Source: a virus
IMG/VR virus record: IMGVR_UViG_3300008262_000025
Location: 1-64,000 of that record
Strand: one strand, 5' to 3'
Length of the DNA stretch: 64,000 nucleotides
The notes below the pieces were generated by a model. The model was given only the letters and a program-made list of their open reading frames with translations. It did no database searches and was not told where the DNA came from. Positions 1 to 64,000 of this stretch are shown here, piece by piece. The position numbers were made by a program, and so were the translations under genes. Numbering within the stretch: the stretch's first letter is position 1; each line of letters begins with the position of its first letter.

Positions 1-2
1 AA

Positions 3-3000
3 GAGGCTGATGATAAAACAGATTATGATTTTAAATATAGAGGTAATGGTCAACAACATAATAAGAACTTAGAGTTTTTAAATTCATTAGCAGATGAAGG
101 TACTGAAGAAGATGCTGATTTACAAACTGCAAAAACTGAGTTAGAAAAAGAATTAACTAAAAAAAGAGATGATTTAAAATCACAAATAAAATCAGAAACA
201 TTTAATCCTACTCCTTATGTAGAAGTAGATAAAGGTGATGGAAGTGGAAAACCAAAAATGATGCTTCTTGTACCTCAAGAAGAATTAGAAAATGCATTTA
301 AAGATTATGTAAAATCACAAATACCTTATTTAAAAGATGTAATTATTAAAGATATAAAACAAGGTATTATATCTTTTGATTTAATTTTTGAAAATGGATT
401 TACATTTGATAGAGGTGAATTTCCACTTGTAAAAGGTTCACTGGGTGGTATGATAGTTACTGATGCTAACTTATCAGAATATAAAGTAGCAATAGATTGG
501 ATTATTTCAGAAGAATATAAAGCAGAACTTGCAAAATTAGAACAAGAATCAAAAAAATCAGGTAAGTTAACTCAAACTCCAGTAGAATTTGGAGAAGAAA
601 TGTCCCCAACTGAAGGTATATGGTATAAATCTAAACCTGCATCTAATCATAATTCAATAGTTGAGTTTTATGATAACAATGAATTTTCAATAATTTTAGA
701 TGAAAAAGTTATTGGTAGAATTTTAAATATGGACCCAGGTATACTGATGTTCCCTATTATAAATGATGAAACAGGAGAAAGAATAGATAACCAAAATCCA
801 AGTGAAATTATAAGAAAAATGGTCAAGAACAAGTTAAAACTAAATCTATTGAAGAACAAAAAGCTGAGATAGAAAGAAGAAAAAAACTATCTGGATGGAT
901 TGCATCTTATGAATTAGCAAAAATTGCAAAAGAAGAAGGTGTTGATTTATCTAAATTATCTAGAGAAGAATATGCAGAATATGCTATTAAAAACTATTTA
1001 AAAATAGATGATACTCAACTTAGAACTAATCCAAAACATAGAAATGCTACAACTGTACAAGAAGTTGGAGATATTATAAAAGCAGATAGAGCTTCTTTAA
1101 CAGAAGAAACTAAAAAAGCATTTGATTCATTTTATAGAGCAATGATGGCTATTGTTAATAAGCCTCAAGCAGAAAGATATTTAGCTCAAAGTGTAAGATT
1201 ATATTCAGGTACTAAAGATTCTGATTCTTGGTTATATTTTGGCATAAATAATGGAACAAATACTAATGAAAATTTTACACATAAAAGTTATTTTTCATTA
1301 AAAGATCTTAATGATTTTTCTCCAGAAATGTTTAAAGACTTTATGATTGAACTTCAAAAAAGAGGTTATAATGGTGATGTTAAAATATTTCAAGATTTAG
1401 AAGTTCAAGGTCCATCATTAAGTGATCAAGTTGTAATGCATGGATATTCAGAAGCAGATGCTAAACTAGCATTAGAAGTAGCTAAAGAATTTTATGGAGA
1501 TAAAATATTAGAATCATCGTATGGTAAAGATGAAATTATAAATGGTAAAAGTAAATCTTATAGTCAAATACTTTCTGATAAAATTAAAAATGAAATTGAT
1601 TCTAAAAATGTTGATGAAGAATTAGCTGCATTAGAATCTCAATCTGAAGTAGATCAAGAATATCAAGACTTTATTAATGGTATTATTACTGGTGAACGTA
1701 TTAAATCAATAGGTGAAAAACTTGCTACTAATAGAACTAACGAATTAACTGATTTTGAAAATCAGATATTAAAAGATGAAAAAGGAAAACAATTAATAGA
1801 TGAATATTTAGCAAAAAGAAAACAAGCTGAAGATAAAAAAGAAAAGAAAAGTGAATATACCGCAAAAGAGTTTATACAAAAATATTTAAATTATGAATTT
1901 AAAGATGATAGTGGTAAAACATATAAATTAGAATTCTTAGATAAGTATTTAGATTTTCTTAAATTAGCAGATGCTAATAATACTATCATTAGAGTAATTA
2001 ACGATAAAAATCAACAAGGTAAAATCTTTGCTCAAGGTAATGTTATTACTATTAATGTTTATCATTTTAATGATCAATCTCAAAAACTTATTATTGATGA
2101 TAAAATATTAAGTGAATTATTTGTACATGAAACTATACATACATTTATTGGATCAAGTTTAAAAACTAATAATGCATTCTTTAATGAGATGAAAGGTTTT
2201 GTTTTAAGTATGGGTAATTCTAATGACTTAACAGAAGCTCTTGATGGTATTGCTGATAATATTAAAGCTCAAATTAGACAAGTTAATAAATTAGAAGATA
2301 GTCCAGAAAAAGTAAAAAAACTTAATATTTTAAAACGTGCATTAGAATCTATAAACTATTCTAAAAACACTATTCTTGATAAACTAAAAGAATATGAAAA
2401 AGATAAAGTTAAAATTTCTCCTGAGGCTGCTCTTAAAAACGCAGAGGCTTTAGGTCTAGAAGAGTTTATTGTTTTAGCTTTATCTGAACCTGAGTTTGCA
2501 TTTTATTTGAATACAGTGCCATCTGATAAAGCTACAGAGGATGGTCCTAGTATGTCTATGTGGCAAGTACTTAAAAAGATATTATTTAAAATACTTGATG
2601 CTGTATTAAATAATAAAAGTAGATTAGCAGAATTAAATAATATGCTTGATAGACATTTAGCTAAAACAGCTAAAGGTTTAGATTTAATTAATATTCAAGA
2701 ATATTTTGATTTAGGATACATACTTGATAAAGGTATATATACAATTAATATTGGTACAGAGGTTAGAGATATTGTAATTCTTGATATGGAAGGTGATAAT
2801 ATTATATATACTTTTCCTAATGTATTAAGTGATCCAAGAATAAAATATACAATGTCTAAAGAAGAGTTTTATAATAGTGATCCTGTATTAAATGAAAACT
2901 TTAGATTTGAAGAATTTATAAATCAATTAAATAATTTAGAACTTACACCTGATAACTTTCAAAAAGAATTTCAAAGATTAAAAGATCAAGTATTATATGA

Positions 3001-6000
3001 TCATCTATCTATAGATACTAAATCTAAAATTGATGAAATACTTGATAGTATACAAGAGCAAATTGAAGCTGATATTAAAGATGATAGATTAGATAATTTT
3101 GCTGATCAAATTGAAAAGAAAAAGTTAATATCAGAAATAGAAGGTATATTAAATAACGCATCTACTGAATTTGGTATTGATAGTGATCAGTTTAAAACTT
3201 TAAGCAGAAAAGCTTTACTTAGAATTAAAGAAATATCTGATAATGTAAATGATATTCAAAATGATAATTTTATTAAACTTGCTAAGTTAACTGAGTTTAG
3301 TGATTCTTTTAAACATATCTTTACAGAATTAGAAAATATAAAAGAGGTTTTAAATAATAAAATAATTGAAACTATAAAAGATAAGTTATCAAAAGAAACT
3401 AATTTAAATATGTTACTTCGCATAAGAAATAATTATTTAAAAGGAGTAAATAAATTAAAAGATGCTTTTAATAACGAAGCTAATAGATTAAAAACACAAT
3501 TAAATGATGATGATTATGAACTTCAGTTAATTATTAATTCTACTAATTTAGATAATATTGAAGAGAGATTAGAAAGAGAATTTATATCTAGATTGTCTGA
3601 TGATGATATTAAAAATACATCTGGTGTAAGATATGCTCAAATTATTAAAGATGGTAAAGTTAATAGATACTTATATACAATAAAAGGAATTACTGAAAAT
3701 GGTTATTTATTAGAAGATGGTAATAATAAAATATTAGAATTTTCATTTGATGAAGTAATTGATTTATCTGAAAAATCAGCTTATTATCAAGGGTATTCTA
3801 ATAAAGAAGAAATTTTTGATGAAGATTATGCTAGATCTATCTTATTTGATTCAGTAAAAATAAATAGTAAAACTTATATTAATGATCTTCTTAATCATAC
3901 AATTTTAAAAAATTTAACTGTATTAAGATTTCCTGATAATCCATATGATATTGCTAAATCAATAGCATTAATATTAAATAATATACCTAATGATATAATT
4001 GACCTTAATAATAAAAAGAATGATGATATTAAAAAATTACTTAAAGAATTAATTATTAAAGCTGCTGAAAAAACTGAATCTGGAAATTATAAATTAAATT
4101 CAGATCAAGTAGAAAAATTAGTTAAAGAACTTTCAGATAAGTTAATAAGAGATCCTCGTTTTGATAGAGAACTAAAACCTATTAGTGGTTCAAAATTATT
4201 TAGTTCATTCCTTAATAGTTTAAGTGAAGAACAAAGACAAAAGACTAACTTAGGAGGTAACATTAGAATTTCTGTTAATGTTTCAACTAGAGCTAATAAG
4301 CTTAAGGATAAAATGAAAAGTACATCTAAAGATAACATAGATGAAAAACTTAGACTAGGTTTAATTAAAGCTAATACTACTAAAAAAGAAGCATTTGAAA
4401 ATAATGAAGAAGTAATTGGTATTCATATGTGGGAGGACATCTCAGTTGATTATGAAATTAATGTAGCTAGAGAAGGTGCAAAACCAAACTGGGTTAGAAT
4501 AGGTAGTGCTAGAAATCCTTATGCTTATAAAGCAATTAAAAGAGGTATAGGTGGACTTAATTCAACTGAAGTAGTTAGGAGTCCAGCTCATATATATTTA
4601 GAATATAGTAAAGAAACTAATCAAGATGAAAAGAATAAACTTGTTGATGAGTTTAATAATTTATATTCTGTAAACAATCAACCTGTAGATAATGCTACAT
4701 TTGAAGCAATTGGTAAATCATGGTTAAAACAAAAGAAATTATATGATGCGTTAAGTAAAAAGTTTAAAGAACAAGGTGATAAAGGTTTTACTATTGAAGG
4801 TGAAGAGTTAAGTAACATAATGTCATTCTCATTTACTGGTGGTAATTTTGATTTTGTTAAAAGACCTGATTCAAGAAAAACATTAAATCAAATAGCTAAA
4901 GAAGATAATAATAATGTAGAGTTATTTAAAATAGAAACTGAAGATGGTGTAAGAGAATTTGCTGTTGTTGATTTAGGTGATACTAAAAAATCAGAAAAAA
5001 GTAGAAGAGATATTTATAATACTGTAGATGGTAAATCTATAGAAGGCGTTAGCCGTTATGACTATTTAGATATTAATCAAAAACAAAATTATGGTAGATA
5101 TTGGTTAGTAATGAAAGATGTTACTGGTCAACTTAGATTCTTATGGTTAAAACCTAGAAAAGCTAAAACTACTGATTTAAATAAATTTACTGATTCTATT
5201 AATAAAAGAGTTAATGAGTATAATGAAGGTAAAATAAACAAGAGTCAATTAGAAAACTTTGTTAGAGATGAATACAGAAAAAGTATTTATTTAGCATTAC
5301 CTGCTTTACCAGAACTTAATTCCATTAATACATTCTTAAATATTGAATTTAATAAAGATGGTAAAACTTTAAAAAAAGATAAAAATGGAGCATATGTATT
5401 TAATTTAAAAATAGATCCTCAAACTCCTAACTTAAGTCCAACTCCAAAAATGTTTGTTAATAATTTAAATTTAACAGATGGTTCATCATTTATAAGTAGT
5501 TTATTTACAAATAGTAAAATAGCGTTAAAGAATATTAATACTAATTTTATGGCTATTACTGAAGATAATATACGAATATCATTTGATCAATTTGAAGATA
5601 TGGATAAATCAAAGATTCAAGATTTTATAATGGATATATTTGAGATACCTGTTAATTCTAATATTTATAGTACTAATAGATTATTAACTAATATTTCTGA
5701 TGATATTACTTTAGAACAAGAACAAGAAGAAGAATTAGAATTTGAACAAGAGGAAGAAGATGATTTATTATCTAATTTAACTGAACAGGAAAAAGAACTC
5801 TATTATAATTTAATGCAAATTGATCCTTATGCAGCTAATATAATTAATGCAACTAAAGAAGATAATTTTATAACTAATGCTGGTAATATAACACCAGATA
5901 ACGTTAGTAAAAAATTAGGAATAAGTAAAGATCAAGCTAAAAGAAGTTTACAATTATTAGTAGATTCTGGATACTTAATTAAGAGTGGTAAGTATTACAA

Positions 6001-6376
6001 GTTAAATGAAAACTTTGGAATAGAAGAAGAATTTGAAGCTAAAGAAGATATAATTCCTGAAGAAGATTTAAGTTTAAACGAAATTAGAGAAAAACTTTTA
6101 AATTTAGAATCTGATAAATTTTTAGGTAGATCAGTTAGAGGTAAAATTAATGAACAAGAATATAAAGATTTAACTAGTAAACTTGCTAGTAATACTCAAG
6201 ATTCTGATTTACGTAATCAAGTTGTAGACTTATTACTTCAATATTATCAAGAAGGTAAGTATACAGAAATAATTGATAAATTATTAGATGATACTAAATT
6301 AGGTAAACTAACTAAAACTATAGAAGAGGATCCAGATTTAATACGTAAGAAATTAAAAGGTTGTCCTAAAGGTTAA
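3..6376 (+). CDS. Giant virion/ejection polyvalent protein, 5'-truncated by the window and split by a -1 frameshift at about 806-872 (joins ORFs 258..872 and 1142..6376)
   Basis: The frame of ORF 258 is open from position 3. The frame of ORF 1142 is open from 806 and reads NGQEQVKTKSIEEQKAEIERR...FYRAMM into the 1744-aa ORF. Zincin HETIH at 2126-2140 with downstream EEF; wHTH-like segment near 5880-6005; single Cys in the C-terminal GCPKG. Confidence 0.8.
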
Positions 6377-6381
6377 TAAAT

Positions 6382-6413
6382 AAAAAAGGGTAGATTTTTA
6401 GTCTACCCTTTTT
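6382..6413. terminator. Bidirectional intrinsic terminator between convergent giant genes
   Basis: Hairpin aaaaagggtagat...gtctacccttttt with A/T tracts on both sides, between stops at 6376 (+) and 6434 (-). Confidence 0.85.
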
Positions 6414-6433
6414 CTTTTTATAAAACCTAACTA

Positions 6434-9400
6434 TTAAAACGTTCTATTTAAATTCTTTGTCATTTCATCTAAGTTAGTTGCACTAGTAATATTACCAAAT
6501 AGTTTTAAACCTTTAGCATATAATTTGCTATCACCTTTTTTAAATATACCTTGCTCTTTTTCATATACTGCAAAAGGATCAGCAACTTGTGATAGAAAAC
6601 TATAAGCTCTATCTACAGTACCATTAAATGCAGTTGGACTTTTAAAAAGCTTCCAGTTATCACCAAAGAAACTAGGTACAGGAGCTAATGAACCAATTTC
6701 TTTTCTAAGTCTAGTAAGTTCATATAAAGCTAAAGCTCTAAATGCTGATACATCTTCATCATCTTCATCATCACCTATAGCTAATACAGCAACTAATAAT
6801 CCTAATAATAAATAAATACCTAATTCCATAGTTGCTCTTCTAACGTTAGCTTCTTCAAATGGTTGTAAACCTGTATCTTGTTTAGTACCACGGAAACTAT
6901 TCATAAACATTGTACTTAATTTTTTCCAATCAGTAAATAAGTAACTAAAAAATGTTATATAATAACCTTGTCTAATAACACCTACTTCTTCATTTCTATA
7001 AAGTTTACCCCATCTTCTTCTAGCCATAGGTACTAAGAACTTTCTATACATCATAAGTAATCTACCAAATACATTTCTTTGTATGTGAGTTTTATCAAAT
7101 GTAGCATAGTTACCTTGAAGATCTTTATTAATACCATGAAGTTTAGCTCTAATCTGCATATTCTTTTTACTTCTTAAAAAAGGAACACCATCTATATCTT
7201 TTATACCTTTTGCTATAACTTTACCATCAGCATCAAGTTCCATAGATGTTAATAAAGTATCTTTAATTTTATTAAATTCTACTTTTGCTTTTTTCTTTTC
7301 ATCATAAGTAAGTTCAGATCCTTTATCATTAGTTTTCTTTTGCATGTAATCTTCTATGCTATATACTTCACCATTAATAACTTTATAACTATTAAGTAAA
7401 GCATACATTGATGTAGCAGCAGCTTCAATTTCACCTATGTTATTATTAATAAACCAAGTACTTGATCTTAATGCTAAATTAAGTTTTGATGCAGTTAAAT
7501 CATTACCATATTCATCTTGGAATGTACCTTGTAAAGCATCATACATATCAAACAATTGACCTGATAAAGTTTCTCTTGATATCTTACCAAAATCTTTTAC
7601 CATATCCATAGTAAGTGATCCTATCTTATTACTACCATAATATACTAATTTTTTAGCATAACCCCAATCTTTAAGATTATAATGATCAGCGGCCCAACCT
7701 TCTAAGAATATTTGTGTATTAGCTTGTAAGTAGTTAGCAAAACCTTTAATCCAACCAGTAGATGTAATACCACCTATTTGAGCATACGATGCTGCAGTCA
7801 TAAGACCATCTAATAACTTATCTACTCTTACAGGCCCTACTACAGGAATGTTATAATTGATTTCATTATTCTGATCATCAAAGAATTGCATTTCAGTAAA
7901 TGATCTAAGTAATGCACCTTCATAAGTTTCACCTTCTTTGCGTACAAACTTTTCTATACCTAGTTTTTTAGCAACAGCATCGATCATTTTATTACCTTGT
8001 GCATCTCTTTCTATAGCACCACCTTCAGTTGATTTATCTCTTTTATTAATTAAATTTAAGATAGCTCTCATTTGAGGTAATATTTCACTCTTAGCTTTAA
8101 ATCTTTCTGCTTGTTGTATATAAGATAATATAGAGCTTACAACGTCTCTACTGACATTTTCTATATCAATGTGATATACATGTCTAAACGGAAGAGATCT
8201 ATTCTCTAATGATGTACTATAAGTTGCAGTACCTTCAATTAGTTGATCTTCATCTAAATCTATATCTTCACCAGATGTAGATAAATGTCTCATTATATTA
8301 TCATTTTCTATTTCTCTAGTAGCTTTATTTCCAAATTTAGTTTGCCACCAAGATCCAACTCTTTGTTTAAATTTACCTTCTATTAATTCTTCTCTACCAC
8401 TCTTATAAATATACGGTAATCTGTTACCTAATCTGTAAGCAGCAGGCATTTCTGCTTGTGCTTCTTTGTACTTTTTCATAATAACATTATAAAACTCTTT
8501 CCATTTAGGATCAAGTTGTTCATATTTAGAGTTTACCCATAAATGTTTTTTAGGTAACATATATCCTAATTGATCTGTGACTTTATCAAGATCAGTTCTA
8601 ATATATTCTTCTTTTATCTCTGGTGATTTATATAAATAATTAGGAAGTAATTTTACACCTTCAGTTAAAGTTTCATCAATTAATAAATATCCTGATTCTT
8701 TTTTTATTTCTTTATCTTCTTTGTGATTTTTTAAAAACCATTCTGTTTTTTCTAATTCAGCATTAAGAGCTTTATCGTTATAATTAGGATAGATTTGTTT
8801 AATCTTTTCTAATTCATTTTTTCTATCTATTTTGTAACGTTCAGAAATTTTATTAGTTTTATAAGTAGGTACTGTAGTCATCCATGCTCTAATAGGACTA
8901 TAAATAATTTCACCTTCTTTAGTATATTCAACATGATTATTTATATACCATTCAGATTCTTCAAAAAGTATACCATTACTTTCAGCCTTAGCTTGTTCTA
9001 ATTCATATCTTTTATAATATTCTGAATTAGGAACATATTCAACTATTTGATCAATAGCTTCATCAATACCATTTTTTATTTGAAAGAATAAATTCCAAGA
9101 TGGATCTTCTTGTCTTTGTTCACGTGTTACTTTATTAAGTAAGAATAGTTCATTTAATTCTTCTTCTAATTCTTTTAATCGAGCAATTACATCATTAGGT
9201 ATAACTTTAGTATCAACGTGAGTACCACCAAGTCTATATGGTTTTAATAAATCATTTATTTCTTCATTAATTTCATACTCATCATTTTTAGTATTATTTA
9301 ATTCATATTCTTCAAACCATGAATCTATTTTATTAGTAAATGTTTTAAAATTAATTACCTCATCACTTAATAACTTAATTTCATCCATTAAATCATAATC

Positions 9401-12400
9401 ATCATTATTCTTTGCATACTTAAGAACTTTTTTAAGTTTTCTTAAATATTTAACTTTATCAAATAATGAGTCATCTATTTTAACTTCAGTATTTTCTTCT
9501 AACCATAATAAATATTTATCTGGTTCTGTTTCAAATTTAAGTTTAGCTCTTCTTCTTTCATCTTCAAATCTTTCATAATTAACAACAAAACGATGTCTCT
9601 TATTATATTCTGTATTAAATTCTTGAATTCTAATTGCAATTTTTAAATCGTCACCTTCTTTTTTAATACCATCTTTATCATATATAGAACCTAATAATTT
9701 ATATTCAATATCTAATTCTCTTAAAGCTGCTAAGTCATCATCACTAAGTTCAATAGATCTATGCTTAACTCTATCTTTAATATTATCCATCATACTAATA
9801 ATTTCATCACGTCTCTTCTTAGCTTCTATACCAATTTCATCTTTAGTAAATAAATCATCCATTTTATAATAATCATCAATATTAGGACGTTCCATATTTT
9901 TATTTACCCAAGCTTTGTATTCTTTGTCAACTTTTCTAAATTCATCAAACTTTCCAGCTTCTTTAAGTTTTCTCATTCTATATTGATAATGCTTAATGAT
10001 ATTAGTATAAGTCATTTCGTCTTCAACAGTTTTTCCATCATCATTTACATAAGTAAATTTCTTTCTACCATATTCACTTACAAGATTTACTGTTTCAGCT
10101 AATATTAATTTACCTGTAACTGGATCTCTTACCCATTCTTTTACAGTTTCAAGTATAGGATCATAAAACTTTTGAGGGTTATCACCTTGATTAGGTAAAA
10201 AGTTAAACGCACTTTGATCAAATACAGCAGATGATAATTTCTTTGCTGCTTGTTGTATTTCAAGTGCAATATCTTTCATATTCCATTCTGCTTCAGTAAG
10301 ATGGAATTTTAACATCATAGCATAAGAAGATAATATACCACTACTAGTACTAATAGGAGCAGTAAGAAATCTTTCAATAAAACCAATATCTCTATTAAGT
10401 TGTTTAAAATCTCTAACTAATGTACCAGCATCTCTAACTAATGTATCTTTAAACCTCTCCATGTTCTTTTTATACCTATCTTTGTAATACTTTAATTGAG
10501 TTTTAAATTTATCATTACTAGGATTTTCTTTAATCTTTTTTTCTAAGTCTTTTATTTTCTGCTCATATTGAATTTGCTTACCTTTAATAAAATCATCTAC
10601 AGATTTATTTAAATTTTCATTTAAATACATCTCAAGATTATTACCAAGTAATCTTTCCATTTCATATTGATAACGTACATCAAGAAGTTTTTTCTTAATT
10701 TCTATAGCTGTCTCTAACTCTTTAAATGAATCCATTTTCTTAATTTCATTTAAATCTTTATCAGATGTTCCTTCTAATAAAGCATTCATTATTTCATCAA
10801 GAATATTATAATTCTCAGCTATTCTTCTTATATCTTCTATATCTCTAATAGCTTCACTAGATCCTATGTCTCCTTGATTATAACTATTAATAACTAATTC
10901 AAACTTATCATTAAGCCCTAACATATTTTCAGTACCATATAATTCAAGATAAGATGCATGTATAAAAGTATTTAAACTTCGTATTTTATCTAAATCTGAT
11001 ATGTCAGTTTTAAGTTTATTAATTTCAGTTTTTTGTTTATCTTGTTTTTTAGGATCTTTGTCTATAGATCTATTAATATCAGTTAATCTTTTTTCTAAAT
11101 AAATTTTAATATCATCAATTAATTTATTTATTCTTTGTTGTTTATTATCTAATAAAAGATCTACGTTAGCAAAATCTTCTTTTTCTTTTTTAACTTTTTC
11201 ATCACCAAACTTTGGATTATACTTAGATCTCATTCTTTCAAATGCTATTCTTTTAGCTTTATTATATACAAGAGCACCTTGATTACCAAATGGAGTATTA
11301 TAAAATGTTTTAATATTAATGCTGTAAGTCTTTTTAATTTTACCGTTTTCATCTAATGATGCTTCTATAGTTATTTTACCAGATGGTTGTTCATTTATTT
11401 TATAATCATTTACTTCTGATATTTCAAAGTGACCATCAATATATACTTCATTAACAATCTCACCTTTATCATTTTCATAACTATTTAAACCTACTTCAGG
11501 TACAGTAATAGGAATTAAGAATAAATCTTTAACTTCAAATCCTAATTCTTCTTCAAGTATTCTTTGATATAACATTAACTGTAAAGAATAACCTGCTTGT
11601 TTTTTTGAATTTAAACCAAATGTAAAATCTCTAACTATTTCATAATAAGGAGCTGCAGGTTTAGGTTCATAATGCATAGTTTTAAAGTCATAAATTTCTA
11701 CTTTACCTCTATATTCAGGGTCTACTGATTCATCATCTTCATAAATAACTAACATGTCTATTTGACCTGCTACGCTTACTTGTCTACTACCATCATTTAT
11801 ATCTAACATTTTATCAGTATGAACAAGTACTTCAGTAAGTATTCTACCTCCTCTTTCTTCAATCTGATTTTTCATTGAAACTATCTTATTATAAAAGTCT
11901 AAACTAGCATATAATCTATCAAGTTTCTTTTGATCTTCAGATAAAACAATAGCATCTTGTTTTTTTACTTTAGGTCTATCATTAAATCTAGGTAATAAAT
12001 TATCTTTACCAATTTTAGTTTCTAAATTGTTAATATCTTTTTCTAATTTTTTAATATCATTATTAACATCTATTGGATCTTTCTTTAATATCTTTTCAAT
12101 AAGTGAATGTACTTCAGTTCCTACTTCTCTTCTTACTTCTGAATTATATAAAACTTTAGTTAACTTATAAAATAATTCTTTATCAAAAGGTTCTTCTTGA
12201 ACAAGATTACCAAAAGCATCTTGAAAAGTAAAATTATCTGTTTCATTTTCTTCTCTATAAAAATTAAATCTATTATTTAATACAGCTGTAATAAAATCTT
12301 TTTTAGCAAGTTCAGTTAATGAATCAAACCAATCTTTACTTCTTTTATTACTTTGTATAATATATTTTATTAAATTCTCATCATCAAAATCTAAAAGATT

Positions 12401-15400
12401 ATGTTGTCTAACTATACCAGTAATTGAATGATCAAAATTTAAACCATTCTCTTTAATGTAATCATGTTTTCTTTGTGTAAGTTCAGCATGAATTGTTTTA
12501 CCATCAGGAGAACTATCAAACTTTACTTTAGATGCTCTATTCAATACTTTCTTTTCCATCTCTCCTGCTTCTTTTGTAACCTTACCAAACTTAATAACAT
12601 TTTCATTATTAAAATCTGTTGCTGTACTTAATATATCAAGAGATCTCTTATCAGCATTAGCAAGTGCTTGAGATACAATAGGATCTAAAAATAATAATAG
12701 ATTTTTATTCTTTACATTTTGAATTTGATTTAAATGTTCAAATGCAATATTTTCATAATCTATAGAATCTAATTTAGTTTTACTTTTTATAAATTTATAG
12801 TTATCAATAATATCTTTATTACCATAATTCTCCATCATAGTACCTAGCATATTATTGTTTCTAAGCAACCCTGAAGCTAATGTAATTAAAGGTACTACTT
12901 TAGTATCACCTGTAATCATAGATGGATTGTAGCTTAAAATACCGTTATTTAAAGACCATTCTTTATTAAGATTATAATCTTTTTTAAATTGAACTTTACT
13001 TTTAGATGATATATCATTCATAACATTTAAAGCAAATTCAATAGGTGAGTTATTTAACTTAATAGGTTTATTTATTAAAGGTATTTTTACTACATCAGGA
13101 TTAAGTACATGTGTTTCTGTATCAGACATAACTACATCATAACCAGCAGCTTTAGCTTTAGATATCTCAACAGGATTGACTTTATCAACCTTTTTAACTT
13201 TATTAGTTGCAATAAAGAATGGTTCAGTATTACCAGATACTTCATCTTTAAATACTAATGATTCCCTTGGTAGTTCATCTTCTTCATCATCAATAAAATC
13301 TCTAACTTTTTGAATGCTAAAATTATCTTCAGTTTTTAATAATTCTTTAAGATCAGTTTTAGTAACTTCAGGTAGATTTGATTCATTTACTCTCTTAGTT
13401 AAATCTTCTACAGATTCTGTTTGAGTAAGTTTACCTTTCTTAACATCTTCTGCTAATATAGCTTTAACTAAATTTAAATTATTAACTATACCGTTATTTG
13501 CAAATTCTAATATTCCTGTTTTAAGTAAGTCAAATAAATTATTAATTACTTCAGGATCTTCATCATAGTTTTGTAAATTAGTTAATAGAACTTTAGAATC
13601 TTCAAGATTTTCTATTGTACGTTCCACATTTGAAATATAATCATAAGCTTGTTCTAATATTTGAATTTTATCATAACCATCATTATAAGTATCTTTAATA
13701 ATTTTAATATTTTCTTCTGCTTCTTTTAATGTTATTTTATCATTATTTATTTCTTTATCTATATGAGTATTTAATTCTTCTATAGATATATTTTCAAAAT
13801 CATTTAAATAATATAAAGATTGATCTACTAATCCACTAATACCATTATCAAATTCATTAGGTGTTAATTTACCAAACTTAATAGTACTTAAATCTCTTTC
13901 AGGTGTAATTTCTACTTCATTCCATGTATTACCATGCTCATCTGTAATTACTACAGGATTATATCCTTGTTTTTTAAGGATATTAGTTACAGTATTCTCA
14001 TAGAAATTTATAGTACCTTGTATTTGTTTTTCTGTATTATCATAATGAGATTTATCTTTTTTTAATCTATATAAATCTTGTTGTCTTGCTTTATCAAAAG
14101 TTTCATCATTCTCAATTGCATCGTTAGGATAAAATGATTCAAGTACTCTCTGATAATCAACATAACCTTCTTGATCATTACCAATATATTGAGCTTGACC
14201 ACTAACGTCTTTTATAAAATCTGTTACTTTTAAATCAATTAAAAACTTTTCAACTTTATTAAACTCATTCATTTTATAGAAAATTTCTTTAAATTGCTCT
14301 ATAACAATTATAGTTTCACCAGTAGGAAATAAAACTTTTTTATATCCTTTCTTAGCACTATCTTGAAGTATAGATTTTAAAAAGAATGTAACCCAATTAT
14401 TGTTTTTGTTTAATAATTGAAGAAAGTTATTTTGAGAATCTTTCTTATAGTTATATAAAGTATCTTTTGGTATGATTACTAAAAAGTCATCATCCCAATC
14501 AGGTTGTTGATAATAATTAGTATCATCTTCATATAAAACACCATGATTGTGTTCAAAAGGTCTATCTTTAACGTAAGTTATATATTCTAATGCTAAACTT
14601 TCATCAAATAAAGGATCATCTATTTTAACAGTTTCTTTATAATCATTTAAATCTATTACAAATTTTCCATTAGAATTTATCTTATTGTTTGTAACAATAA
14701 TTTCTTTATCTTTAACTTTTTGAAAAAAAGACTGAAGTTCTAAAATACGACGAACTTGTTTATTAGAATCTTTATCATCATTACGAAACCAACCAATCAT
14801 GTCACCTCTTGATCTATTAAATTCATTATCATGATATTCTCCATCTTGAGAAATAACATTATTAATACTTGGTGTTCTAAATGTATTAATTTTATAATCA
14901 ATTCCACCAGGTGCTGTTAAATTAGAATAATCCTTTGTAATTTGTTGTTCATTATTTTCTTCAAATATATTTCTAGCATTAGTAAACTCTTGAGAATTAA
15001 TTGGTATAAGTTTACCAGTATTATTTTGCCAATCTTCAAATGATATTTTATAAAAGCCTTTATTAAAACTTATATTATGTATATACATGTAATCATTTAA
15101 TTTAAATGTAACATTACCAGATTTTATTGGCGATGCTGTACTACTAGTATTAACCTCTACAGTATACGTATATCTATTAACTAACTCCATTGCAATATTT
15201 TCTTGCAATGATAATTCATCAACATAATTATTAAACTCTAAATCTAATATTAACTTTTTCTGTTCTTTAGGAATCTGTAACTCAGTTAATATTTTATCTA
15301 AAGTCCAATTATTCTTTTCACCTTTTTTAAATACTTCATTAGCTTTATCTGATAACAATATATCAGTAGCTTTTAAAGAGTAAGCTACTTCAGGTGTATT

Positions 15401-18379
15401 TAAAGACTCAGAAGTTAACTTACCAAACTTTTGAGGTTGATCTTCTACAAAGTTTTTAAATCCTTTTATATCTTGTTCGGAACCTAATATATGAATTTGT
15501 TCTGGTTCAAATACTACAATTTGATTTTCCCCTACATCATAAGTTCTATTATTAGATTGCTTACCTCCTTTTAATAATAAACCATCTGCGTTTTCTTTTA
15601 AACTTGTAGAATTTTCATAGTTATCAAACCAATCTTTTACTGTTAGATTTTTTGGATTTTTTATATTAATAACTGCATGTTGAACTACGCCTTTGTTATT
15701 TTCAATATTCTTTTTTATTTTTTCTGCTTCTCTTTCAATTTGTTCGTCAGAAGCACCCATATCTTTATAATAAGCTATTTCTTTTTTTATCTGCTCTATT
15801 GAAGGATTTAAACCGTGTTTTTTTATAACATTTCTTATATTACCATCATCAAATTCATCTTCTGTATATTTAACGGTATAGATATTAGCAGCATTTTTAT
15901 CATCTGTAAAAAATATACCTAACTCTTTACTTTTTTGATTAGTTTGAATACCTGTATTACCTCTATAAACAATACCTTTAACTTTACTATCAGGAAATAT
16001 AGTATCAAGATATTGAGAGTATTGTTGTTGAGCTTCTTGTTTATTACTATCAAATGATGATTTTTTAGTATCAAAATTTTCTAAATTATTTAAAGTGTCA
16101 TTGATAACATCTTCAAGTAAAGTATTCTTTGCTTCAATTCCTATAAGATTTCTTATTAAATTTAAAATGTCATCCCATAATGTTTTACCTTTAGATTTAT
16201 CAGATGGAATATCTTTTAAAATATCTCTAAATAAAGGTTCTGTAAAAACAGCAGCTAAAAATTCATCATTATCAGAAGTTTCATAACTCCAATCAAAAGA
16301 ATATATTTTATTATTAAATTCTTTAGATTTTTCTATTTTTTTAATAACTTTTTCTCTATAAGAATTAATTAAATTATAAAAATTTTTATCTCCAAATTCA
16401 CTTTTTGCTAATGTATTTCTTGTTAAAGCATGAATTGATTCATGTAATAAAGTTCTTGTTTTTTCATTAAAATTTTGATTAGGAGAAACAATTATTCTAT
16501 TAAAATATTCATTATACGTACCAATAACACCTGATTTTATTTCTTTATAATATACTTTAGTTGGATAATTTTTTAATTTATTTTTAATTAAATTAGCAAG
16601 TTCTTTATATTTATAATAAAATTCACTTGATTCATTTTTTTCTAATTCTTCATTAGACATTTGTAAAATTTTATCAAGCTCATCATTTAATAATGTATAT
16701 TTATCATCTTTTGTAATTTTAATATCTTCTTCAATATTTAAAATTTTATACACAGTATTAGCTAACTCAAGATTAGATTCAAATAGTTCTGGTACACCTT
16801 CTTTTATTTGAGTTAATTTACCTTTCTTAATATCTTCTTCATTAAAAGGTATAAATCTATTATAATCCCAAATATCTTTAAATCTACTATATCTTAATTT
16901 AGCTTCAAATGGAGCTTCAAATTTAGATAAACTAACATTATATTTATTACCATCACTACCAACAAAAGGATATTTTATAATACCTCTTTCAGATTCATCA
17001 TTACTAAAGAAGTCAACTAACATTGCTTCTTCACCTTCTTTATCTTCGTCTTCATTTATAGTTTTACCAGTATCAGATATATCAAATTTTAATTTATAAC
17101 TACCTTTTTTTTCATTAGTTTCATTATCAACAACAGTATAACCTATAATCTTACCTGTTTCTCTTCTTTCAATATTAGTAATTCTAAATCCTGCAGGTGG
17201 AATTAAATAAGTATCTACTTGATATTTATCAAAAAATGAATATGCTTTTATAGAATCAGGATAATAATATTTAACTAAATCATCTATTTCTGCTTGTGAA
17301 TAACCACCATTAACAAAATCTAAATCATGAACAACAGTTTCTATTTTTCTATATACTGTACCTTGTGTAGAGTATGCTATTGATCCTGTTAATGTAATGT
17401 TAGGTATAGTACCTATCTTAGTCATTATATCTTTAGCAATAGAATTTTCATCAAATGCTGTTTGAAAATCTACTTGTTTATATCCATCTTTTTTAGTTAA
17501 TCTAATAAAGTCATTACCTTTAAATGTATTTTCTACTATAGTATTTATTTGAGTTTTAATCTTACTATAGTCTGCACCTTTTAAAGAGTTAATAAGATTA
17601 TTAATAAACTCTTTAATTCTATCAAGTAAAGACTTTGATACATTTAATTCTTCAGCTAATTTCTCTGAAAAACCACTTTCTAATAATTCTTTAAATATTT
17701 CTTTTGTAGCAAGTCTATTTAAATTTCTTTTAGTAGAATCTCCATATTCTTCTTCTAGTTCTTTTACTCTTTTTTTAAATCTATCCGTTTTTCTTACTTC
17801 TCTTTCTATATCATAGAAGTAATCAGAATAACTTAACATTTCTGATAATGGTTCTGCCATTGCTTTAGATACTTGTTCTACACTTGATGTATCTAAACTT
17901 ATACTTTTAGCTGCAAGATTTATTATTAAATTTTCAGATTCGTTTACTTCAAATCCAAACGATTGTAAAAAGTTTAATAACTTAGCTTGAGGTTCATTTT
18001 CATCTAAAGTTAATTTACCAAACTTTTTATTATTATCAATTGACCTTTTAATTTTATCATCATTAATAAAACTATCTAATGCAGTTTTAAATGGTTTAAC
18101 ACTATTAGCATCTTGTAGATACATTAACTTAGGTTCAAAATTGTTATCTACAAAAGGAGATACTTTAGAATAAGATGCTCGTGCAGCATTATATTCAAAT
18201 GAATCTTTAGTATAAAGTTTTAATTCTTTAGATGCACTTTCCCAGTTTCCAAATTCATTTGAAAATTCAGGAGTTCTTACTTTATACCATATTTCTTTTG
18301 CTTTTCGTTCTCCATATAAAGATTTAAGTTCTTCATATAAATTACTTGTTTGCCCGTTAGGAGCATAAAAACATGCCAT
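6434..18379 (-). CDS. Giant (3981 aa) crAss-like ejection/polyvalent protein: NTase, zincin, ART-like, PD-(D/E)XK nuclease and C-terminal TM region
   Basis: N-terminal APNG..S.L...VRT..F..FGNWE leader; GS + HDLDFV NTase motif; HESIH zincin; VYRG/GIFFT/INIKNP/QIVVFEPEQI ART-like motifs; GTEVH..AGQID..DFKT..QL..Y nuclease; hydrophobic LGIYLLLGLLVAVLAIG followed by an acidic run near the C-terminus; adjacent to the vRNAP gene. Confidence 0.85.
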   Translation of the reverse strand: MACFYAPNGQTSNLYEELKSLYGERKAKEIWYKVRTPEFSNEFGNWESASKELKLYTKDSFEYNAARASYSKVSPFVDNNFEPKLMYLQDANSVKPFKTALDSFINDDKIKRSIDNNKKFGKLTLDENEPQAKLLNFLQSFGFEVNESENLIINLAAKSISLDTSSVEQVSKAMAEPLSEMLSYSDYFYDIEREVRKTDRFKKRVKELEEEYGDSTKRNLNRLATKEIFKELLESGFSEKLAEELNVSKSLLDRIKEFINNLINSLKGADYSKIKTQINTIVENTFKGNDFIRLTKKDGYKQVDFQTAFDENSIAKDIMTKIGTIPNITLTGSIAYSTQGTVYRKIETVVHDLDFVNGGYSQAEIDDLVKYYYPDSIKAYSFFDKYQVDTYLIPPAGFRITNIERRETGKIIGYTVVDNETNEKKGSYKLKFDISDTGKTINEDEDKEGEEAMLVDFFSNDESERGIIKYPFVGSDGNKYNVSLSKFEAPFEAKLRYSRFKDIWDYNRFIPFNEEDIKKGKLTQIKEGVPELFESNLELANTVYKILNIEEDIKITKDDKYTLLNDELDKILQMSNEELEKNESSEFYYKYKELANLIKNKLKNYPTKVYYKEIKSGVIGTYNEYFNRIIVSPNQNFNEKTRTLLHESIHALTRNTLAKSEFGDKNFYNLINSYREKVIKKIEKSKEFNNKIYSFDWSYETSDNDEFLAAVFTEPLFRDILKDIPSDKSKGKTLWDDILNLIRNLIGIEAKNTLLEDVINDTLNNLENFDTKKSSFDSNKQEAQQQYSQYLDTIFPDSKVKGIVYRGNTGIQTNQKSKELGIFFTDDKNAANIYTVKYTEDEFDDGNIRNVIKKHGLNPSIEQIKKEIAYYKDMGASDEQIEREAEKIKKNIENNKGVVQHAVINIKNPKNLTVKDWFDNYENSTSLKENADGLLLKGGKQSNNRTYDVGENQIVVFEPEQIHILGSEQDIKGFKNFVEDQPQKFGKLTSESLNTPEVAYSLKATDILLSDKANEVFKKGEKNNWTLDKILTELQIPKEQKKLILDLEFNNYVDELSLQENIAMELVNRYTYTVEVNTSSTASPIKSGNVTFKLNDYMYIHNISFNKGFYKISFEDWQNNTGKLIPINSQEFTNARNIFEENNEQQITKDYSNLTAPGGIDYKINTFRTPSINNVISQDGEYHDNEFNRSRGDMIGWFRNDDKDSNKQVRRILELQSFFQKVKDKEIIVTNNKINSNGKFVIDLNDYKETVKIDDPLFDESLALEYITYVKDRPFEHNHGVLYEDDTNYYQQPDWDDDFLVIIPKDTLYNYKKDSQNNFLQLLNKNNNWVTFFLKSILQDSAKKGYKKVLFPTGETIIVIEQFKEIFYKMNEFNKVEKFLIDLKVTDFIKDVSGQAQYIGNDQEGYVDYQRVLESFYPNDAIENDETFDKARQQDLYRLKKDKSHYDNTEKQIQGTINFYENTVTNILKKQGYNPVVITDEHGNTWNEVEITPERDLSTIKFGKLTPNEFDNGISGLVDQSLYYLNDFENISIEELNTHIDKEINNDKITLKEAEENIKIIKDTYNDGYDKIQILEQAYDYISNVERTIENLEDSKVLLTNLQNYDEDPEVINNLFDLLKTGILEFANNGIVNNLNLVKAILAEDVKKGKLTQTESVEDLTKRVNESNLPEVTKTDLKELLKTEDNFSIQKVRDFIDDEEDELPRESLVFKDEVSGNTEPFFIATNKVKKVDKVNPVEISKAKAAGYDVVMSDTETHVLNPDVVKIPLINKPIKLNNSPIEFALNVMNDISSKSKVQFKKDYNLNKEWSLNNGILSYNPSMITGDTKVVPLITLASGLLRNNNMLGTMMENYGNKDIIDNYKFIKSKTKLDSIDYENIAFEHLNQIQNVKNKNLLLFLDPIVSQALANADKRSLDILSTATDFNNENVIKFGKVTKEAGEMEKKVLNRASKVKFDSSPDGKTIHAELTQRKHDYIKENGLNFDHSITGIVRQHNLLDFDDENLIKYIIQSNKRSKDWFDSLTELAKKDFITAVLNNRFNFYREENETDNFTFQDAFGNLVQEEPFDKELFYKLTKVLYNSEVRREVGTEVHSLIEKILKKDPIDVNNDIKKLEKDINNLETKIGKDNLLPRFNDRPKVKKQDAIVLSEDQKKLDRLYASLDFYNKIVSMKNQIEERGGRILTEVLVHTDKMLDINDGSRQVSVAGQIDMLVIYEDDESVDPEYRGKVEIYDFKTMHYEPKPAAPYYEIVRDFTFGLNSKKQAGYSLQLMLYQRILEEELGFEVKDLFLIPITVPEVGLNSYENDKGEIVNEVYIDGHFEISEVNDYKINEQPSGKITIEASLDENGKIKKTYSINIKTFYNTPFGNQGALVYNKAKRIAFERMRSKYNPKFGDEKVKKEKEDFANVDLLLDNKQQRINKLIDDIKIYLEKRLTDINRSIDKDPKKQDKQKTEINKLKTDISDLDKIRSLNTFIHASYLELYGTENMLGLNDKFELVINSYNQGDIGSSEAIRDIEDIRRIAENYNILDEIMNALLEGTSDKDLNEIKKMDSFKELETAIEIKKKLLDVRYQYEMERLLGNNLEMYLNENLNKSVDDFIKGKQIQYEQKIKDLEKKIKENPSNDKFKTQLKYYKDRYKKNMERFKDTLVRDAGTLVRDFKQLNRDIGFIERFLTAPISTSSGILSSYAMMLKFHLTEAEWNMKDIALEIQQAAKKLSSAVFDQSAFNFLPNQGDNPQKFYDPILETVKEWVRDPVTGKLILAETVNLVSEYGRKKFTYVNDDGKTVEDEMTYTNIIKHYQYRMRKLKEAGKFDEFRKVDKEYKAWVNKNMERPNIDDYYKMDDLFTKDEIGIEAKKRRDEIISMMDNIKDRVKHRSIELSDDDLAALRELDIEYKLLGSIYDKDGIKKEGDDLKIAIRIQEFNTEYNKRHRFVVNYERFEDERRRAKLKFETEPDKYLLWLEENTEVKIDDSLFDKVKYLRKLKKVLKYAKNNDDYDLMDEIKLLSDEVINFKTFTNKIDSWFEEYELNNTKNDEYEINEEINDLLKPYRLGGTHVDTKVIPNDVIARLKELEEELNELFLLNKVTREQRQEDPSWNLFFQIKNGIDEAIDQIVEYVPNSEYYKRYELEQAKAESNGILFEESEWYINNHVEYTKEGEIIYSPIRAWMTTVPTYKTNKISERYKIDRKNELEKIKQIYPNYNDKALNAELEKTEWFLKNHKEDKEIKKESGYLLIDETLTEGVKLLPNYLYKSPEIKEEYIRTDLDKVTDQLGYMLPKKHLWVNSKYEQLDPKWKEFYNVIMKKYKEAQAEMPAAYRLGNRLPYIYKSGREELIEGKFKQRVGSWWQTKFGNKATREIENDNIMRHLSTSGEDIDLDEDQLIEGTATYSTSLENRSLPFRHVYHIDIENVSRDVVSSILSYIQQAERFKAKSEILPQMRAILNLINKRDKSTEGGAIERDAQGNKMIDAVAKKLGIEKFVRKEGETYEGALLRSFTEMQFFDDQNNEINYNIPVVGPVRVDKLLDGLMTAASYAQIGGITSTGWIKGFANYLQANTQIFLEGWAADHYNLKDWGYAKKLVYYGSNKIGSLTMDMVKDFGKISRETLSGQLFDMYDALQGTFQDEYGNDLTASKLNLALRSSTWFINNNIGEIEAAATSMYALLNSYKVINGEVYSIEDYMQKKTNDKGSELTYDEKKKAKVEFNKIKDTLLTSMELDADGKVIAKGIKDIDGVPFLRSKKNMQIRAKLHGINKDLQGNYATFDKTHIQRNVFGRLLMMYRKFLVPMARRRWGKLYRNEEVGVIRQGYYITFFSYLFTDWKKLSTMFMNSFRGTKQDTGLQPFEEANVRRATMELGIYLLLGLLVAVLAIGDDEDDEDVSAFRALALYELTRLRKEIGSLAPVPSFFGDNWKLFKSPTAFNGTVDRAYSFLSQVADPFAVYEKEQGIFKKGDSKLYAKGLKLFGNITSATNLDEMTKNLNRTF

Positions 18380-18419
18380 ATTTTTTCTTTTAATAGTTAG
18401 ATAAATTTTTTGATAGGCG

Positions 18420-18448
18420 AAAAAGGGAACTCCGAAGAATTCCCTTTT
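18420..18448 (-). terminator. Intrinsic terminator after the RNAP gene
   Basis: The minus strand reads gggaattc-TTCG-gagttccc-ttttt (UUCG tetraloop hairpin plus U tract). Confidence 0.85.
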
Positions 18449-18459
18449 ACCTTTTTATA

Positions 18460-21400
18460 TTATTTGCAATCTTTATTCACTTGACCATCTGTTTCTAAGT
18501 CTTTTTCAAAGTTACTTAAGGAATATTCAGTGTAATTTACTACATTAGTTGCAGTTAAATTGTTAAATCTTTCATATAGTTCTTTTAAAATAACACCTTC
18601 ACCAGATATATTATACTCATTGTTAGCTCTAACTAAATTATTCATAAGTAATGTTCCATTTGCATTAAGTATTTCAATAGCTTTATTAATAATCTTCTTC
18701 TTAACATCCTCTGACATTGTATTGTTAGCTGGTACAGCAACAAATATTTGTGATGAAGAATCAGCAATTATATTATCATTAGTAGCTATACCTTGATTAG
18801 AAGCACTTCTTAGATAATCATTAACTTTAGATTTTATAGATTTAACATCAGTATACCCAATAAATCCATTAGCATTTAAAGCTTTATTTTTATTATATCC
18901 AAACTCATCATTTATAACAAATCCAAATTTATTATCTGTAATTGTTTGATTTGTATCTCTTGCATATTGATCTATATTAGGAATGTATTCAAAATCGACA
19001 TCATATTTATCTTTTATTGAATCCATATTTAACATCATATAACTAATATCCCATCCTTGTTTTTTACTCCAATTTCTAGCATATTCAGATTTTTGCAGAT
19101 CTTTTATTTTTAAATTATTTGGATCGTATTTTAAACCTAGTTTAGCATAATCTTCAGATAGTAATTCATTAACACTCTTATCAGAAATATTAGTAATTTT
19201 AACATAAATAGGAGCTCTACCTTTACTTGTTATTTTTACAATTTCACCAACTGACATATCAGATATATCTGCAAATTTTCTTGATGTTTGAGTTCTTAAA
19301 AATGAAATAATAGCATCGTAAGTAGTTTTAATATTCTGACTTACTAAATCATCTCTCATAGGACTCATACTTAAACCATTTCTATCTGGTTCTATATGTT
19401 TCATATTATGAGGTAAGGTTTTTGTAATTCTTGTTTTCTTAACTATATTTTGTAAATCAGATTCAGTTTTATCACTTAAAACAGTACGAGATCTAATATA
19501 CATATCTGATTCTGCTTTAATCTTATCAGCATTTTGTAAAATATATGTATAAAGTTTTTTTCCATCTTCACTCTTAGTTAATAATGAAGGTAGAACATCA
19601 ATTGTACCTTTTGATAATATATCATCTGGTTTTACAAGATAACCTAATTTTCTTAAATCATTTGTAATTTTAGTTACAGTAAAATAAACAGATAAATTTT
19701 GAGATAGGCCTACAGATTGTAGTTCATTAGTTAATGCAGATTTAATATAACTGGTATAATCAGAGTTATCATTTTTTGATTTAATTATCATAACTTTATT
19801 ATATACATTAGGTATATTATTAACTATAAAGAAATTCTTAAGATCTTGAATTTGTTCATCCATATTACCTTTAGTATCTATAACAAATAAACCTTTTTGT
19901 GCATTAGTAACTTTATCAGCAACTTCTTCTACATTATTATTAACAACTATATTAATAGAAGCTTGTGTTTCAGAACTTCCATTATCAAATACTACAACAA
20001 TATTAGGAGATTTTTCCATATATAGTTTTGCAACTTTTGGTATAAAACCTTCAGTATTTACTTCATCTACTATTTGTAAACCATGTAATTTTAAATTAGA
20101 TAAATTATCACTAAATACAGTAATTACTTCTTTAACACCATAATTAGGTCTGTTTCTATTTTCTAATACTTTTGAAACTTCTTTTTCATAGTAAGGTTGT
20201 ATCTGATATATCTGAGTAGATTTACCTTTAAATGGTAAGTATTCGTCAGATGTTCTATCATAACCTAACCAATTATTCATATCATTATTATATTCAGAAA
20301 TAAAAGGTGATAATTCACTTTTAATATTTTTCTTATCTAAACCTAATTGTGAAACTATATCATATGGAGTTGTTACACCTTTACTTGTAACTTTATATAC
20401 AACATTATTAATTGTAATTAAAGCTGTCTCACCTATCTTTAGATCAAGTTTAGATAACACATCTTTATTAGTTACTGGTTTAATAAGAACATTTTCATTT
20501 TTTAAATGATTCTTATCTGAGTCAGATAACAAATTAACTGATAATGTACTATCATTAATTAACTTATATCTTTCGTTTCCAAACATACGTTTAGATAATA
20601 ACTTTTCTTCAGACTTACTAAATGAATTAGTAGTATCTCCATCCTTCTTAAAATCTTCAACAACTTTTAAAAGAGAACCCCCAGGAAGCTGAGGATTCTC
20701 TGTCATTTCTAAATTATAAGCAAATGAATCTTTAGATTCAGCAAATACTTCTCCAATTTCTGTTAAACTGTCAAGTTGTATATCTGCTTTTACTCCATCT
20801 TTATTTAGTAATTGAGACAAAGGTGCAATTACTTTTTTCTGCATTTCAACAAGACGTAACATTAAATGTTTATATTCTTGTGGTGTATATAAATAATTAT
20901 AAATAGAAGTATGAATATTATCTACTTTTACATAGACAGCTTTTCTACCTTTATATTTATATTTATTTTTTTCTTCTAATTCATCTAAAGTAACTTTATC
21001 TTTAACATCAGAAGGCATACCATCAAAAGATACTAATACAAATGTTTCATATTCAATCTTTCTTTTTTCATATGCTATCTGTTCTTCTTCAGTCATATTA
21101 TCAAAATCAGGTCTAGGTGGTTGTTTTTCCATTACAAAGAATAAAGGAAACTCTAACCCTATAACAAGTCCATTTTTATCATATACACCATTAAATGGAG
21201 TATTTTTAACTATTGGATTTATTACACTTGTAAGTTCTGATTTAACTTTTTTTGCAACTTCAGTGTTACTGATATTTTTTTCTTTACTTAATATATTATT
21301 AAATTCATTTTTATTAGAATACCCAATGAGTTTTCTAATACTTTTTTGCTCTTGTGAATCAAGAAATTTTTCAAATATTTCGTAAAGATTTTTATTATCT

Positions 21401-24400
21401 ATTTGATCTAATAACCCACTTTTATATATAGTTGTTAGTAATGGCATTTCATTATCTTCACTTTCGTATAAAGCTATTCTAGCTTTACTATAGTCAAATA
21501 AATGAGAAACATCAACTGATATATTATCATGGTCAAAACCGGCATATATTTCTTCTTCACTAGAAGTAAAAATATCTATTTCGCTATCAAGTTCTATTTT
21601 AATATTAGTTGATATATTAGATAATTGTGCATCTGTTACACTTTTAAGTAAACTTCTATTTTCAATATCTCTAGCAAATAAACTAATAAAAGAATTTTCT
21701 ATTTCTTTTTTACTCATTCCTACAAGATCTTGAAGTCCTTCAATCTCATCAGTAGATTCCCAAACATTATTACGTAAAGCAGTATTAACTTTTTCAAGAA
21801 TATCAGAATAATCTTGATAAATTTCTGCTGGTAAATATTTAATGAATGATGAATTTTTAAACTGCATACCATCTTTAACTATAGTATAATAGAATAAATT
21901 ATCAGCAAACTGTCTAATTTTACCATCAGTACTAGACATAAGTTCACGGAAACCGTTAACAATACGTTTTCTAAGATCAGGATCAATCTTCTTACGAGTA
22001 TCTGCAGTAATTAAATCTAAGTTTATAGATATACCATACGGGTTATTACTAAAAAGATTAATATCATCAGAAGCTATTTTATTAACTTCAGATCTAATAG
22101 TTTTAATAAATATATTATTTTTAATTGCATCAGATACATTAGGATCAGAATCATTTAATAAATCTTCTAATTGTTGTGACAAAGTTTTACTTAACATTTC
22201 ATTAGGTAGATTAGGATCTACTAAATTAGTATAAAGTAATTCAGGACCAAATGGAACTCTTTCACCTCGTCTTACAAATGAATTTCTATAAGCATTTAAA
22301 GTTAAGAATGATGATAAATCTTTCTTAATTTGCTTAAGACTATTAGCTCTATCTTTAATACCTAATCGTAAATTTTCAACTATTTTGTTGAATACTCCAT
22401 CAAAGAAATCAGTTTGACTGATAACAAATTCTTTACTTATTTCATTTATCTTTAAAAAATGAATAAGCATTTGTTTCATATCTTGATTTTCTTCTAATAC
22501 ATCTTGAATATCATATATAGCATTTGAAGATTTAGATAACTTTGTATAGTAAGAAGAACCTTTTAATAAAGCTTCTGTATCTATTTGGAAAGTATCAATC
22601 ATATCCCACAAGTTTTGTAACTCATAGAATGATGATGGTAAACCTTGATTCAAACGTAATAAAGCATTAATTGAAGAAAACGTTTTAGACTGTTTTTGTA
22701 ATTTATCAAAAGCTTTAATAACATGACTTTGAGTAACTATAGCAGAATATAATTCTTTTAGTTCATTTAAGTTTTTAATACTTTTAGCTTTATCAATAAA
22801 ACCAGTCGTTGTTTCATTTAAATAATCTATACCTGAATCTTTAAAAGTTTTAATTGAATTAAATAACTCTAAAGAATTTAAAGATATATCATCTAAATCT
22901 TCATTTTTTAATGATTGAGTTTGAAGTTTAACAAAATCTGTAAATGACATTTTGCTATTATTATAATTAACAGTATCAAGACTTTTATCATTTTTAATAG
23001 CATTTAATATTTCATTTTCAAGAGCTGCTCGAATTTCTTCATACTTCTTCTGAATAGTTTTAATTTCATTTAAATTTTCTGCATTTCTTATATCATCACT
23101 AGACATAACTGCAGAAGTTTTAGATGAATTCAACTTATTAAATTCATATAAAGCAGGTTGATTAGCTAATAACATTGATCTGTTTGTACCAATACCTAAT
23201 GACATTAAATATGTATATGTACCTAATGTATTAAGACTAAGGTTTAATTTAAACGCATCACCATGTTTAGCATTATCTGTCATTGCTGCTAATAATAAAG
23301 ATATCTCGGCCATTATCCTTTTATCTTTAAATATTTTAGGTTTACCCTCTGCATCAACTTCAAGATTAATTTGATACTCACCTTCGTCAGTAAGAACAAT
23401 ATTAAAACCTATATCTTCAGATTCATAAGAACTTAAATTATCATAAGTTTTACCATCAAAAATAATTGCAGATTTAGTCATATTTGTTTTTGAGCGAGCT
23501 AGTACAGCTTTAACAATGTTAGTAATAGCAACAGGACCAATAAGTTGAGCACCAAGTTTATTAGCTTCCTTTGCTTGCATTTTACCTTCAGCACTATTGT
23601 ATAAAAAGTCATCAATATTTCTTCCTGTTAGTAGTAACATAGTTTTAGATAATCCAATATTTGTACTATTTTCTTTTCCATCACCATGAAACGGTTCTAA
23701 ATCAGTAGATTCATATCTAACTTTATCCATTCCAGAATTTAAATATAGTAAACTTACCATATCTACAATTTCATTATTTATAGCAGAGTTATTTAATCTC
23801 TTATAGTGAGGATGATTTAAAAACTCTTCTAGTGAAGAAGGTAATTTATTCATCCTCATTGCTATTAATAATGCTTGTAAATTATAAGTTGATACTAATT
23901 TTTTCTGTTCACTAAGTAGTTTAAAAAGTTCAGCAATACGTTGATTTTTAGGTTTTACTTCTTCTATTAATTCATTACGAGCATCTCTTACAGACTGCAA
24001 TTGATTCCATTTCTGATTTTTATTTCTAGAAATGTTAACTGCACTATCGTATCCTCGTCCTTCTATAACAGAATTTCTAAATTCTCTTATTGTATTTTTT
24101 GCTTCTCTATAAATTTTTGTTTTTAATTTATAATGTTCTTTACTATTAGTTAATTTAACGTTAACACCTTTATTATTAATTGCATTCTTAATTTTTTCAC
24201 TTAAGATTAAATTAATTTCAGATGTTACTTTTTCTAACTCTTTAACAACTGGATACTTTTCTTTAAGTTTAGCAGCTTTATCTTTAATTTGACTTAATTG
24301 ATAAAGAGCTTGTTCAGCAATTTTTTCTCCTTTTTCTGTTAAGTTTAACATATCAACATATGATTCTAAACCTTGTCTGGTAGTATCATTAATTTTATCA

Positions 24401-27400
24401 GTATTAGATAATGAATTAAGTATATCAATATATTTACTGAAGTCATCATTATTAGGTTGTTGTTCTTCTAAGTAATCAGTATACTCTTTAGAACTTGATA
24501 ATTCCCATTCTTGTTTTGATAGTTTACTTAACTCATCATGTTCTTCTTTACTAAATCTTTTAAATATATTATTTGCATCACTAATAAATCTTGTACTTTC
24601 ATTATCAGGTAATGAATTTAATTCGAAATCAATGTTAACATTTAATAAATTAACAGTTTCTAAATCTGATTTAAAACCTATATATTCATTTCTAAGTTTT
24701 TCATCTTCTTGTTTTAGAAGTTTAATTTCTTTACCTATTTCATCAGCTTCATTCCTAATAGTTTCTAATTCAGTTCTAAGCTCTTTTACAAGCTTATCAT
24801 TTTCATAAAATACATTTACACCTTTATATTGTTCTCCAATAAGTATAGCTTTAGCTTCTTCTAAATCAAATCTAACATTTGAATTGTCTTTAGCTATATG
24901 CTTAATATACTCTTCAAATAAATGCATATTAAGTATTTCATCATCGGATATTTCAGGAAGATTATTAGGATTATACATAGATCTTAATTCTTTAATAGTA
25001 TATTCTCCATATACATGGAAATTAGTGTTACCTTTATCATCAGTAGTAGTATAAAAATCTTTAAGTAATGTATACTTAGAGTCAATGTCAAAGTCCTCAC
25101 CGGAGAATAACACTGTCTCTAAAGGTAATACTGCAACGTCACCTAATGCAAGAGGAAGAAAATCGACTACTTTAAAAGAAATCATTGAACGTTTATCCTC
25201 AGTAGGAATACGAGTAGCAAACATTTGAAGTATAGAATCTATAGCTTTTTTGTTTGTTTTATGTCTTCTGTAATCCTCTTCAGTAAGCTTATCACTAATA
25301 GCTTTAAACTCTTCTAAAGTTTTATAATCAATTATGTCATTAGACTTTAGATTAAATATTTCTTTAGACCATGCTGGCATCATTACTTCAGAAACACTTG
25401 CTTGTTTAACAGTAGATAATAAAGATCTAAGTTTAGCATAATTAACTGTTACATTAGGATCAGTTTCTTCTAATTCTGTATAAGGACTAAATATATTTGT
25501 TAATATATATTCAACATCAGATTTAAATTCATCAGATAACTTTTCAGTATTTGTACCTTCTCCACCTTCTCTATTTCCAGCAATGTTAATAGTTCCATGT
25601 GGTACTTTAGAAAGTAACTCTCTTAACTCTTCATCAGTATTAAAATCTTTTCCATATAAGAAGAAAGGTTTTCCATGTTTTTCTGCAAATTTTCTAGTAG
25701 ATATTAAACCTGCTGAATCTTTAGCACCTTCTGAAAAATAAATAGTAACATCAGAATTAATTACATTTTGTTCTGTACGAGCATTATAATAACTAGATCC
25801 TTTTTTAGATTTAGGATTTTCAGCATCATATCTATTTTGCAATTCATCTGATATTGCTACTACACCAAGTTCTTCAGCTAATTTTTTATTAGCGCCTTTA
25901 CCTTTTTCATTACCAAAATCAGATGTAGTTGTACCACCTATTTCTAAACCTCCTATTTCTTTAGCTAAAAGAAGACCAAGAGTATCAATACCAGTTTGTA
26001 AACCAGATATTACTTTATTAACACGAACTTTATACTTTTCTTTAATAGGTTTTTTTGTTCTAGAATCTATTAATAAAGATGTTTTAAGTCTAATGTATTC
26101 TCTAAGTAATTCATTATTACGTGATAAAAAAACTAACATGTTATTATCAAATACTTCATCAGTAACTTTTTTATCATTAAGTTCATTTATAATTAAGTTA
26201 AATAAGTCAGAAGATACATCATCTTGAGTTATTAATTTATCACCTATTCTAAATCCTTGTAATTGATCTGATTCACTCCATCTAAGTCTTCTAGTCTTAT
26301 ATTCTTTTTTAAGACTCCATTTACCTGTATCTTTATTTTTCTCATAATACTTTTCAGGATTCTCATCAATAGATAATCTTGTAATTACATTATCATTTTG
26401 ATCAACAATAACTTCATTACCATAATCAGATATTAATGATACTTTTCTACCTGGTACTACTTGTTGTAATACATTCTTAGAGAAATGTGCTAAAAATTGC
26501 TGTTCAAACTTTTCAGCAATAGCAGGAATATTAAAGTTATATTTACTTGATTTTCCATCAACACTAAATTCTCTAAAGAAGTCAAGTAAGACTTCATCTG
26601 ATCCACTATTTAATAGTACTTGTTTAATCTTCTTTTGAAAATTAACCATATCTCTTTGAAACTTACCATCTCCATCAAAGTAACCTAATACAGAAATAGC
26701 ATGTTCAACAGAGTTTCTTACTCTATCTGTTAAAGCTTGACGATACTTTTTAACTACATCACTAATCTCATAAACTTCTCCTCTAATAGCAGCCAGTCTA
26801 CTTTTATCTTGTTCATTATCAATGATCTGTAAAAGTTGTGACATAAATGTAATCTTAGTTTTACCAGAAGGAGTTTCTACTTGTAGTCTCCAAAATTCAT
26901 TTTTACGTTTAGATGTATTATAAGAAAAATCATGATAGCCATTAACATCAGTAGCAACAACAGGAGTAATAAGTTTAGATGCAGATTTAGGTAGTACTTC
27001 ATCAATACTATTTAATTGCATATTTACTCTCATGTTATGTAATACTTTGTGATTATCTCTAGGTTCCCATAATGTTTCATATTCATCCCATAATCTTTTT
27101 ACTTTATCTTTAACATCAGAATTATTTTTTCTAAATCCAACAGAAGCTTCTAATTCTTTAATCTTAGATTTAAGTTCATTAGCTTTAGCTTGATTTTCTT
27201 TTGGTAACCATGATGTTAGTTCTCTTATTAATATAGCATAAGAAAGTTTATGATATATTTCTCCATCAAAATAAACACCCTTAACAGAATTAAATGTAGC
27301 ATTTAAACTATCAAGTTTTTTTAATTCGTCCCAAGTTAGTTTTTCACCAAACCTAATCTTATCAATTATAGGTTTAATGGAATCTCCTAGTTTACCATTT

Positions 27401-30400
27401 CTCTTTAAAATAAAAATAAATCTATCAGTACTCATATGAGCTTGACCATCATCTCTATTTATCTTTTCTTTTTTACCTGTTACAATATCATATTCTTGTT
27501 CCTGTTCATCTCTATAAGCAACAGTAAATTCTCCTTGACCAGCATTAGGACCAAAAGCTAGAGAACCAGCATTACGCTTAACAGCATCTGTTTCGTTTTT
27601 ACGGATACGAGGATCTTTATCAATTAGAAGATTATAAGATAATGAGTTAATAAAATCATTAAAATAAAAATCACCAATAAAGTCTTCTACGTTCTTATAT
27701 TTATTTTCATCAAATGGTACTAAAAGATTATCAATTTTACCATCAGTTGATTTACTAATTATTTTATAACTAGATAATCTATTATGATAATTATTTAAAT
27801 CTTTAGTAAACATTTCACGAATAGCATCCTTTATCTCTTTTTCTATTTGAGTAGGACTATTTCTTTTAATTGTAGCTTCAAGTTTTGATTTTTTATTTAA
27901 TTCATCTGGTGTTAAATCTTTTGTCTTTTCTAATAACATCATGTTTGCTAGTTCTTTACGAGCTTTAACATAAGATTTTAAATTATTAGAATATTTCATA
28001 AGTTCTTTAAAATTCCATAAATCAAAACCTCTACCTACACCTTTAAGTGAGCCATCTTTATTTCTTTTTAAATTACCTTTACCATCAGTTTGTATATGAA
28101 AATCTTCATATAGAATAGGTCCAGTATAACCTTCAGATAGAATATTTTTTATTTCCTGTTTTCTTTTGATATCTTCACCTTGTTGATTTATAACATCAAA
28201 AGCTTCTTCAGTACTTAAATTTTCAGTATTATATTCTTTATTTTCTAATTTAGCTAATTCTAATTGTAAGTTAAGTCTTTCTTCAGAATTATTTTGTCTG
28301 CTCATAAAATCTAATAAAGACTCTATACCTTCATTTAATTCATTCTCAACCCTATCAATTAAACTTATCTCAGATAACAATAAATCAAATATTGTATCAA
28401 CAGCAGAATCAGTCATACCACCATTTTCTAAATCAAAAAACTTATCGTTATTTCTTACATTATTAACAGGTAATTGTATAGCTTCATCAGTTGATTTAGT
28501 TTCAAATATTTTAGGTATAAAATAAGAGGACTCAACTTCTGTAACTAGACCAGCTTCATTTTTAATCTTTTTAACTTTTCTTTCTTTAAATAAAGTTAGT
28601 TGAAGAAGATTAAGAGATTTAAAGTCAATTGTTTTTGATGTAACACCTTTACCTTCTTTAGTAGTAGACCTACTAAAACCTTCAATAATTTTACCTTTTT
28701 CATCTCTAGGTTTAAGAGGCGTTTGTCTTAAATCACCTGTATTCTCAAATTTAAAATCTTTAAAAATAGACTCAGTCATAGCTTGAGTACCAGAAAGTAA
28801 ATAGTTATTTTTAACTGTTCCAGGATATTTAGCTGCTAATTTATCTCTTTTAGCTTTATCTCTAAGTCTTCGTGTAGCAACACTCTGATAAGATTTTAAT
28901 ACGTGAGAGTATCTTTGATTTTGATTAGCATCTTGAAAACTTGATTCAGTAACAGTTTCATCAAATAAAGCATTAGCATTAGCTATCTTTTTAATAAAAC
29001 CTAATACATCTTCTACTTTAGTTTCTGTTTTATTATTTTCATCTAGATATTCTCTATCAGGAAATGGTATGTAAATATTACGATATTCATTAGGATTAAT
29101 TTGAAACTTACTTGAATCTCTACCTTGTTCTCTTAATTTTTGAACTTTAAATTCATAATAATTTTTAAGATCAGTAACTTGTTCGTCACTTTTAAACATT
29201 ATTTTTTTAATCTGATCTAAACTATTTTTAGTTAAACCTTCTGCAATTTTATTTTCATCTTGAGATTTAACTAATAATTCTTTAAAAGAAGTATAAAAGT
29301 TTTGATCTTTTTTTGGTATTAATACTTTAAATAAATCAACATTTTCATTGTAAAAATTATCAAGAATACTAAAAATGATTAAACCTTCAGATAAAGTCAT
29401 TCCTGTAAGTTTTTCAAAACTAGGTATATTTAATTCTGTATCTTTTTTCTGTACTTTAAATCCTTCATTAAACTTTGTAATTACATCTTTAAATATTTTT
29501 TTATATTCAACTGAATTACCATTTGCATTTTTAATTAAAATTAAAGAATCTTCAAAAATTAAATCTTCTAAAGCTTTAAAATATCTGTCATACAACGCTC
29601 TTTGTTTAGGATCATTTAAAATATCACTTAATTTATTATTATCCCAATTTGCATACCAATCTTTTATCTGTACTTGATCTACATCTTCATTAAGAGCATT
29701 AATTACTATACTTTGTCTTGTATCTGAATCAATAAGTGTTTGTAAATAACTTAATTTTTCTTTATCAAAAGTAATTCTAAACAAATTAACTAATTGATGT
29801 TCGTTATCATATTCATCAGAATTATGTTTAGTAATTTCTTTAAGAGCTTGATAAACAGCTCTGGACATGTCATTTCCATATTCAACAAATTTTTCAAACT
29901 CATCCATAACATCAGTAAAGTCTTTTGATGCTAATGATTTTATCAAACCATTATATACTACAGAACCATCTACAGATTTAAATATTTTTCTACCTGTATA
30001 TTCATCTTCTACTTCATAAGTAACAAGACTCATAAATTCTCTTAGCTGATTAGGAATCATATCAAATCCACCAATTTCAACATTAGTGATATCTAACATC
30101 TCTCTATTGTCAGCTTTATTCTCATCAAAGTAATCATCATCAAAAGGATTAAAATTAAATAACTTATATTTATCTTTTAATCCATCTAGTATTACATCAA
30201 TGTTATGTTTATTTTCTTCATTATTAACATTGAATATTTCTTGTATTTTTATTAATTCATTATACTTTTTATCAGCAGCAGCATCACCTTTTTTCTCAGC
30301 TATAATATTTATTATTTCTGAATTCTCTTCACTATCAGGATTATAAAAATTAAACCTTTCTTCCATTACTTTATTAAAAACAGTAACTATATCAGGTTTA

Positions 30401-32181
30401 ACATCAGATTGATCCTTACGTATTTCATGATAAACTAAAGCAGCAATATCACTAATTATTTTGTCAGTCTCTTGCTCTTTTGCGTAAACAATGGAAAGTG
30501 CTCCATTTTTATCTAAACCTTGATTATCCAATATGATTAATTGGAATGCTGGAATTTGTCTCATTTGTCTAACGAATCTATTAGGTGTGATAGTTTTATT
30601 TTTAAACCTTTGATTGTTGATGTCATGAAATAAAGCGTCAACTTTACCTCTAACACCGATTAACTTAAGAAACGCGTTCATAAGTCTATTAAACAAATTA
30701 ACAATTGATAAGTTACTAGTAGATGGTTTATTAGTTTTAGTAAAAGCTTGATATCTATCAGCTAAATACTCTTCATAAACTAACTGTTCTAGTTCTTGTT
30801 TTGATAAAGATTCATAATTACTTACTGAATCTCTTAACTTATCAATCTTATCATTAAGCTGTTTTTCAGAAAGATTCATTTCTTTCCTAGCTTCATTAAT
30901 ATATAGATCTATTTCATTATCATTTAAGAACATTCTAAATACAGCATGAAATGCTTCATGATATTCTGTACCTTGTTCTGCAGCTTTTTCATTTAGGTAA
31001 ATTAGATTATTAAAAAATAAACCAAATGGAACACCAGATACTTTCATGTTATCCATAACAGTTTCAATATCAGTAGATACTTCAACAGCATCTCCTAATA
31101 TAGCTCTAATGTTTTCTTTTGCTTTATCTATTTTAATTCTAGATTCTTCAGGTGCAGCTTGTGGTTGTAAACTAAATGGTAACGCTTCATAATATGGATC
31201 AATTAATTTAATAAGAACATCTATTTCTCCATAAAAATCATTAATATCAAATTTAGTAATAAATTCTTCTAATGCTTCAGAATAAATATTACTATTTAAT
31301 AATTGTAACATACCTAAGTATACATTAGTTTTATTACTACTTAATAATAAATCAGTTACAGGTTTAATTAAATCATTATCAATTAAACCGTTAAGAATAG
31401 GATAAATTTTTTCTTTAAATCCATCTTTAGAAACAGAAAAATCACTTGATCTAATATATTGAAGTAAAGGAAGTAGTTTAGATCTTATTAAATTTTTATC
31501 TAAGTCATTAATAACAAGATTATATTCTTTATTTATTATAAAAGTAGTTGTTTTACCTTCTGTATTACGATAATTTCTTCTATTATAATTAATATTTTCA
31601 GGTAATTTATATAAATTATCAAGATTTTTTATTACTAATTCTTTAAAGTTATTATATAAAGGTAAATTATCATTAATAAAAGATCGTAAATTTTTATCTT
31701 TTGTTACAGATGCAAGTTTATAAAAGAATTCATTAACAAAATAATCATCAATAAATGTATCTGGCGGACCATATAAGTTTAAATAAAGTTGACTTAAATC
31801 TTGTACATCTATTATATCATAACCTAAATTAATAAAATTATATTTTAGATTATCTAAACTTTGTTGATAATCATCAGTAATATTAATCCATAATTTATTT
31901 AAAATTAATAATGATTCTTTATTATTAAGTTCTAAAAATTTATTAATTGTTTCTTCTAACATTGGAAAATCATCTGAATTAACTAAATTTTGTACCATAC
32001 TCTCTGAATTATTAAAGTTTAAGTATAATTTAGCTGCTTCTTCTTTTAATATAATAGGATCATTAATTGTATCTGAAAAATGTTCTACATATTTATCAAA
32101 GACTTTTGATGGCCTACCGAATGGATCTAATACTTCTACTATTTCGTTAGTATTAGGATCTCTTTTTATTTGACATATCAT
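18460..32181 (-). CDS. Virion-packaged single-chain DNA-dependent RNA polymerase (crAss-like, phi14:2 gp66 type) with accessory domains
   Basis: 4573 aa; catalytic GEDFDID at 25081-25095, preceded by RIPT..K.SM; N-terminal zincin HEAFH (30946-30960); SLOG/MoCo-carrier-like insert; ASCH-like C-terminal domain. Confidence 0.9.
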   Translation of the reverse strand: MICQIKRDPNTNEIVEVLDPFGRPSKVFDKYVEHFSDTINDPIILKEEAAKLYLNFNNSESMVQNLVNSDDFPMLEETINKFLELNNKESLLILNKLWINITDDYQQSLDNLKYNFINLGYDIIDVQDLSQLYLNLYGPPDTFIDDYFVNEFFYKLASVTKDKNLRSFINDNLPLYNNFKELVIKNLDNLYKLPENINYNRRNYRNTEGKTTTFIINKEYNLVINDLDKNLIRSKLLPLLQYIRSSDFSVSKDGFKEKIYPILNGLIDNDLIKPVTDLLLSSNKTNVYLGMLQLLNSNIYSEALEEFITKFDINDFYGEIDVLIKLIDPYYEALPFSLQPQAAPEESRIKIDKAKENIRAILGDAVEVSTDIETVMDNMKVSGVPFGLFFNNLIYLNEKAAEQGTEYHEAFHAVFRMFLNDNEIDLYINEARKEMNLSEKQLNDKIDKLRDSVSNYESLSKQELEQLVYEEYLADRYQAFTKTNKPSTSNLSIVNLFNRLMNAFLKLIGVRGKVDALFHDINNQRFKNKTITPNRFVRQMRQIPAFQLIILDNQGLDKNGALSIVYAKEQETDKIISDIAALVYHEIRKDQSDVKPDIVTVFNKVMEERFNFYNPDSEENSEIINIIAEKKGDAAADKKYNELIKIQEIFNVNNEENKHNIDVILDGLKDKYKLFNFNPFDDDYFDENKADNREMLDITNVEIGGFDMIPNQLREFMSLVTYEVEDEYTGRKIFKSVDGSVVYNGLIKSLASKDFTDVMDEFEKFVEYGNDMSRAVYQALKEITKHNSDEYDNEHQLVNLFRITFDKEKLSYLQTLIDSDTRQSIVINALNEDVDQVQIKDWYANWDNNKLSDILNDPKQRALYDRYFKALEDLIFEDSLILIKNANGNSVEYKKIFKDVITKFNEGFKVQKKDTELNIPSFEKLTGMTLSEGLIIFSILDNFYNENVDLFKVLIPKKDQNFYTSFKELLVKSQDENKIAEGLTKNSLDQIKKIMFKSDEQVTDLKNYYEFKVQKLREQGRDSSKFQINPNEYRNIYIPFPDREYLDENNKTETKVEDVLGFIKKIANANALFDETVTESSFQDANQNQRYSHVLKSYQSVATRRLRDKAKRDKLAAKYPGTVKNNYLLSGTQAMTESIFKDFKFENTGDLRQTPLKPRDEKGKIIEGFSRSTTKEGKGVTSKTIDFKSLNLLQLTLFKERKVKKIKNEAGLVTEVESSYFIPKIFETKSTDEAIQLPVNNVRNNDKFFDLENGGMTDSAVDTIFDLLLSEISLIDRVENELNEGIESLLDFMSRQNNSEERLNLQLELAKLENKEYNTENLSTEEAFDVINQQGEDIKRKQEIKNILSEGYTGPILYEDFHIQTDGKGNLKRNKDGSLKGVGRGFDLWNFKELMKYSNNLKSYVKARKELANMMLLEKTKDLTPDELNKKSKLEATIKRNSPTQIEKEIKDAIREMFTKDLNNYHNRLSSYKIISKSTDGKIDNLLVPFDENKYKNVEDFIGDFYFNDFINSLSYNLLIDKDPRIRKNETDAVKRNAGSLAFGPNAGQGEFTVAYRDEQEQEYDIVTGKKEKINRDDGQAHMSTDRFIFILKRNGKLGDSIKPIIDKIRFGEKLTWDELKKLDSLNATFNSVKGVYFDGEIYHKLSYAILIRELTSWLPKENQAKANELKSKIKELEASVGFRKNNSDVKDKVKRLWDEYETLWEPRDNHKVLHNMRVNMQLNSIDEVLPKSASKLITPVVATDVNGYHDFSYNTSKRKNEFWRLQVETPSGKTKITFMSQLLQIIDNEQDKSRLAAIRGEVYEISDVVKKYRQALTDRVRNSVEHAISVLGYFDGDGKFQRDMVNFQKKIKQVLLNSGSDEVLLDFFREFSVDGKSSKYNFNIPAIAEKFEQQFLAHFSKNVLQQVVPGRKVSLISDYGNEVIVDQNDNVITRLSIDENPEKYYEKNKDTGKWSLKKEYKTRRLRWSESDQLQGFRIGDKLITQDDVSSDLFNLIINELNDKKVTDEVFDNNMLVFLSRNNELLREYIRLKTSLLIDSRTKKPIKEKYKVRVNKVISGLQTGIDTLGLLLAKEIGGLEIGGTTTSDFGNEKGKGANKKLAEELGVVAISDELQNRYDAENPKSKKGSSYYNARTEQNVINSDVTIYFSEGAKDSAGLISTRKFAEKHGKPFFLYGKDFNTDEELRELLSKVPHGTINIAGNREGGEGTNTEKLSDEFKSDVEYILTNIFSPYTELEETDPNVTVNYAKLRSLLSTVKQASVSEVMMPAWSKEIFNLKSNDIIDYKTLEEFKAISDKLTEEDYRRHKTNKKAIDSILQMFATRIPTEDKRSMISFKVVDFLPLALGDVAVLPLETVLFSGEDFDIDSKYTLLKDFYTTTDDKGNTNFHVYGEYTIKELRSMYNPNNLPEISDDEILNMHLFEEYIKHIAKDNSNVRFDLEEAKAILIGEQYKGVNVFYENDKLVKELRTELETIRNEADEIGKEIKLLKQEDEKLRNEYIGFKSDLETVNLLNVNIDFELNSLPDNESTRFISDANNIFKRFSKEEHDELSKLSKQEWELSSSKEYTDYLEEQQPNNDDFSKYIDILNSLSNTDKINDTTRQGLESYVDMLNLTEKGEKIAEQALYQLSQIKDKAAKLKEKYPVVKELEKVTSEINLILSEKIKNAINNKGVNVKLTNSKEHYKLKTKIYREAKNTIREFRNSVIEGRGYDSAVNISRNKNQKWNQLQSVRDARNELIEEVKPKNQRIAELFKLLSEQKKLVSTYNLQALLIAMRMNKLPSSLEEFLNHPHYKRLNNSAINNEIVDMVSLLYLNSGMDKVRYESTDLEPFHGDGKENSTNIGLSKTMLLLTGRNIDDFLYNSAEGKMQAKEANKLGAQLIGPVAITNIVKAVLARSKTNMTKSAIIFDGKTYDNLSSYESEDIGFNIVLTDEGEYQINLEVDAEGKPKIFKDKRIMAEISLLLAAMTDNAKHGDAFKLNLSLNTLGTYTYLMSLGIGTNRSMLLANQPALYEFNKLNSSKTSAVMSSDDIRNAENLNEIKTIQKKYEEIRAALENEILNAIKNDKSLDTVNYNNSKMSFTDFVKLQTQSLKNEDLDDISLNSLELFNSIKTFKDSGIDYLNETTTGFIDKAKSIKNLNELKELYSAIVTQSHVIKAFDKLQKQSKTFSSINALLRLNQGLPSSFYELQNLWDMIDTFQIDTEALLKGSSYYTKLSKSSNAIYDIQDVLEENQDMKQMLIHFLKINEISKEFVISQTDFFDGVFNKIVENLRLGIKDRANSLKQIKKDLSSFLTLNAYRNSFVRRGERVPFGPELLYTNLVDPNLPNEMLSKTLSQQLEDLLNDSDPNVSDAIKNNIFIKTIRSEVNKIASDDINLFSNNPYGISINLDLITADTRKKIDPDLRKRIVNGFRELMSSTDGKIRQFADNLFYYTIVKDGMQFKNSSFIKYLPAEIYQDYSDILEKVNTALRNNVWESTDEIEGLQDLVGMSKKEIENSFISLFARDIENRSLLKSVTDAQLSNISTNIKIELDSEIDIFTSSEEEIYAGFDHDNISVDVSHLFDYSKARIALYESEDNEMPLLTTIYKSGLLDQIDNKNLYEIFEKFLDSQEQKSIRKLIGYSNKNEFNNILSKEKNISNTEVAKKVKSELTSVINPIVKNTPFNGVYDKNGLVIGLEFPLFFVMEKQPPRPDFDNMTEEEQIAYEKRKIEYETFVLVSFDGMPSDVKDKVTLDELEEKNKYKYKGRKAVYVKVDNIHTSIYNYLYTPQEYKHLMLRLVEMQKKVIAPLSQLLNKDGVKADIQLDSLTEIGEVFAESKDSFAYNLEMTENPQLPGGSLLKVVEDFKKDGDTTNSFSKSEEKLLSKRMFGNERYKLINDSTLSVNLLSDSDKNHLKNENVLIKPVTNKDVLSKLDLKIGETALITINNVVYKVTSKGVTTPYDIVSQLGLDKKNIKSELSPFISEYNNDMNNWLGYDRTSDEYLPFKGKSTQIYQIQPYYEKEVSKVLENRNRPNYGVKEVITVFSDNLSNLKLHGLQIVDEVNTEGFIPKVAKLYMEKSPNIVVVFDNGSSETQASINIVVNNNVEEVADKVTNAQKGLFVIDTKGNMDEQIQDLKNFFIVNNIPNVYNKVMIIKSKNDNSDYTSYIKSALTNELQSVGLSQNLSVYFTVTKITNDLRKLGYLVKPDDILSKGTIDVLPSLLTKSEDGKKLYTYILQNADKIKAESDMYIRSRTVLSDKTESDLQNIVKKTRITKTLPHNMKHIEPDRNGLSMSPMRDDLVSQNIKTTYDAIISFLRTQTSRKFADISDMSVGEIVKITSKGRAPIYVKITNISDKSVNELLSEDYAKLGLKYDPNNLKIKDLQKSEYARNWSKKQGWDISYMMLNMDSIKDKYDVDFEYIPNIDQYARDTNQTITDNKFGFVINDEFGYNKNKALNANGFIGYTDVKSIKSKVNDYLRSASNQGIATNDNIIADSSSQIFVAVPANNTMSEDVKKKIINKAIEILNANGTLLMNNLVRANNEYNISGEGVILKELYERFNNLTATNVVNYTEYSLSNFEKDLETDGQVNKDCK

Positions 32182-32213
32182 ATATTTTTATTATATCTTT
32201 TTTTATTAAAAAA

Positions 32214-32265
32214 TAATACGCGTATTTCTTTATTATCGCAATGATAATAAATAGTACGCGCATTA
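32214..32265 (-). promoter_or_regulatory. Long imperfect hairpin upstream of the RNAP gene (terminator or regulatory)
   Basis: Outer stem aatacgcgta/tacgcgcatt plus perfect inner stem tttattatc-gcaat-gataataaa; followed by a U tract on the minus strand. Confidence 0.6.
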
Positions 32266-32276
32266 ATCTCTTAATC

Positions 32277-32840
32277 TTACTTAGATACAATTAAATCTTT
32301 TGTCCTATAGACAAGAGCTCTTGCTATAATTATACTATCCTCTGTCCTCGAATCAGACTTAAATTTATTATAATTGTTAAGCACAATTTGAGTATTATCC
32401 ATAGTATAACCTTTATCAGAATCAATTCTATCAATAGATGGAGCATATGGACTTAGTTTATCCAGATGACCATTTTTTGAATATTGTTTTATTTCAAAAG
32501 GTAGTCCAGTAACTGAACAAATACCCTCTCGTAATCTTGATTCTATCCACTCTATGCTTAAATCAAAATCTAAATTCTTAGATTTAGATCTTGAATAAGC
32601 ACTGTTCCACAGAGTTCTTGCTCTATATTTAATTGGATTATTTTTAGCATAGTTCTCAAGATATTTTCGACGCATCTCTTTACGTTCAAGTTCTCTATTT
32701 TTATCATCAATTTTCTTTTGAACAGATTTTGCCTTTCTCTTATAATGACCATGCTCCACTAATAATTCGGATATTTGATTTGCATTTAAATCAAACATGA
32801 ATTTATGGATTAAGTTAAGTTCTTTATTACTATATCTCAT
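32277..32840 (-). CDS. HNH-like (His-Me finger type) endonuclease
   Basis: C..TG.PF...PSIDRIDSDKGY..DN motif typical of phage HNH-like nucleases; start taken at MRYS, just after the dUTPase stop. Confidence 0.65.
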   Translation of the reverse strand: MRYSNKELNLIHKFMFDLNANQISELLVEHGHYKRKAKSVQKKIDDKNRELERKEMRRKYLENYAKNNPIKYRARTLWNSAYSRSKSKNLDFDLSIEWIESRLREGICSVTGLPFEIKQYSKNGHLDKLSPYAPSIDRIDSDKGYTMDNTQIVLNNYNKFKSDSRTEDSIIIARALVYRTKDLIVSK

Positions 32841-32841
32841 A

Positions 32842-33312
32842 TTAGTTTCCAGTAGAACCAAATCCTCCGCTACCTCTTTCTGTTTCCATTAGAGATTCAG
32901 ATTCAATGAATTCTACATTAATTAATTTCTCAAAACTAATTTGTGCTATTTTATCACCTACATCGTATAATTTTTCAGGCATTGTATCTGGATCAATATA
33001 CTCTGAATCCATATAAATGAAGTTAGGAGCAGCAAGTTTAAACCTTACTTTCCATTCTCCACGATAATCTGAATCAATTACACCTACAGAATTGCACATA
33101 GTAAGATCATAATTACTGATGCTACTTCTTGGAAATATTTTACCAACATATCCTTCCGGAATTTCAGTAGAAAACCCAAGACCGTATTCAACGTATCTTT
33201 CATTATGATTTATTGATGTAGCAATTACATCATAACATGCTGCAGATTCAGTAGATTTAGTAGGTAATTTAGCTTTGTCATTTAACAATTTAATTTGTAT
33301 TTGTTGCTTCAT
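32842..33312 (-). CDS. dut: Trimeric dUTPase
   Basis: AACYDV, PRSS, NSVGVIDSDYRGE, DKIAQ and C-terminal RGSGGFGSTG motifs. Confidence 0.97.
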   Translation of the reverse strand: MKQQIQIKLLNDKAKLPTKSTESAACYDVIATSINHNERYVEYGLGFSTEIPEGYVGKIFPRSSISNYDLTMCNSVGVIDSDYRGEWKVRFKLAAPNFIYMDSEYIDPDTMPEKLYDVGDKIAQISFEKLINVEFIESESLMETERGSGGFGSTGN

Positions 33313-33949
33313 AAGTTATAATTTTTACTAAGTTATTATTAAATTCTTTTTGAATAATTTTGTTAATAATCTGCATGTTTAATTTTTCAGGAATAACAAT
33401 GATAGTTTTAAGATTAGGATATTTGTTATAAAGCTTTCTACAGCACAAAGCAAATGATATATAATCAACTTTATTGTTAATTATATAATGTGCACTAGAA
33501 ATCTTAATATTAATATTCTTATTAGGTAAATTAAAATTGACTACATCGATATTACCTAAATCTTGAATAGTTGAATCTGTAGAATAATTTACAATTAATT
33601 CATACTCACCACTCGTTGTGTAATAAGAAATATCTTCTTTATAGTCATCATGTTTAATATCATACAGTTCATTAAACTGTAGTTCTGATTCATTAACAAA
33701 CTTTTGTCTAAAGTTATTTATTAACTCTTGAGTTGGTTTTTGAGAAGTTGTAACCTTGTTAGCTAATAAAGTTTTAATCTCATACGTCATTAACTTTACA
33801 GTTAATTTATCAGGATCAGAACTTAAATAAGCATGTAAAGTTTTAGGATCTATAAGATCAGTAATTACAAACTCCTCATTCTTATGAGTTATAGCTTTAG
33901 ATATGTACGGTTCAATTAGATACTCTGTTGAGTGAAATTTAAATTGCAT
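33290..33949 (-). CDS. Hypothetical protein
   Basis: 219-aa ORF tightly packed in the operon. Confidence 0.6.
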   Translation of the reverse strand: MQFKFHSTEYLIEPYISKAITHKNEEFVITDLIDPKTLHAYLSSDPDKLTVKLMTYEIKTLLANKVTTSQKPTQELINNFRQKFVNESELQFNELYDIKHDDYKEDISYYTTSGEYELIVNYSTDSTIQDLGNIDVVNFNLPNKNINIKISSAHYIINNKVDYISFALCCRKLYNKYPNLKTIIVIPEKLNMQIINKIIQKEFNNNLVKIITYEATNTN

Positions 33950-33953
33950 TTGT

Positions 33954-34550
33954 TTATTCTTTTAATTCTGTTTGATATAAAAAGTTAACATCAAATAATT
34001 CTTCTTCATTTTTTACTTTGCTATCAAACTCTTTATCCCAGAGTTCATTAGCTAAGTCTTCTTCTAACTCTAGTTCTTTAACTAAAGTTTGATAATATTC
34101 TTGAGAGTGTTTTAAAACATGATATTCTTTACTTAATCCTATTTTCTTACTGATTGTATCATAAACAATAAATTTATCTTTATCAGAATCCAGTAAATGT
34201 TCTGAATACATTTCACTAAATTTAGAATTAATAAAGTTACTCAAGCTTTTACCACCCATAGTTTTAAACATAATTATTGCTAAATTATCATCACGATTTC
34301 CTACATGATAAGAACCTAAATAATATTTAGTAATACTCTTTAACTTAGTTATTTTATTTTCAAATTGATCATCTACTTTTACAAGTACATAAAATATACC
34401 ATCTTCCATTTTAGAGTCATTTACAGACTTATCTCCTAAATAGACATTGAGTATATTAAAAGAAAATAAAATACTTTTTATTTCATTATTATAATATAAA
34501 TTAACAGTCGGTTCAAATAGATACCGATATGTTTTTGTTTTCTTTAACAT
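33954..34550 (-). CDS. Hypothetical phage replication-region protein
   Basis: 198-aa ORF; NVYLGD and F..SKFSEMY segments resemble conserved crAss-like hypotheticals (recall, unverified). Confidence 0.6.
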   Translation of the reverse strand: MLKKTKTYRYLFEPTVNLYYNNEIKSILFSFNILNVYLGDKSVNDSKMEDGIFYVLVKVDDQFENKITKLKSITKYYLGSYHVGNRDDNLAIIMFKTMGGKSLSNFINSKFSEMYSEHLLDSDKDKFIVYDTISKKIGLSKEYHVLKHSQEYYQTLVKELELEEDLANELWDKEFDSKVKNEEELFDVNFLYQTELKE

Positions 34551-34558
34551 TTAATATT

Positions 34559-35344
34559 TTAATTACAATCATTAAACACTTTGATTTGAATATCATCAAT
34601 GTTATTATGATTTCTTAATATGTAAACAAGTGAAAAATTTTCTTTAATTCGATCTTCATAATCGAAAGGATAAACTTTTTTGTATTCTTCAATAACAACT
34701 TGTTTACATTCTTCTCTATTAGCACAATCTTTTAAGAGAGAATATGTTTTAACAGGACCATATTTAGGTAGTCCTGGTATATTATCAGCGGTATCCCCCA
34801 TTAACATTTGAGCGTATAAAGATTTATAACCTGTGGCATCAAGTTTCTTCTTATCATCATTATAATATATATAACAGTTATCATCAGATACTATAGTTCT
34901 CTGATGTGTTTTTAAATTATAATGTATACCATTAACTTGAGGTAAATCTTTATCTATACTTGCAATAACAGCTTTATAAGAATATACATTCTCAACACTC
35001 TCATTACAAAAAGAATTAATTCTTTCAGATAATATAGCTGCTAAGTCATCAGCCTCTATACCATCAATAACAATAAATTTATATTCTTTAATAAGAAGAT
35101 CTCTTATTTCATAAAAATAAAGAGGCTTTTCAAATTTACGATTACCTTTATATTCTTTTGTTACAGCAACTTTCTTTCTGAAATTATTCTTACCGTCAAG
35201 TATACCGATATAAAGATTAGTATCACAATTTTTTAATACATCTTTTATATGAGCATGAATAGTTTCTTTATAATCTTCTTTGTTGCCATGTATGTAAAGA
35301 AGACAAGTTGCATCAAAAATTACAATTTGTTTATCTATTTCCAT
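34559..35344 (-). CDS. 5'-3' exonuclease / RNase H (T7 gp6, FEN-like)
   Basis: NFRK...YKGNR, EADD, SIDKDL, QMLMGDTADNIPGL..GP motifs. Confidence 0.92.
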   Translation of the reverse strand: MEIDKQIVIFDATCLLYIHGNKEDYKETIHAHIKDVLKNCDTNLYIGILDGKNNFRKKVAVTKEYKGNRKFEKPLYFYEIRDLLIKEYKFIVIDGIEADDLAAILSERINSFCNESVENVYSYKAVIASIDKDLPQVNGIHYNLKTHQRTIVSDDNCYIYYNDDKKKLDATGYKSLYAQMLMGDTADNIPGLPKYGPVKTYSLLKDCANREECKQVVIEEYKKVYPFDYEDRIKENFSLVYILRNHNNIDDIQIKVFNDCN

Positions 35345-35347
35345 CTT

Positions 35348-35899
35348 TTAACTTTTGTTAGTAAACTCTGATAATGTTTTTATCTTCCATTTCAAAGTTC
35401 TCAATTTACCTTTTTTGGTATAAGAGAATTTATTTGGTGTAAATGTGCTAGCAAATAAACCGTTCTTTGAATGTAAAGGCATTATCTTATTTACATAAAT
35501 TTTATACCTATAGTACATTTGTTTTTGTATTATAGGAAATTTTATAGTACTACTATTACCTCTAGCTGCAAATGTACCCTTGACATCTACAACTGAATAA
35601 TATTTGTTTGTTAGTTCATCTTTATGAGCAAAGTGTTTTGATCTTAGCTCGACTATAATTGATTTAAATTTAGAGTCTTCAGTAAAATAAAATATATCTT
35701 TAGCTTTATCTTCCCATACGATAATGAAATCAGGTTTATAGATAGAAGCTCTAAGTATTACTTTGTCTTTTATTTTTACTTCAGGAAAAAGTTCATATTC
35801 AGGTTCTCTTTTGATACTATGAATATACCCTTCTTCTCTTAATTCATTTAACCAATCATAATAATATTCTTCTTCTGGTGAATCAAATGTCATAATCAT
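35348..35899 (-). CDS. PD-(D/E)XK endonuclease (DUF1064-like, possible resolvase)
   Basis: FDS.EE..YY, Y.PDF, VDVKG motifs; start moved to MIMTF, past a GC-rich hairpin. Confidence 0.75.
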   Translation of the reverse strand: MIMTFDSPEEEYYYDWLNELREEGYIHSIKREPEYELFPEVKIKDKVILRASIYKPDFIIVWEDKAKDIFYFTEDSKFKSIIVELRSKHFAHKDELTNKYYSVVDVKGTFAARGNSSTIKFPIIQKQMYYRYKIYVNKIMPLHSKNGLFASTFTPNKFSYTKKGKLRTLKWKIKTLSEFTNKS

Positions 35900-35905
35900 T
35901 AGAAA

Positions 35906-35927
35906 GGGTGCCAGTTTCCCAGCACCC
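35906..35927 (-). terminator. GC-rich GNRA hairpin, possible weak terminator or processing site
   Basis: Minus strand GGGTGCTGG-GAAA-CTGGCACCC-TTT in an intergenic gap. Confidence 0.55.
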
Positions 35928-35952
35928 GTGACCTTTAAAATACTTAATACTA

Positions 35953-36660
35953 CTACCAATTTATTGATAAAGATTCGTCAATAGTTTTTAATTCTTGATT
36001 AATCTTATCAAATAAACAGTATCGGTGAAAGATTTCTCTTTCTTCTCTTGTTTTACAGACCTCTTTGGGCGTATATATTACATTAGCTTTTTCAGGAAAT
36101 GATAAATTAGATACATTACCAATACAAACAAATAAACAATTATTGTTGTATTCGTGAATACTATTAATCAAAGATTGAGTAAATCTCAACCAATAACTAA
36201 TATGATTATCTGGATTTACCATTTCTCTTGTCATAGAAGCGTTAATTAATAACACTCCTTGTTTCATCCATTCGTTTGCATTAAACGTAGTAAATATGTC
36301 ATCTTTATACAGTTGATAAGTAGTTTCTACTACATCAAGAATATCAGTTCTAATTCTTGGAAACTTATCTTGTAATTCTAAAGGTATTCCTGTACATCCT
36401 ACGTTCTCCATAGGTTGATCAAATATCATTACTACTTTTAGATCGTTTAGATTAACAGATCTAAAAGGTTGAAGTATATTTTGTATCTTAGGTAATAACT
36501 TAAAACCTAATTGTTTTGATACATTAAAACCATGATCATCTTTCTTAGGATGATCTGTAATTACATTTGTTAAAGTTTGAATATATAACTCACCTAATGG
36601 TGATTGAAATAAACTAAGCCATGAATCGTCAATCTTATTTTTAAAAATATCAGTTGTCAT
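35953..36660 (-). CDS. Uracil-DNA glycosylase (Ung family) homolog with degenerate catalytic motifs
   Basis: KVV..., W.KQGVLLIN..MT, H..YW..FT and C-terminal INW match Ung; GQDPY is replaced by FDQPM and HPSP is absent. Confidence 0.8.
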   Translation of the reverse strand: MTTDIFKNKIDDSWLSLFQSPLGELYIQTLTNVITDHPKKDDHGFNVSKQLGFKLLPKIQNILQPFRSVNLNDLKVVMIFDQPMENVGCTGIPLELQDKFPRIRTDILDVVETTYQLYKDDIFTTFNANEWMKQGVLLINASMTREMVNPDNHISYWLRFTQSLINSIHEYNNNCLFVCIGNVSNLSFPEKANVIYTPKEVCKTREEREIFHRYCLFDKINQELKTIDESLSINW

Positions 36661-37669
36661 CTATAAGTTTTTGTATATAAATTTCAAAATCTTCTTCATT
36701 CATTAATGATCTTATTTCAGCTAAATCTTTTTTATGATTTACTTTTTCAAGTAATCTATATTCACATTTAAAAGAATCAGCGTGTTTTATAGTATAATAA
36801 TGACCTGTTTCATCAGCATCATAAAGGATTATTATTCTTTTATATTTCTTTTTTAACTTATTAAAAATACTTTTAGGTATCTCAACAGTCTCAGATTGTG
36901 GTGCAATAGCATCATAACCTATAGAAATTAAAGTTAATAAATCTTTCATTGATGATGTAATAAATAATATGTCATCTTTTGATTTATAAGATAATTGTTC
37001 TAAACCTTGTACATCATTAGGATTAGTATTACTTCTCCATTTATTCTCAGAGTTTTTTGTTAATGGTCTATAAAGTTTCACATTAAAATCATTGTCTCCA
37101 ATCTTGTAACAATAACAAGGGTCATCACGATCTTTATCATAATCATAACTTAATGAAAATCCTGATTTATTTAAACTCTTAGTATAGTATTTCTTTACAG
37201 GAGATATTTTATATCTTTTTAAAAGCTTTATATCTATACCAAATTGCAACCAATATTCTTGATCTTTTTTATTCCAGTTTCTTATATGAATCTGAAAATA
37301 TGTTTTCTTAACTTTTGTTTCAAATTCTCTAGTATTGTTCTTTTTACGTAAAGGAGTTAAATCAGTTCTACTAGAAATATTTCTTGATGATAATCCTAAA
37401 TTGAAATCATCATTTATCTTTTGCATAGCCTGACCAAAATTCATGTCATACTTAAGCATTACTATTTTAATAGCATCACCACTGTAATTAGGTTTAGCTA
37501 AATCATAAAAAACAAATCTTCCTGATTTACTCCAACTAAAATAACAAGTTGGTTTATTATCAATTCTAAAAGGATTTCTATATTTAAGATTAGTTTTGAC
37601 CTCACTTGGAAAATATCTTTCCATTGCTACTTTAGGATCAACTAATTGAAATATCTCATTAGGAGTCAT
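36650..37669 (-). CDS. DNA primase (crAss-type DnaG-like, TOPRIM)
   Basis: NPFR.D..P.C, KLYRP, ITSSMKD, APQSE, YDADETG, KD..E motifs. Confidence 0.9.
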   Translation of the reverse strand: MTPNEIFQLVDPKVAMERYFPSEVKTNLKYRNPFRIDNKPTCYFSWSKSGRFVFYDLAKPNYSGDAIKIVMLKYDMNFGQAMQKINDDFNLGLSSRNISSRTDLTPLRKKNNTREFETKVKKTYFQIHIRNWNKKDQEYWLQFGIDIKLLKRYKISPVKKYYTKSLNKSGFSLSYDYDKDRDDPCYCYKIGDNDFNVKLYRPLTKNSENKWRSNTNPNDVQGLEQLSYKSKDDILFITSSMKDLLTLISIGYDAIAPQSETVEIPKSIFNKLKKKYKRIIILYDADETGHYYTIKHADSFKCEYRLLEKVNHKKDLAEIRSLMNEEDFEIYIQKLIDDN

Positions 37670-37673
37670 TGAA

Positions 37674-37681
37674 CAAAGTTA
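37674..37681 (-). promoter_or_regulatory. Bacteroidota sigma -7 element (TAACTTTG) before the primase gene
   Basis: Matches the TAnnTTTG consensus; lies between a terminator and the primase ATG. Confidence 0.45.
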
Positions 37682-37685
37682 ATTT

Positions 37686-37711
37686 AAAAAGGGAGGAGTT
37701 ACCCTCCCTTT
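37686..37711 (-). terminator. Intrinsic terminator after the SSB gene
   Basis: Minus strand gggagg-gtaact-cctccc-ttttt. Confidence 0.85.
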
Positions 37712-37714
37712 ATT

Positions 37715-38665
37715 CTAAAAATCGTCGTCAGTAAGAATATCGTAATTATTACTATCAGCAATCTCTTTAATTTCAGTATTAGATTCTACTGTTTTAGTAG
37801 GATCATAAACTTTAAATAAGAAAGAATCCTGGATAGTAGCATTAAATCTACCTTCTTCTACACTTTCTTTTGCACCTTTAGATATATCTCTACCTTCTTT
37901 AGCAAATGCATTTACACTTTTACTTGTAAATACTCTTTGGTTTAGATAGAAATTACCATTTGCATCAGTATTGTCACTTACTTCAACACCCAATAATACG
38001 GCTACTTTTCTTGGTATACCGTCAGGATGAGAGAAGTTCTCATCACCAATTAACTCATTCAATGCAGATACATCTCCACTAAACAATGTTTCCATTGTAG
38101 CTGTAGCATCATCACCTAGAATAAAATCTGTAATTGGTGTTTCTTTGTTACTGCTTTTGTTATACCAGGCATAAAGAAAATCGTAAAGTTGCACTTCACC
38201 TTCTTTTGCTTTTCTTGCATTCTCAGTTTTAAACCAAGACATACCTGCATTATCTTTAATTGCATCAATACTTGGTGCCCAAGTACTTTGCAATCTATCA
38301 TTTATAAATCTAAAGTTACCACTAGCAGATACTTCGTCTCTATCAGAAACTAAAAATCCTGTGTTAAAATAATGATCATTTGGATAATCTTCAATCAATT
38401 TACCATCAATTGTTTTCTTTCCAATTTCAACATTAGGATTGATGCGCATTAGAATTTCAATTCTACGATAAGTTTTATCTTGCATCGTTACTTTATATTC
38501 AGGATCTTTAATGTTATCACCATTTTCGATTCCTTTAATTTCCATTATTTCCTGTTTAGTAGGATTGAATTTTAAGATTTCAGCATCTGCTACACCAGTA
38601 AAATAATGTTTTACTTTAGGTTCAAGTGTTTTAACTTCAACCCCACCTTTAGCTTTAATACCCAT
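37715..38665 (-). CDS. Probable single-stranded DNA-binding protein
   Basis: Acidic C-terminal tail ending DDDF; FNPT..E motif; located between the Sak4-like ATPase and primase. Confidence 0.65.
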   Translation of the reverse strand: MGIKAKGGVEVKTLEPKVKHYFTGVADAEILKFNPTKQEIMEIKGIENGDNIKDPEYKVTMQDKTYRRIEILMRINPNVEIGKKTIDGKLIEDYPNDHYFNTGFLVSDRDEVSASGNFRFINDRLQSTWAPSIDAIKDNAGMSWFKTENARKAKEGEVQLYDFLYAWYNKSSNKETPITDFILGDDATATMETLFSGDVSALNELIGDENFSHPDGIPRKVAVLLGVEVSDNTDANGNFYLNQRVFTSKSVNAFAKEGRDISKGAKESVEEGRFNATIQDSFLFKVYDPTKTVESNTEIKEIADSNNYDILTDDDF

Positions 38666-38699
38666 ATAAATAAGTAAATTTAATTTAAAAAATGTTTAA

Positions 38700-39254
38700 T
38701 TAGTCTTGATGAATCTTTATCTCAGTATCTTTACCAGATGTTTGAAATACAGAATCAATCTCTCTTTCTTTTACTTCTACCTTAGGTACACTTAAATTAA
38801 CTTCTTCTAATTTAAAATAACCTTTTGTAGTTTCTGATTCTACTAAAGCAAAATAACGATCTTCCAAAAAGTTATCATTTGAATGATAGCTTTCAATCTC
38901 ATCATAAATCCAAGATGATTTACAACGGAGTGTAGAAAGATTTATTTTAGTAGTACTTTTTTTAACAACATTTCTTTTATTATTTACATATTCCACTGAA
39001 TCAGTGTTAGTAACATAAAGAAATACTTTTTCTTCAGATGTAGTCTTTGTTTCGTATCCACGAACAATAGCTAATCTATCTCTGTCATTGTTGACTTCTA
39101 ATCCTAAAAGCTCTACAGCTTTGCGGTTAAGTCTTAACATTTTAGATCCTTCGTTAGGATTTGCCTGTAGCATAATTGTTGCTACGTTTGGATAAATGTC
39201 TAATTTCTCTTCGATTTGTTCTTTCTTAGAACCTTTTGCTTTTACTGGAATCAT
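38700..39254 (-). CDS. Hypothetical protein
   Basis: 184-aa ORF in the operon. Confidence 0.6.
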   Translation of the reverse strand: MIPVKAKGSKKEQIEEKLDIYPNVATIMLQANPNEGSKMLRLNRKAVELLGLEVNNDRDRLAIVRGYETKTTSEEKVFLYVTNTDSVEYVNNKRNVVKKSTTKINLSTLRCKSSWIYDEIESYHSNDNFLEDRYFALVESETTKGYFKLEEVNLSVPKVEVKEREIDSVFQTSGKDTEIKIHQD

Positions 39255-39259
39255 AATAA

Positions 39260-40072
39260 TTAATCAATGTAAATTTCTTCCCAATGTGCTGTTGTACCAT
39301 CCATGATTACAATTTCTTTACCTTGTAAGTGTACTGGTCTGGCACCGCACGTGTCATCTTGAGAAGCAAAATTAATAATAGTCTTGTCTTTATTTCTATA
39401 TATATAACCAATAGCATCTGATGATGCTGCTGTAATTTGTGAAATTTTACCCGTAAGATCTAAATCTTTAGAGCTCAATTCCTTACCATCTTTATCAATC
39501 TTTTTGTCTTTTAAGTGACCAACAAGAATAATATCTGGAGCTAGTCCATCAATTACTTTTAGCCAATACTCAAATGCCAATCTCAACCATAAATAACCTG
39601 CGCCGTTAGGTAATGATAATACTGTTTCCCATTCATTCTTAGGAAGAAATGCACCAGCTTTATCTCTGTTAAACTTTTTACCTTGTACGCTATCCATATA
39701 CATCTTAGTTGCATAGTCTTCACACCACATCTCTAATTGAGTAATAGTGTCAACAGCAATAATTTTATAAGGATATTCTCCGTTATTTTGTTTTCGATGT
39801 TTGTTTATTTCTACTGCAAACTCATTCAAATAATATTTGTATTCTGAATGTCGTTTTTGAATTTGTTCTGGTGTTTCCTGTTTATCAGAACGTAAACCAA
39901 TAACTTTTACTTTAATTGCATCTACGTGGTCAGTGCCATCTTCTAAATCTAAAATACAACAATCAGTTAGTTTGGATAAAATTGTAGTTTTACCAACTTT
40001 AGGTTTGCCATAGATAATAAGTCTTCTTGGATTTTGTCTTGTTGCTTTTAATACTTGCGTAGGTAACATCAT
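39260..40072 (-). CDS. AAA_24 / Sak4-like P-loop ATPase
   Basis: GKPKVGKTT, LDLE.G, AVDT.T.L, GAGY..LR, LVGH, D.IGY motifs. Confidence 0.88.
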   Translation of the reverse strand: MMLPTQVLKATRQNPRRLIIYGKPKVGKTTILSKLTDCCILDLEDGTDHVDAIKVKVIGLRSDKQETPEQIQKRHSEYKYYLNEFAVEINKHRKQNNGEYPYKIIAVDTITQLEMWCEDYATKMYMDSVQGKKFNRDKAGAFLPKNEWETVLSLPNGAGYLWLRLAFEYWLKVIDGLAPDIILVGHLKDKKIDKDGKELSSKDLDLTGKISQITAASSDAIGYIYRNKDKTIINFASQDDTCGARPVHLQGKEIVIMDGTTAHWEEIYID

Positions 40073-41208
40073 TAATTGTTTAATTTTTTATCTTTATCTT
40101 CTTTTGATAACTGTGTAAAATGTTTAAAAGATGATACTTTATTATATTGTTCTGCTGTAATTTGTTTACCATTTGGTAGTTCTTGAAAGTAACCACACTC
40201 GCCAATATATAATAAACCAACTCTTTTATTATTTTCACCTTCTCTGTTTTTTAAAATACCTATAGCTCTAAATCTATTTTTAAATTTAAAGATGTCATAA
40301 TCCATAAATTTATCAAGATTGTTATTAGGGTTTATATGATTCATAGGATCAAACAAAGCCATAACTAGATTAGCATCTTGTGCTAACATGTTAGTTTCTT
40401 TAATGTCTGATATTTTTGGAAATAGTTCACCGTATTTAACACGATTAATATCATCCATAGATCTGTTACTGTGTGAAACATTTACACAACTAAAGCCTAG
40501 TTGATTTCTGTAAATATCTCTACAGTTAGAACTATGAAGGTCAATCGTAGTTTTAACTGACGTATTACCATTATGACTTTCTACTTTTAAATTACCAACA
40601 GTATCTGTAATTATTATTACAGTTTGATTAGAATCGTTAGGAGTAAATTTAAATTTACCATCATCATCTTCTTCTAATTTACCTACACTTGCTGCAAAAT
40701 TTAATACATCCTGTCTAATTTGACTAGGACTCATAGGTCTATCAATAATAGTAATATGTTGAAACATTTCATCAAAATAAGATGATAACTCTTTTATCTT
40801 TTTATAGAGAGCACTATCAAGTTTATTATCACCTTTAGAAAATATATATTTAGAGTCTACAATAATTCCATAATCTATAAATAGTTTAAGTGCAACTAAT
40901 TTAGCAATTACTTCTTCTGCAGAAACCTCTAAACTATATAGTCTAATCTTCAATGAATCTTTTATTTTACCTTTATTTTTGTAACAATATTCATAAGGGT
41001 ACATTACATAAGCATACCATACAAATGAAGATTTACCAACACCAGACTCTGCAAAGATAACATCGTATCTTGCTTTCTGAATACCAGCAATATAATCTTC
41101 AAGTTTAGGAAAACCCATAGGTAAACCTTTGTTGTATCCTTGAATACCTTTATCTACTTTATTAAAAAATTTCTTATAAGTCGTCGAATAAGGAATATTT
41201 AGACTCAT
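40072..41208 (-). CDS. DnaB-like (SF4) replicative helicase
   Basis: AESGVGKS Walker A, SLEV, SH.NR, QDA..V, LKNREG. Confidence 0.88.
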   Translation of the reverse strand: MSLNIPYSTTYKKFFNKVDKGIQGYNKGLPMGFPKLEDYIAGIQKARYDVIFAESGVGKSSFVWYAYVMYPYEYCYKNKGKIKDSLKIRLYSLEVSAEEVIAKLVALKLFIDYGIIVDSKYIFSKGDNKLDSALYKKIKELSSYFDEMFQHITIIDRPMSPSQIRQDVLNFAASVGKLEEDDDGKFKFTPNDSNQTVIIITDTVGNLKVESHNGNTSVKTTIDLHSSNCRDIYRNQLGFSCVNVSHSNRSMDDINRVKYGELFPKISDIKETNMLAQDANLVMALFDPMNHINPNNNLDKFMDYDIFKFKNRFRAIGILKNREGENNKRVGLLYIGECGYFQELPNGKQITAEQYNKVSSFKHFTQLSKEDKDKKLNN

Positions 41209-41755
41209 TAGTTAAATTATTGTCTTTATTAATTTTAATTTGTTCGCAATAAACAACAAGATCAGTAGATACTTCTCCTGTTACTTTATCTCTTTTCTTT
41301 ATAAAATGATCGGCTTGTCTTAGGTATTGGTAATTACCGTATTGTGAAATGATATCTTTAAAATAAAAATCTCTTGCATCAAAGACATCATCTTTAGTGT
41401 AAGTAGGATTCTCTTTAAAGAATTCTTTCATTTTTTCAATGCAGTCTTGTTTAATACCCATAGCTTTTACTCTCTTACCTGACCAACCTGCACGCCAATC
41501 ATCTATCCATTCTTCAATATTAGAATGACCATTATTATAGTTAATTTTTAATTGAGAGTTACTTTTTGTAACAATCTCTACTTCTACTTCAATAAAAACT
41601 AAACTATTATCCATTTGAAAATCTTTATTTAGTCTAGCTTTATTTAGATGAACTAAATTAACACTACAAAGTTTATACTTACCTTTGGATATAGGTTCAA
41701 GTAATTTATTACTTACTAAATAGTCAAATTCTTTTTCATTAACTTTAAGTAACAT
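41174..41755 (-). CDS. Hypothetical protein (possible helicase loader or initiator)
   Basis: 193 aa, directly upstream of DnaB; YL.QA..FI.K motif. Confidence 0.55.
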   Translation of the reverse strand: MLLKVNEKEFDYLVSNKLLEPISKGKYKLCSVNLVHLNKARLNKDFQMDNSLVFIEVEVEIVTKSNSQLKINYNNGHSNIEEWIDDWRAGWSGKRVKAMGIKQDCIEKMKEFFKENPTYTKDDVFDARDFYFKDIISQYGNYQYLRQADHFIKKRDKVTGEVSTDLVVYCEQIKINKDNNLTNESKYSLFDDL

Positions 41756-42458
41756 TTATACGAGTGTCTTTAAAATATTTATTTAATACTTGAATAAGTG
41801 CATCAAGATCATCGCTTGATAAAACTTTTTTCTTTTTTAAGTTATCATAAGTTCTATACCATACATCATCATTTTTGTTATAGTACTTCTTATGATTTAA
41901 GTACGTTTTCTTTCTTTTTACACTAAGTTGATATACTTCCATTTCAACAAAAAGTGAACCATCTAAATTACTATATGAATGACTTTTTATTTCTTCATGT
42001 AAATGTAAATGAGATAATTGTTGATTAATAGTTTTTATTTTACTATCATAACTCTTAATCATTTCTAATATCTTATCACATCTTTTTGAATAATCATTAT
42101 ACTTTTCTTTAGCAGACTTAGGTTCATTTTTGATGTAGTTAATATCTCTTTTAACTAAAGACTTAAGTTCTAATTCTAAGGAGTAGCCTTCTACATCTAA
42201 ACAGAAATCTTCTGAAGTTCCTCCACTTAAAAACCATTCTTTTTTTCTTTCGTTTAAATCTCTATGGATTTTAAATAACTTATCTTTTTTTGAAACAGAT
42301 TCTTTTAAAACTCTACTGTAATCATTTTTTAGTTTACTTTTTTCAGTTGTTAAAAGATTAAAATAACGAGAGAGTTTATCACGCTCTCTCGTTAATTCAC
42401 TTAAAGAATTAGATAATTCTTTTACTTGTTTCTCAAGATATTCCCAATCTATTTTCAT
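41745..42458 (-). CDS. Coiled-coil hypothetical protein
   Basis: Heptad-rich K/E/L composition. Confidence 0.6.
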   Translation of the reverse strand: MKIDWEYLEKQVKELSNSLSELTRERDKLSRYFNLLTTEKSKLKNDYSRVLKESVSKKDKLFKIHRDLNERKKEWFLSGGTSEDFCLDVEGYSLELELKSLVKRDINYIKNEPKSAKEKYNDYSKRCDKILEMIKSYDSKIKTINQQLSHLHLHEEIKSHSYSNLDGSLFVEMEVYQLSVKRKKTYLNHKKYYNKNDDVWYRTYDNLKKKKVLSSDDLDALIQVLNKYFKDTRINVT

Positions 42459-43750
42459 TTAAGAAGATTTGATCTTTTTAATCTAGTTTCAAGAAATTCT
42501 TTTAACTGAGTTCTTTTTTCAGTTATAGATTTTAATTCCATACGTAAAGCATCACGAGTTTCCTCAAGAGGTTTCATCTTGTCTTCTAACTCTTTCTTTT
42601 CACGTTTGAGTTTAGCATCATTGTAAGAATCAGCTATATCTTCCCAGATTCCACCTTTCAATTTCTTTTCAAATTCAGCTAAAGGAGATGTTACTTTTTG
42701 TACATCTTTCTCTTTAATTGATAATTGACGAGTTAAATCTGTGTAACCTAATACACCAGAAGGATTATCACCAACTTGTCCAATAATTAGATTCTCCATT
42801 ATACTCTTAATTTGGTCTTTTGTTTTACTACCATTAACAATATCTGGATGAATCATTGTTTTATCAGATAAATCTTCACCTAAAACTTTATTTAATCTGG
42901 ATTTGATATCACTACCATTCCATTTAAATAAAGATTCAATCTGATCAATTGCTTCATAAATTGTAAATTTTGTTGGATTTTCGGAATCCTTCTTAGAAGA
43001 TTCCTGCTCAGGCTTTTTTTCAGCGCCTTCTTTATCTTTCGATTCTTCTTTACTTTTATCATCCTTAGGTTTATCTTTATCTTTCTTTTCTTGCTTTACA
43101 TAATTCTTATTACCTAACTCATTAGTATATTTTCTCCATAAGAAATATATTAACATAACGTCAAAAATAGTTGTAGTATAAATAAGAAAAACTGATGCAA
43201 AAGAAATTGGTTGTCGCCAATCTGGATTGATAAGTTTATAGTTACTAGGATTAAATTCTAAAGTAAAACCTAAGATAGGTAACCACCAAAGCTGTGTATT
43301 ATTTTGCTGTGCTTCTAAATGAAATATAGACTCTAAATAAAGCAAATAAATTATACCTGTTATTACAAATCCTACAAAGAATACAGGAATAGATTTAAAT
43401 AAAACCTTAAGAAGTTCTAGAAAATTCAATTTATTTTTTTCAGCAGCTTTCCGCATAGAATTAGATATTACACTAATGAATATAAAAGAAGTTAGTATTT
43501 CTATTACACCAATAAGAGCATATCTTGAAAAAGCCTGGAATAAATCCATACCCATACTGTCCATTGCAACTAATGATAAGTTCATTACCTCAATAAAAGT
43601 ACCTACAGCACTTAAACTTTTAAATAAAAACTCAACATTCTCCTCTGCTAATGTATTAAAATTTATTGGGTTACTTGATTTAGTATTAAAATAATACCAG
43701 ATACCAATAATAGCAATACATATAATTCCGATAACTGTTCCTAATGCCAT
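42455..43750 (-). CDS. Multi-pass membrane protein with a charged linker and coiled-coil C-terminus
   Basis: About five hydrophobic segments in the first 205 aa, a K/D/E-rich linker and a helical tail. Confidence 0.75.
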   Translation of the reverse strand: MALGTVIGIICIAIIGIWYYFNTKSSNPINFNTLAEENVEFLFKSLSAVGTFIEVMNLSLVAMDSMGMDLFQAFSRYALIGVIEILTSFIFISVISNSMRKAAEKNKLNFLELLKVLFKSIPVFFVGFVITGIIYLLYLESIFHLEAQQNNTQLWWLPILGFTLEFNPSNYKLINPDWRQPISFASVFLIYTTTIFDVMLIYFLWRKYTNELGNKNYVKQEKKDKDKPKDDKSKEESKDKEGAEKKPEQESSKKDSENPTKFTIYEAIDQIESLFKWNGSDIKSRLNKVLGEDLSDKTMIHPDIVNGSKTKDQIKSIMENLIIGQVGDNPSGVLGYTDLTRQLSIKEKDVQKVTSPLAEFEKKLKGGIWEDIADSYNDAKLKREKKELEDKMKPLEETRDALRMELKSITEKRTQLKEFLETRLKRSNLLK

Positions 43751-43751
43751 A

Positions 43752-44192
43752 TCACTTCTTAGTTTTAATTATAATATTAGCAATAGTATCATCAACGTTT
43801 TTAAAATCTACTCTATTTCTTTTTACTGTATAATCAATAAATTCTGATATAGCTTGATCTAAAAATTTAACAATTCTTGGATCAGTGTTATAAATATTAA
43901 ATAAATCATAGAATGATTCATTAAGATATTTACCAGGAATAGTACCACTTTTAAGTTCTTGAGTTAACATTTCTTTCAATATTATCTCAGAAATTTCAGG
44001 ATACATAACTTTAGGTAAAGCTTTAACAGTATCTATTCTTGCAATTGAATCTTTAAGAATAGAATCCCTTTTTAACTTACTTGAGTCAACAAGTTCTTTG
44101 TTCTTACCAAACTTTCGCTTGGGTTTCTTTGTTTCTGTATTACCGCAAGATAATATAGATAAAATAAATAATAAAAGTAAAATTTTTCTCAT
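43752..44192 (-). CDS. Putative lipoprotein
   Basis: MRKILLLLFILSILS-C signal peptide with lipobox Cys. Confidence 0.75.
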   Translation of the reverse strand: MRKILLLLFILSILSCGNTETKKPKRKFGKNKELVDSSKLKRDSILKDSIARIDTVKALPKVMYPEISEIILKEMLTQELKSGTIPGKYLNESFYDLFNIYNTDPRIVKFLDQAISEFIDYTVKRNRVDFKNVDDTIANIIIKTKK

Positions 44193-44193
44193 A

Positions 44194-47137
44194 CTAAAAA
44201 AGAGTTAATTGGTTATTATTAGATATTACATTAATAATCTTATAAGCTTCTCTAACATAATAGTTATAGTTGATGTCATAACAACTAAACTCTTCGCAAT
44301 TATAATACCTGTTAAAAATAGTAGTATTAAAGTCTTTCTCGACATTAGATTCTCTACTGTCGTTATGTACTTTCATTAACGTACCACCTTTATTTGTAAT
44401 TAAATATCTGTTATTCTTTTGTAGTTTTGTTTCTACAAATTCTCTGTCTTCAATCTTACGATGAATAGCTGTCCAACCTTTAGTAACTTTCATTGATAAT
44501 GTAAAGTCATAAATGTCTGTAGAGTTCATTATTGTTTCTTCAATTGGTATATTATGAACATAATAAGCTTCTAAAGCTTTAGGTACTATTTTCATAGAAT
44601 GATCTTTATGCCAATCTTTATTTATCTCAAAGTCACCTTTAAGTTTTGTTTTATCATTTTCATAAACTCCAATATAATTATTAACATCACGTATAATCAT
44701 TTTTTTATAATTAACGTATTCAAGTTCAAGACCAGAAAGTGTTTCCCAATCTTTACATATACTCATAAGTTTATCATAATGACTTTTATGAATCTTAACA
44801 GTAAGACCGTCAGTATTGATCTGTAACAAAGTAGAATCAGTATTTAATATTATTTCTTCAGCTAACATAGTTAATAGCAATTGGCCATTAACAGTAGTAG
44901 CTACAGTGTATGCTGGATCATAAAAGAATGATGTTTCTTCATTGGATTTACCATAAGAACCATTCAAAGCTAATTTTAATCCTTCATTAACAGCTTTAGC
45001 TGTCATGTCGTTTTTATCTATTTTAACTTTCTTTTTTGCAATAGATCTTTTATCATATACACCTTCGTATATATCACAAAACTTTTCACCTAAATGTAAA
45101 GGATAAAATCTATTACGTATTGCTAAATTAGGATAAAAACTACTACATTTGTTTCTGACATTTCTATCAGGTTCGGACTATATCTTAAATTCTTTTGTCC
45201 ATATATAACCCATGTATGATTTTTTATAACCATTACATACTGAGTATATATTTTGCCATTTAAAATCTGGATTATTTGAAATAATATCTTCAACAGAATC
45301 CCACTCTTTTAATAAATTTTTTTCTTTATCGTATTGTAAAAATTTGTATTTTTTCTTTTTTGTTTCTTTTAAAGTTTTAACCATCTTATTAACATTTTCT
45401 GGGTGTGACCAATGTTTTTTAGAATACTCAGAAAGTTTTAATTTATGTTCTGGATATTTTATATATCTTCTTTTTTGAGATTCTGATAATACAATTCTAG
45501 TCTCATGTGAAACAATACATTTAGTTTCAGAATCAATTCTTAAATTATACCCTTTATCTTTATTAGTAGATTCGTATTGATTAATCCAAAATAATTCTTT
45601 TTCTTTTAAAACTTTATCATCAATAATATCAAAATACTCTAATACCTCATATTCAAAAGAATCTCTTCCATATTTAAACCAAGAATGGATTAAATATCTA
45701 TTTTCATTTTTTGATTTTTTATTTAATAAATTTATATGTTGTTTTATTCTAGAATATATATTCTTAGATTTTCCAATATACACTTTATTATTATTTTTAT
45801 TTCTAATACAATAAATTCCACATTTATTAAGATCTCTTTTTCTGTTTAATTTCATAACTAATTATTTAATTGCTTACAATAAGCAAATATAATAAATAGT
45901 TATTTTTAGTTACCTCCTATTATCCAATAAAAGAATTTCCTTGCGCTTCGAATATCCCCTCGATATCCTACTCTACTCCTTTCCGTTTAGCAACGTAGTT
46001 TCGATAGTCTCTGCACGTTCCTTATTTTAACATAAAGCTTCGCTCAGGATTGCCATATTTTATAAACTTAGGTTTCCCTGAATTCACAAGGTTAAGACGC
46101 TAGTAGTTAACGTCTATATCGATAATTATATAATTATCACAAGACTCATATATACCAGGTGCAATACAACCGTGTATACCACCCACACCAAAATCATATT
46201 GAAATCCTTCAAATATAATATGTAAGTTATCTACTGTACCTTTCTTTTTATCAATGAGATTTCTATTGAAATAAGGAATAATTTTACTTACTTTATTTAA
46301 ACTAATATCAGTAAAGAATCCTTTTAAAACAGAACCTTCTATTCTACAAGATTTTAAGAATTCAAGGAGATGTTGAAACTCTTTACTTTTAAAATTAATA
46401 TATGGAAATATTAAATTAGAAAAAACAATTTCATCTCTTTTTGTTCTCATTTCTTTTAACTGAGAAACAGAAATATTCATTTCACTACTAATGATAGATG
46501 CAAATATTTCGGCACCAATCTTAGGAGCATTAGCATTTATAAGAGATAGATTATACTCTTTTGATAATGCTATTCTCATTGTAACTTGTTCTTTACTTTT
46601 TTTGTAGAACTCCCAAGTAGATAAAACATCATTAAGATTATACTTTAATATGTCTTCTACTTCGGAGTTTTCTACAATGTGGTAATGTGGTATTGGCATA
46701 TCTTGAACATTAGACCAATTCATAGCAATTTGAATATGCTTCAATGAAGTTCTACGGTTCTTATTATCGAAATGCCAAATCCTGTACAAGTCTATTTGTT
46801 TGATTTTTACATTCTTTTCTGGTATACTTGAGTATTCACTCTCAATTATTCTTTGACTTTGTTCGTATAATAATTGATTTATTTTATAAGAAGGATAGTA
46901 TTTCCATTTCTTATAATTAGAAAGAATAAAATGTAGTAAAGGGTAGTCATAATTAATATTATTGTACCCTATCATTATATTACAATCATTTAAAAGAAAC
47001 TTTACATACTCTTCTAATTGATTTACATCATTATGTATTACAAATGTTTTTATTGTTTCTGTGTATGGACAATAAGCAGTCATAGAATGAAAGTTTTTAA
47101 GCTGTTCTATGTCATATACCCATACATTATCCTTCAT
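44194..47137 (-). CDS. DNA polymerase family B, two exons (47137-46110 and 45145-44194; 659 aa spliced)
   Basis: Exonuclease motifs YDIE, GYN..NYD, YN.NDV; splicing restores motif A DIDV|SSFYPN; KLALNGSYG, NTDG, DVNNY, KG.F. Confidence 0.93.
45178..45855 (-). CDS. Intron-encoded GIY-YIG homing endonuclease with NUMOD1-like C-terminus
   Basis: CGIYCI...VYIGKS..I..R..QH, E..WI, GYN; C-terminal I..VC.G..KS..GY.W. Confidence 0.93.
   Translation of the reverse strand: MKLNRKRDLNKCGIYCIRNKNNNKVYIGKSKNIYSRIKQHINLLNKKSKNENRYLIHSWFKYGRDSFEYEVLEYFDIIDDKVLKEKELFWINQYESTNKDKGYNLRIDSETKCIVSHETRIVLSESQKRRYIKYPEHKLKLSEYSKKHWSHPENVNKMVKTLKETKKKKYKFLQYDKEKNLLKEWDSVEDIISNNPDFKWQNIYSVCNGYKKSYMGYIWTKEFKI
45884..45891 (-). 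promoter_or_regulatory. Intron-internal -7 promoter element (TATATTTG) for the homing endonuclease
   Basis: TAnnTTTG about 30 nt upstream of the endonuclease ATG, overlapping the hairpin ttgctta-caa-taagcaa. Confidence 0.5.
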
Positions 47138-47663
47138 ATAAAGATAAAAATTGTTTCTTATCTAATGTAAATGATTTAACGTTATTAGAAATTTCAATAT
47201 AAACATCATTATTTAAACCTTTACAAAATCTTACTTTATAATCATCAATAGCATCATAGCTAATAGATGAAAGATCATCGACATCTTCTAGATTAGAGTA
47301 ATCCTCATCTTCATAATCTTCATCCTCATCTTCATCTTCGTCATAATCATCATCATCGTCATCTTTATTATTAAAACATTCGATAAACTGAACCTCATCA
47401 TCATATTCAAAACCTTCAACATAATCTTGTAGATCGTAATCAGAATGAATATCATTCAATTCTTCAAAGAAAGAACTAGCATTTAACCCAATGTATTCAT
47501 CATTATCAAAAGGTTTTAACATATCTTCAATTGAAATAATAATATTTTTTATATCAATTTCTTTTAAATCATTAGGTTTTATATTAATATAAGCACCTTC
47601 TTGAGTACAATTATCAATACCTACATGTATACTACTTTTACTATAAGTGCAAACTCTAAGCAT
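47127..47663 (-). CDS. Highly acidic hypothetical protein
   Basis: Long D/E run; start taken at MLRV, after the upstream stop. Confidence 0.6.
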   Translation of the reverse strand: MLRVCTYSKSSIHVGIDNCTQEGAYINIKPNDLKEIDIKNIIISIEDMLKPFDNDEYIGLNASSFFEELNDIHSDYDLQDYVEGFEYDDEVQFIECFNNKDDDDDDYDEDEDEDEDYEDEDYSNLEDVDDLSSISYDAIDDYKVRFCKGLNNDVYIEISNNVKSFTLDKKQFLSLYEG

Positions 47664-47665
47664 AA

Positions 47666-48496
47666 TTAAAATATGTATCTTATAGAATTCCAAGGAATAA
47701 TCTCATCATGTAATTCTACAAATTGATTTATATAATCTTCTTTTAGATTGTATTTATATCTAATGTTTTTACCACCCATTTCACTAATTTTAAATTCTTG
47801 AATAGATGGATTCCATAATAAATACTCTCCTTCATTGTCTTTATTTTTCTGATGCATTTCTTCATTATGAGTAAGAAATATACATTCAGCTTTTACGTGT
47901 TGTTTAATCTCATCTTTAATTAATTTATCGACAAGTTTAAATAACTCTTCATATTTGTCTAACCAACCATCATATACTATGATAGGACTAAAGTTAATAT
48001 GAACATCATAACCCGCATCGTAAAAATCATTTATAGCTTGTATCCTCTCAACTATATGACTTGTTTTAGGTTCAAGTAATTGAGAATATTCTATTGGCAT
48101 TAAACTAAATCTAATTCTAATTTTTCTCTCAGGATTAAAGCTGAGAAATTTAGGATTAACTCGTTTAGTTGCAAAAGATGCTTTAGCTAAGTCATGATCT
48201 TTAAACCATTCAAACACATATTGCCAATTCCAATATTTAGAATCTAAACCTATATCAGCATTACAACCTATATCATAAGTTATATATTGATCATCAGTTT
48301 GATTTGGTTTAGCAATTTCAGCAAAATAAACATGACTATTTATAGTAGTCAATATTTCATTTATATTCGTTGATACATCAACTGACTTATCAGGATGATG
48401 TCTTTTTAAATAACAATAAGAACAATCATACTGACAACCTATTGTTATACTTGGAGCAATGAAATCTGTACTTCTACCTGAGTGGTAGATTTTCAT
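47666..48496 (-). CDS. Spore photoproduct lyase-like radical SAM protein
   Basis: GCQYDCSYCY (CxxxCxxC), YDIGCN.D, SFATK, RIRFSLMP, VHINFSP; start at MKIYHS. Confidence 0.85.
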   Translation of the reverse strand: MKIYHSGRSTDFIAPSITIGCQYDCSYCYLKRHHPDKSVDVSTNINEILTTINSHVYFAEIAKPNQTDDQYITYDIGCNADIGLDSKYWNWQYVFEWFKDHDLAKASFATKRVNPKFLSFNPERKIRIRFSLMPIEYSQLLEPKTSHIVERIQAINDFYDAGYDVHINFSPIIVYDGWLDKYEELFKLVDKLIKDEIKQHVKAECIFLTHNEEMHQKNKDNEGEYLLWNPSIQEFKISEMGGKNIRYKYNLKEDYINQFVELHDEIIPWNSIRYIF

Positions 48497-49211
48497 GCTT
48501 TTTCTTTTGTTGAACTTTATTTTTCTTTTTGATGCGTTTAAGTTTTTTATCATAAGCAGATAAACCTTTAGAGTTTGTAGTATAATAAACCATTTCACAA
48601 TTTTGAGTATCTTCATCAGGACAGATACATAATAAGACTTTTACTTTTCTTGTAGTTCTAAATGAATTATTAAACATAAATGATTTAGTTTCCATTGAAT
48701 ATTGATCACCAATAAATTCAACAATCCATTTTTGTTCTCTATATAAAGTATGAGTCCAGTTCTTAGTATACCTCTGATGAATAAATCTAATTATTTGGTC
48801 ATTAGTGTATTGAAAAATATAACTTTTATGTAAATTAAGTTTACTCCATTTGAGTCTGTAATTAAAAATTAACAAATCCATCTTCTTGAGATGCTTTTCT
48901 GTCTTACCTATTAAATCTTTTAACTCTTCTCTGAAAATTTTAATTTCAGGATTTACTAAAGAACCTTTAGAACCTTCAAAGTATAAGATCATATTTGCAT
49001 ACACCTTATTATTCTGTTCTTGTTCTTTAGTTAATGGTAGATGAGAACCACTTTCACCAATAGCTCTATCTTCTAATTTTGTAAATAATTTTTCATTGTA
49101 AAGAATAAAACTATGACCATCATCAACTAGTTCGATTAGTCTTGCTTGACCTTCGAAGTTTAATTCAAGTTGAGGACTATGGTATATATTAACAATGTCT
49201 CCAGGTTTCAT
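48474..49211 (-). CDS. Hypothetical protein
   Basis: 245-aa ORF in the operon. Confidence 0.6.
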   Translation of the reverse strand: MKPGDIVNIYHSPQLELNFEGQARLIELVDDGHSFILYNEKLFTKLEDRAIGESGSHLPLTKEQEQNNKVYANMILYFEGSKGSLVNPEIKIFREELKDLIGKTEKHLKKMDLLIFNYRLKWSKLNLHKSYIFQYTNDQIIRFIHQRYTKNWTHTLYREQKWIVEFIGDQYSMETKSFMFNNSFRTTRKVKVLLCICPDEDTQNCEMVYYTTNSKGLSAYDKKLKRIKKKNKVQQKKKHENLPLR

Positions 49212-49212
49212 A

Positions 49213-49935
49213 TTAGCTAGATTTACTTTTCATAATATAATATTGTCGTATAATCTGATGTTTATGATTCTTAGATAAATAAAAATCATAATTATCGTTA
49301 GTATTTAAAATCATAGGGTCATTGTTACCTATTTTAAATAAACCTGTTTTAGAATCTATTAGTTTAAGTAATTCTATTTTATGACCATCAATTGTAATAC
49401 CTATGAGTAGAGGTTTACTTAATTCAAAATCTTTAATTTTTATTAATTCTGAATAAAGAACTTTCTCATATTTAGATTCTGCTAAATCAATATCTGATTT
49501 AAAAGATTCTATCTTAGCAATTGGATGTTCAAAGTTTCTATAATAATCTTTTGTTTGATCTAGTTCTTTCAATAAAACAAGATTATTATACTTACCCCAT
49601 TTCTTATAAAATTGAGTGTTGATAATTGATAATCCTAAAGCTTTTGCAGATTTTAAAGAACAACTCTGCAAAACATCTTTATAATTTAATACAACACCCT
49701 CTTCATTATGCATTGGATATTTTACAATATACCCACCTGTTTCAATTATGTTTACAGCTTTTTCTGTAAGTTCATATTGATCTAAGTCATTATTAAAAGA
49801 TATTAATTCTAATTCAAGTAAATTTATTTTTTCTAATTCGCTAAAAAATATTTCAGGTATTTCAGAAGAAATTATTTCTTTACTATAAAGTAGTCTTAAA
49901 ACTATTATTTCACTATTGGATAATTTATTTTCCAT
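49213..49935 (-). CDS. Hypothetical protein, possible N-terminal wHTH
   Basis: 240 aa; LI....YELT.KA wing-like motif. Confidence 0.55.
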   Translation of the reverse strand: MENKLSNSEIIVLRLLYSKEIISSEIPEIFFSELEKINLLELELISFNNDLDQYELTEKAVNIIETGGYIVKYPMHNEEGVVLNYKDVLQSCSLKSAKALGLSIINTQFYKKWGKYNNLVLLKELDQTKDYYRNFEHPIAKIESFKSDIDLAESKYEKVLYSELIKIKDFELSKPLLIGITIDGHKIELLKLIDSKTGLFKIGNNDPMILNTNDNYDFYLSKNHKHQIIRQYYIMKSKSS

Positions 49936-49946
49936 TTTATTAAAAA

Positions 49947-50453
49947 TTATTTTTCATTAAATTGTTCTCTCAACTTTTCAGATTGATTAGACAAATATGA
50001 ATCCAATCTTTCTAGTAGAGTAACATCGTCGTTTATCGTTTCATTAGATAAATTGTTTTTTAATATTTGTTTACGAAGATCTTTATAAGCATAATATCTA
50101 TTATCATTATATAAACTTAATAAAGCTTCATCATCTTTAAATAATCTATCAACTTTCTTAATTAAAGTCTTCTTAATAGATTTAGTCAAATCTAATTTCT
50201 CCTTAGTCGGAGCTTCAGATTCTTTATTAATTGACAAAAATACAACAAAATCTTTGTTATTTTTATCATTTAATTTCTTCCTGGTCTCAAATGGAATATT
50301 TTTATTATTCCATCTAATTATTTCAGGATTAACATTTAAGGTTTTTGCTAATTCTTCTTTACCAATATCTTGATTAAAAGCTTCTACATAAAACGTAGAT
50401 GGACCTTTTTGATCAGGTAAAAGAACAGTGTATTTGAATAAAAGTAATTTCAT
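49947..50453 (-). CDS. Hypothetical protein
   Basis: 168-aa ORF. Confidence 0.6.
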   Translation of the reverse strand: MKLLLFKYTVLLPDQKGPSTFYVEAFNQDIGKEELAKTLNVNPEIIRWNNKNIPFETRKKLNDKNNKDFVVFLSINKESEAPTKEKLDLTKSIKKTLIKKVDRLFKDDEALLSLYNDNRYYAYKDLRKQILKNNLSNETINDDVTLLERLDSYLSNQSEKLREQFNEK

Positions 50454-50457
50454 ATTT

Positions 50458-51315
50458 TTAATTTTTTAAAATATAATTACCATTATAATCATCAGAAAAT
50501 TGACAAATGTTCTGAGAGTTTAATATTAAATTATATTCATTATAATTGGTATCATCAGTAAACAGTAATTGTGAATTAAAACTATTAATATCTTTATTTA
50601 CAAATAAGTTAATAATATTAACCTTAGATTTTACATCTATATCAATATCAAAACCATGTATAAACATTATACTATTAGAACCAATACAATCAATAACTAA
50701 AGGTAATAAAGAAAAAATTACTTTTATATTATAAGAACTATTAAAAATACTTTTACCATTTATATAAATGTCATCACCAGTAGATCTTATATTGTCTTTA
50801 TCTTGTATTAAATTAAAACTTAATAATAAATCTGTAACAACATTTACATATTCTACATCTTGACTACATTTAGCTATGGATTCATCCATTAGTACATTTA
50901 ACCAATTTTCTCTAGTTAAATCAATAACGATTAAACATTCAAAAAAAGTTCTGACTGGATCTGGTAAGAAAGGATTTAATTTAAAAGTATTATTCTGATA
51001 AATAATATTATTATTCTCATATAATTCTTCTAAGAATACTCCCTTTTTTGATATTTCTAAATAATAGTAATAATTTACTTCTTTATATACAAAATCTATT
51101 GAAACTGTAGTAATCTTATCATCTAATGTACTCTTAATGTAATCGTTTGAATTTGGACTTGACAACATTAAAAAGAACATAAAGAAATCAGAGAATACTA
51201 CTAGATCATTATCATATTTTTCACAAGTTATAAATAAAACATTAGTATTATCAAAAGTTAAATCTATCTTGTTAAAACCTGGATAATCTATTATTTTAAT
51301 ATTGCGAAAAAACAT
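50458..51315 (-). CDS. Degenerate ABC-type ATPase (AAA_21 / RloA-AbiL-like), Walker motifs lost
   Basis: N-terminal I.I..Y..F strand, IDF....YYY..EI....V..EEL, and a C-terminal pattern I..LL..VIDCI..NSIMFIHGFD.DI...IINLF....NS..SQLLFT that parallels the LIDE.D..LH / AQLIFTTH region. Confidence 0.55.
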   Translation of the reverse strand: MFFRNIKIIDYPGFNKIDLTFDNTNVLFITCEKYDNDLVVFSDFFMFFLMLSSPNSNDYIKSTLDDKITTVSIDFVYKEVNYYYYLEISKKGVFLEELYENNNIIYQNNTFKLNPFLPDPVRTFFECLIVIDLTRENWLNVLMDESIAKCSQDVEYVNVVTDLLLSFNLIQDKDNIRSTGDDIYINGKSIFNSSYNIKVIFSLLPLVIDCIGSNSIMFIHGFDIDIDVKSKVNIINLFVNKDINSFNSQLLFTDDTNYNEYNLILNSQNICQFSDDYNGNYILKN

Positions 51316-51317
51316 AA

Positions 51318-51905
51318 CTATGATTTAAAAGCTTCTTCCATTACAGAACTAATAGAACTTTTTAGTTTCTTAGTCTGGTCTTCACTGAGAAGATTTGGGT
51401 TATCATTAATAGTTTTTGATATTTTATTTAAAAATATGCTGATAGGTAATGCATTAGAATTAACATCAATTTCTCCAATTGATAGTTTTAGATTACCATC
51501 AATCTTCAATCTTAAGTTTTTCCAAACATTTAACTTATCTTCTATAGATTTTAACTTTTCATTCATTTTCTTTATTTGAAAACTCATGAACTCATCCATT
51601 ACACTATTTAACTTACCTTTAATAAAATCTAATTTCTCTTTAGCTTCTTCAGATGCAATATCTTCTAAAGGATCTTCGATTTTATAATTAGGAGTTTCAC
51701 TTGTAATTGTTGCAATATCTTGCTTAACTTCATCATAAGTTAAAGTTAAATTCTTGATAATCTCATCAATTTCATTTAACTCTTCAGTAGTAAGTTCAAT
51801 TTGATTTAATGGAACAGGTTGTTCTTCTACTATTACAGGTTGGTTTTTTTTCTTAAACATATTAAACATAAATTGAAATTTAAATTGGTTAAATAGAGGT
51901 AACAA
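51318..51905 (-). CDS. Hypothetical coiled-coil protein
   Basis: 195-aa ORF (true start may be near 51869). Confidence 0.55.
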   Translation of the reverse strand: MLPLFNQFKFQFMFNMFKKKNQPVIVEEQPVPLNQIELTTEELNEIDEIIKNLTLTYDEVKQDIATITSETPNYKIEDPLEDIASEEAKEKLDFIKGKLNSVMDEFMSFQIKKMNEKLKSIEDKLNVWKNLRLKIDGNLKLSIGEIDVNSNALPISIFLNKISKTINDNPNLLSEDQTKKLKSSISSVMEEAFKS

Positions 51906-51925
51906 AAATAGTATACATCAAAATA

Positions 51926-53380
51926 TTAGTAATTTTCTTTAATGTATTCTACATTATCATAAACTGTTTTAACTTCTTCAGAATAGTCAAAAGCTGCAGT
52001 AATCATTTCTTTTACAGATAGACCAAGACGCTCATTGTTAGTAAGCATTTTCTTAGGTTTAGCAAGCTCTTGATGTTTTCTTGATGTCTCTGCAGCAGAT
52101 ACAATCATTTCAGGTTCAACAAAAGTTGCTTGTCTGTTAAGACGATACTCCTTAGCTTTCTGAATGATGTCATTAGCAAATGCTGGAACAATACCAGACA
52201 AAGCTTCAGCAGCAGAAATATAATCAGAATCAGAGTTTAACAAAGATACACCATCTTTAGTCTTACAGAACTGATTAATAAATCTTAGTGCTGTTTTTTC
52301 ATTCAAAGGATCCATAATGATACAAGTATCAATACGACCCGCACGCATCATAGTAGCATTAATATTCTCTAAGTGATTAGTAGTGAATACTGTGATAATT
52401 GCTTTATCTTTAGTATCAATACCATCAAGAGTATTAAGAATAGCGTTTACAGAGTCTTTAGAACGATCTGTTACTACGCGGTCAATATCCTCTGCGAATA
52501 CAACTGCAGGAGCATAGATCTCAGCGAGACGGAGAGCCTCTTTAGTTTGAGAAGAATCCTCAATGTAAATAAATGTCCAACCATTATCATTTGCAATTTT
52601 TGCTGTAAGTTTAGCAAGTAAAGTTTTACCAGTACCGTATTGTCCAGCAAGAACGCAACCATGCTTTAATGAAATACCTTCACGAATACAAGCAGCGCTA
52701 TCTCTCAAACGAAGGAATATACCAGAATACTCATTAAGATTTCTCTCACTAAGGATTACAGTTTCTTCATCTATTTGTGATACATTCATGAATTCAGGAT
52801 CAACAGGATTACCACCTTTGATAAGGAACTCAAGATTAACCTTGAAAGATTTAGCTTTGTAAATAGAATTCAATCTCAAAAATTCTTGAGTACGAAGACA
52901 TACTAAGTTTACAAGCTTCTCATTCTTCTTCTTGATTTCACCACGAATGATAAAAGAAAGATCCTTAGCATTGTAAGAAGTCTCAAGATACTCATGCTCT
53001 TCAAATCCAGGGAATTGAATACGACCCCAAGGTACGTTTTTAATTTGACCATTTTGTAATTTAATACCGATCATTTGAGGTGGTTTAACTCCAGATGGAC
53101 CTTTCTCACCAACAGTATCAGCATAGCCAAATACTTCAGTACACACCTCAAATAGTGCATTAGCACCATCAAAAGGAAAAGCTTTCATTTCATGAAATAT
53201 AGAAATTATTCTTTCTTCTTCATTCTTTTTACGCTCTAACCATTTGATACCCTCTTCAATAGTCATACCCTCAGGTAATTGAATTTTACCTCCTTTGATT
53301 CTTTCAACTTCTACACTTGAGAATTTATCCTCTTGTTCAATAGCTTTTGTAAGTTTTTCGAGTAAAGATTTCTTAGCCAT
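51926..53380 (-). CDS. AAA+ ATPase (FtsH/Cdc48-like ATPase module, no protease domain)
   Basis: GQYGTGKT, VFAEDID, LN.LDG, TTNH, RAGRID. Confidence 0.9.
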   Translation of the reverse strand: MAKKSLLEKLTKAIEQEDKFSSVEVERIKGGKIQLPEGMTIEEGIKWLERKKNEEERIISIFHEMKAFPFDGANALFEVCTEVFGYADTVGEKGPSGVKPPQMIGIKLQNGQIKNVPWGRIQFPGFEEHEYLETSYNAKDLSFIIRGEIKKKNEKLVNLVCLRTQEFLRLNSIYKAKSFKVNLEFLIKGGNPVDPEFMNVSQIDEETVILSERNLNEYSGIFLRLRDSAACIREGISLKHGCVLAGQYGTGKTLLAKLTAKIANDNGWTFIYIEDSSQTKEALRLAEIYAPAVVFAEDIDRVVTDRSKDSVNAILNTLDGIDTKDKAIITVFTTNHLENINATMMRAGRIDTCIIMDPLNEKTALRFINQFCKTKDGVSLLNSDSDYISAAEALSGIVPAFANDIIQKAKEYRLNRQATFVEPEMIVSAAETSRKHQELAKPKKMLTNNERLGLSVKEMITAAFDYSEEVKTVYDNVEYIKENY

Positions 53381-53384
53381 AATT

Positions 53385-53765
53385 TTAATTTTGAAAATTG
53401 TTTTTAAATTGATTTGAATATTCTATAGCAGTTTCATAAGTTTCGAAACCAGGTATAGTTAATTGATTATTATGAAGAAGAGTTTCACATTTTTTAACTG
53501 CATCTTCAAGTTGAGTTCTTGTACCTTCTAAACAAGCAATGTTAACTTTATTAGAGTCTAAGATACTATCTTTAATTTCTGATCTTTGATCTAAGAAACC
53601 AAAATAATTGATTTCTCTGTGATTGTATCGATTAAGAAAAGCACGAGCTTGTTTATAAGAGCCAATAACTCCTTTACACGCTACAAGCATGTCATCATTT
53701 GAAACTGTACAAACAGCTTCTATTGGATACTCACCAAAAGTACCAACAACTAATTTTTCTTCCAT
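53385..53765 (-). CDS. Hypothetical protein
   Basis: 126-aa ORF. Confidence 0.6.
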   Translation of the reverse strand: MEEKLVVGTFGEYPIEAVCTVSNDDMLVACKGVIGSYKQARAFLNRYNHREINYFGFLDQRSEIKDSILDSNKVNIACLEGTRTQLEDAVKKCETLLHNNQLTIPGFETYETAIEYSNQFKNNFQN

Positions 53766-54706
53766 TCTACAAAAGTTGATTTTAAAAATTCAGTTACTTT
53801 AAGTATTTGTACATCTTCAATTATAGGACTAAATAAAAATTGCGAATTTTCAAGAAAAGTATAAATCTCTGAGGATTCTTCTACTATAAATTGACAATTA
53901 TTGTGCAACGTAAAAGAATCATTCATAGATATTAATTCAAACATTCTTACTAGAGATTCATGTTCTAAAACTGATTGTAAATTAGATAAATACAACATTC
54001 CAGTTTTTATAAAAACAGTAAATACAATAGAACATAAAGATACTATAATTTTTAGTTCTTTATCTTCATCAATAGTAATAGATGTTGAAGTGTACGCAAA
54101 TCTTACACTTAGTTCATTTTCATCATTAAAAAATATTTCATTAACATTATAACCTAAATATTTAAAAAAGTCAATAAGAAAAAGTTTGTAGGTTTCAAAA
54201 TCTTTTATCATATTGATACTTATATCAAAATATTTATCAACTTGTATTTGATTTAAACAATCAAATGTAAAAATATTATTGAAATAATCAGATAGTTTTT
54301 CTGGTATTTCTGGTACAAATTTACCAGAATTTTTTGTTCTGATATTTATATCATTTAATATTTCTTTTACTATTCCATTTTCATTAAAGATTAAATGGTA
54401 ATTTACAAGTTCATAATTACTTTTTTCACTGTCATAATAATAAAACTCAATGTTAATTTTTGAATTGTTATTAGGACAATGAACTGATTTACAAATATCT
54501 GGAAAATATTCCGTATTCATATAACTTAATAATACAAAAGAAAGTAATATACCAGTAGCTTTTAAATCGTTTTCTGAAGTTACTAGCATCATATTATAAA
54601 GATTTTCATTATTAAGCTTTGTTGTAGTTTTTTTATTGACTTTAGCGTCAAAATGCATTTGAAAACTTAAATATGCTATGTTAGCAACTTTTATACTTTT
54701 TATCAT
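53750..54706 (-). CDS. Second degenerate ABC-type ATPase paralog
   Basis: MIKSIKVAN..SF start, IEFY...YHL......IV.E.L, C-terminal TGMLYLSNLQSVLEH..L..MFEL...NNCQFIVE; no Walker A or B. Confidence 0.5.
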   Translation of the reverse strand: MIKSIKVANIAYLSFQMHFDAKVNKKTTTKLNNENLYNMMLVTSENDLKATGILLSFVLLSYMNTEYFPDICKSVHCPNNNSKINIEFYYYDSEKSNYELVNYHLIFNENGIVKEILNDINIRTKNSGKFVPEIPEKLSDYFNNIFTFDCLNQIQVDKYFDISINMIKDFETYKLFLIDFFKYLGYNVNEIFFNDENELSVRFAYTSTSITIDEDKELKIIVSLCSIVFTVFIKTGMLYLSNLQSVLEHESLVRMFELISMNDSFTLHNNCQFIVEESSEIYTFLENSQFLFSPIIEDVQILKVTEFLKSTFVEWKKN

Positions 54707-56151
54707 ACTAATATACTTACATGAGTTTGAGCTCTAGTTACAGCAGTATATAAACTTTGTAATTTCTCTTTACGTGTTATTGGTTTTACATTAAGAATAT
54801 CTCTAAAATTTACAAATACTTTATTATAAGTATCTCCTTGTACTACATAGGTATTAACTACATAAGCAGGATCAAAAGGAATAAAGAAGTCATCTATTTG
54901 AAAATAGTCTTTCCAATCTTCTTTAACTTTTTGACATCTATTGTAGATTAAACCTTTAAAGTAATTAAATTTTTTATTAAAAGAATTATCAATTACTGGA
55001 ATTTTAAATTCTAAAGGATTACCTTGAATATCAGCTAGTGATAAGTAGTAACCATCAATAAAAACAACGGTTGAGTTTTTAAATTTTTCATTAATATATC
55101 TTTCAGAATCATTTTCAGACATTTCAAAACAAGTGATTAATTTACCTTCTTTTGTACAAACAAATACGAATTTTGTGTATTCTTTTTTAAGAATGGTATA
55201 TAAAGAGTTGTTTTGAATTATTAAAATATTATCTAAAAAATAAGAAGCTTTAGCTACTATCTTTTCACCAATAGTGTAAGGCTTATCTGTATTTAATATT
55301 TGCTTTTTAAAATATAAATTATCATTGTAAGCTGTTTCGTTTTTATAACAAACAACTACACAATTTTTAAGAGTATCTGATGATTTAAAACAATTAATTG
55401 CTTGTTCTTTAAAGTCATCTTCATTTCTATAAAATTTATAAGAATCAGATTCTTTGTTTACAAAGTTTAGAAGAAACTTAAAATCACACTCTCCAGTGTC
55501 ATTAAATTTATCTATTTCTAAAGCAATTGCATTTGCTAGATCTTCTAATTCACCTTCATATCTAAAAGGAATATTAAGATTAACATGTGGTATATCAAAT
55601 GTCAAAGAATCTTTATTTGTATTCTTTTGATCATCTTCAATAGGTGGAGTTTGATGTGAATCTCCTAAGTAAATAATTATAGCATCAGTTTTCTTGTATA
55701 AATCAATTAAACTTTTAGTCTTTTTATTTATTTGACTACATTCATCTATAATTATTATATCAGCATACTTAATAGGAGGTGTAACTTTCTTAGTTTTACC
55801 ATTAATTATTTTATAAGAATCATCAGGTAAAAAATCAATATCTCCAGTTAAAGGGTCAATAACCTTCTTTAACTGTAACATTGAAGCCACAGTCATTACT
55901 TCTATTTCATTACCTAAAGTTTTCTTTAAAACATTTTTAGCAGAATGAGAAATAGCTGCACCTATAATTATTAAATTCTTTTTAGCTAAATCAGACTTAA
56001 TAAGATCCGTTAGTTTCTTGGCTGAATAAGTTTTACCTACTCCAGCTTTACCAAAAAAACCTACTTCTTTATTACCTTCTTTATATAAATCAAATAATTG
56101 TTCTATTTTCTTTTGCTGATCTTCTTGAGCTTTTAGTTGTTGATCAGTCAT
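54703..56151 (-). CDS. Dda/RecD-like SF1B helicase
   Basis: GKAGVGKT, IIIDECS, GD..Q.PP, QGDTY, LYTAVTRA. Confidence 0.92.
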   Translation of the reverse strand: MTDQQLKAQEDQQKKIEQLFDLYKEGNKEVGFFGKAGVGKTYSAKKLTDLIKSDLAKKNLIIIGAAISHSAKNVLKKTLGNEIEVMTVASMLQLKKVIDPLTGDIDFLPDDSYKIINGKTKKVTPPIKYADIIIIDECSQINKKTKSLIDLYKKTDAIIIYLGDSHQTPPIEDDQKNTNKDSLTFDIPHVNLNIPFRYEGELEDLANAIALEIDKFNDTGECDFKFLLNFVNKESDSYKFYRNEDDFKEQAINCFKSSDTLKNCVVVCYKNETAYNDNLYFKKQILNTDKPYTIGEKIVAKASYFLDNILIIQNNSLYTILKKEYTKFVFVCTKEGKLITCFEMSENDSERYINEKFKNSTVVFIDGYYLSLADIQGNPLEFKIPVIDNSFNKKFNYFKGLIYNRCQKVKEDWKDYFQIDDFFIPFDPAYVVNTYVVQGDTYNKVFVNFRDILNVKPITRKEKLQSLYTAVTRAQTHVSILV

Positions 56152-56157
56152 AATAAA

Positions 56158-56421
56158 TTAATCTGATATTAATTTGCTATCATAAGTTTTAGCAATCTCG
56201 TAATCTTTATCTCCTGATAGAGGATGGACATTAATTACTCTTTTTTCTACAATAATAGTTTTACCGTCTAGATCTTTTCCTTCTTTTACTATTGTAATTC
56301 TTCTATTAATAGATGAACTAAAAATGTTACTTTCACCAGTTACCATTTTTCTATAAGTATAATCAAGATCATTAAATCTTTTTTGAGATTTCATCATATT
56401 TTTGTAACTATTTTTTGACAT
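56158..56421 (-). CDS. Hypothetical protein
   Basis: 87-aa ORF. Confidence 0.55.
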   Translation of the reverse strand: MSKNSYKNMMKSQKRFNDLDYTYRKMVTGESNIFSSSINRRITIVKEGKDLDGKTIIVEKRVINVHPLSGDKDYEIAKTYDSKLISD

Positions 56422-56422
56422 A

Positions 56423-57235
56423 TTACATTGTTTTTAAAATTATATAATGATCTCCTTTCTTGTTTTTAAATTGAAGACCTTTACCTTTAATCCTTATTTT
56501 TTGATTATTTTTAATTTTATCAGGAAGTTTTACATCAACTTTCCCATCTACAGTTTCAACTCTCACTGTAGAGTTAGCATCAGTACTATATAATTTTAGT
56601 TCTGAGATTACTGCAGGTTGATCGTTTTCAACTTTTTCAATCCAAAACTCTTCTCCTTTTTTATAAATAGGTTTTATTATTAAATTACCCATTGGAAGAT
56701 TTTTTATTAAATCTCCAAAAGTATAATAAACTAAATTACCATCTTCATTCATTACGTCTGCTGTAATATTAACCTCAATCATTACATCTTGATATAATAC
56801 TCCAATATTACCACAATTAGAACATCCTTGGTTTTTACACTCTTCACAGGATATCCTTCTTGTATACATTACCATTGTTTTAAAAGTATCATTAATTTGT
56901 TGAACTGTCAGTTCCATATCTATTACAATATCAACTGAAGGTCTTCTTTTCATCCTTTTCTTTACGTTAAAAGTATTAATACTTTCTATAAATTCATCTG
57001 AATCGTAATAAGGACGTGGTGCATTTAAATACTTTACATACTCCTCTTGATGTTTTTTTATATAATCATGAGCAGAATTAATTTTTTTAAATGTCTCTTC
57101 ATCTCCACCTTTCTTGTCTGGATGATGTTCAATTGCGAGTTGTTTAAAAGTAGATTTTAATTTTTCATCATTTAAAGAATCTACAAGACTTAGTTTAAGA
57201 ATTTTACAAGATTCTTCATAGGTTTTAAGAAACAT
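56423..57235 (-). CDS. dnaJ: DnaJ-like co-chaperone
   Basis: J domain HHPDK..GD...FK.I..A; reduced CxxC..CxxCG zinc finger; C-terminal RIKGKG...GDHY. Confidence 0.88.
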   Translation of the reverse strand: MFLKTYEESCKILKLSLVDSLNDEKLKSTFKQLAIEHHPDKKGGDEETFKKINSAHDYIKKHQEEYVKYLNAPRPYYDSDEFIESINTFNVKKRMKRRPSVDIVIDMELTVQQINDTFKTMVMYTRRISCEECKNQGCSNCGNIGVLYQDVMIEVNITADVMNEDGNLVYYTFGDLIKNLPMGNLIIKPIYKKGEEFWIEKVENDQPAVISELKLYSTDANSTVRVETVDGKVDVKLPDKIKNNQKIRIKGKGLQFKNKKGDHYIILKTM

Positions 57236-57623
57236 TTTTTTCTTTTTTAATTAATTTTATAATTATAGGATTCATTTCCAATCTAATAATAAAACCAACT
57301 ATAGAAGCTATAGTGTTTGGAGTTTCTAAACTATCAGTAATTGGCATAAATCTATTTTCAAAACTTTCATAATAATTAGCTTTTTCACTTGTCGTAATAT
57401 AACAATCAGGATCTACTTCAAACCTTCCTAAATTTGGAACAAATATCTCAGGATGAGTAGAATTCCAAAAAGAATTATTTTTTCGATAGTAATTATATAC
57501 TCCTGATTTAGGAAATATTTCATTAGCAAACAATCTAATTAAACCTATAACATTATTATAAGCATCTACTTTATAAGCAATACAATCTCTAATTATTTTT
57601 ATATAACCGTGAGTATTATTCAT
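57225..57623 (-). CDS. Hypothetical protein
   Basis: Start moved to MNNTHG because the longer ORF overlaps the tRNA-like element. Confidence 0.55.
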   Translation of the reverse strand: MNNTHGYIKIIRDCIAYKVDAYNNVIGLIRLFANEIFPKSGVYNYYRKNNSFWNSTHPEIFVPNLGRFEVDPDCYITTSEKANYYESFENRFMPITDSLETPNTIASIVGFIIRLEMNPIIIKLIKKEKNVS

Positions 57624-57636
57624 TATCTTATTGTTT

Positions 57637-57684
57637 TGAGCGATGGAGAGATTCGAACTCTCCATACTCCCTATGAGTATCGCT
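57637..57684 (-). ncRNA. Mini tRNA-like structure (acceptor stem + T-arm, no D or anticodon arm)
   Basis: Minus strand AGCGAT-ACTC-ATAGG-GAGT-AT-GGAGAG-TTCGAAT-CTCTCC-ATCGCT-CA: canonical T-loop, 6+6 bp acceptor/T helix, one short hairpin. Confidence 0.6.
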
Positions 57685-58528
57685 ATAGAAGATTACAGAG
57701 CTCCATAGCTCTAATTAATCTTGTAATTCCAACTCCAGCACCAACTCTTGGAAAGAATTTGTTGCTAAGAAATTCATTTAATTCATTTATTACTCTTTCA
57801 TATCCAAATAAGTCAAATAGCTTTTCAGCATATTTACCATCTTCAATATTAAAGAATGTATCTCTCATTTGTTCAACATTACAAGAACGTTCAGCTGAAC
57901 CAATAGTTTCTTGACCACAAAGAATAACATCTATTTTTTTAGAGTTACCGTTATTGTATCTTTTCATATTCCAGAATGGATTAGTTCTTTCTGGGAAGTT
58001 CATTATAAATAAAGCATTTGAAATAGTTTCACCTAGCTCGTTTTCTAATTCAGAATTAATAATATCTACATCATAAGTTTGACATATATCTTCATAATTC
58101 ATCATTTTATAATCATCAAATCCTAAGAAATCAAGTAATTCAGTTTCAACTAAATGAAGATCTGTCATATCACCTGGAAACTCAAATTCAAACATTGGAA
58201 AGATCATACAATGACGACCTTCTATTGGATTCTTTTCTGCTCTGTATGAGGTACTGAGACAATAAAAACCTGGTACTTCAGGATTGTTTAATAATTCGTG
58301 TTCAAGCCACATTTGACCAGTTTGAGGTAATGGCCATACCTTACCCGCATAATCGTATGTACGAACATTAAACGGGTCTTCACAAGCTGCAAGAATAGAT
58401 AATCTATTCTGAGTGTGTACTTCTAAAAATCCTTTTTCATCAAAGAATTGTCTTAATTTTTTTACAACTTTTGTAAATTTATCAGCATCAATATGCGGAT
58501 AAAAAGAAGAGTGTAATGAGTGCTTCAT
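57683..58528 (-). CDS. Class IIb aaRS (AsnRS/AspRS-like) catalytic-domain-only paralog
   Basis: Motif 1 LR.FF...GFLEV, LPQTGQ..LE, motif 2 SYRAE....GRH...F...EFE, ETIGSAER, motif 3 GAGVG.TRL; no N-terminal OB domain. Confidence 0.88.
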   Translation of the reverse strand: MKHSLHSSFYPHIDADKFTKVVKKLRQFFDEKGFLEVHTQNRLSILAACEDPFNVRTYDYAGKVWPLPQTGQMWLEHELLNNPEVPGFYCLSTSYRAEKNPIEGRHCMIFPMFEFEFPGDMTDLHLVETELLDFLGFDDYKMMNYEDICQTYDVDIINSELENELGETISNALFIMNFPERTNPFWNMKRYNNGNSKKIDVILCGQETIGSAERSCNVEQMRDTFFNIEDGKYAEKLFDLFGYERVINELNEFLSNKFFPRVGAGVGITRLIRAMELCNLL

Positions 58529-58586
58529 TCAAATAATTTTAATCATTAACAATTTTAAATCTCTTTAATTAATCTTTTCGATTATG

Positions 58587-58594
58587 CAAAGTTA
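58587..58594 (-). promoter_or_regulatory. Bacteroidota -7 promoter element (TAACTTTG) upstream of the aaRS-like gene
   Basis: TAACTTTGCA in the 82-nt intergenic gap. Confidence 0.6.
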
Positions 58595-58610
58595 AGAAAT
58601 TAATAAATAA

Positions 58611-59279
58611 TTATAGTAACAATTTATCAGTTTCCCAAGCTTTTAACGTGTGTTCGAAGGGGTTACCTTCTATTTCTGAAACTAATTTTAGCATCTCTTG
58701 TGCTATCTCTCTAATTTCAAGTTGAGCATGTTCTGAATTTCTAAGTTTAAGAAAGTTAGCAAAACTTCTCATATTAAACGATACATCAGATTGTATCTGA
58801 GAGTTATACGTTTTAAAATATCTTGCTGATTCTTTTGCTCTTTTTCTACCAAGTATAGGAGTTAATTGCTCAAGACATTGATGGTAAAGTTTATTACCTT
58901 GTTTTGTATATTTTTCCAAAATTAATTGCCAATCTTCACCTATCAAAGGATCTAATTCACTATCTCCAGCATTACTCCAATCTTGAGGAATATAAAACTT
59001 ATCTTCTTTTAACTCTTTATATCTTGCACTTTCTGCATTAAGACTTGAGATTCTATGCTTTAATAAATGTATATGTGATGCAATATCACAATCAACAAGA
59101 AAATGAACTATACCTTTTTCAAAAGGTGTTTCATGTCCTTCTGACCAAAGCATATTTATTAGTTTAGGAATTCTATCTTTTTTATCTTCTGTTAGTTCTC
59201 TTGATGTAGATGTCCAAGCTGAACATGCTATTATTTCATCAGAACCGTAATGTCCAATTAATTCTACTTTATTTTTCAT
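58611..59279 (-). CDS. thyX: Flavin-dependent thymidylate synthase
   Basis: GHETPFE, HLLKHR..S.N.ESARY, N.RS..NFL.LR...HAQ.EIR. Confidence 0.93.
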   Translation of the reverse strand: MKNKVELIGHYGSDEIIACSAWTSTSRELTEDKKDRIPKLINMLWSEGHETPFEKGIVHFLVDCDIASHIHLLKHRISSLNAESARYKELKEDKFYIPQDWSNAGDSELDPLIGEDWQLILEKYTKQGNKLYHQCLEQLTPILGRKRAKESARYFKTYNSQIQSDVSFNMRSFANFLKLRNSEHAQLEIREIAQEMLKLVSEIEGNPFEHTLKAWETDKLLL

Positions 59280-59280
59280 A

Positions 59281-59589
59281 CTAAATAAATATTTTCTTTT
59301 TAACAATAATGGGAAATACTTCTACCATTACCGTGTGATATTGAAGAGGATCCACTTTATGATTAACAAATAATTTATTAACTTTAAATATAATATTCTT
59401 TGGATCTATACCATGATTTATATATCTCATGTAAAACTTATTATCCTTTTTAAAGATACCTCCAGCACTAAACAAACCATCGTATTCACTTTGATCAATA
59501 ATTTGTTCAAAGTTTTTTTGTTCGTTATTACATAAAAAAATGACTTCCCGAAGGAAGCCATTCTCATCTTTTTCTTGTTTGATTAACAT
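59281..59589 (-). CDS. Hypothetical protein
   Basis: 102-aa ORF abutting its neighbours. Confidence 0.55.
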   Translation of the reverse strand: MLIKQEKDENGFLREVIFLCNNEQKNFEQIIDQSEYDGLFSAGGIFKKDNKFYMRYINHGIDPKNIIFKVNKLFVNHKVDPLQYHTVMVEVFPIIVKKKIFI

Positions 59590-59942
59590 TATATAAATAT
59601 GTAATTTTCTATAAAAACTTTTTCGTTTTTTATTTCATTTAAATAATCATCAAAATGTTCTTTGTAATAATTCATTTTAGAATCTAATTCTGTTGAATTA
59701 ATTACAATTTCTCTAGAGCTAAGAGCATCAGATCTATTTAAAATGATGATCATCATTTCTTTTTTTGAGTTTTCAAAATCAAATAAGAACTGATCTTTTA
59801 TTGTATAATCTTCATCTTCTAATTCAAATTCGTCATCATCAACATTATACTTTCTTTTAATGTGTTCTGATAAGCATTTACTACATTCAGATTCAAAATC
59901 TTTATTAATATTAATTTCTTTATTAAGATGTTTACACCACAT
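59589..59942 (-). CDS. Hypothetical protein (CxH...CxxC, possible Zn binding)
   Basis: MWCKH...CSKC. Confidence 0.55.
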   Translation of the reverse strand: MWCKHLNKEININKDFESECSKCLSEHIKRKYNVDDDEFELEDEDYTIKDQFLFDFENSKKEMMIIILNRSDALSSREIVINSTELDSKMNYYKEHFDDYLNEIKNEKVFIENYIFI

Positions 59943-59944
59943 AC

Positions 59945-60136
59945 TTAAATACGTTTGTTTTCATTATCATTATTATATTTGTCTTTAAGTTCATCTCTGC
60001 AGATATGGCAAACTATAGAATCAATGCACATAAAATTTACCACAAACCATCTTGCTAGATGAGAACAATATTTACCAATCTTGGTTTTATGTTGTCTAGT
60101 TTTCATTATAACTGTAAAATTCTTCTTCTTTATCAA
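59945..60136 (-). CDS. Small hypothetical protein with CxxC
   Basis: 63 aa, CSH...CHIC; fills the gap (true start may be 60106). Confidence 0.45.
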   Translation of the reverse strand: MIKKKNFTVIMKTRQHKTKIGKYCSHLARWFVVNFMCIDSIVCHICRDELKDKYNNDNENKRI

Positions 60137-60383
60137 TAGCTGGATATATTTCTATATTATCCAAATCTAGAATAGGCTTTTTAAAAGCTTTCTTTATTTC
60201 TTTAAATTCATCATCTAAAACTTCTTCAGAATAGATTTCTTTTAAAATACCTTCTTCTGACCAACCTACAATATTATTTTCATTGTCATAATAAACTTCT
60301 GCAATAAAATACTTTGTAGTTTCAATATCAAAATCATCAACTTCTTTTTGTTTACATCTTCTGTAATTCCAATAACCTATCAT
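60096..60383 (-). CDS. Conserved phage hypothetical protein
   Basis: WNYR...I.EVYYD....GW...A..KP.L pattern common in phage small proteins. Confidence 0.65.
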   Translation of the reverse strand: MIGYWNYRRCKQKEVDDFDIETTKYFIAEVYYDNENNIVGWSEEGILKEIYSEEVLDDEFKEIKKAFKKPILDLDNIEIYPAIDKEEEFYSYNEN

Positions 60384-60394
60384 AACTTATATTG

Positions 60395-60850
60395 TTATTT
60401 TAAAGAATACGGCTGTTTTTCTATAAAAGTTAAATGTTTGTATGGATCAAAAATATTGTAAAGTCTATAACCTTTATCGTCAGAATGAAAACCAGCAAAA
60501 CCTAAATCATATAAGATTTCCATTACAAACTTTTCTTCAATAAGTATAGCATTATCTACACCTTTTAACTGAGTTAAATAATCTTTTATATTATACTCAC
60601 GATCATTTATATGAAAATACATAGGTAATCCAGTAGATAATATGAATTGATGCATATTATTCCAAGGATTAAACATCTTTTTCTTATCAGTAAATATTGA
60701 GTATTTGCCTATATAAGGATCAGTTAAAGTTTCTTTTGGTGAAAAATCTATAAAATCTTCCATGTATCTTTTGTTTTTAGAAAGACTAACTAGTAGTAAT
60801 TCACTTTCTATTGCTTCATTTCCATCAGGTAAAGCTAAATAACCTATCAT
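60395..60850 (-). CDS. Hypothetical protein
   Basis: 151-aa ORF. Confidence 0.55.
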   Translation of the reverse strand: MIGYLALPDGNEAIESELLLVSLSKNKRYMEDFIDFSPKETLTDPYIGKYSIFTDKKKMFNPWNNMHQFILSTGLPMYFHINDREYNIKDYLTQLKGVDNAILIEEKFVMEILYDLGFAGFHSDDKGYRLYNIFDPYKHLTFIEKQPYSLK

Positions 60851-60912
60851 TTTTATTGTTTTAAATTGTTAAAAATCCAACAATTTAATAAAATAATTAT
60901 TAATACTAACAG

Positions 60913-61200
60913 TTATATTTCAACTTTAGCATATATTTTTTTAGTCCAACCAATCATAAAATTTTTACCATCGTTAATTTGTACTCCTCTTGCTGCATTC
61001 TTTTTTGATACAACCCCATATTTATAAGATTTATCAGACTTATATAGTACCATATCACCTTCTGCTGCAGTTTCTAAACTACAAGGTACTAATTTAATCT
61101 TTTGATTAAGTCTTATTCTAGGTTCAAGAGTGTTATTCGTTATCTTTACAAAAACTTCGTTATTAGTTTGCAATTCTTTTATAATATCTTCTTTATTCAT
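60913..61200 (-). CDS. S24/S26 peptidase-like protein, catalytic residues apparently lost
   Basis: NNTLEP.I..NQ (cf. GNSM.P.I..GQ), GD.VL.K, IGWT..IY.KV. Confidence 0.5.
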   Translation of the reverse strand: MNKEDIIKELQTNNEVFVKITNNTLEPRIRLNQKIKLVPCSLETAAEGDMVLYKSDKSYKYGVVSKKNAARGVQINDGKNFMIGWTKKIYAKVEI

Positions 61201-61211
61201 ATCTATAAAAT

Positions 61212-61248
61212 AAAAAGCAGCTAAAGCTTTTACACTTTAACTGCTTTT
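61212..61248 (-). terminator. Intrinsic terminator after the AAA ATPase gene
   Basis: Minus strand aaaagcagttaaag...ctttagctgcttttt. Confidence 0.75.
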
Positions 61249-61254
61249 AGTTAA

Positions 61255-62454
61255 TTAGAATGTATTTTTTTTACTTTTAAACTTATGTTCAAACACAAAG
61301 TTTACATCATTTCTACATGATACTTTAATTAAATCGTGATTGTTAAAATCAATGCTTTCAATAATCATATCACTATCCTCATGACTTTCATAATTAAGGA
61401 TTAGTGAACAACTTGAATAATTATTGCTACTAGCATAATTGTAATCATCTAGTGTCATCAATTGATTATCCATAACATAGGTTTTAACTTGTTCTCTATC
61501 TTCTCTGCTCAAATCACCAAAATATCCGTGCTTAAATATTTTTGCTGTTGCTAAATTTAAAACACGCATTAAAGAACTATGTTGAGTACGGAATATATCT
61601 ATATATAATTGATCATCATGTAAATTAGTATAAACTTCATTACATTTATATAATGAATCGCCAAATTTCTCATGCGTTACATAATGTGAAGCCTCAGAAG
61701 AAACGTTAAGATGTTTTACAACTGACTTAGCGTCTTCTTCAAATAAATTCATATCTTTAATAATAGTAATAAGTATATCAAATGTTACAATACCTAATTT
61801 TTTAAGTTGTTTAAGTAAATCATCCCTATTATCTTTATTGATGAGTAAATCATCAATTACCTCATTAATAGTATTTAGTTCTAAATTCTCATAATGTTTT
61901 CTGTATTTAATTCTACCTGGTCTGTTAATCATAAAATCACTTACGAGATTAACATCGTTAACTGTAACTAGAAATACTAGCTTAGTAGTTAAATTACCAT
62001 CGAATAATGATAAGAGATCAATAGGCATTTTATCCTTAGGATAAATCTTTTCGAACTCATCAATAAATACAATACATTCTTCAAATACAGGACTAGATAA
62101 AAATTCTATAAAGTTTGATCCGTAAAAAGCTTCTGTTAATATTAAAACAGGCTTCTTAGAGTCTACACAAAACTTTTGAGCAAGAATTGTTTTACCTGAA
62201 CCCTTAAGACCACTTAAGAGTATACCTAAATTCTTATGTGAATTTTGTTCATAAGATTTTAACCATCTTTCAGTTATAGACACATCACCATACACTTTGG
62301 ACGGTAATTTAAAACCAGTTGTTTCTACAAGATAGAATTCATTATTTCTATCCTGTTTAATCAAATAATTTTTAGGTCCAACATTACTGAGTTTGTCACC
62401 TATACCTGATACGGAACCAATTCTTATTTGGCCATCACCTAATTTGTAAAGCAT
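61255..62454 (-). CDS. AAA ATPase
   Basis: GLKGSGKT, FIDEFEK, LSLFDG, NRPGRIKY. Confidence 0.9.
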   Translation of the reverse strand: MLYKLGDGQIRIGSVSGIGDKLSNVGPKNYLIKQDRNNEFYLVETTGFKLPSKVYGDVSITERWLKSYEQNSHKNLGILLSGLKGSGKTILAQKFCVDSKKPVLILTEAFYGSNFIEFLSSPVFEECIVFIDEFEKIYPKDKMPIDLLSLFDGNLTTKLVFLVTVNDVNLVSDFMINRPGRIKYRKHYENLELNTINEVIDDLLINKDNRDDLLKQLKKLGIVTFDILITIIKDMNLFEEDAKSVVKHLNVSSEASHYVTHEKFGDSLYKCNEVYTNLHDDQLYIDIFRTQHSSLMRVLNLATAKIFKHGYFGDLSREDREQVKTYVMDNQLMTLDDYNYASSNNYSSCSLILNYESHEDSDMIIESIDFNNHDLIKVSCRNDVNFVFEHKFKSKKNTF

Positions 62455-62456
62455 TT

Positions 62457-62741
62457 TTAATCTTGTTTGTCGGTTTGTAAATTTTGATTCATAGCTAAAC
62501 TTTCGTTATAAGTTTTAAAGAAATCATTAAAAATAACGGATGCTAAAATAAATGATAAATCATCTCTTGTAACATCAGTATTAACTATAGTTTCTAATAC
62601 TTGCGTAAAAGATAAACTTTCGTTACTTTTTATTAAAGTATCAATTGAAGACTCAATTAATGCTCCTTTGACCTCAAGTTGATCAAAATCTTCTTCAGAA
62701 ATACCTAAATTAGGTTCATCAAATTTAAAATTCGTTTCCAT
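62457..62741 (-). CDS. Hypothetical protein, paralog of 62741..63073
   Basis: Shared NFK...LGI..E....L.VK...S..Q..E...NTD.T...L...LA pattern. Confidence 0.6.
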   Translation of the reverse strand: METNFKFDEPNLGISEEDFDQLEVKGALIESSIDTLIKSNESLSFTQVLETIVNTDVTRDDLSFILASVIFNDFFKTYNESLAMNQNLQTDKQD

Positions 62742-63073
62742 TAGTTTTTATTTAAATTGTTTAATAATTCTTCAGATAGTATAATTCTTATCATATCTAT
62801 ATTGTTTTGGTAAAAAGATATAATATCATCTTTTAATTGAATAGCTAATACAACGGCTAATTCTTCTTTAGTTAAATCAGTATTTAATTCTTCTACTATT
62901 TGAGATAAAGAATAAGTATCTTTTTGATTTTTGTTAACAAGTTGAGATGATATATTTAGAATAATCTTCTTTTTTAAATACTCAAATTTTACTTGTAACT
63001 CTATCAGTTCTTCTGGTGTAATACCTAAAGATTGTGATATGTCGTTTTCAGTGTGTTTAAAATTAAAAGTCAT
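62741..63073 (-). CDS. Hypothetical protein, paralog of 62457..62741
   Basis: Same shared pattern. Confidence 0.6.
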   Translation of the reverse strand: MTFNFKHTENDISQSLGITPEELIELQVKFEYLKKKIILNISSQLVNKNQKDTYSLSQIVEELNTDLTKEELAVVLAIQLKDDIISFYQNNIDMIRIILSEELLNNLNKN

Positions 63074-63999
63074 TTCTTTTTAATGTTTAATTGTATATTA
63101 ATAAATAATAATTCTAGACTAAGTCTTTTATTATGAGATAAATGATACCTTACAGAACACTCATCTATCAAACTTAAAACTTTAAATAAAGAGGCAGAAC
63201 CTATTTTATCAAACTGGTTTTTCATTCTTTGTTTTTGTTCTTCAGGAATGTACACTAATTCAGAAATTTTATCATTTTTTAACATGAATAATTTTCTAAA
63301 ATAGACAGCACTGTTTGTCATTATATCTTTTATATCATTACCTTCCTTGATTAACCTATCAAGTAGAAGCATCATGTCATCCATCTTACCATCAATCATA
63401 AAGTCTGTTAATTCTGTAAAAATAGAATCATCAATGTAATTTAACACAGATTCTAATTCTTTTAAATTAAGAGAATCATTAGTAGAAAACATACATTTTT
63501 CTAATAATGTCAAAGCATCTCTCATAGATCCATTAGCTTTCTCAGCTATAATGTAAAGTAACTTTTCTTCATAATCTTTGTTATAATCTTTACATATTCC
63601 ACTCATAGTATTAACTATTGAGTTCATGCTAATATTATTAAGATTAAAAACAGTACACCTTGATTTTATAGTATCAGGTATTTTATTAACTTCTGTTGTG
63701 CAAAGAATAAATAAAACATGCTTATATGGTTCTTCTAAAGGTTTTAAAAGAACATCAAAAGCTGCTTTACTAAGCATATGTACCTCGTCAATAATATAAA
63801 CTTTTCTCTTAGAATCATAAGGAGGTATCTTTAATTGTAAAACTAAACTCCTTACATCATCTATGCTGTTATGAGATGCAGCATCTATTTCATGAATATC
63901 TATATTAGATGTTTGAAGTTCATTAGCAACAATTCTTGCTAAAGTTGTTTTACCTGTACCGTGTTTACCAGTAAAAATGATATTAGATATTTCATCTTT
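63070..63999 (-). CDS. dnaX: DNA polymerase III gamma/tau-like clamp loader ATPase, 5'-truncated by the window end
   Basis: Frame open to the window end: GKHGTGKTT, EIDAAS..S.DDVR, KVYIIDEVHMLS..AF..LLK.LEEP, TI.SRC, GSMRDA. Confidence 0.93.
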   Translation of the reverse strand, partial: KDEISNIIFTGKHGTGKTTLARIVANELQTSNIDIHEIDAASHNSIDDVRSLVLQLKIPPYDSKRKVYIIDEVHMLSKAAFDVLLKPLEEPYKHVLFILCTTEVNKIPDTIKSRCTVFNLNNISMNSIVNTMSGICKDYNKDYEEKLLYIIAEKANGSMRDALTLLEKCMFSTNDSLNLKELESVLNYIDDSIFTELTDFMIDGKMDDMMLLLDRLIKEGNDIKDIMTNSAVYFRKLFMLKNDKISELVYIPEEQKQRMKNQFDKIGSASLFKVLSLIDECSVRYHLSHNKRLSLELLFINIQLNIKKK

Positions 64000-64000
64000 T

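What the first reader, a model, noticed from the sequence alone, without database searches (positions are those of the whole stretch)
555..18025. Recurrent K-x-G-K-L-T motif marks module boundaries in two giant proteins (candidate processing site)
Seen: nine copies. Giant-1: KSGKLT 555-572, KLAKLT 3275-3292, KLGKLT 6296-6313. Giant-3: KFGKLT 18008-18025, KKGKLT 16811-16828, KFGKLT 15413-15430, KFGKLT 13862-13879, KKGKLT 13424-13441, KFGKVT 12575-12592. In giant-3 they fall between recognisable domains (leader | NTase | zincin+ART | ELQS domain | helical | degenerate | nuclease). Codons vary synonymously (aag/aaa, tta/cta/ctt), so conservation is at protein level and this is not a DNA repeat. 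No exact copy was noticed in the RNAP. Established: large polyvalent phage proteins carry zincin peptidases proposed to self-process. Each giant here has a HExxH zincin. Inference: the motif is a cleavage site that releases individual effectors, or a capsid/portal docking peptide.
Basis: partly seen in the sequence, partly recalled or inferred. Interest (0 to 1): 0.8.

Follow-up and report, generated by a model that had tools for sequence, protein, structure and literature searches.

The report
Junction peptide code in phage giant proteins
Giant multi-enzyme proteins of an uncultured freshwater phage are joined by one short peptide (Lys-x-Gly-Lys-Leu-Thr) that related phages spell differently at the same joints, which most likely marks where a phage protease cuts them, though no cut has been shown.

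Summary
All nine copies are at the stated coordinates. The motif is far above chance. G3 (3981 aa) has 6 copies against 0.03 expected. No 5-of-6 hexamer reached 5 copies in 300 shuffles. Nothing else in 28,151 residues of the contig resembles it. One correction: KSGKLT 555-572 lies in ORF A, a different frame from G1.

In G3 the copies sit at the edges of units that homologs carry independently. Copies 1 and 2 lie in low-confidence linkers flanking a confidently folded nucleotidyltransferase-like domain.

The closest relatives (P0002, P0003) read K-x-G-R-M-T at the same joints. A 37%-identical fragment (P0082) keeps KLGKLT. One module is 88-89% identical between lineages, yet each lineage keeps its own spelling beside it.

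Best reading (0.5): a recognition and cleavage site for a co-evolving phage protease acting in trans. Cleavage is not shown and the enzyme is not identified. The record is about 53% complete and lacks the head genes.

This scan has noted the same kind of junction peptide in at least eight other phage genomes. I found no printed description.

The parts
3..872 (+). ORF A: C-terminal 289 aa of a protein cut by the contig start; holds copy KSGKLT (aa 185). Its last ~20 aa look out of frame.
806..872 (+). Overlap of ORF A (frame 3) with the open G1 frame (frame 2): apparent -1 frameshift or 1-nt indel joining A to G1.
   Evidence: P0046 and P0047 align to frame 2 from nt 860 and 848 at 88% and 82%. 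Not resolved.
1142..6376 (+). G1, 1744 aa from the first ATG. Orthologs P0044 and P0045 are about 3000 aa. Zincin motif HETIH at nt 2126-2140 is invariant in the 3 orthologs.
555..572 (+). Copy KSGKLT (ORF A aa 185). P0044 has KSGKLT at a junction with unrelated flanks.
3275..3292 (+). Copy KLAKLT (G1 aa 712). Flanks are invariant in orthologs, so it may lie inside a folded region.
6296..6313 (+). Copy KLGKLT (G1 aa 1719), 20 residues before the C-terminus. P0044 has KFGKLT and P0045 has KLGKMT at the same place.
6434..18379 (-). G3, 3981 aa polyvalent protein: 6 modules (aa 1-1929) strung on a conserved 2046-aa C-terminal part.
18026..18379 (-). M1 leader, aa 1-118 (begins MAC.YAPNG). It is 67% identical to aa 1-118 of P0002 and P0003, and the same opening is seen in P0053 and P0082.
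18008..18025 (-). Copy 1, KFGKLT (aa 119). P0082 has KLGKLT at the same joint. AlphaFold pLDDT is below 50 over aa 111-126.
16829..18007 (-). M2, aa 125-517: pol-beta-type nucleotidyltransferase-like domain (G-S...D-L-D at aa 332-354). It folds confidently over aa 130-510.
16811..16828 (-). Copy 2, KKGKLT (aa 518). P0082 has KLGKLT at the same joint. pLDDT is below 50 over aa 511-539.
15431..16810 (-). M3, aa 524-983: HESIH (nt 16430-16444, weak DUF6782 match) plus an ART-PolyVal-like domain (aa ~780-983).
15413..15430 (-). Copy 3, KFGKLT (aa 984). P0002 has KEGRMT at the homologous joint.
13880..15412 (-). M4, aa 990-1500: the most widespread domain of these giants. It is 88-89% identical to the P0002 and P0003 module although the backbone is only 54-55% identical.
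13862..13879 (-). Copy 4, KFGKLT (aa 1501). P0002 and P0003 have KLGRMT here. In AlphaFold model 1 the confident block ends at about aa 1500.
13442..13861 (-). M5, aa 1507-1646, helical. It is homologous (37%) to P0002 module 2, which sits at a different position in the chain.
13424..13441 (-). Copy 5, KKGKLT (aa 1647). P0002 and P0003 have KFGRMT; P0053 reads VFLEAT in the aligned linker.
12593..13423 (-). M6, aa 1653-1929, 47-48% identical to the P0002 and P0003 module.
12575..12592 (-). Copy 6, KFGKVT (aa 1930). P0002 and P0003 have KFTRMT. One contig of run X9 reads KFGKLT.
6437..12574 (-). M7, aa 1936-3981: conserved carrier part with a sub-threshold PD-(D/E)XK match and, near the C-terminus, a conserved hydrophobic stretch followed by an acidic cluster. 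No motif copy.
18460..32181 (-). G2, 4573 aa, no motif copy. It has HEAFH at nt 30946-30960 and a cpYpsA SLOG domain (E 3.8e-12). RNA polymerase identity not confirmed.

Best explanation
G3, and probably the ORF A/G1 protein, are phage polyvalent proteins built as polyproteins. A conserved N-terminal leader and a string of exchangeable enzyme modules (nucleotidyltransferase-like, zincin plus ADP-ribosyltransferase-like, and others) are attached to a conserved carrier part.

The hexapeptide K-x-G-K-L-T usually follows an acidic stretch and Ile. It is the recognition site of one phage-encoded reader acting in trans, most likely an endopeptidase that cuts the chain into leader, modules and carrier. 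The cut could happen in the head or after ejection.

Shown: the motif's enrichment, its place at module borders, its restriction to three proteins, its conservation at 37% identity, and its concerted respelling (K-L to R-M) in a sister lineage.

Inferred: My guess for the bond, between K/R and L/M, rests only on the recalled preference of thermolysin-type zincins for a hydrophobic P1' residue.
For: (1) Enrichment and exclusivity: 9 sites and nothing similar in the other 86 ORFs or in G2.

(2) Module borders: 56 of 112 BLAST alignment endpoints of distant homologs fall within 10 aa of a copy, against 8.7 expected. P0002 and P0003 rows were dropped, and many endpoints belong to the one module M4, so they are not independent. 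M2 occurs at four different positions in other giants, and each alignment stops 5-8 aa from a copy. AlphaFold model 2 (pLDDT 71) puts copies 1 and 2 in segments below 50 on either side of a confident domain.

(3) Concerted dialect: all 6 P0002 copies and all 4 P0003 copies read K-x-[GT]-R-M-T, at joints homologous to G3 copies 3-6.

(4) M4 is 88-89% identical between the lineages while the backbone is 54-55% identical, yet the flanking motif keeps the resident spelling.

(5) P0082, 37% identical over M1-M2, keeps KLGKLT at both joints.

(6) The same spelling is used in two or three different proteins of one genome. It is kept 20-25 aa from the C-terminus in the G1 orthologs, as a removable tail would be.

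(7) P0002 and P0003 differ by two modules (358 aa) that lie exactly between motif copies.

(8) Precedent: Iyer et al. 2017 proposed peptidase processing of polyvalent proteins. SPN3US gp245 cuts head and ejection proteins at a short AXE motif and removes targeting propeptides.
Against: No cleavage data of any kind exist.

No protease could be tied to the motif. No S78, S77, S49 or ClpP match and no MPTase-PolyVal match was found in the 89.5-kb record, which is only about 53% complete.

P0002 and P0003 have no HExxH. P0053, an ortholog at 35%, lacks the motif.

Several domain borders have no motif: aa ~775-787, inside M4, and all of M7.

K-to-R and L-to-M are conservative changes that one enzyme might tolerate. 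P0045 mixes KLAKLT and KLGKMT, so the dialects are not sharply separated.

G1 copy 712 has invariant flanks and may be buried.

AlphaFold model 1, which covers copies 3-5, is poor (pLDDT 48).

Virion packaging of G3 and G1 is assumed, not shown.
Confidence: 0.5

Rival explanations
1. The motif is a short linear binding peptide and is not cut. Each copy docks the chain to a partner such as the capsid interior, portal, a chaperone or DNA, to pack or thread the giant protein.
For: It fits a shared reader that co-evolves, exposed linkers, and the basic K-x-G-K core after an acidic stretch. According to the passage of Iyer et al. read, N4 virion RNAP is packaged unprocessed.
Against: Six copies placed precisely at module borders, plus one 20 aa from a C-terminus, are not needed for docking. 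The modules are unrelated enzymes that would more plausibly act separately. G2, the other giant beside them, has none.
Confidence: 0.17
2. The motif is a recombination junction. A short repeated DNA or peptide seam lets modules be inserted, deleted and swapped, and its copies are kept alike by gene conversion. No protein reads it.
For: The P0002/P0003 indel lies exactly between identical KEGRMT copies. Module order is shuffled and M4 has been exchanged. The rare AAG codon is used at the first Lys in 6 of 6 G3 copies (P about 0.002 after context correction, post hoc), as shared descent would give.
Against: At most about 12 contiguous identical bases are shared. Codons for Leu, Thr and Lys vary, and position 2 is TTT or AAA. 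ORF A and G1 copies use other codons. The M4 exchange left different spellings on its flanks. The peptide is kept at 37% identity.
Confidence: 0.12
3. The motif is cut or bound by a host factor, for example a host endopeptidase met after ejection, and the dialects reflect different hosts.
For: No phage protease was found. P0002 and P0003 lack a zincin.
Against: Nothing links the motif to any host enzyme. The record is incomplete, so absence of a phage protease means little. The host is unknown.
Confidence: 0.1
4. It is a passive structural linker, such as a helix cap or hinge, that happens to suit these proteins and has no reader.
For: It lies in linkers. P0053 has alignable linkers without the motif.
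Against: Passive linkers do not usually keep five of six residues at 37% identity, nor change the same two residues at every copy in a sister lineage. Of the 43 giants, 34 have no recurrent hexamer.
Confidence: 0.08

Closest known systems
Polyvalent proteins of phages and conjugative elements (Iyer, Burroughs, Anand, de Souza, Aravind 2017, PMC5512222; I read the abstract and 12 passages)
   Same: Many unrelated enzyme domains sit in one phage polypeptide, including a zincin and an ADP-ribosyltransferase of the PolyVal type. Delivery with the DNA and peptidase processing were proposed there.
   Different: In the passages shown, that paper names peptidase domains but no cleavage-site motif, and the word 'linker' occurs 0 times in its text. 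Here there is a defined junction hexapeptide with lineage-specific spelling. Relatives that carry the motif have no zincin in the same chain.
Prohead-protease maturation at a short consensus motif: SPN3US gp245, AXE (PMC10052503, passages read). T4 gp21 and phiKZ gp175 are recalled, not checked here.
   Same: One phage protease cuts many head and ejection proteins at a 3-residue motif, removes N-terminal targeting propeptides of 20-254 aa, and makes multiple cuts in one substrate.
   Different: Those motifs end in Glu. The substrates are mostly single proteins losing a propeptide, not chains of enzymes. Here no protease gene, no head genes and no cleavage data are available.
T4 internal proteins with a capsid targeting sequence (recalled; T4 propeptide targeting is mentioned in PMC10052503)
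   Same: A conserved N-terminal leader is followed by a cut site ahead of an injected effector. This matches G3 M1 followed by copy 1.
   Different: The T4 proteins are small single-effector proteins. Here one leader would serve about six effectors.
Junction-peptide 'dialects' noted earlier by this scan in other uncultured phages (e1-6042468, e1-5644693, e1-5958162, e1-6119661, e1-6095550, e1-5359355, e1-6117468, e1-3505003)
   Same: Giant modular phage proteins are punctuated by one short linker peptide, and related phages use another peptide at the same joints. Those notes also read it as a cleavage code.
   Different: The peptide, the DNA and the protein family are different. Those are unchecked AI notes that I did not test.

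Membership tests
Polyvalent proteins (Iyer et al. 2017) | Several unrelated effector or enzyme domains in one polypeptide of a phage or conjugative element | tested here: met
   M2 is a pol-beta nucleotidyltransferase-like fold: Foldseek probability 0.93-0.99 to JHP933 and MenT3, but E > 0.001 and TM 0.27-0.34, plus G-S...D-L-D. M3 has HESIH and an ART-like domain. M7 has a sub-threshold PD-(D/E)XK match. Modules occur independently in other giants.
Polyvalent proteins (Iyer et al. 2017) | Signature Pfam domains (ART-PolyVal, MPTase-PolyVal, LPD families) | tested here: inconclusive
   ART-PolyVal scores 16.7 bits against a cut-off of 31.2. Homologs P0079 and P0081, 70-73% identical over G3 aa ~786-983, carry precomputed PF18760. 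PF18818 had no match in the record. LPD38 and LPD39 appear only as low-share atlas leads. G2 has cpYpsA at E 3.8e-12.
Polyvalent proteins (Iyer et al. 2017) | Packaged in the virion and delivered with the DNA | not testable with these tools
   No proteomics are available. The head module is missing from the 53%-complete record.
Prohead-protease substrates (T4 gp21 / phiKZ gp175 / SPN3US gp245 type) | A prohead protease gene in the genome | tested here: inconclusive
   Peptidase_S78, S77, S49 and CLP_protease gave 0 matches in G000, but the record is a fragment without structural genes.
Prohead-protease substrates (T4 gp21 / phiKZ gp175 / SPN3US gp245 type) | The same motif at maturation sites of capsid, portal, scaffold and the protease itself | not testable with these tools
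   Those genes are not in the record.
Prohead-protease substrates (T4 gp21 / phiKZ gp175 / SPN3US gp245 type) | Cleavage at the motif shown by mass spectrometry | not testable with these tools
   This needs an experiment.
N4-like (Schitoviridae-type) phage with a giant virion RNA polymerase | G2 is a virion RNA polymerase | tested here: not met
   No PHROG, Pfam or PDB-sequence match to any RNA polymerase. Only the AAA ATPase at 51929-53380 resembles N4-like phage proteins, at 34-37% identity. Divergence could hide the polymerase.

The most novel reading that the evidence does not exclude
Double-stranded DNA phages run a true polyprotein system. A lineage-specific junction code (here K-x-G-K-L-T, with K-x-G-R-M-T in the sister lineage) is read by a co-evolving phage protease. 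Any enzyme cassette dropped between two junctions is then automatically released as a separate effector. The same seams also serve as the break points for swapping cassettes between phages.
Probability: 0.4. Interest if true: 0.75.

Novelty: new variant of a known kind. Interest (0 to 1): 0.6.

Why it matters
Peptidase processing of phage polyvalent proteins has been a hypothesis since 2017, without named sites. This locus gives nine exact candidate sites, a sister spelling for cross-specificity tests, and module boundaries for at least six uncharacterised effector domains.

If the junctions are cut, giant phage ORFs should be annotated as several proteins. The protease and its site would be a co-evolving pair that can be followed across phage lineages.

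The earlier notes of this scan suggest the principle recurs with different peptides in many uncultured phages.

Tried and rejected
Pfam and PHROGs on the whole giants gave nothing. Pfam on single modules gave only sub-threshold hits. PDB sequence searches with G2, G3 and the G1 profile found nothing useful. A phage-record tblastn with G3 aa 1-2000 found no match.

I therefore could not test whether the G1 ortholog of the R-M-T lineage also uses R-M-T. I also could not look for the motif in head proteins or check synonymous variation in relatives.

AlphaFold model 1 (G3 aa 771-1660) was poor (pLDDT 48) and is used only as weak support.

Read laying gave fragmented metagenome contigs. None listed bridges nt 806-821, so the ORF A/G1 frameshift stays open. 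Parts without cover, the habitat labels of low-share runs, and depth peaks are not used as evidence.

Ideas rejected:
- Walker-A-like reading of G-K-L-T. The spacing is wrong, and a real Walker A sits in the ATPase.
- An internal start or Shine-Dalgarno signal. There is no in-frame start after the copies.
- A promoter-like TAACTTTG element. It fits one copy only, by eye.

Supplements of the papers were not opened. The architecture tables of Iyer et al. 2017 might bear on whether junction motifs were noticed there. The statement that the motif is not in print rests and the passages only.
Full report
SETTING. The window is the first 64 kb of an 89.5-kb linear virus record. CheckV estimates the record at 53% complete, and it has no recognisable head genes. 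GC content is about 25%. Replication genes and an AAA ATPase that is 34-37% identical to proteins of N4-like phages lie on the minus strand.

Four large ORFs meet at a convergent point near nt 6400:
- ORF A (3..872 +), cut by the contig start.
- G1 (1142..6376 +), 1744 aa.
- G3 (6434..18379 -), 3981 aa.
- G2 (18460..32181 -), 4573 aa.

OBSERVATION. All nine hexapeptides are at the stated coordinates. From composition, G3 should hold 0.03 copies of K.[GA]K[LV]T and holds 6. G1 should hold 0.011 and holds 2. ORF A should hold 0.002 and holds 1. G2 should hold 0.029 and holds 0.

Without fixing the motif in advance, K.GKLT is the only recurrent 5-of-6 hexamer in G3, with 5 copies. In 300 shuffles of G3 the maximum was 3.

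Of 43 giant homologs, 2 reach five copies (G3 itself and P0002), and 9 have any pattern with three or more copies.

A loose pattern over all 159 ORFs of 50 aa or more in the contig finds the nine copies plus one weak look-alike, KEAKVT in ORF 70528-72363. A profile scan shows a gap from 32-37 bits for the nine training sites to 11.6 bits for that look-alike, and 7.4 or less for everything else.

One correction is needed. KSGKLT at 555-572 is in ORF A (frame 3), not in G1 (frame 2). The G1 frame is open from nt 806, and relatives align to it from nt 848-860. The orthologs are single proteins of about 3000 aa. ORF A and G1 are therefore probably one gene interrupted by a -1 shift. Whether that shift is real or an assembly error I could not tell.

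THE COPIES LIE AT MODULE BORDERS. G3 residues 125-511 form a domain that recurs at positions 447, 1744 and 3075 of three other giant proteins, and at 1763 of P0004. Every alignment stops 5-8 residues from copies 1 and 2.

G3 aa 993/998 to 1491/1510 is the most widespread domain in these giants, with about 35 homologs. It fills the space between copies 3 and 4. The ART-like domain ends at aa 980-985, just before copy 3.

After dropping the collinear orthologs P0002 and P0003, 56 of 112 alignment endpoints in the first 2000 residues lie within 10 aa of a copy, against 8.7 expected for uniform placement. Many of these endpoints belong to M4, so they are not independent.

AlphaFold with 14 sequences gave a usable model of aa 1-560 (mean pLDDT 71). 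A confident domain spans aa 130-510. The only low-confidence internal stretches next to it are 111-126 and 511-539, which hold copies 1 and 2.

A second model of aa 771-1660 was poor (mean pLDDT 48). Its one long confident block ends at about aa 1500, and copies 3-5 lie in segments below 50.

Foldseek places M2 weakly with pol-beta-type nucleotidyltransferases: JHP933 and MenT3 at probability 0.93-0.99, but E > 0.001. M2 also has a G-S...D-L-D signature (I recall that this pattern is the nucleotidyltransferase signature).

Pfam gives only sub-threshold zincin (DUF6782), ART-PolyVal and PD-(D/E)XK matches. However, 70-73% identical homologs of the ART region carry PF18760.

Against a simple 'every border' rule, domain borders at aa ~775-787, inside M4, and throughout the C-terminal 2046 residues have no motif.

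COMPARATIVE EVIDENCE. This is the core result. The closest relatives, P0002 (4296 aa) and P0003 (3938 aa), share the leader and the C-terminal 2046-aa part at 54-55% identity. They have 6 and 4 copies of K-x-[GT]-R-M-T: KEGRMT, KLGRMT, KFGRMT and KFTRMT. These copies sit at joints homologous to G3 copies 3, 4, 5 and 6. Two residues have therefore changed in the same way at every copy.

Module M4 is 88-89% identical between G3 and P0002/P0003, far above the backbone, which points to a recent cassette exchange. Yet the motif on its flanks is KFGKLT in one lineage and KEGRMT/KLGRMT in the other.

G3 module 5 is homologous to P0002 module 2, at a different place in the chain. P0002 and P0003 differ by two modules (358 aa) lying exactly between KEGRMT copies.

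P0082 is a 662-aa fragment with the same leader and only 37% overall identity. It has KLGKLT at both joints that correspond to G3 copies 1 and 2.

The G1 orthologs keep the motif as well. P0044 (70% identity) has KSGKLT, KFSKLT and KFGKLT. P0045 (48%) has KLAKLT and KLGKMT. In each, one copy lies 20-25 residues before the C-terminus.

Results that limit the claim:
- P0053, a 35% ortholog with the same leader, has alignable linkers without the motif (VFLEAT, RFKGAGR).
- Six proteins with M2 at 58-69% identity but other leaders have no motif.
- P0045 mixes L and M.

The wider context of 22 non-redundant sites is acidic at -4 to -2 (Asp at -2 in 9 of 22) and Ile at -1 in 12 of 22.

WHO READS IT. 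Each giant here has one HExxH, and the one in G1 is invariant in its orthologs. P0002 and P0003 have none, so a zincin in the same chain cannot be the general reader.

No S78, S77, S49, ClpP or MPTase-PolyVal match exists in the record. The record is a fragment, so this means little.

G2 has no copy. That would fit an enzyme or cargo that stays whole. Its identity as an RNA polymerase found no support; it does contain a cpYpsA SLOG domain.

INTERPRETATION. Several facts point to one shared, co-evolving reader rather than a passive linker:
- a hexapeptide limited to two or three proteins;
- placement in exposed linkers at the borders of exchangeable units;
- conservation at 37% identity;
- respelling at all copies in a sister lineage;
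- retention of the resident spelling around an exchanged cassette.

An endopeptidase is the most economical reader. Two things favour it: the C-terminal copy that would free a 20-residue tail, and the leader-plus-site layout, which recalls propeptide removal by prohead proteases (SPN3US gp245). I put this reading at 0.5.

The rivals are docking without cleavage (0.17), a recombination seam homogenised by conversion (0.12), a host factor (0.1) and a passive linker (0.08).

One odd point is that the rare AAG codon is over-used in the motif. It is used at the first Lys in 6 of 6 G3 copies and at the fourth Lys in 4 of 9 copies, against a background of 13-17%. The usage depends partly on context (41% before Phe). 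After correction P is about 0.002 and 0.02, post hoc. This leaves room for a DNA-level or decoding-level component.

One contig of run X9 reads copy 6 as KFGKLT while three of the next ten residues differ. It is a single contig, near its end.

COMPARISON AND NOVELTY. The proteins fit the concept of polyvalent proteins (Iyer et al. 2017). In the passages I read, that paper proposes processing by peptidase domains but names no site, and the word 'linker' does not occur in its text.

Short-motif cleavage by one phage protease is established for giant myophages, with different motifs and different substrates.

My searches found no paper that describes junction motifs in such proteins.

Within this scan the same kind of finding, with other peptides on other DNA, was noted at least eight times. 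I did not test those notes.

I class this as a new variant of a known kind: real and well supported as a co-varying junction code, with the mechanism still inferred.

Noticed in passing
window 806-872 (+): ORF A (frame 3) and the G1 frame (frame 2) overlap here. Relatives align to frame 2 from nt 848-860, and orthologs are single ~3000-aa proteins. This looks like a -1 frameshift or a 1-nt indel in an A-rich stretch.
   Followed up: partly
window 18290-18379 (-) and the N-termini of P0002, P0003, P0053, P0082, P0004, P0073-P0077: The giants start with Met-Ala/Ser, then a Cys within 3-5 residues, often followed by Pro-Asn (MAC.YAPNG in the G3 group).
   Followed up: no
window 12575-18025 (-), motif codons: The rare Lys codon AAG is over-used inside the motif: 6 of 6 at the first Lys in G3 and 4 of 9 at the fourth Lys, against a 13-17% background.
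   Followed up: partly
window 6437-7000 (-) and the C-termini of P0002, P0003, P0004 and others: A conserved C-terminal block carries a hydrophobic, membrane-span-like stretch followed by an acidic run (G-D-D-E-D-D-E-D type). It is shared by many otherwise different giants and could be a common carrier or ejection module.
   Followed up: no
P0006 aa 242-256, 474-488, 1681-1695: A distant giant homolog repeats a different 12-15-residue peptide (I-N-A-K-Y-D-A-E-L-K type) three times between unrelated parts. This may be another junction peptide.
   Followed up: no
window 13880-15412 (-): Module M4 is 88-89% identical to the module in P0002 and P0003 while the rest of the protein is 37-67% identical. 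This points to a recent cassette transfer between phage lineages.
   Followed up: yes
window 25560-26010 (-), G2 aa ~2057-2208: G2 contains a circularly permuted YpsA SLOG domain (Pfam E 3.8e-12), and P0004 carries the same family. No RNA polymerase signature was found in G2.
   Followed up: partly
window 12540-12600, run X9: A diverged strain contig changes copy 6 from KFGKVT to KFGKLT and alters three nearby residues.
   Followed up: partly

Follow-up and report, generated by a model that had tools for sequence, protein, structure and literature searches.

Otherwise nearly cysteine-free giant cargo proteins of a crAss-like phage carry terminal cysteines that probably join them end to end

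In podoviruses, megadaltons of protein have to pass the narrow tail in the correct order, and the means by which this is achieved is, to our knowledge, an unsolved problem. No phage order is more abundant in the human gut than Crassvirales. In virions of crAss001, mass spectrometry identified gp45, gp46, gp47, gp49 and gp50 as cargo, whose order the authors thought to be set probably by packing and mutual interactions; the only virion disulfides mentioned are those of the tail and of gp57, and the cargo associated with the RNA polymerase (RNAP) was unresolved in the reconstruction (PMC10172136). The virion RNAP of phage phi14:2 is gp66 (PDB 6VR4), its sequence record carries MS/MS virion notes for g065-g067, and a preprint on this phage, in which the words cysteine and disulfide do not occur, notes a fusion of the three in some phages. 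Two more distant systems provide points of comparison. The ejection proteins of Schitoviridae (N4 gp50, a virion RNAP, and DEV gp71-gp73) have nearly all of their cysteines suppressed, which the sections of the source used here attribute to their crossing of the oxidising periplasm (PMC11445570). In the pre-ejectosome of the cyanophage A4, cryo-EM revealed that Cys1715 of gp27 and Cys5 of gp26 are joined by a disulfide (PNAS 2025, PMC12002296, used here in part). The A-4L record agrees with this, since the sole cysteine of gp27 (1717 aa) lies at position -3, counted from the C-terminus, and that of gp26 (1114 aa) at position 5.

The window, that is, the whole stretch of 64,000 nucleotides that we analysed (positions 1 to 64,000 of the IMG/VR record IMGVR_UViG_3300008262_000025), encodes three giant proteins which, judging from homology, are the crAss cargo trio of a freshwater crAss-like phage: a gp47-like protein (giant-1), a gp50-like two-barrel RNAP, and a gp49-like protein (giant-3) (Table 1). 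The same module trio with the same cysteine pattern is present in phi14:2 (gp67-gp66-gp65) and crAss001 (gp47-gp50-gp49), and phi14:2 gp66 also carries the DFDID motif of the window RNAP. By contrast, the RNAP and giant-3 of the window (4573 and 3981 aa) have roughly double the length of these counterparts, and the window proteins add a cpYpsA SLOG domain, a nucleotidyltransferase-like domain, and an HExxH motif. The contig has no capsid genes, and a virion location is known for the homologs only. An identical giant-3 is also encoded on a contig of 127,207 bases. Schitoviridae resemble the window in that the giant proteins they eject, a virion RNAP among them, are almost devoid of cysteine. 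However, their RNAP is a single T7-like polypeptide of ~3,400 aa with no terminal cysteine reported in the sections used, whereas the crass RNAP is a two-barrel enzyme split over two to four polypeptides that keep the junction cysteines, being one of three giants in the window.

Table 1. Features of the three giant proteins in the window.
Feature	Position	Strand	Observation
Upstream part of giant-1, gp47-like	3..872	+	Frame 3, open at window start; 289 aa, 0 Cys
Giant-1, C-terminal 1744 aa of a ~3,000-aa gp47-type cargo protein	1142..6376	+	One Cys
~170-aa conserved domain common to gp47-type proteins of relatives	1142..1666	+	50-89% identity to P0031-P0044
HExxH (zincin-like) motif	2126..2140	+	V328 H329 E330 I332 H333 T334 invariant in 4-sequence alignment
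Sole giant-1 Cys, residue 1741, fourth from C-terminus (...KGCPKG)	6362..6364	+	Codon located
Giant-3, gp49-type cargo protein, 3981 aa	6434..18379	-	Cys only at 3
gp49-like C-terminal module of giant-3, residues 3272-3954	6518..8566	-	crAss001 gp49 residues 693-1315, E 1.5e-22 (phmmer)
Mobile ~380-aa domain of giant-3, residues 125-515, predicted Pol-beta-type nucleotidyltransferase	16835..18007	-	195 proteins at E<=0.001
Giant-3 N-terminal Cys 3 (MAC)	18371..18373	-	Codon located
Virion-type two-barrel RNA polymerase (gp50/gp66-like), 4573 aa	18460..32181	-	Cys only at 3 and 4572
RNAP C-terminal Cys 4572 (...DCK)	18466..18468	-	C4572 invariant in 6/6 orthologs
DFDID catalytic motif, RNAP residues 2363-2367	25081..25095	-	Invariant in 6/6 orthologs
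cpYpsA SLOG domain within RNAP, residues ~2057-2208	25558..26013	-	PF12694, E 9.5e-14, 51.8 bits, cut-off 26.2
RNAP N-terminal Cys 3 (MIC)	32173..32175	-	M1 I2 C3 Q4 invariant in 6/6 orthologs

The crAss affiliation of the RNAP and of giant-1 was traced by tblastn and jackhmmer and not by phmmer, which gave nothing at E<=1 for either of them against the crAss001 and p-crAssphage proteins. With residues 1700-3200 of the RNAP as query, tblastn gave matches to RNAP genes in 58 Crassvirales records, with identities reaching 40% across ~10% of the query, and a gp50 module spans residues 1442-3064 (jackhmmer). Searches of Pfam and PHROGs with the whole giants returned no match, the whole giant-1 ORF having none in Pfam, and it was domain-sized queries that gave matches. 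For the mobile domain of giant-3, comparison with structures produced weak matches only (Foldseek, E of at least 1.5e-3). A profile search of solved structures, made with a third alignment, gave only an E of about 0.4. The gp47 identity of giant-1 is indirect and relies on the common 170-aa domain, the gp47-like N-terminal module lying off the contig. This domain is also found in P0033, P0036-P0042, and three IMG/VR proteins, all with N-terminal parts that match crAss001 gp47; a search for related loci with a single 175-aa query retrieved four loci. As the initial annotation had assumed, the N-terminal part of giant-1 lies beyond the window: its orthologs measure 2,881-3,029 aa, compared with the 1744 aa of the window ORF, and residues 973-1008 of the ortholog P0028 match positions 3-110 (tblastn). 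The reading frame of giant-1 breaks between the upstream frame 3 and the main ORF in frame 2. Contigs of three public runs have 100 extra letters between positions 820 and 821 and, since 100 equals 1 modulo 3, these letters would join the two frames. In giant-1 we also observed a K-x-G-K-L-T motif recurring 17-22 residues before the cysteine; if this is a cleavage site, the cysteine-bearing tail might be cut off, which would count against linkage.

The three giant ORFs contain four cysteines in 10,298 residues (0.04%), the giant-1 count referring to the letters of the window and leaving aside the 100 letters of the other assemblies, which may include a Cys or a stop. The 34 other window ORFs of at least 150 aa, described initially as carrying cysteine freely, have 110 in 9,142 residues (1.20%). 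At the latter rate ~127 cysteines would be expected in the giants (Poisson P ~5e-49), whose near-absence of this residue recalls that in the gp50-gp52 ejection operon of the Schitoviridae phage N4. The by-eye scan of the initial annotation was right about the number of cysteines, the codons encoding them, their location at most four residues from a terminus, and their absence from the C-terminus of giant-3, which has its single cysteine at residue 3; its figure of about 10,700 scanned residues, by contrast, has to be corrected to 10,298 in the giant ORFs, or 10,587 with the upstream frame of giant-1. The probability that all four fall within the 18 favourable terminal positions is ~9e-12. The residues around the giant-1 cysteine (G1740 C1741 P1742 K1743) are invariant in 4/4 aligned sequences, and a cysteine lies within five residues of the C-end in 17/17 giant-1 homologs. 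The C-terminal tails of gp47-type proteins are mutually unalignable and yet cysteine-ended in all 17, which indicates that the cysteine belongs to the terminus and not to a domain.

The same arrangement, namely a cysteine at the C-end of the first protein, at both ends of the second, and at the N-end of the third, is also present in 11 reference Crassvirales genomes and four IMG/VR relatives, as expected if the terminal cysteines are kept in orthologs. In phi14:2, gp67 has a cysteine at -1, gp66 at 3 and -2, and gp65 at 3, with no others in the three proteins; in crAss001, gp47 has one at -3, gp50 at 5 and -9 plus one internal, and gp49 at 5. The genomes cr128_1, cr85_1, and IAS show patterns like those of crAss001 and phi14:2. 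In Intestiviridae, an upstream protein with a C-end cysteine (-1 or -2) is accompanied by a fused RNAP beginning with MSC, and in the Suoliviridae member cr56_1, gp39 (cysteine at -4) is followed by gp38 (cysteine at 6). Three of the four IMG/VR relatives show the complete series 47(C), 50(N,C), 49(N); in the fourth, a 5,129-aa 47-50 fusion with its sole cysteine at -4 is followed by a 49-type protein with cysteine 3. The giant-3 gene is directly downstream of the RNAP gene in the window, and giant-1 is convergent to the latter, as in crAss001. Since giant-1 and the RNAP gene are on opposite strands in both genomes, neither gene adjacency nor translational coupling explains the cysteine pair that they share.

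Across 167 homologous giants (480,111 residues), 155 of the 273 cysteines lie within ten residues of a terminus, where ~2 would be expected, in agreement with the earlier proposal that internal cysteines are selected against and terminal ones retained. They occupy positions 3-9 on the N side (mode 3) and -1 to -9 on the C side (mode -2). We then sorted by module 157 proteins of at least 1000 aa picked by homology, counting as terminal any cysteine within ten residues of an end; the assignments come from jackhmmer on a small custom set (Z 1000) and not from curated models. Stand-alone gp47-type proteins have an N-end cysteine in 0/29 cases and a C-end one in 27/29, stand-alone gp49-type proteins in 32/34 and 0/34, respectively, and stand-alone gp50-type RNAPs in 16/23 and 20/23. 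It is improbable in the extreme that such terminal cysteines are just tolerated leftovers without function, retained under the weaker selection of disordered chain ends. That reading needs nothing beyond a general cysteine depletion, known for ejected N4-like proteins, which have no terminal cysteine (PMC11445570, in the sections used), but at 1.2% cysteine ~1 in 9 termini would be expected to carry one, in contrast with the almost constant presence and complete absence observed at the respective ends of gp47-type and gp49-type proteins, and with the invariance of C3 and C4572 in 6/6 RNAP orthologs and of C1741 in 4/4 giant-1 orthologs.

The effect of gene fusion is particularly informative. 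The modules of fused proteins follow the order gp47-gp50-gp49, and fusion removes exactly the junction cysteines, the pairs being kept where the genes are separate. The 50-49 fusions have an N-end cysteine in 3/4 cases (the fourth with MSC at 33-35) and no C-end cysteine (0/4), the 47-50 fusions lack the N-end one (0/2) and have that at the C-end (2/2), and the two clear triple fusions, P0056 (5,570 aa) and P0060 (6,012 aa), have no terminal cysteine at all. This matches the order giant-1(C)-(N)RNAP(C)-(N)giant-3 deduced initially from the window alone. It also bears on the possibility, very improbable in our opinion, that each terminal cysteine independently binds another target, such as the portal, the inner capsid, a DNA end, or, after ejection, a lipid or membrane. 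The crAss001 cargo protein gp45 does touch the portal (PMC10172136), and both p-crAssphage gp47 (-2) and crAss002 gp30 (-8) have a C-end cysteine with no obvious partner, as such anchoring would allow; however, independent anchors would not lead us to expect losses in matched pairs upon fusion, so strict a rule for each protein class, or triple fusions devoid of terminal cysteines. A metal ion (Zn, Cu, or Fe) shared by the terminal thiols instead of a disulfide, also considered in the initial annotation, appears quite improbable on similar grounds. The four thiols of a trio could in principle form one tetrahedral site, but each terminus offers a single cysteine with no adjoining His or Cys, cysteines are gained and lost in pairs, and genomes with one fusion, whose chains consist of two proteins, hold only two terminal cysteines, which is insufficient to form a stable site. 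The A4 pair, moreover, was modelled as a disulfide (PMC12002296, in the part used). Two further candidates were rejected. Against split inteins or ligation chemistry stand the lack of terminal domains of intein size and the location of the cysteines, 0-8 residues inside the ends instead of at a splice junction. Against a nucleotide-level signal, such as a start region or terminator, stand the convergent gene end that holds the giant-1 cysteine codon and the spread of cysteine positions (-1 to -9 and 3 to 9).

We therefore consider it probable that the cargo trio has been purged of cysteines and that the terminal ones form inter-chain disulfides joining the giants end to end for ejection. What we observed here is the pattern, how it is conserved, and how it varies together with gene fusion and fission; from this we infer such a crassvirus disulfide and, with it, a role in ejection or packaging and an opening by host reduction. 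The cargo proteins would exit the capsid partly unfolded via the portal and tail, having lost nearly all cysteines except one that is kept, a few residues from the end, at every terminus facing a neighbour in the chain. Within the oxidised virion, disulfides would connect the C-end of giant-1 with the N-end of the RNAP, and the C-end of the RNAP with the N-end of giant-3. The three polypeptides would thus make up one linear thread of more than 11,000 residues, the covalent counterpart of the fused polyprotein of some relatives. Given that the cysteines are 0-8 residues from the chain end, the joint would hardly exceed the width of a single chain, so that passage through a narrow channel would be feasible. 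During ejection, the thread would keep the RNAP subunits joined and in sequence until the reducing cytoplasm opened the links and released them. More tentatively, the multi-subunit RNAP may be injected in crassviruses generally as a single covalent thread of two to four giants, up to about 11,000 residues long and drawn single-file through the tail in the fixed order gp47-type, RNAP, gp49-type, with host thiol reduction as the release factor. The reducing cytoplasm and the anaerobic gut weigh against thiol oxidation. Recombinant phi14:2 gp66 is active by itself (preprint), so that a link would be unnecessary for catalysis.

A comparable layout, with a single cysteine at one C-end and another at the facing N-end, is shared by A4. 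As in the window, gp27 and gp26 of A4/A-4L are large internal virion proteins otherwise free of cysteine, in their case encoded by adjacent genes. A phmmer comparison of A-4L gp26, gp27, and gp28 with ~230 giant proteins gave 0 matches at E<=1, which points to a likeness of design and not of family. A4 differs in that it belongs to another family, is T7-like, lacks a virion RNA polymerase, and has a single link, to which the stabilisation of a static ring is ascribed; the part of the source used describes no chain, fusion/fission rule, or reductive release (PMC12002296). That static ring is in line with the variant in which the same pairing holds and the link, a transient or stable tether, does its work ahead of ejection, either for equal co-packaging into the procapsid or in an inactive complex, and has no role in ejection order. 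The pairing evidence applies equally to this variant, and the phi14:2 gp66 crystal form has been described as self-inhibited and pre-packaging (preprint). We nevertheless regard it as unlikely, since procapsids are filled in the reducing cytoplasm, where disulfides are not expected, and the strict placement within nine residues of the end is predicted by a threading constraint and unneeded for a tether. Head-to-tail disulfides of this kind are thus already in print, and the crassvirus case was not found in the literature searched. The initial suggestion that the phenomenon was undescribed holds for crassvirus cargo, on whose cysteines we found nothing in a search with most subscription journals outside its scope, and has to be given up for the type of link (PMC12002296) and for cysteine suppression (PMC11445570), both described in the sections used.

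Several proteins depart from the rule. A C-end cysteine is missing from 2/29 gp47-type proteins, P0083 and the fragment P0149, and an N-end one within ten residues from 2/34 gp49-type proteins, P0007, which has MAHC at 13-16, and P0048, whose N-end is cut. The seven RNAP-type exceptions at the N-end (7/23) comprise three weak partial hits, all without any cysteine, three proteins with N-terminal extensions of more than 1,800 aa, and the split IAS gp055/gp056. In P0002, P0016, and P0086, a search of these long extensions revealed no gp47-like sequence. P0005 is labelled 47-50-49 and yet retains cysteine 4; its gp47 match spans 152 aa only. Among unclassified giants, whose full fusion status is not established, 34/62 (34/73 in another count) have no terminal cysteine.

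If the giants are indeed joined by disulfides into a covalent thread, gene fusion and terminal cysteine pairs would be interchangeable evolutionary solutions, explaining the free interchange of split and fused polymerase modules across Crassvirales as well as the purge of cysteines everywhere except at chain ends, and a redox-reversible tether would be a simple physical answer to the problem of ejection order. The cysteine rule is also of help in annotation: it indicates the place of a giant ORF in the chain (first, middle, or last link) and exposes wrongly assigned start codons, as in crAss002 gp33, cr110_1 gp40, and P0007.

The three giant proteins of the window, namely giant-1 (probably a cargo protein of the gp47 type), the two-barrel RNA polymerase (RNAP, gp50/gp66 type) and giant-3 (a cargo protein of the gp49 type), contain together only 4 cysteines in 10,298 residues. 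Giant-1 has a single one at residue 1741 (6362-6364, ...KGCPKG), the RNAP has Cys 3 (32173-32175, MIC) and Cys 4572 (18466-18468, ...DCK) and no others, and giant-3 has Cys 3 only (18371-18373, MAC), its C-terminal end being devoid of Cys. The initial annotation, which had placed four Cys at these termini and none internally, was correct in every coordinate and also in describing neighboring proteins as freely endowed with Cys: the remaining 34 window ORFs of at least 150 aa have 110 in 9,142 residues (1.20%). At this frequency, ~127 Cys would be expected in the giants (Poisson P ~5e-49), and the probability that 4/4 land in 18 terminal positions is ~9e-12. The cysteine pattern is real and striking.

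Features of the giant protein genes in the window
Feature	Position	Strand	Remarks
Giant-1 upstream open frame	3..872	+	frame 3, 289 residues, 0 Cys
Giant-1	1142..6376	+	ORF, 1744 aa
HExxH in giant-1	2126-2140	+	invariant in giant-1 and three orthologs
Giant-3	6434..18379	-	ORF, 3981 aa
~380-aa domain of giant-3	16835-18007	-	residues 125-515; shared among giants
RNAP	18460..32181	-	ORF, 4573 aa
cpYpsA SLOG domain in RNAP	25558-26013	-	residues ~2057-2208; PF12694, E 9.5e-14

The terminal Cys are kept in orthologs across Crassvirales. All six RNAP orthologs start with MICQ[IV]KRD and carry a Cys between -1 and -3 (counted from the C-terminal end), with internal Cys in one of them (P0022). A Cys at most 5 residues from the C-terminal end occurs in 17/17 giant-1 homologs, 16 of which have no other, yet their tails cannot be aligned with one another, which ties the Cys to the terminus and not to a domain. 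In phi14:2, the only Cys are at -1 in gp67 (1797 aa), 3 and -2 in gp66 (2180 aa), and 3 in gp65 (1421 aa); in crAss001, they are at -3 in gp47, 5 and -9 plus one internal in gp50, and 5 in gp49. The phages cr128_1 and cr85_1 share this pattern, as does IAS virus but with more internal Cys and split or frameshifted gp055/gp056, and the Suoliviridae phage cr56_1 has Cys -4 in gp39 (4,461 aa) and Cys 6 in gp38. Five Intestiviridae have Cys -1 or -2 in the protein encoded ahead of the RNAP, and their RNAP (4,070-4,417 aa) starts with MSC and has no C-terminal Cys. This MSC lies inside the annotated start by 32 codons in crAss002 gp33 (L007) and by 14 in cr110_1 gp40 (L027), and the gp49-type P0007 has an in-frame MAHC at 13-16, 12 codons inside its annotated start. 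These internal M-x-C or M-x-x-C motifs match ortholog N-termini; the three annotated starts are probably wrong, and the terminal-Cys rule can be used for correcting gene starts. Other crAss001 virion proteins are not depleted in Cys (muzzle protein 0.73%, tail hub A 5.1%).

A wider census, drawn from homologs of the giants and 150 representatives with the giant-3 380-aa domain, included giants chosen by homology and never by Cys content. Its 167 distinct giants contain 273 Cys in 480,111 residues (0.057%), 155 of them within 10 residues of a terminus against ~2 expected. They occupy positions 3 (35), 4 (17), 5 (13), and 6-9 (7) on the N-terminal side and -1 (16), -2 (26), -3 (20), -4 (10), -5 (5), -6 (3), -8 (2), and -9 (1) on the C-terminal side. 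These numbers bear out the proposal that internal Cys is selected against and terminal Cys retained; that the terminal Cys are tolerated leftovers is extremely improbable.

Terminal Cys by content of gp47-, gp50-, and gp49-type modules (47, 50, 49), assigned by jackhmmer on the collected set, in 157 proteins of at least 1000 aa; not counted are the window giant-1, which is partial, and ~60 entries below that length, most of them fragments
Modules	Proteins	N-end Cys	C-end Cys
47-only	29	0	27
49-only	34	32	0
50-only	23	16	20
50-49 fused	4	3	0
47-50 fused	2	0	2
47-50-49 fused	3	1	0
No module found	62	13	28

In these sequences, listed exceptions aside, the 47-50-49 module chain carries a Cys pair wherever it is split and lacks one where it is continuous. 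Among IMG/VR relatives, the chain runs 3029 aa (-4), 3514 aa (3, -3), and 2103 aa (4) in G001; 3239 aa (-1), 4181 aa (4, -3), and 1892 aa (4) in G003, which is complete with terminal repeats; and 3078 aa (-1), 2969 aa (8, -6, one internal), and 2237 aa (4) in G004. In G002, a 47-50 fusion of 5,129 aa with its sole Cys at -4 is followed by a protein of 1522 aa (3). The triple fusions P0056 (5,570 aa) and P0060 (6,012 aa) have zero terminal Cys; P0005, also labelled a triple fusion, retains Cys 4, and its 47 match spans only 152 aa. Of the four 50-49 fusions, the one scored without N-end Cys is crAss002 gp33, whose MSC is at 33-35. By Rosetta-stone logic, such loss or retention of Cys with fusion pairs the C-terminal end of giant-1 with the N-terminal end of the RNAP, and the C-terminal end of the RNAP with the N-terminal end of giant-3. 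This pairing of termini is well supported by the comparative data, and the order giant-1(C)-(N)RNAP(C)-(N)giant-3 put forward in the initial annotation matches which Cys survive module fusion. It is very improbable that the terminal Cys act as independent anchors. A different pairing, with the RNAP closed on itself and giant-1 joined to giant-3, fails to predict the surviving Cys.

The 47-type proteins without C-terminal Cys are P0083 and P0149 (a fragment), and the 49-type ones without Cys in the first 10 residues are P0007 and P0048 (N-terminal end cut). The 50-type proteins without N-terminal Cys are P0018, P0080, and P0119 (weak partial matches with zero Cys), IAS gp056, and P0002, P0016, and P0086, in whose N-terminal extensions of >1,800 aa a gp47 module was sought and not found. 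For the 34 unclassified giants without terminal Cys, complete fusion of the modules or an origin in other phage groups are possible explanations. The C-terminal Cys of p-crAssphage gp47 (-2) and crAss002 gp30 (-8) are partnerless in this scheme. Ten proteins of 1,033-1,424 aa, each with the 380-aa domain, have Cys at either end but none in between (P0091, P0092, P0100, P0102, P0122, P0126, P0131, P0132, P0142, and P0185); they look like additional middle links, so that some phages may have chains of four or more proteins.

This kind of link has one experimental precedent. According to the accessible text of a cryo-EM study of cyanopodophage A4 (PMC12002296), the C-terminal helix of the ejection protein gp27 docks into gp26, with a Cys1715(gp27)-Cys5(gp26) disulfide. 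In the A-4L record, gp27 (1717 aa) and gp26 (1114 aa) have one Cys each, at -3 and 5, a signature identical to that of the crAss giants, with which no sequence similarity was found. The initial annotation had regarded its proposal as undescribed, which does not hold for the kind of link but stands for the crassvirus chain: the literature searched yielded no description of proteins chained in series around a virion RNAP, of the Crassvirales-wide spread of such a chain, or of a trade-off between it and gene fusion. "Disulfide" is absent from a 2023 Crassvirales review and "Cys"/"cysteine" from a 2026 N4 paper; the accessible text of the phi14:2 preprint, which mentions three proteins fused in some phages, contains neither "cysteine" nor "disulfide". 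Cys suppression in ejected giant proteins was already published for N4 gp50 and DEV gp71-73 and explained by transit of the oxidising periplasm, with no terminal Cys reported in the accessible part of that work (PMC11445570), in contrast with the crAss giants. For crAss001, the available text (PMC10172136) reports disulfides in the tail and gp57 and makes no mention of cargo Cys.

By analogy with A4 and the crAss001 virion disulfides, we consider it fairly probable that, in the oxidised particle, the giants are joined head to tail by disulfides between their terminal Cys; a metal bridge, the other chemistry initially proposed, is improbable. Disulfides between chain ends would turn three proteins into one thread. 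Its joints, lying 0-8 residues inside the ends of the chains, would be able to pass the portal and tail, and the reducing cytoplasm would open the thread. We infer that the link contributes to release and to the order of ejection; that the link serves packaging only is unlikely. Both phi14:2 and crAss001 lend themselves to a direct test of the head-to-tail link. Thioredoxin-like proteins are encoded in the early or replication module of several crassviruses (cr128_1 gp059, L006; p-crAssphage gp37 and gp39, L003). They may serve solely ribonucleotide reduction; otherwise, they are candidate helpers opening the proposed links and worth testing.

Pfam and PHROGs scans of the whole giant proteins gave no matches. 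The RNAP carries DFDID at residues 2363-2367, invariant across six orthologs and, according to the accessible preprint text, shared with the virion RNAP gp66 of phi14:2, and its residues 1700-3200 match RNAP genes in 58 Crassvirales records (tblastn). The cpYpsA SLOG domain lies directly upstream of this catalytic motif; its stretch also matches gp055 of IAS virus, where the 'molybdenum carrier' has a gene of its own. Giant-3 residues 3272-3954 match crAss001 gp49 (E 1.5e-22), and the first 170 window residues of giant-1 are a domain with 50-89% identity to proteins that match crAss001 gp47 in their N-terminal part. The giant-1 HExxH fits the annotation of the Intestiviridae RNAP-upstream protein as 'RNAP associated protein fused to zincin protease'. 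As with gp47 and gp50-gp49 in crAss001, the genes converge: giant-1 is read from one strand, and the RNAP followed by giant-3 from the opposite one. Mass spectrometry places gp45, gp46, gp47, gp49, and gp50 in the crAss001 virion cargo (PMC10172136, accessible text), and the phi14:2 record has MS/MS virion notes on g065-g067.

The virus record, of which the window covers bases 1-64000, is a single contig of 89,557 bases (25% G+C) whose minus strand holds replication genes (primase, DnaB-like and Dda-like helicases, DNA polymerase); no capsid genes occur on it, so the record is incomplete. An identical giant-3 is also present on a 127,207-base contig. As initially noted, giant-1 extends beyond the window: its orthologs P0028-P0030 measure 2,881-3,029 aa, and the P0028 alignment begins at its residue 973. 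Within 3-1142 (+), the reading frame of giant-1 changes (frame 3 before the break, frame 2 after it). In three public sequencing runs (X1, X2, X3), contigs have 100 additional letters between 820 and 821 that, since 100 = 1 mod 3, would join both frames; the record seems to lack these bases, and an assembly flaw or variant probably accounts for the break. The stretch 500-1400 was found in public runs, mostly lake-water and freshwater metagenomes, and pieces from four runs align on it, nearly all at ≥99%. Before 551, the X1 and X2 contigs diverge from the window.

The 380-aa domain, found in 195 representative proteins, is 55-69% identical between giants otherwise barely alignable, and its position among cargo proteins varies (N-terminal, internal, or C-terminal). 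It has a G-S...D-x-D motif with invariant S209, D228, and D230. Its AF2 model (pLDDT 82) best matches Pol-beta-type nucleotidyltransferases (ANT(2'') Z 8.6, MenT1 toxin 8.3, TglT 8.0), Foldseek rows being weak, and the domain is probably an injected nucleotidyltransferase. Two copies of a K-x-G-K-L-T motif exactly flank it. This motif occurs 7 times in the ~6,000 residues of giant-1 and giant-3 (giant-1 upstream frame 185; giant-1 1719; giant-3 119, 518, 984, 1501, and 1647) and 0 times in the RNAP, with <0.1 expected by chance as a rough estimate from residue frequencies. One copy lies 17-22 residues ahead of the giant-1 terminal Cys, and the motif may be a processing site or module linker.

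What the first reader, a model, noticed from the sequence alone, without database searches (positions are those of the whole stretch)
57637..58594. Anticodon-less mini-tRNA joined to the stop codon of an aaRS paralog lacking its anticodon-binding domain
Seen: a 48-nt element starts inside the TAG stop of the AsnRS-like gene and folds as a three-way junction: AGCGAT/ATCGCT acceptor-like stem, ACTC-ATAGG-GAGT hairpin, and GGAGAG-TTCGAAT-CTCTCC T-arm. The acceptor+T helix is 12 bp, as in tRNA. There is no D or anticodon arm and no encoded CCA. Because the 5' strand pairs with the 3' strand, it is not just a leftover tRNA 3' half. The gene has its own TAACTTTG promoter. Established: RNase P, RNase Z, CCA-adding enzyme and EF-Tu read the acceptor/T helix; catalytic-only class IIb paralogs include asparagine synthetases and EpmA. 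Inference: either a cognate enzyme + minihelix RNA pair (non-ribosomal aminoacyl donor, or decoy for tRNA-targeting defence or stringent response), or a mascRNA-like mRNA processing signal.
Basis: partly seen in the sequence, partly recalled or inferred. Interest (0 to 1): 0.85.

Follow-up and report, generated by a model that had tools for sequence, protein, structure and literature searches.

The report
Anticodon-less tRNA mimic after phage gene
A freshwater phage carries a 46-base RNA fold that copies only the top half of a tRNA, placed exactly at the end of a tRNA-synthetase-like gene; it is real and kept by selection, but it is more likely a signal for cutting or protecting the message than a private substrate of that enzyme.

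Summary
On the minus strand at 57684-57639, a 6-bp acceptor-like stem, a 4-bp hairpin and a 6-bp T arm with a canonical T loop start inside the TAG stop of a 281-aa class IIb synthetase core. A strict descriptor finds it once in the 89.6-kb genome and never in 400 shuffles. Protein calls from near relatives that begin inside the element imply one compensatory G-C to C-G swap in the T stem, while the adjacent spacer diverges. I infer selection on the RNA, but I could not obtain that DNA.

The "cognate enzyme plus minihelix" reading is weakly supported. A marine phage clade has a conserved long-arm tRNA(GUU) at this spot (82 of 162 loci). The window's gene lies on the other side of the tree, and none of the 51 loci there shows a tRNA. 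The element lacks that tRNA's invariant U1-A72, G73 and GUU. The enzyme family is fused or adjacent to dihydroorotate dehydrogenase in cells, which suggests a metabolic role.

Best reading (about 0.5): a t-element-like tRNA mimic derived from a long-variable-arm tRNA and read by host tRNA-processing enzymes. No cleavage or expression is shown. This scan noted similar mimics before on other phage DNA.

The parts
57683..58528 (-). 281-aa class IIb aminoacyl-tRNA-synthetase catalytic core (AsnRS-like, no anticodon-binding domain), P0001
   Evidence: ORF and translation. Pfam tRNA-synt_2, E 3.6e-17. PHROG 29758, function unknown. NCBIfam asnS best but far below its cut-off. Best solved relative is AsnRS 2xgt.
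57683..57685 (-). TAG stop codon; its A and G are the first two bases of the acceptor-like stem
57679..57684 (-). acceptor-like stem, 5' strand AGCGAT
   Evidence: Pairs with 57644-57639.
57666..57678 (-). small hairpin ACTC-ATAGG-GAGT, in the position of a variable arm (2 nt before the T stem)
   Evidence: Sequence and fold. T arms with this sequence belong mostly to tRNA-Ser/Leu in phages. The Rfam mirror match covers a T arm plus an adjacent hairpin.
57645..57663 (-). T arm GGAGAG-TTCGAAT-CTCTCC
   Evidence: Pair probability 1.0 in every context folded. Pair 57662:57646 is inferred to be C-G instead of G-C in the P0004/P0012/P0016 lineage.
57639..57644 (-). acceptor-like stem, 3' strand ATCGCT
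57638..57638 (-). discriminator-like C; no CCA follows (AAAAC)
   Evidence: None of the genome's 7 ARAGORN tRNAs encodes CCA either.
57225..57623 (-). downstream gene of unknown function; conserved start is ATG 57623 (132 aa). The longer 146-aa call from ATG 57665 begins inside the T arm.
   Evidence: Homologs P0003, P0005, P0006 and P0008-P0010 start at the downstream Met. No Pfam, PHROG or Atlas hit.
58587..58594 (-). TAACTTTG motif in the 82-nt gap upstream of the gene
   Evidence: Present, but the motif class is not enriched in the window.
58611..59306 (-). upstream neighbour: flavin-dependent thymidylate synthase (ThyX)
   Evidence: Pfam Thy1, E 1.1e-35.

Best explanation
The element is a functional tRNA-like cis-element. 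It copies the top half of a long-variable-arm (type II, Ser/Leu-like) tRNA: acceptor stem, variable-arm-like hairpin and T arm, without the D and anticodon arms. It is transcribed as part of the message, between the synthetase-like gene and the next gene.

Proposed mechanism (inferred, not shown). Host tRNA-processing enzymes recognise the 12-bp acceptor/T stack and the T loop, and cut at its ends. The candidates are RNase P at the 5' side, RNase Z or another 3' endonuclease after the discriminator, and possibly the CCA-adding enzyme. Cutting would separate the two cistrons and/or leave a structured, exonuclease-resistant end. This is how t-elements act on plant mitochondrial messages.

Shown: the anatomy, its non-random nature, its position at the gene junction, and its identity across three freshwater samples over the parts that each contig covers.

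Inferred from proteins only: one compensatory T-stem change and one G.U-compatible change in near relatives.

Not shown: any transcript end, cleavage, CCA addition or effect on expression.
For: 1. Anatomy. A 6+6-bp stack, a canonical G-TTCGAAT-C T loop and a short hairpin 2 nt before the T stem.

2. Not chance. 1 hit in the genome against 0 in 400 shuffled genomes.

3. Selection on the RNA.
- In the 90%-identity cluster of P0004, three of nine members were called from the ATG inside the T arm. These are P0004, P0012 and P0016, at 78% identity to the downstream protein.
- They read MQSSNLCIAQ where the window reads MESSNLSIAQ.
- E to Q needs G to C at 57662. S to C needs C to G at 57646. These two bases pair with each other, so G-C becomes C-G.
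- They are the only two differences in those ten codons. By my own count, two random changes there would hit partner bases and restore pairing about 1 time in 100.
- The next codons, which form the spacer, differ almost completely and by one codon in length: NNKI against KTIIK or KIIMK.
- P0007 starts at the window's ATA codon (57680-57678). The simplest change is A to G at 57678, which turns A-U into G.U in the small hairpin.

4. Origin in a type II tRNA.
- The 17-nt T arm occurs in IMG/VR mostly in tRNA-Ser (36) and tRNA-Leu (29) among 98 ARAGORN-called hits, out of 120 segments.
- The only Rfam match near the element is to the plus strand (RF04351, E 0.049, far below gathering). Its consensus reads as the mirror image of a T arm plus an adjacent hairpin.

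5. CCA. None of the genome's 7 tRNAs encodes CCA. The host must therefore trim such ends and add CCA, and the element's CCA-less end fits that route.

6. Precedent. Plant mitochondrial t-elements sit at mRNA ends and are cut by RNase P and RNase Z. Some lie inside reading frames (PMC1920247, passages read). They are CCA-tailed and base-modified but not aminoacylated (PMC11658184, passages read).

7. Other phages. Other phage loci fetched here hold ARAGORN-negative acceptor + T-arm folds, two of them within 6 nt of a stop codon: L175:9430-9460 and L225:1406-1466.
Against: 1. It is a single copy. The descriptor finds no second one in the 89.6-kb genome and none in 846 kb of relatives' loci. It does not punctuate an operon.

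2. The covariation rests on protein calls. I never saw the DNA of those relatives. It is one pair, and that pair supports the T hairpin but not the acceptor stem.

3. In longer contexts the three-way junction has only 0.02-0.40 pair probability. A bulged 12-bp hairpin is preferred.

4. Cleavage by RNase P at the 5' end of the 6-bp acceptor stem would remove the AG of the stop codon and leave a non-stop message.

5. Most relatives manage with an ordinary terminator or a directly abutting gene at this junction.

6. No RNA data bear on the element.
Confidence: 0.5

Rival explanations
1. Neutral relic. The element is a pseudogene of a type II tRNA that lost its D and anticodon arms through an internal deletion and has no present function.
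For: - Its T arm is typical of tRNA-Ser/Leu.
- An internal deletion would keep both acceptor strands, so their pairing is not in itself evidence of function.
- The same genome holds other tRNA fragments: orphan T-arm hairpins at genome 73037-73054 and 72859-72875.
- A truncated tRNA(GUU) exists in the marine clade, in L053 and L117.
- The element is a singleton.
Against: - All 16 stem pairs are intact Watson-Crick pairs.
- The sister lineage shows an inferred compensatory swap, while the adjoining spacer has diverged and changed length.
- A deletion that removes exactly two arms and leaves three perfect helices is unlikely without selection.
Confidence: 0.2
2. Cognate pair. The mini-tRNA, after CCA addition, is the acceptor that the anticodon-domain-less synthetase paralog charges. 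It would then serve as a non-ribosomal aminoacyl donor.
For: - The element touches the enzyme's stop codon.
- In the marine clade the same position holds a dedicated tRNA with strong covariation: 17 of 24 pairs, 49 distinct sequences.
- An enzyme without an anticodon-binding domain could contact only the parts that the element retains.
- The enzyme gene and the downstream gene travel together. Seven pairs of cluster members lie on contigs of identical length.
Against: - Tree: all 59 tRNA-bearing rows form one clade of 68 rows with local support 99. The window lies among 51 loci without a tRNA plus bacterial homologs.
- The element has A1-U72 and C73 and no anticodon. The partner tRNA has invariant U1-A72, G73 and G34-U35-U36.
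- 9 of 12 longer homologs are fusions with dihydroorotate dehydrogenase. That gene also lies next to or near the homolog in two of eight cellular loci sampled.
- In 50 of 56 cellular loci ARAGORN finds no tRNA at all. Three more hold only an unrelated tRNA more than 100 nt away.
- Four complete or nearly complete genomes of the freshwater clade hold no tRNA(GUU) of this type.
Confidence: 0.1
3. Decoy. The free tRNA top half titrates a host factor that acts on tRNA acceptor ends or T arms, such as an acceptor-end-modifying toxin of an abortive-infection system.
For: - The element keeps the parts of a tRNA that are not needed for decoding.
- The genome invests heavily in tRNA mimics and unusual tRNAs.
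Against: No defence or counter-defence gene is identified next to it. It is a single copy. There is no expression evidence.
Confidence: 0.05
4. Plain hairpin. The element is a 12-bp bulged stem-loop acting as a transcript-end or pause structure, and its tRNA likeness is incidental.
For: The extended hairpin is the preferred fold in longer contexts.
Against: - No U tract follows, and the terminator scan finds nothing on the minus strand there.
- The loop with its closing pair is an exact T-loop consensus, and the 12-bp length equals the acceptor/T stack.
Confidence: 0.1

Closest known systems
t-elements of plant mitochondria (Forner et al. 2007, PMC1920247; Arabidopsis tRNA aminoacylation landscape, Plant J. 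2024, PMC11658184; passages read)
   Same: Both are tRNA-derived folds with a T-arm motif, placed at the 5' or 3' ends of protein-coding messages. Neither has an encoded CCA. Some t-elements overlap the reading frame, so the message loses its stop. They act as RNase P / RNase Z signals and are not aminoacylated.
   Different: - Those are organellar and mostly near-full cloverleaves. This one is in a phage and is 46 nt, with no D or anticodon arm.
- The T motif departs from GGTTCRANYCC at its two outer positions.
- Cleavage is demonstrated for t-elements and is not demonstrated here.
AsnRS-like gene plus long-variable-arm tRNA(GUU) module of marine T4-like cyanophages (for example P-SSM2 PSSM2_198 with its 'tRNA-Asn', and P-SSM7 PSSM7_129/130)
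   Same: The homologous enzyme is 57-63% identical. An RNA with an acceptor stem, an extra arm before the T arm and a T arm begins within a few bases of the stop codon.
   Different: - The marine RNA is a full 81-108-nt tRNA with D and anticodon arms.
- It has invariant U1-A72, G73 and GUU, and usually an encoded CCA (37 of the first 39 loci).
- The two enzymes lie in separate clades.
tRNA acceptor-T-arm minihelices and mascRNA-type tRNA-like processing signals (recalled from general knowledge, not read here)
   Same: The 12-bp acceptor/T stack with a T loop is the part that RNase P, RNase Z, the CCA-adding enzyme and EF-Tu recognise.
   Different: Minihelices are laboratory substrates, and mascRNA is a eukaryotic nuclear cloverleaf. 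Neither is a natural phage element.
Anticodon-less tRNA mimics noted earlier in this scan on other phage DNA (e1-6120289, e1-6090415 and others; unpublished AI notes)
   Same: Both are folds of about 45 nt that copy only the tRNA top half and sit on or just after stop codons. One earlier case is in a Bacteroidota phage.
   Different: Those come in arrays of 5-15 that punctuate an operon. This is a single copy. I could not compare sequences with them.

Membership tests
Canonical tRNA (Rfam RF00005; ARAGORN) | Cloverleaf with D arm and anticodon arm, detectable by tRNA finders | tested here: not met
   ARAGORN finds 0 genes in the window. There is no RF00005 match at E up to 10 in 57000-59000 and none at gathering score in the window.
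t-element-like tRNA mimic used as an mRNA processing signal | tRNA-derived acceptor stem plus T arm with the conserved T-loop motif | tested here: met
   6+6-bp stack with G-TTCGAAT-C. 0 such elements in 400 shuffled genomes. The outer pair of the GGTTCRANYCC motif is A-U here.
t-element-like tRNA mimic used as an mRNA processing signal | Lies at the end of a protein-coding message or at a gene junction | tested here: met
   It starts in the TAG stop and ends 14 nt before the conserved ATG of the next gene.
t-element-like tRNA mimic used as an mRNA processing signal | Transcript ends coincide with the ends of the fold (RNase P / RNase Z cleavage); non-encoded CCA or C/A tails | not testable with these tools
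   The one RNA run laid gave a single contig inside the gene only. Contigs cannot show ends.
Phage AsnRS-like + tRNA(GUU) module | Full type II tRNA with invariant U1-A72, G73 and anticodon GUU, 4-10 nt after the stop | tested here: not met
   The position is met. The element has A1-U72, C73 and no anticodon. Model R1 matches only the T arm: 9.3 bits, E 4.2.
Phage AsnRS-like + tRNA(GUU) module | Enzyme belongs to the tRNA-bearing clade | tested here: not met
   The FastTree split with local support 99 puts the window with 51 tRNA-less loci and 9 database proteins.
Intrinsic terminator | G+C-rich hairpin followed by a U tract | tested here: not met
   AAAACAAT follows the hairpin. No minus-strand terminator-like site lies in 57000-59400.
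Asparaginyl-tRNA synthetase (class IIb), for the enzyme | Catalytic core with motifs 2 and 3 | tested here: met
   Pfam tRNA-synt_2 covers residues 19-274. The motif-2 stretch aligns to Brugia AsnRS.
Asparaginyl-tRNA synthetase (class IIb), for the enzyme | N-terminal anticodon-binding OB domain; reaches the asnS family cut-off | tested here: not met
   The 281 aa align from profile position 138 of 451. Score 37 bits against a cut-off of 414.
EpmA / GenX (EF-P lysine ligase) | Reaches the family cut-off | tested here: not met
   21.9 bits against 264.

The most novel reading that the evidence does not exclude
The mini-tRNA is the minimal private acceptor of the anticodon-domain-less synthetase paralog. 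Trimmed and CCA-tailed by host enzymes, it would be charged by the phage enzyme and would act as a ribosome-independent aminoacyl carrier. It would be a stripped-down counterpart of the enzyme plus tRNA(GUU) module of marine cyanophages, acquired independently in this lineage.
Probability: 0.08. Interest if true: 0.9.

Novelty: new variant of a known kind. Interest (0 to 1): 0.45.

Why it matters
If host tRNA-processing enzymes do cut or cap this element, phages of Bacteroidota-type hosts use the same trick as mitochondria: tRNA-shaped punctuation that defines message ends. I found no paper describing this for phages in two full-text searches. The element would also be a compact, portable RNA-processing tag.

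The neighbouring enzyme matters separately. It belongs to a highly conserved family, 50-60% identical from phages to Bacteroidota, Chlamydiae, candidate-phyla bacteria and DPANN archaea. Its function is untested. It is linked to dihydroorotate dehydrogenase in cells and to a dedicated tRNA in marine phages.

The link between enzyme and mini-tRNA in this window may be positional only. That limits the surprise.

Tried and rejected
1. TAG recoding. The genome has an amber-suppressor tRNA(CUA) at 72914-72982. I asked whether the gene's TAG is read through, which would make the element coding. TAG ends 14 of 69 long minus-strand ORFs, and the standard code already gives 73.5 kb of long ORFs on that strand. 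Homologs end at the same residue. Rejected.

2. Vertical relic of the tRNA(GUU). Rejected on the tree and because complete relatives have no such tRNA.

3. Exact searches of IMG/VR for the T arm plus acceptor, as a 25-mer and a 21-mer, gave 0 hits. The window's own record and near kin are withheld there, so this says little.

4. Relatives through the enzyme. IMG/VR and metagenomes reach no closer than 76% identity. Closer kin at 79-100% exist as proteins only.

5. Relatives through the downstream protein. None in IMG/VR and none in cultured phages.

6. Reads.
- The stretch is held by 20 rows of 15 studies, mostly lake, river or other freshwater metagenomes.
- Contigs of X8 (57352-57745), X13 (57200-57672) and X17 (57473-57666) match the window with no differences over what they cover.
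- Only X8 spans the whole element. There is no variation to test covariation.
- The RNA run X20 gave one 154-nt contig inside the gene (57841-57994). It gave nothing over the element, and an RNA library can hold DNA. I draw no conclusion on expression.

7. Model R1 of the marine tRNA finds no tRNA(GUU) in the own genome. It finds tRNA-Leu and two Leu-like mimics.

8. ESM Atlas for the downstream protein: no usable hit.

9. The sigma-70 promoter scan is at chance level.

10. tmRNA-like origin. Several ARAGORN-negative IMG/VR hits with the same T arm looked to me like tmRNA 3' ends. This was by eye and not tested. The element has C3-G70, not G3.U70.

This report is the same with that field added and one mistyped coordinate range in item 6 corrected.
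Full report
WHAT IS THERE

The window is the first 64 kb of an 89,557-nt IMG/VR virus record estimated at 53% complete. The genome is 27% G+C, and 69 of its 82 long ORFs lie on the minus strand. The stretch occurs in many lake, river and other freshwater metagenomes.

The gene at 57683..58528 (minus strand) encodes a 281-aa class IIb synthetase catalytic core with no anticodon-binding domain.

Reading the minus strand from the A of its TAG stop gives, in order:
- AGCGAT
- ACTC-ATAGG-GAGT
- AT
- GGAGAG-TTCGAAT-CTCTCC
- ATCGCT
- C, then AAAAC

This makes a 6-bp acceptor-like stem, a 4-bp hairpin and a 6-bp T arm with a textbook T loop. The total is 46 nt plus a discriminator-like C, with no D arm, no anticodon arm and no CCA.

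IS IT MORE THAN CHANCE?

ARAGORN and Rfam do not call it. I used a strict descriptor: a T loop with its G-C closing pair, at least 12 stacked Watson-Crick pairs, and an inner hairpin of at least 4 bp. It hits once in the real genome and never in 400 shuffled genomes. A looser descriptor gives about 1.2 hits per shuffled genome, so the strictness matters.

Thermodynamically the isolated 53-mer folds as the three-way junction, at -17.7 kcal/mol. In 61- to 251-nt contexts a bulged 12-bp hairpin that extends the T arm is preferred. There the acceptor and small-hairpin pairs have probabilities of only 0.02-0.40, while the T-stem pairs stay at 1.0. Either fold presents a 12-bp helix capped by a T loop, which is the tRNA "top half".

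THE SAME SPOT IN RELATIVES

The enzyme has hundreds of phage homologs. In 82 of the 162 loci examined, a tRNA follows the gene within 300 nt, and in 79 of those it begins 4-10 nt after the stop.

That tRNA has these features:
- 81-108 nt long, with a Leu-like D arm and a long variable arm
- invariant U1-A72, G73 and G34-U35-U36
- compensatory changes at 17 of 24 pairs across 49 distinct sequences

This supports the general idea that this enzyme family can be tied to an RNA partner. P-SSM2 and P-SSM7 are cultured examples.

However, a FastTree of 128 distinct proteins puts all 59 tRNA-bearing rows in one clade (68 rows, local support 99). The window lies across that split, with 51 tRNA-less loci and 9 database proteins that include bacterial chromosomal homologs. 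The tree has SH-like support only, is midpoint-drawn, and identical rows were collapsed.

Further points in the same direction:
- In the window's half of the tree the gene is followed by an ordinary terminator or by the next gene.
- Four complete or nearly complete genomes of that half, and the window's own genome, hold no tRNA(GUU) of this type. They hold only tRNA-Leu and Leu-like mimics.

The element is therefore not a vertically inherited, shrunken copy of the marine partner tRNA. It is a lineage-specific acquisition.

WHERE IT CAME FROM

ARAGORN calls a tRNA in 98 of the 120. Of those, 36 are tRNA-Ser and 29 tRNA-Leu, both long-variable-arm types.

The small hairpin sits 2 nt before the T stem, where a variable arm sits. 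The only Rfam match near the element is to the opposite strand, and its consensus reads as the mirror image of a T arm plus an adjacent hairpin (E 0.049, far below gathering, so a hint only).

I read the element as a type II tRNA without its D and anticodon arms.

IS IT UNDER SELECTION?

Near relatives exist but their DNA was out of reach. Their proteins were available.

The gene pair is conserved. Synthetase-like proteins of the same 90% cluster, and one at 87% identity, lie on contigs whose lengths equal those carrying homologs of the downstream protein. The lengths are 28887, 34881, 47517, 3264, 68397, 2662 and 43286 nt. I infer that the two genes stay together.

The downstream protein's conserved start is the ATG at 57623. 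Some gene callers instead started at the ATG at 57665, inside the T arm, and so translated the element.
- The window reads MESSNLSIAQ. P0004, P0012 and P0016, from a lineage 78% identical in the protein, read MQSSNLCIAQ.
- E to Q requires G to C at 57662. S to C requires C to G at 57646.
- These two bases pair in the T stem, so the pair changes from G-C to C-G.
- They are the only differences in ten codons.
- The following spacer codons are almost entirely different and one codon longer.
- P0007 begins at the window's ATA codon (57680-57678). The simplest change makes the first hairpin pair G.U.

This pattern points to constraint on RNA structure rather than on a peptide. It is still one pair, inferred from proteins, and it supports only the T hairpin.

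THE ENZYME

Of 12 longer homologs, 9 are fusions of dihydroorotate dehydrogenase (PF01180) with this domain, at 53-57% identity.

Homologs at 50-61% identity occur in Bacteroidota, Chlamydiae, Dependentiae, candidate-phyla bacteria, Alphaproteobacteria and DPANN archaea. The tRNA content of these 56 cellular loci breaks down as follows:
- In 50, ARAGORN finds no tRNA at all.
- In 3 (L306, L307, L309), the only tRNA is an unrelated one more than 100 nt away.
- 3 (L311, L313, L340) carry the marine phage-type tRNA, detected by ARAGORN or seen by eye in L313. These look like phage contigs binned into genomes.

Dihydroorotate dehydrogenase lies immediately upstream of the homolog in L304 and two genes upstream in L295, among eight loci sampled. 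In the window the upstream neighbour is ThyX.

I infer a tRNA-independent metabolic role linked to pyrimidine synthesis. The role is untested, and the marine tRNA linkage remains unexplained.

HOW THE ELEMENT MOST LIKELY WORKS

The element keeps the features that RNase P, RNase Z, the CCA-adding enzyme and T-loop modifiers read. It has none of the features used for decoding or for the partner tRNA's identity. The genome's seven tRNAs also lack an encoded CCA, so the host must process such ends.

The closest described analogues are plant mitochondrial t-elements. They define mRNA ends through RNase P and RNase Z, sometimes inside reading frames, and are CCA-tailed but not charged.

I therefore favour a cis-acting processing or stabilising signal at this gene junction, with confidence about 0.5. 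The rivals are a neutral relic (0.2), a plain hairpin (0.1), the enzyme's substrate (0.1) and a decoy (0.05).

One weakness is specific. In the three-way fold, RNase P would cut within the stop codon. In the extended-hairpin fold it would cut 14 nt downstream and spare it.

RELATION TO EARLIER NOTES OF THIS SCAN

Other agents reported arrays of anticodon-less tRNA mimics at stop codons in other phages and pointed to t-elements. They also reported the link between this enzyme family and pyrimidine synthesis.

I tested the second claim directly. I tested the first only partly. In 1.05 Mb of unrelated phage loci I found several ARAGORN-negative acceptor plus T-arm folds, two of them within 6 nt of a stop codon.

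Two full-text searches found no paper describing such elements in phages. Subscription journals and supplements were not covered.

VERDICT

This is a new variant of a known kind: a tRNA-like processing signal in a phage, in a minimal type II-derived form. Interest is moderate, because it is a single copy without expression data and its tie to the enzyme may be positional only.

Noticed in passing
L165:12391-12443 (-) = genome 89391-89443; L164:3585-3648 (-) = genome 67585-67648: Two sub-threshold ribozyme matches beyond the window's end: twister-P1 (60 bits, gathering 67.2, E 2e-11) and RAGATH-1 hammerhead (45.1 bits, gathering 56.3, E 1.2e-4).
   Followed up: no
genome 72914-72982 (-), outside the window: An amber-suppressor tRNA(CUA) lies in a genome that still uses TAG as a stop in 14 of 69 long minus-strand ORFs.
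   Followed up: partly
genome 82185-82271 and 82558-82680 (-); L003:713-788, L016:1013-1150, L004:5488-5645, L167, L168: These are tRNA-Leu-like RNAs with a normal top half (acceptor mostly AGTCAGG or AGTCCTG, Leu-type D arm). In place of a normal anticodon loop they have a 12- to 98-nt insertion. They recur in the freshwater relatives.
   Followed up: partly
genome 73037-73054 and 72859-72875 (-) (L164:9037-9054, 8859-8875): Two orphan T-arm hairpins flank the suppressor tRNA. One is followed by a terminator-like hairpin. The other has its 3' acceptor strand closed into a palindrome.
   Followed up: no
window 44194-45861 (-): A GIY-YIG-type endonuclease ORF (45178-45861) runs in frame, across a single TAG, into a DNA-polymerase-like fragment (44194-45177). 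It looks like a homing endonuclease gene next to a split polymerase gene, not like readthrough. The motifs were recognised by eye and not scanned.
   Followed up: partly
alignment A1 (49 marine phage tRNAs; e.g. L037:3816-3901, L049:3815-3897, L138:2034-2131): The dedicated tRNA(GUU) has an irregular anticodon loop. Position 37 is usually U (CUGUUUA). The normally universal U33 is A or C in some sequences (L037, L103, L138, L049). G34-U35-U36 never varies.
   Followed up: no
L053 and L117, just after the gene: Only the 5' half of the tRNA(GUU) is left, running into unrelated sequence. This is a decayed copy within the marine clade.
   Followed up: no
L311, L313, L340 (GTDB contigs titled Flavobacteriaceae, Legionellales, Neomarinimicrobiota): These genome-bin contigs carry the marine phage-type enzyme plus tRNA(GUU) pair. 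They are probably phage contigs binned into bacterial genomes.
   Followed up: no
L175:9430-9460 (+); L225:1406-1466 (+); L272:4150-4215 (+): Unrelated IMG/VR phages hold ARAGORN-negative tRNA top-half folds. L175 has a perfect 7+5-bp minihelix 6 nt after a TAG stop. L225 has a 62-nt acceptor + hairpin + T arm 2 nt after a TAA. L272 has a 67-nt form with a D arm but no anticodon arm.
   Followed up: partly
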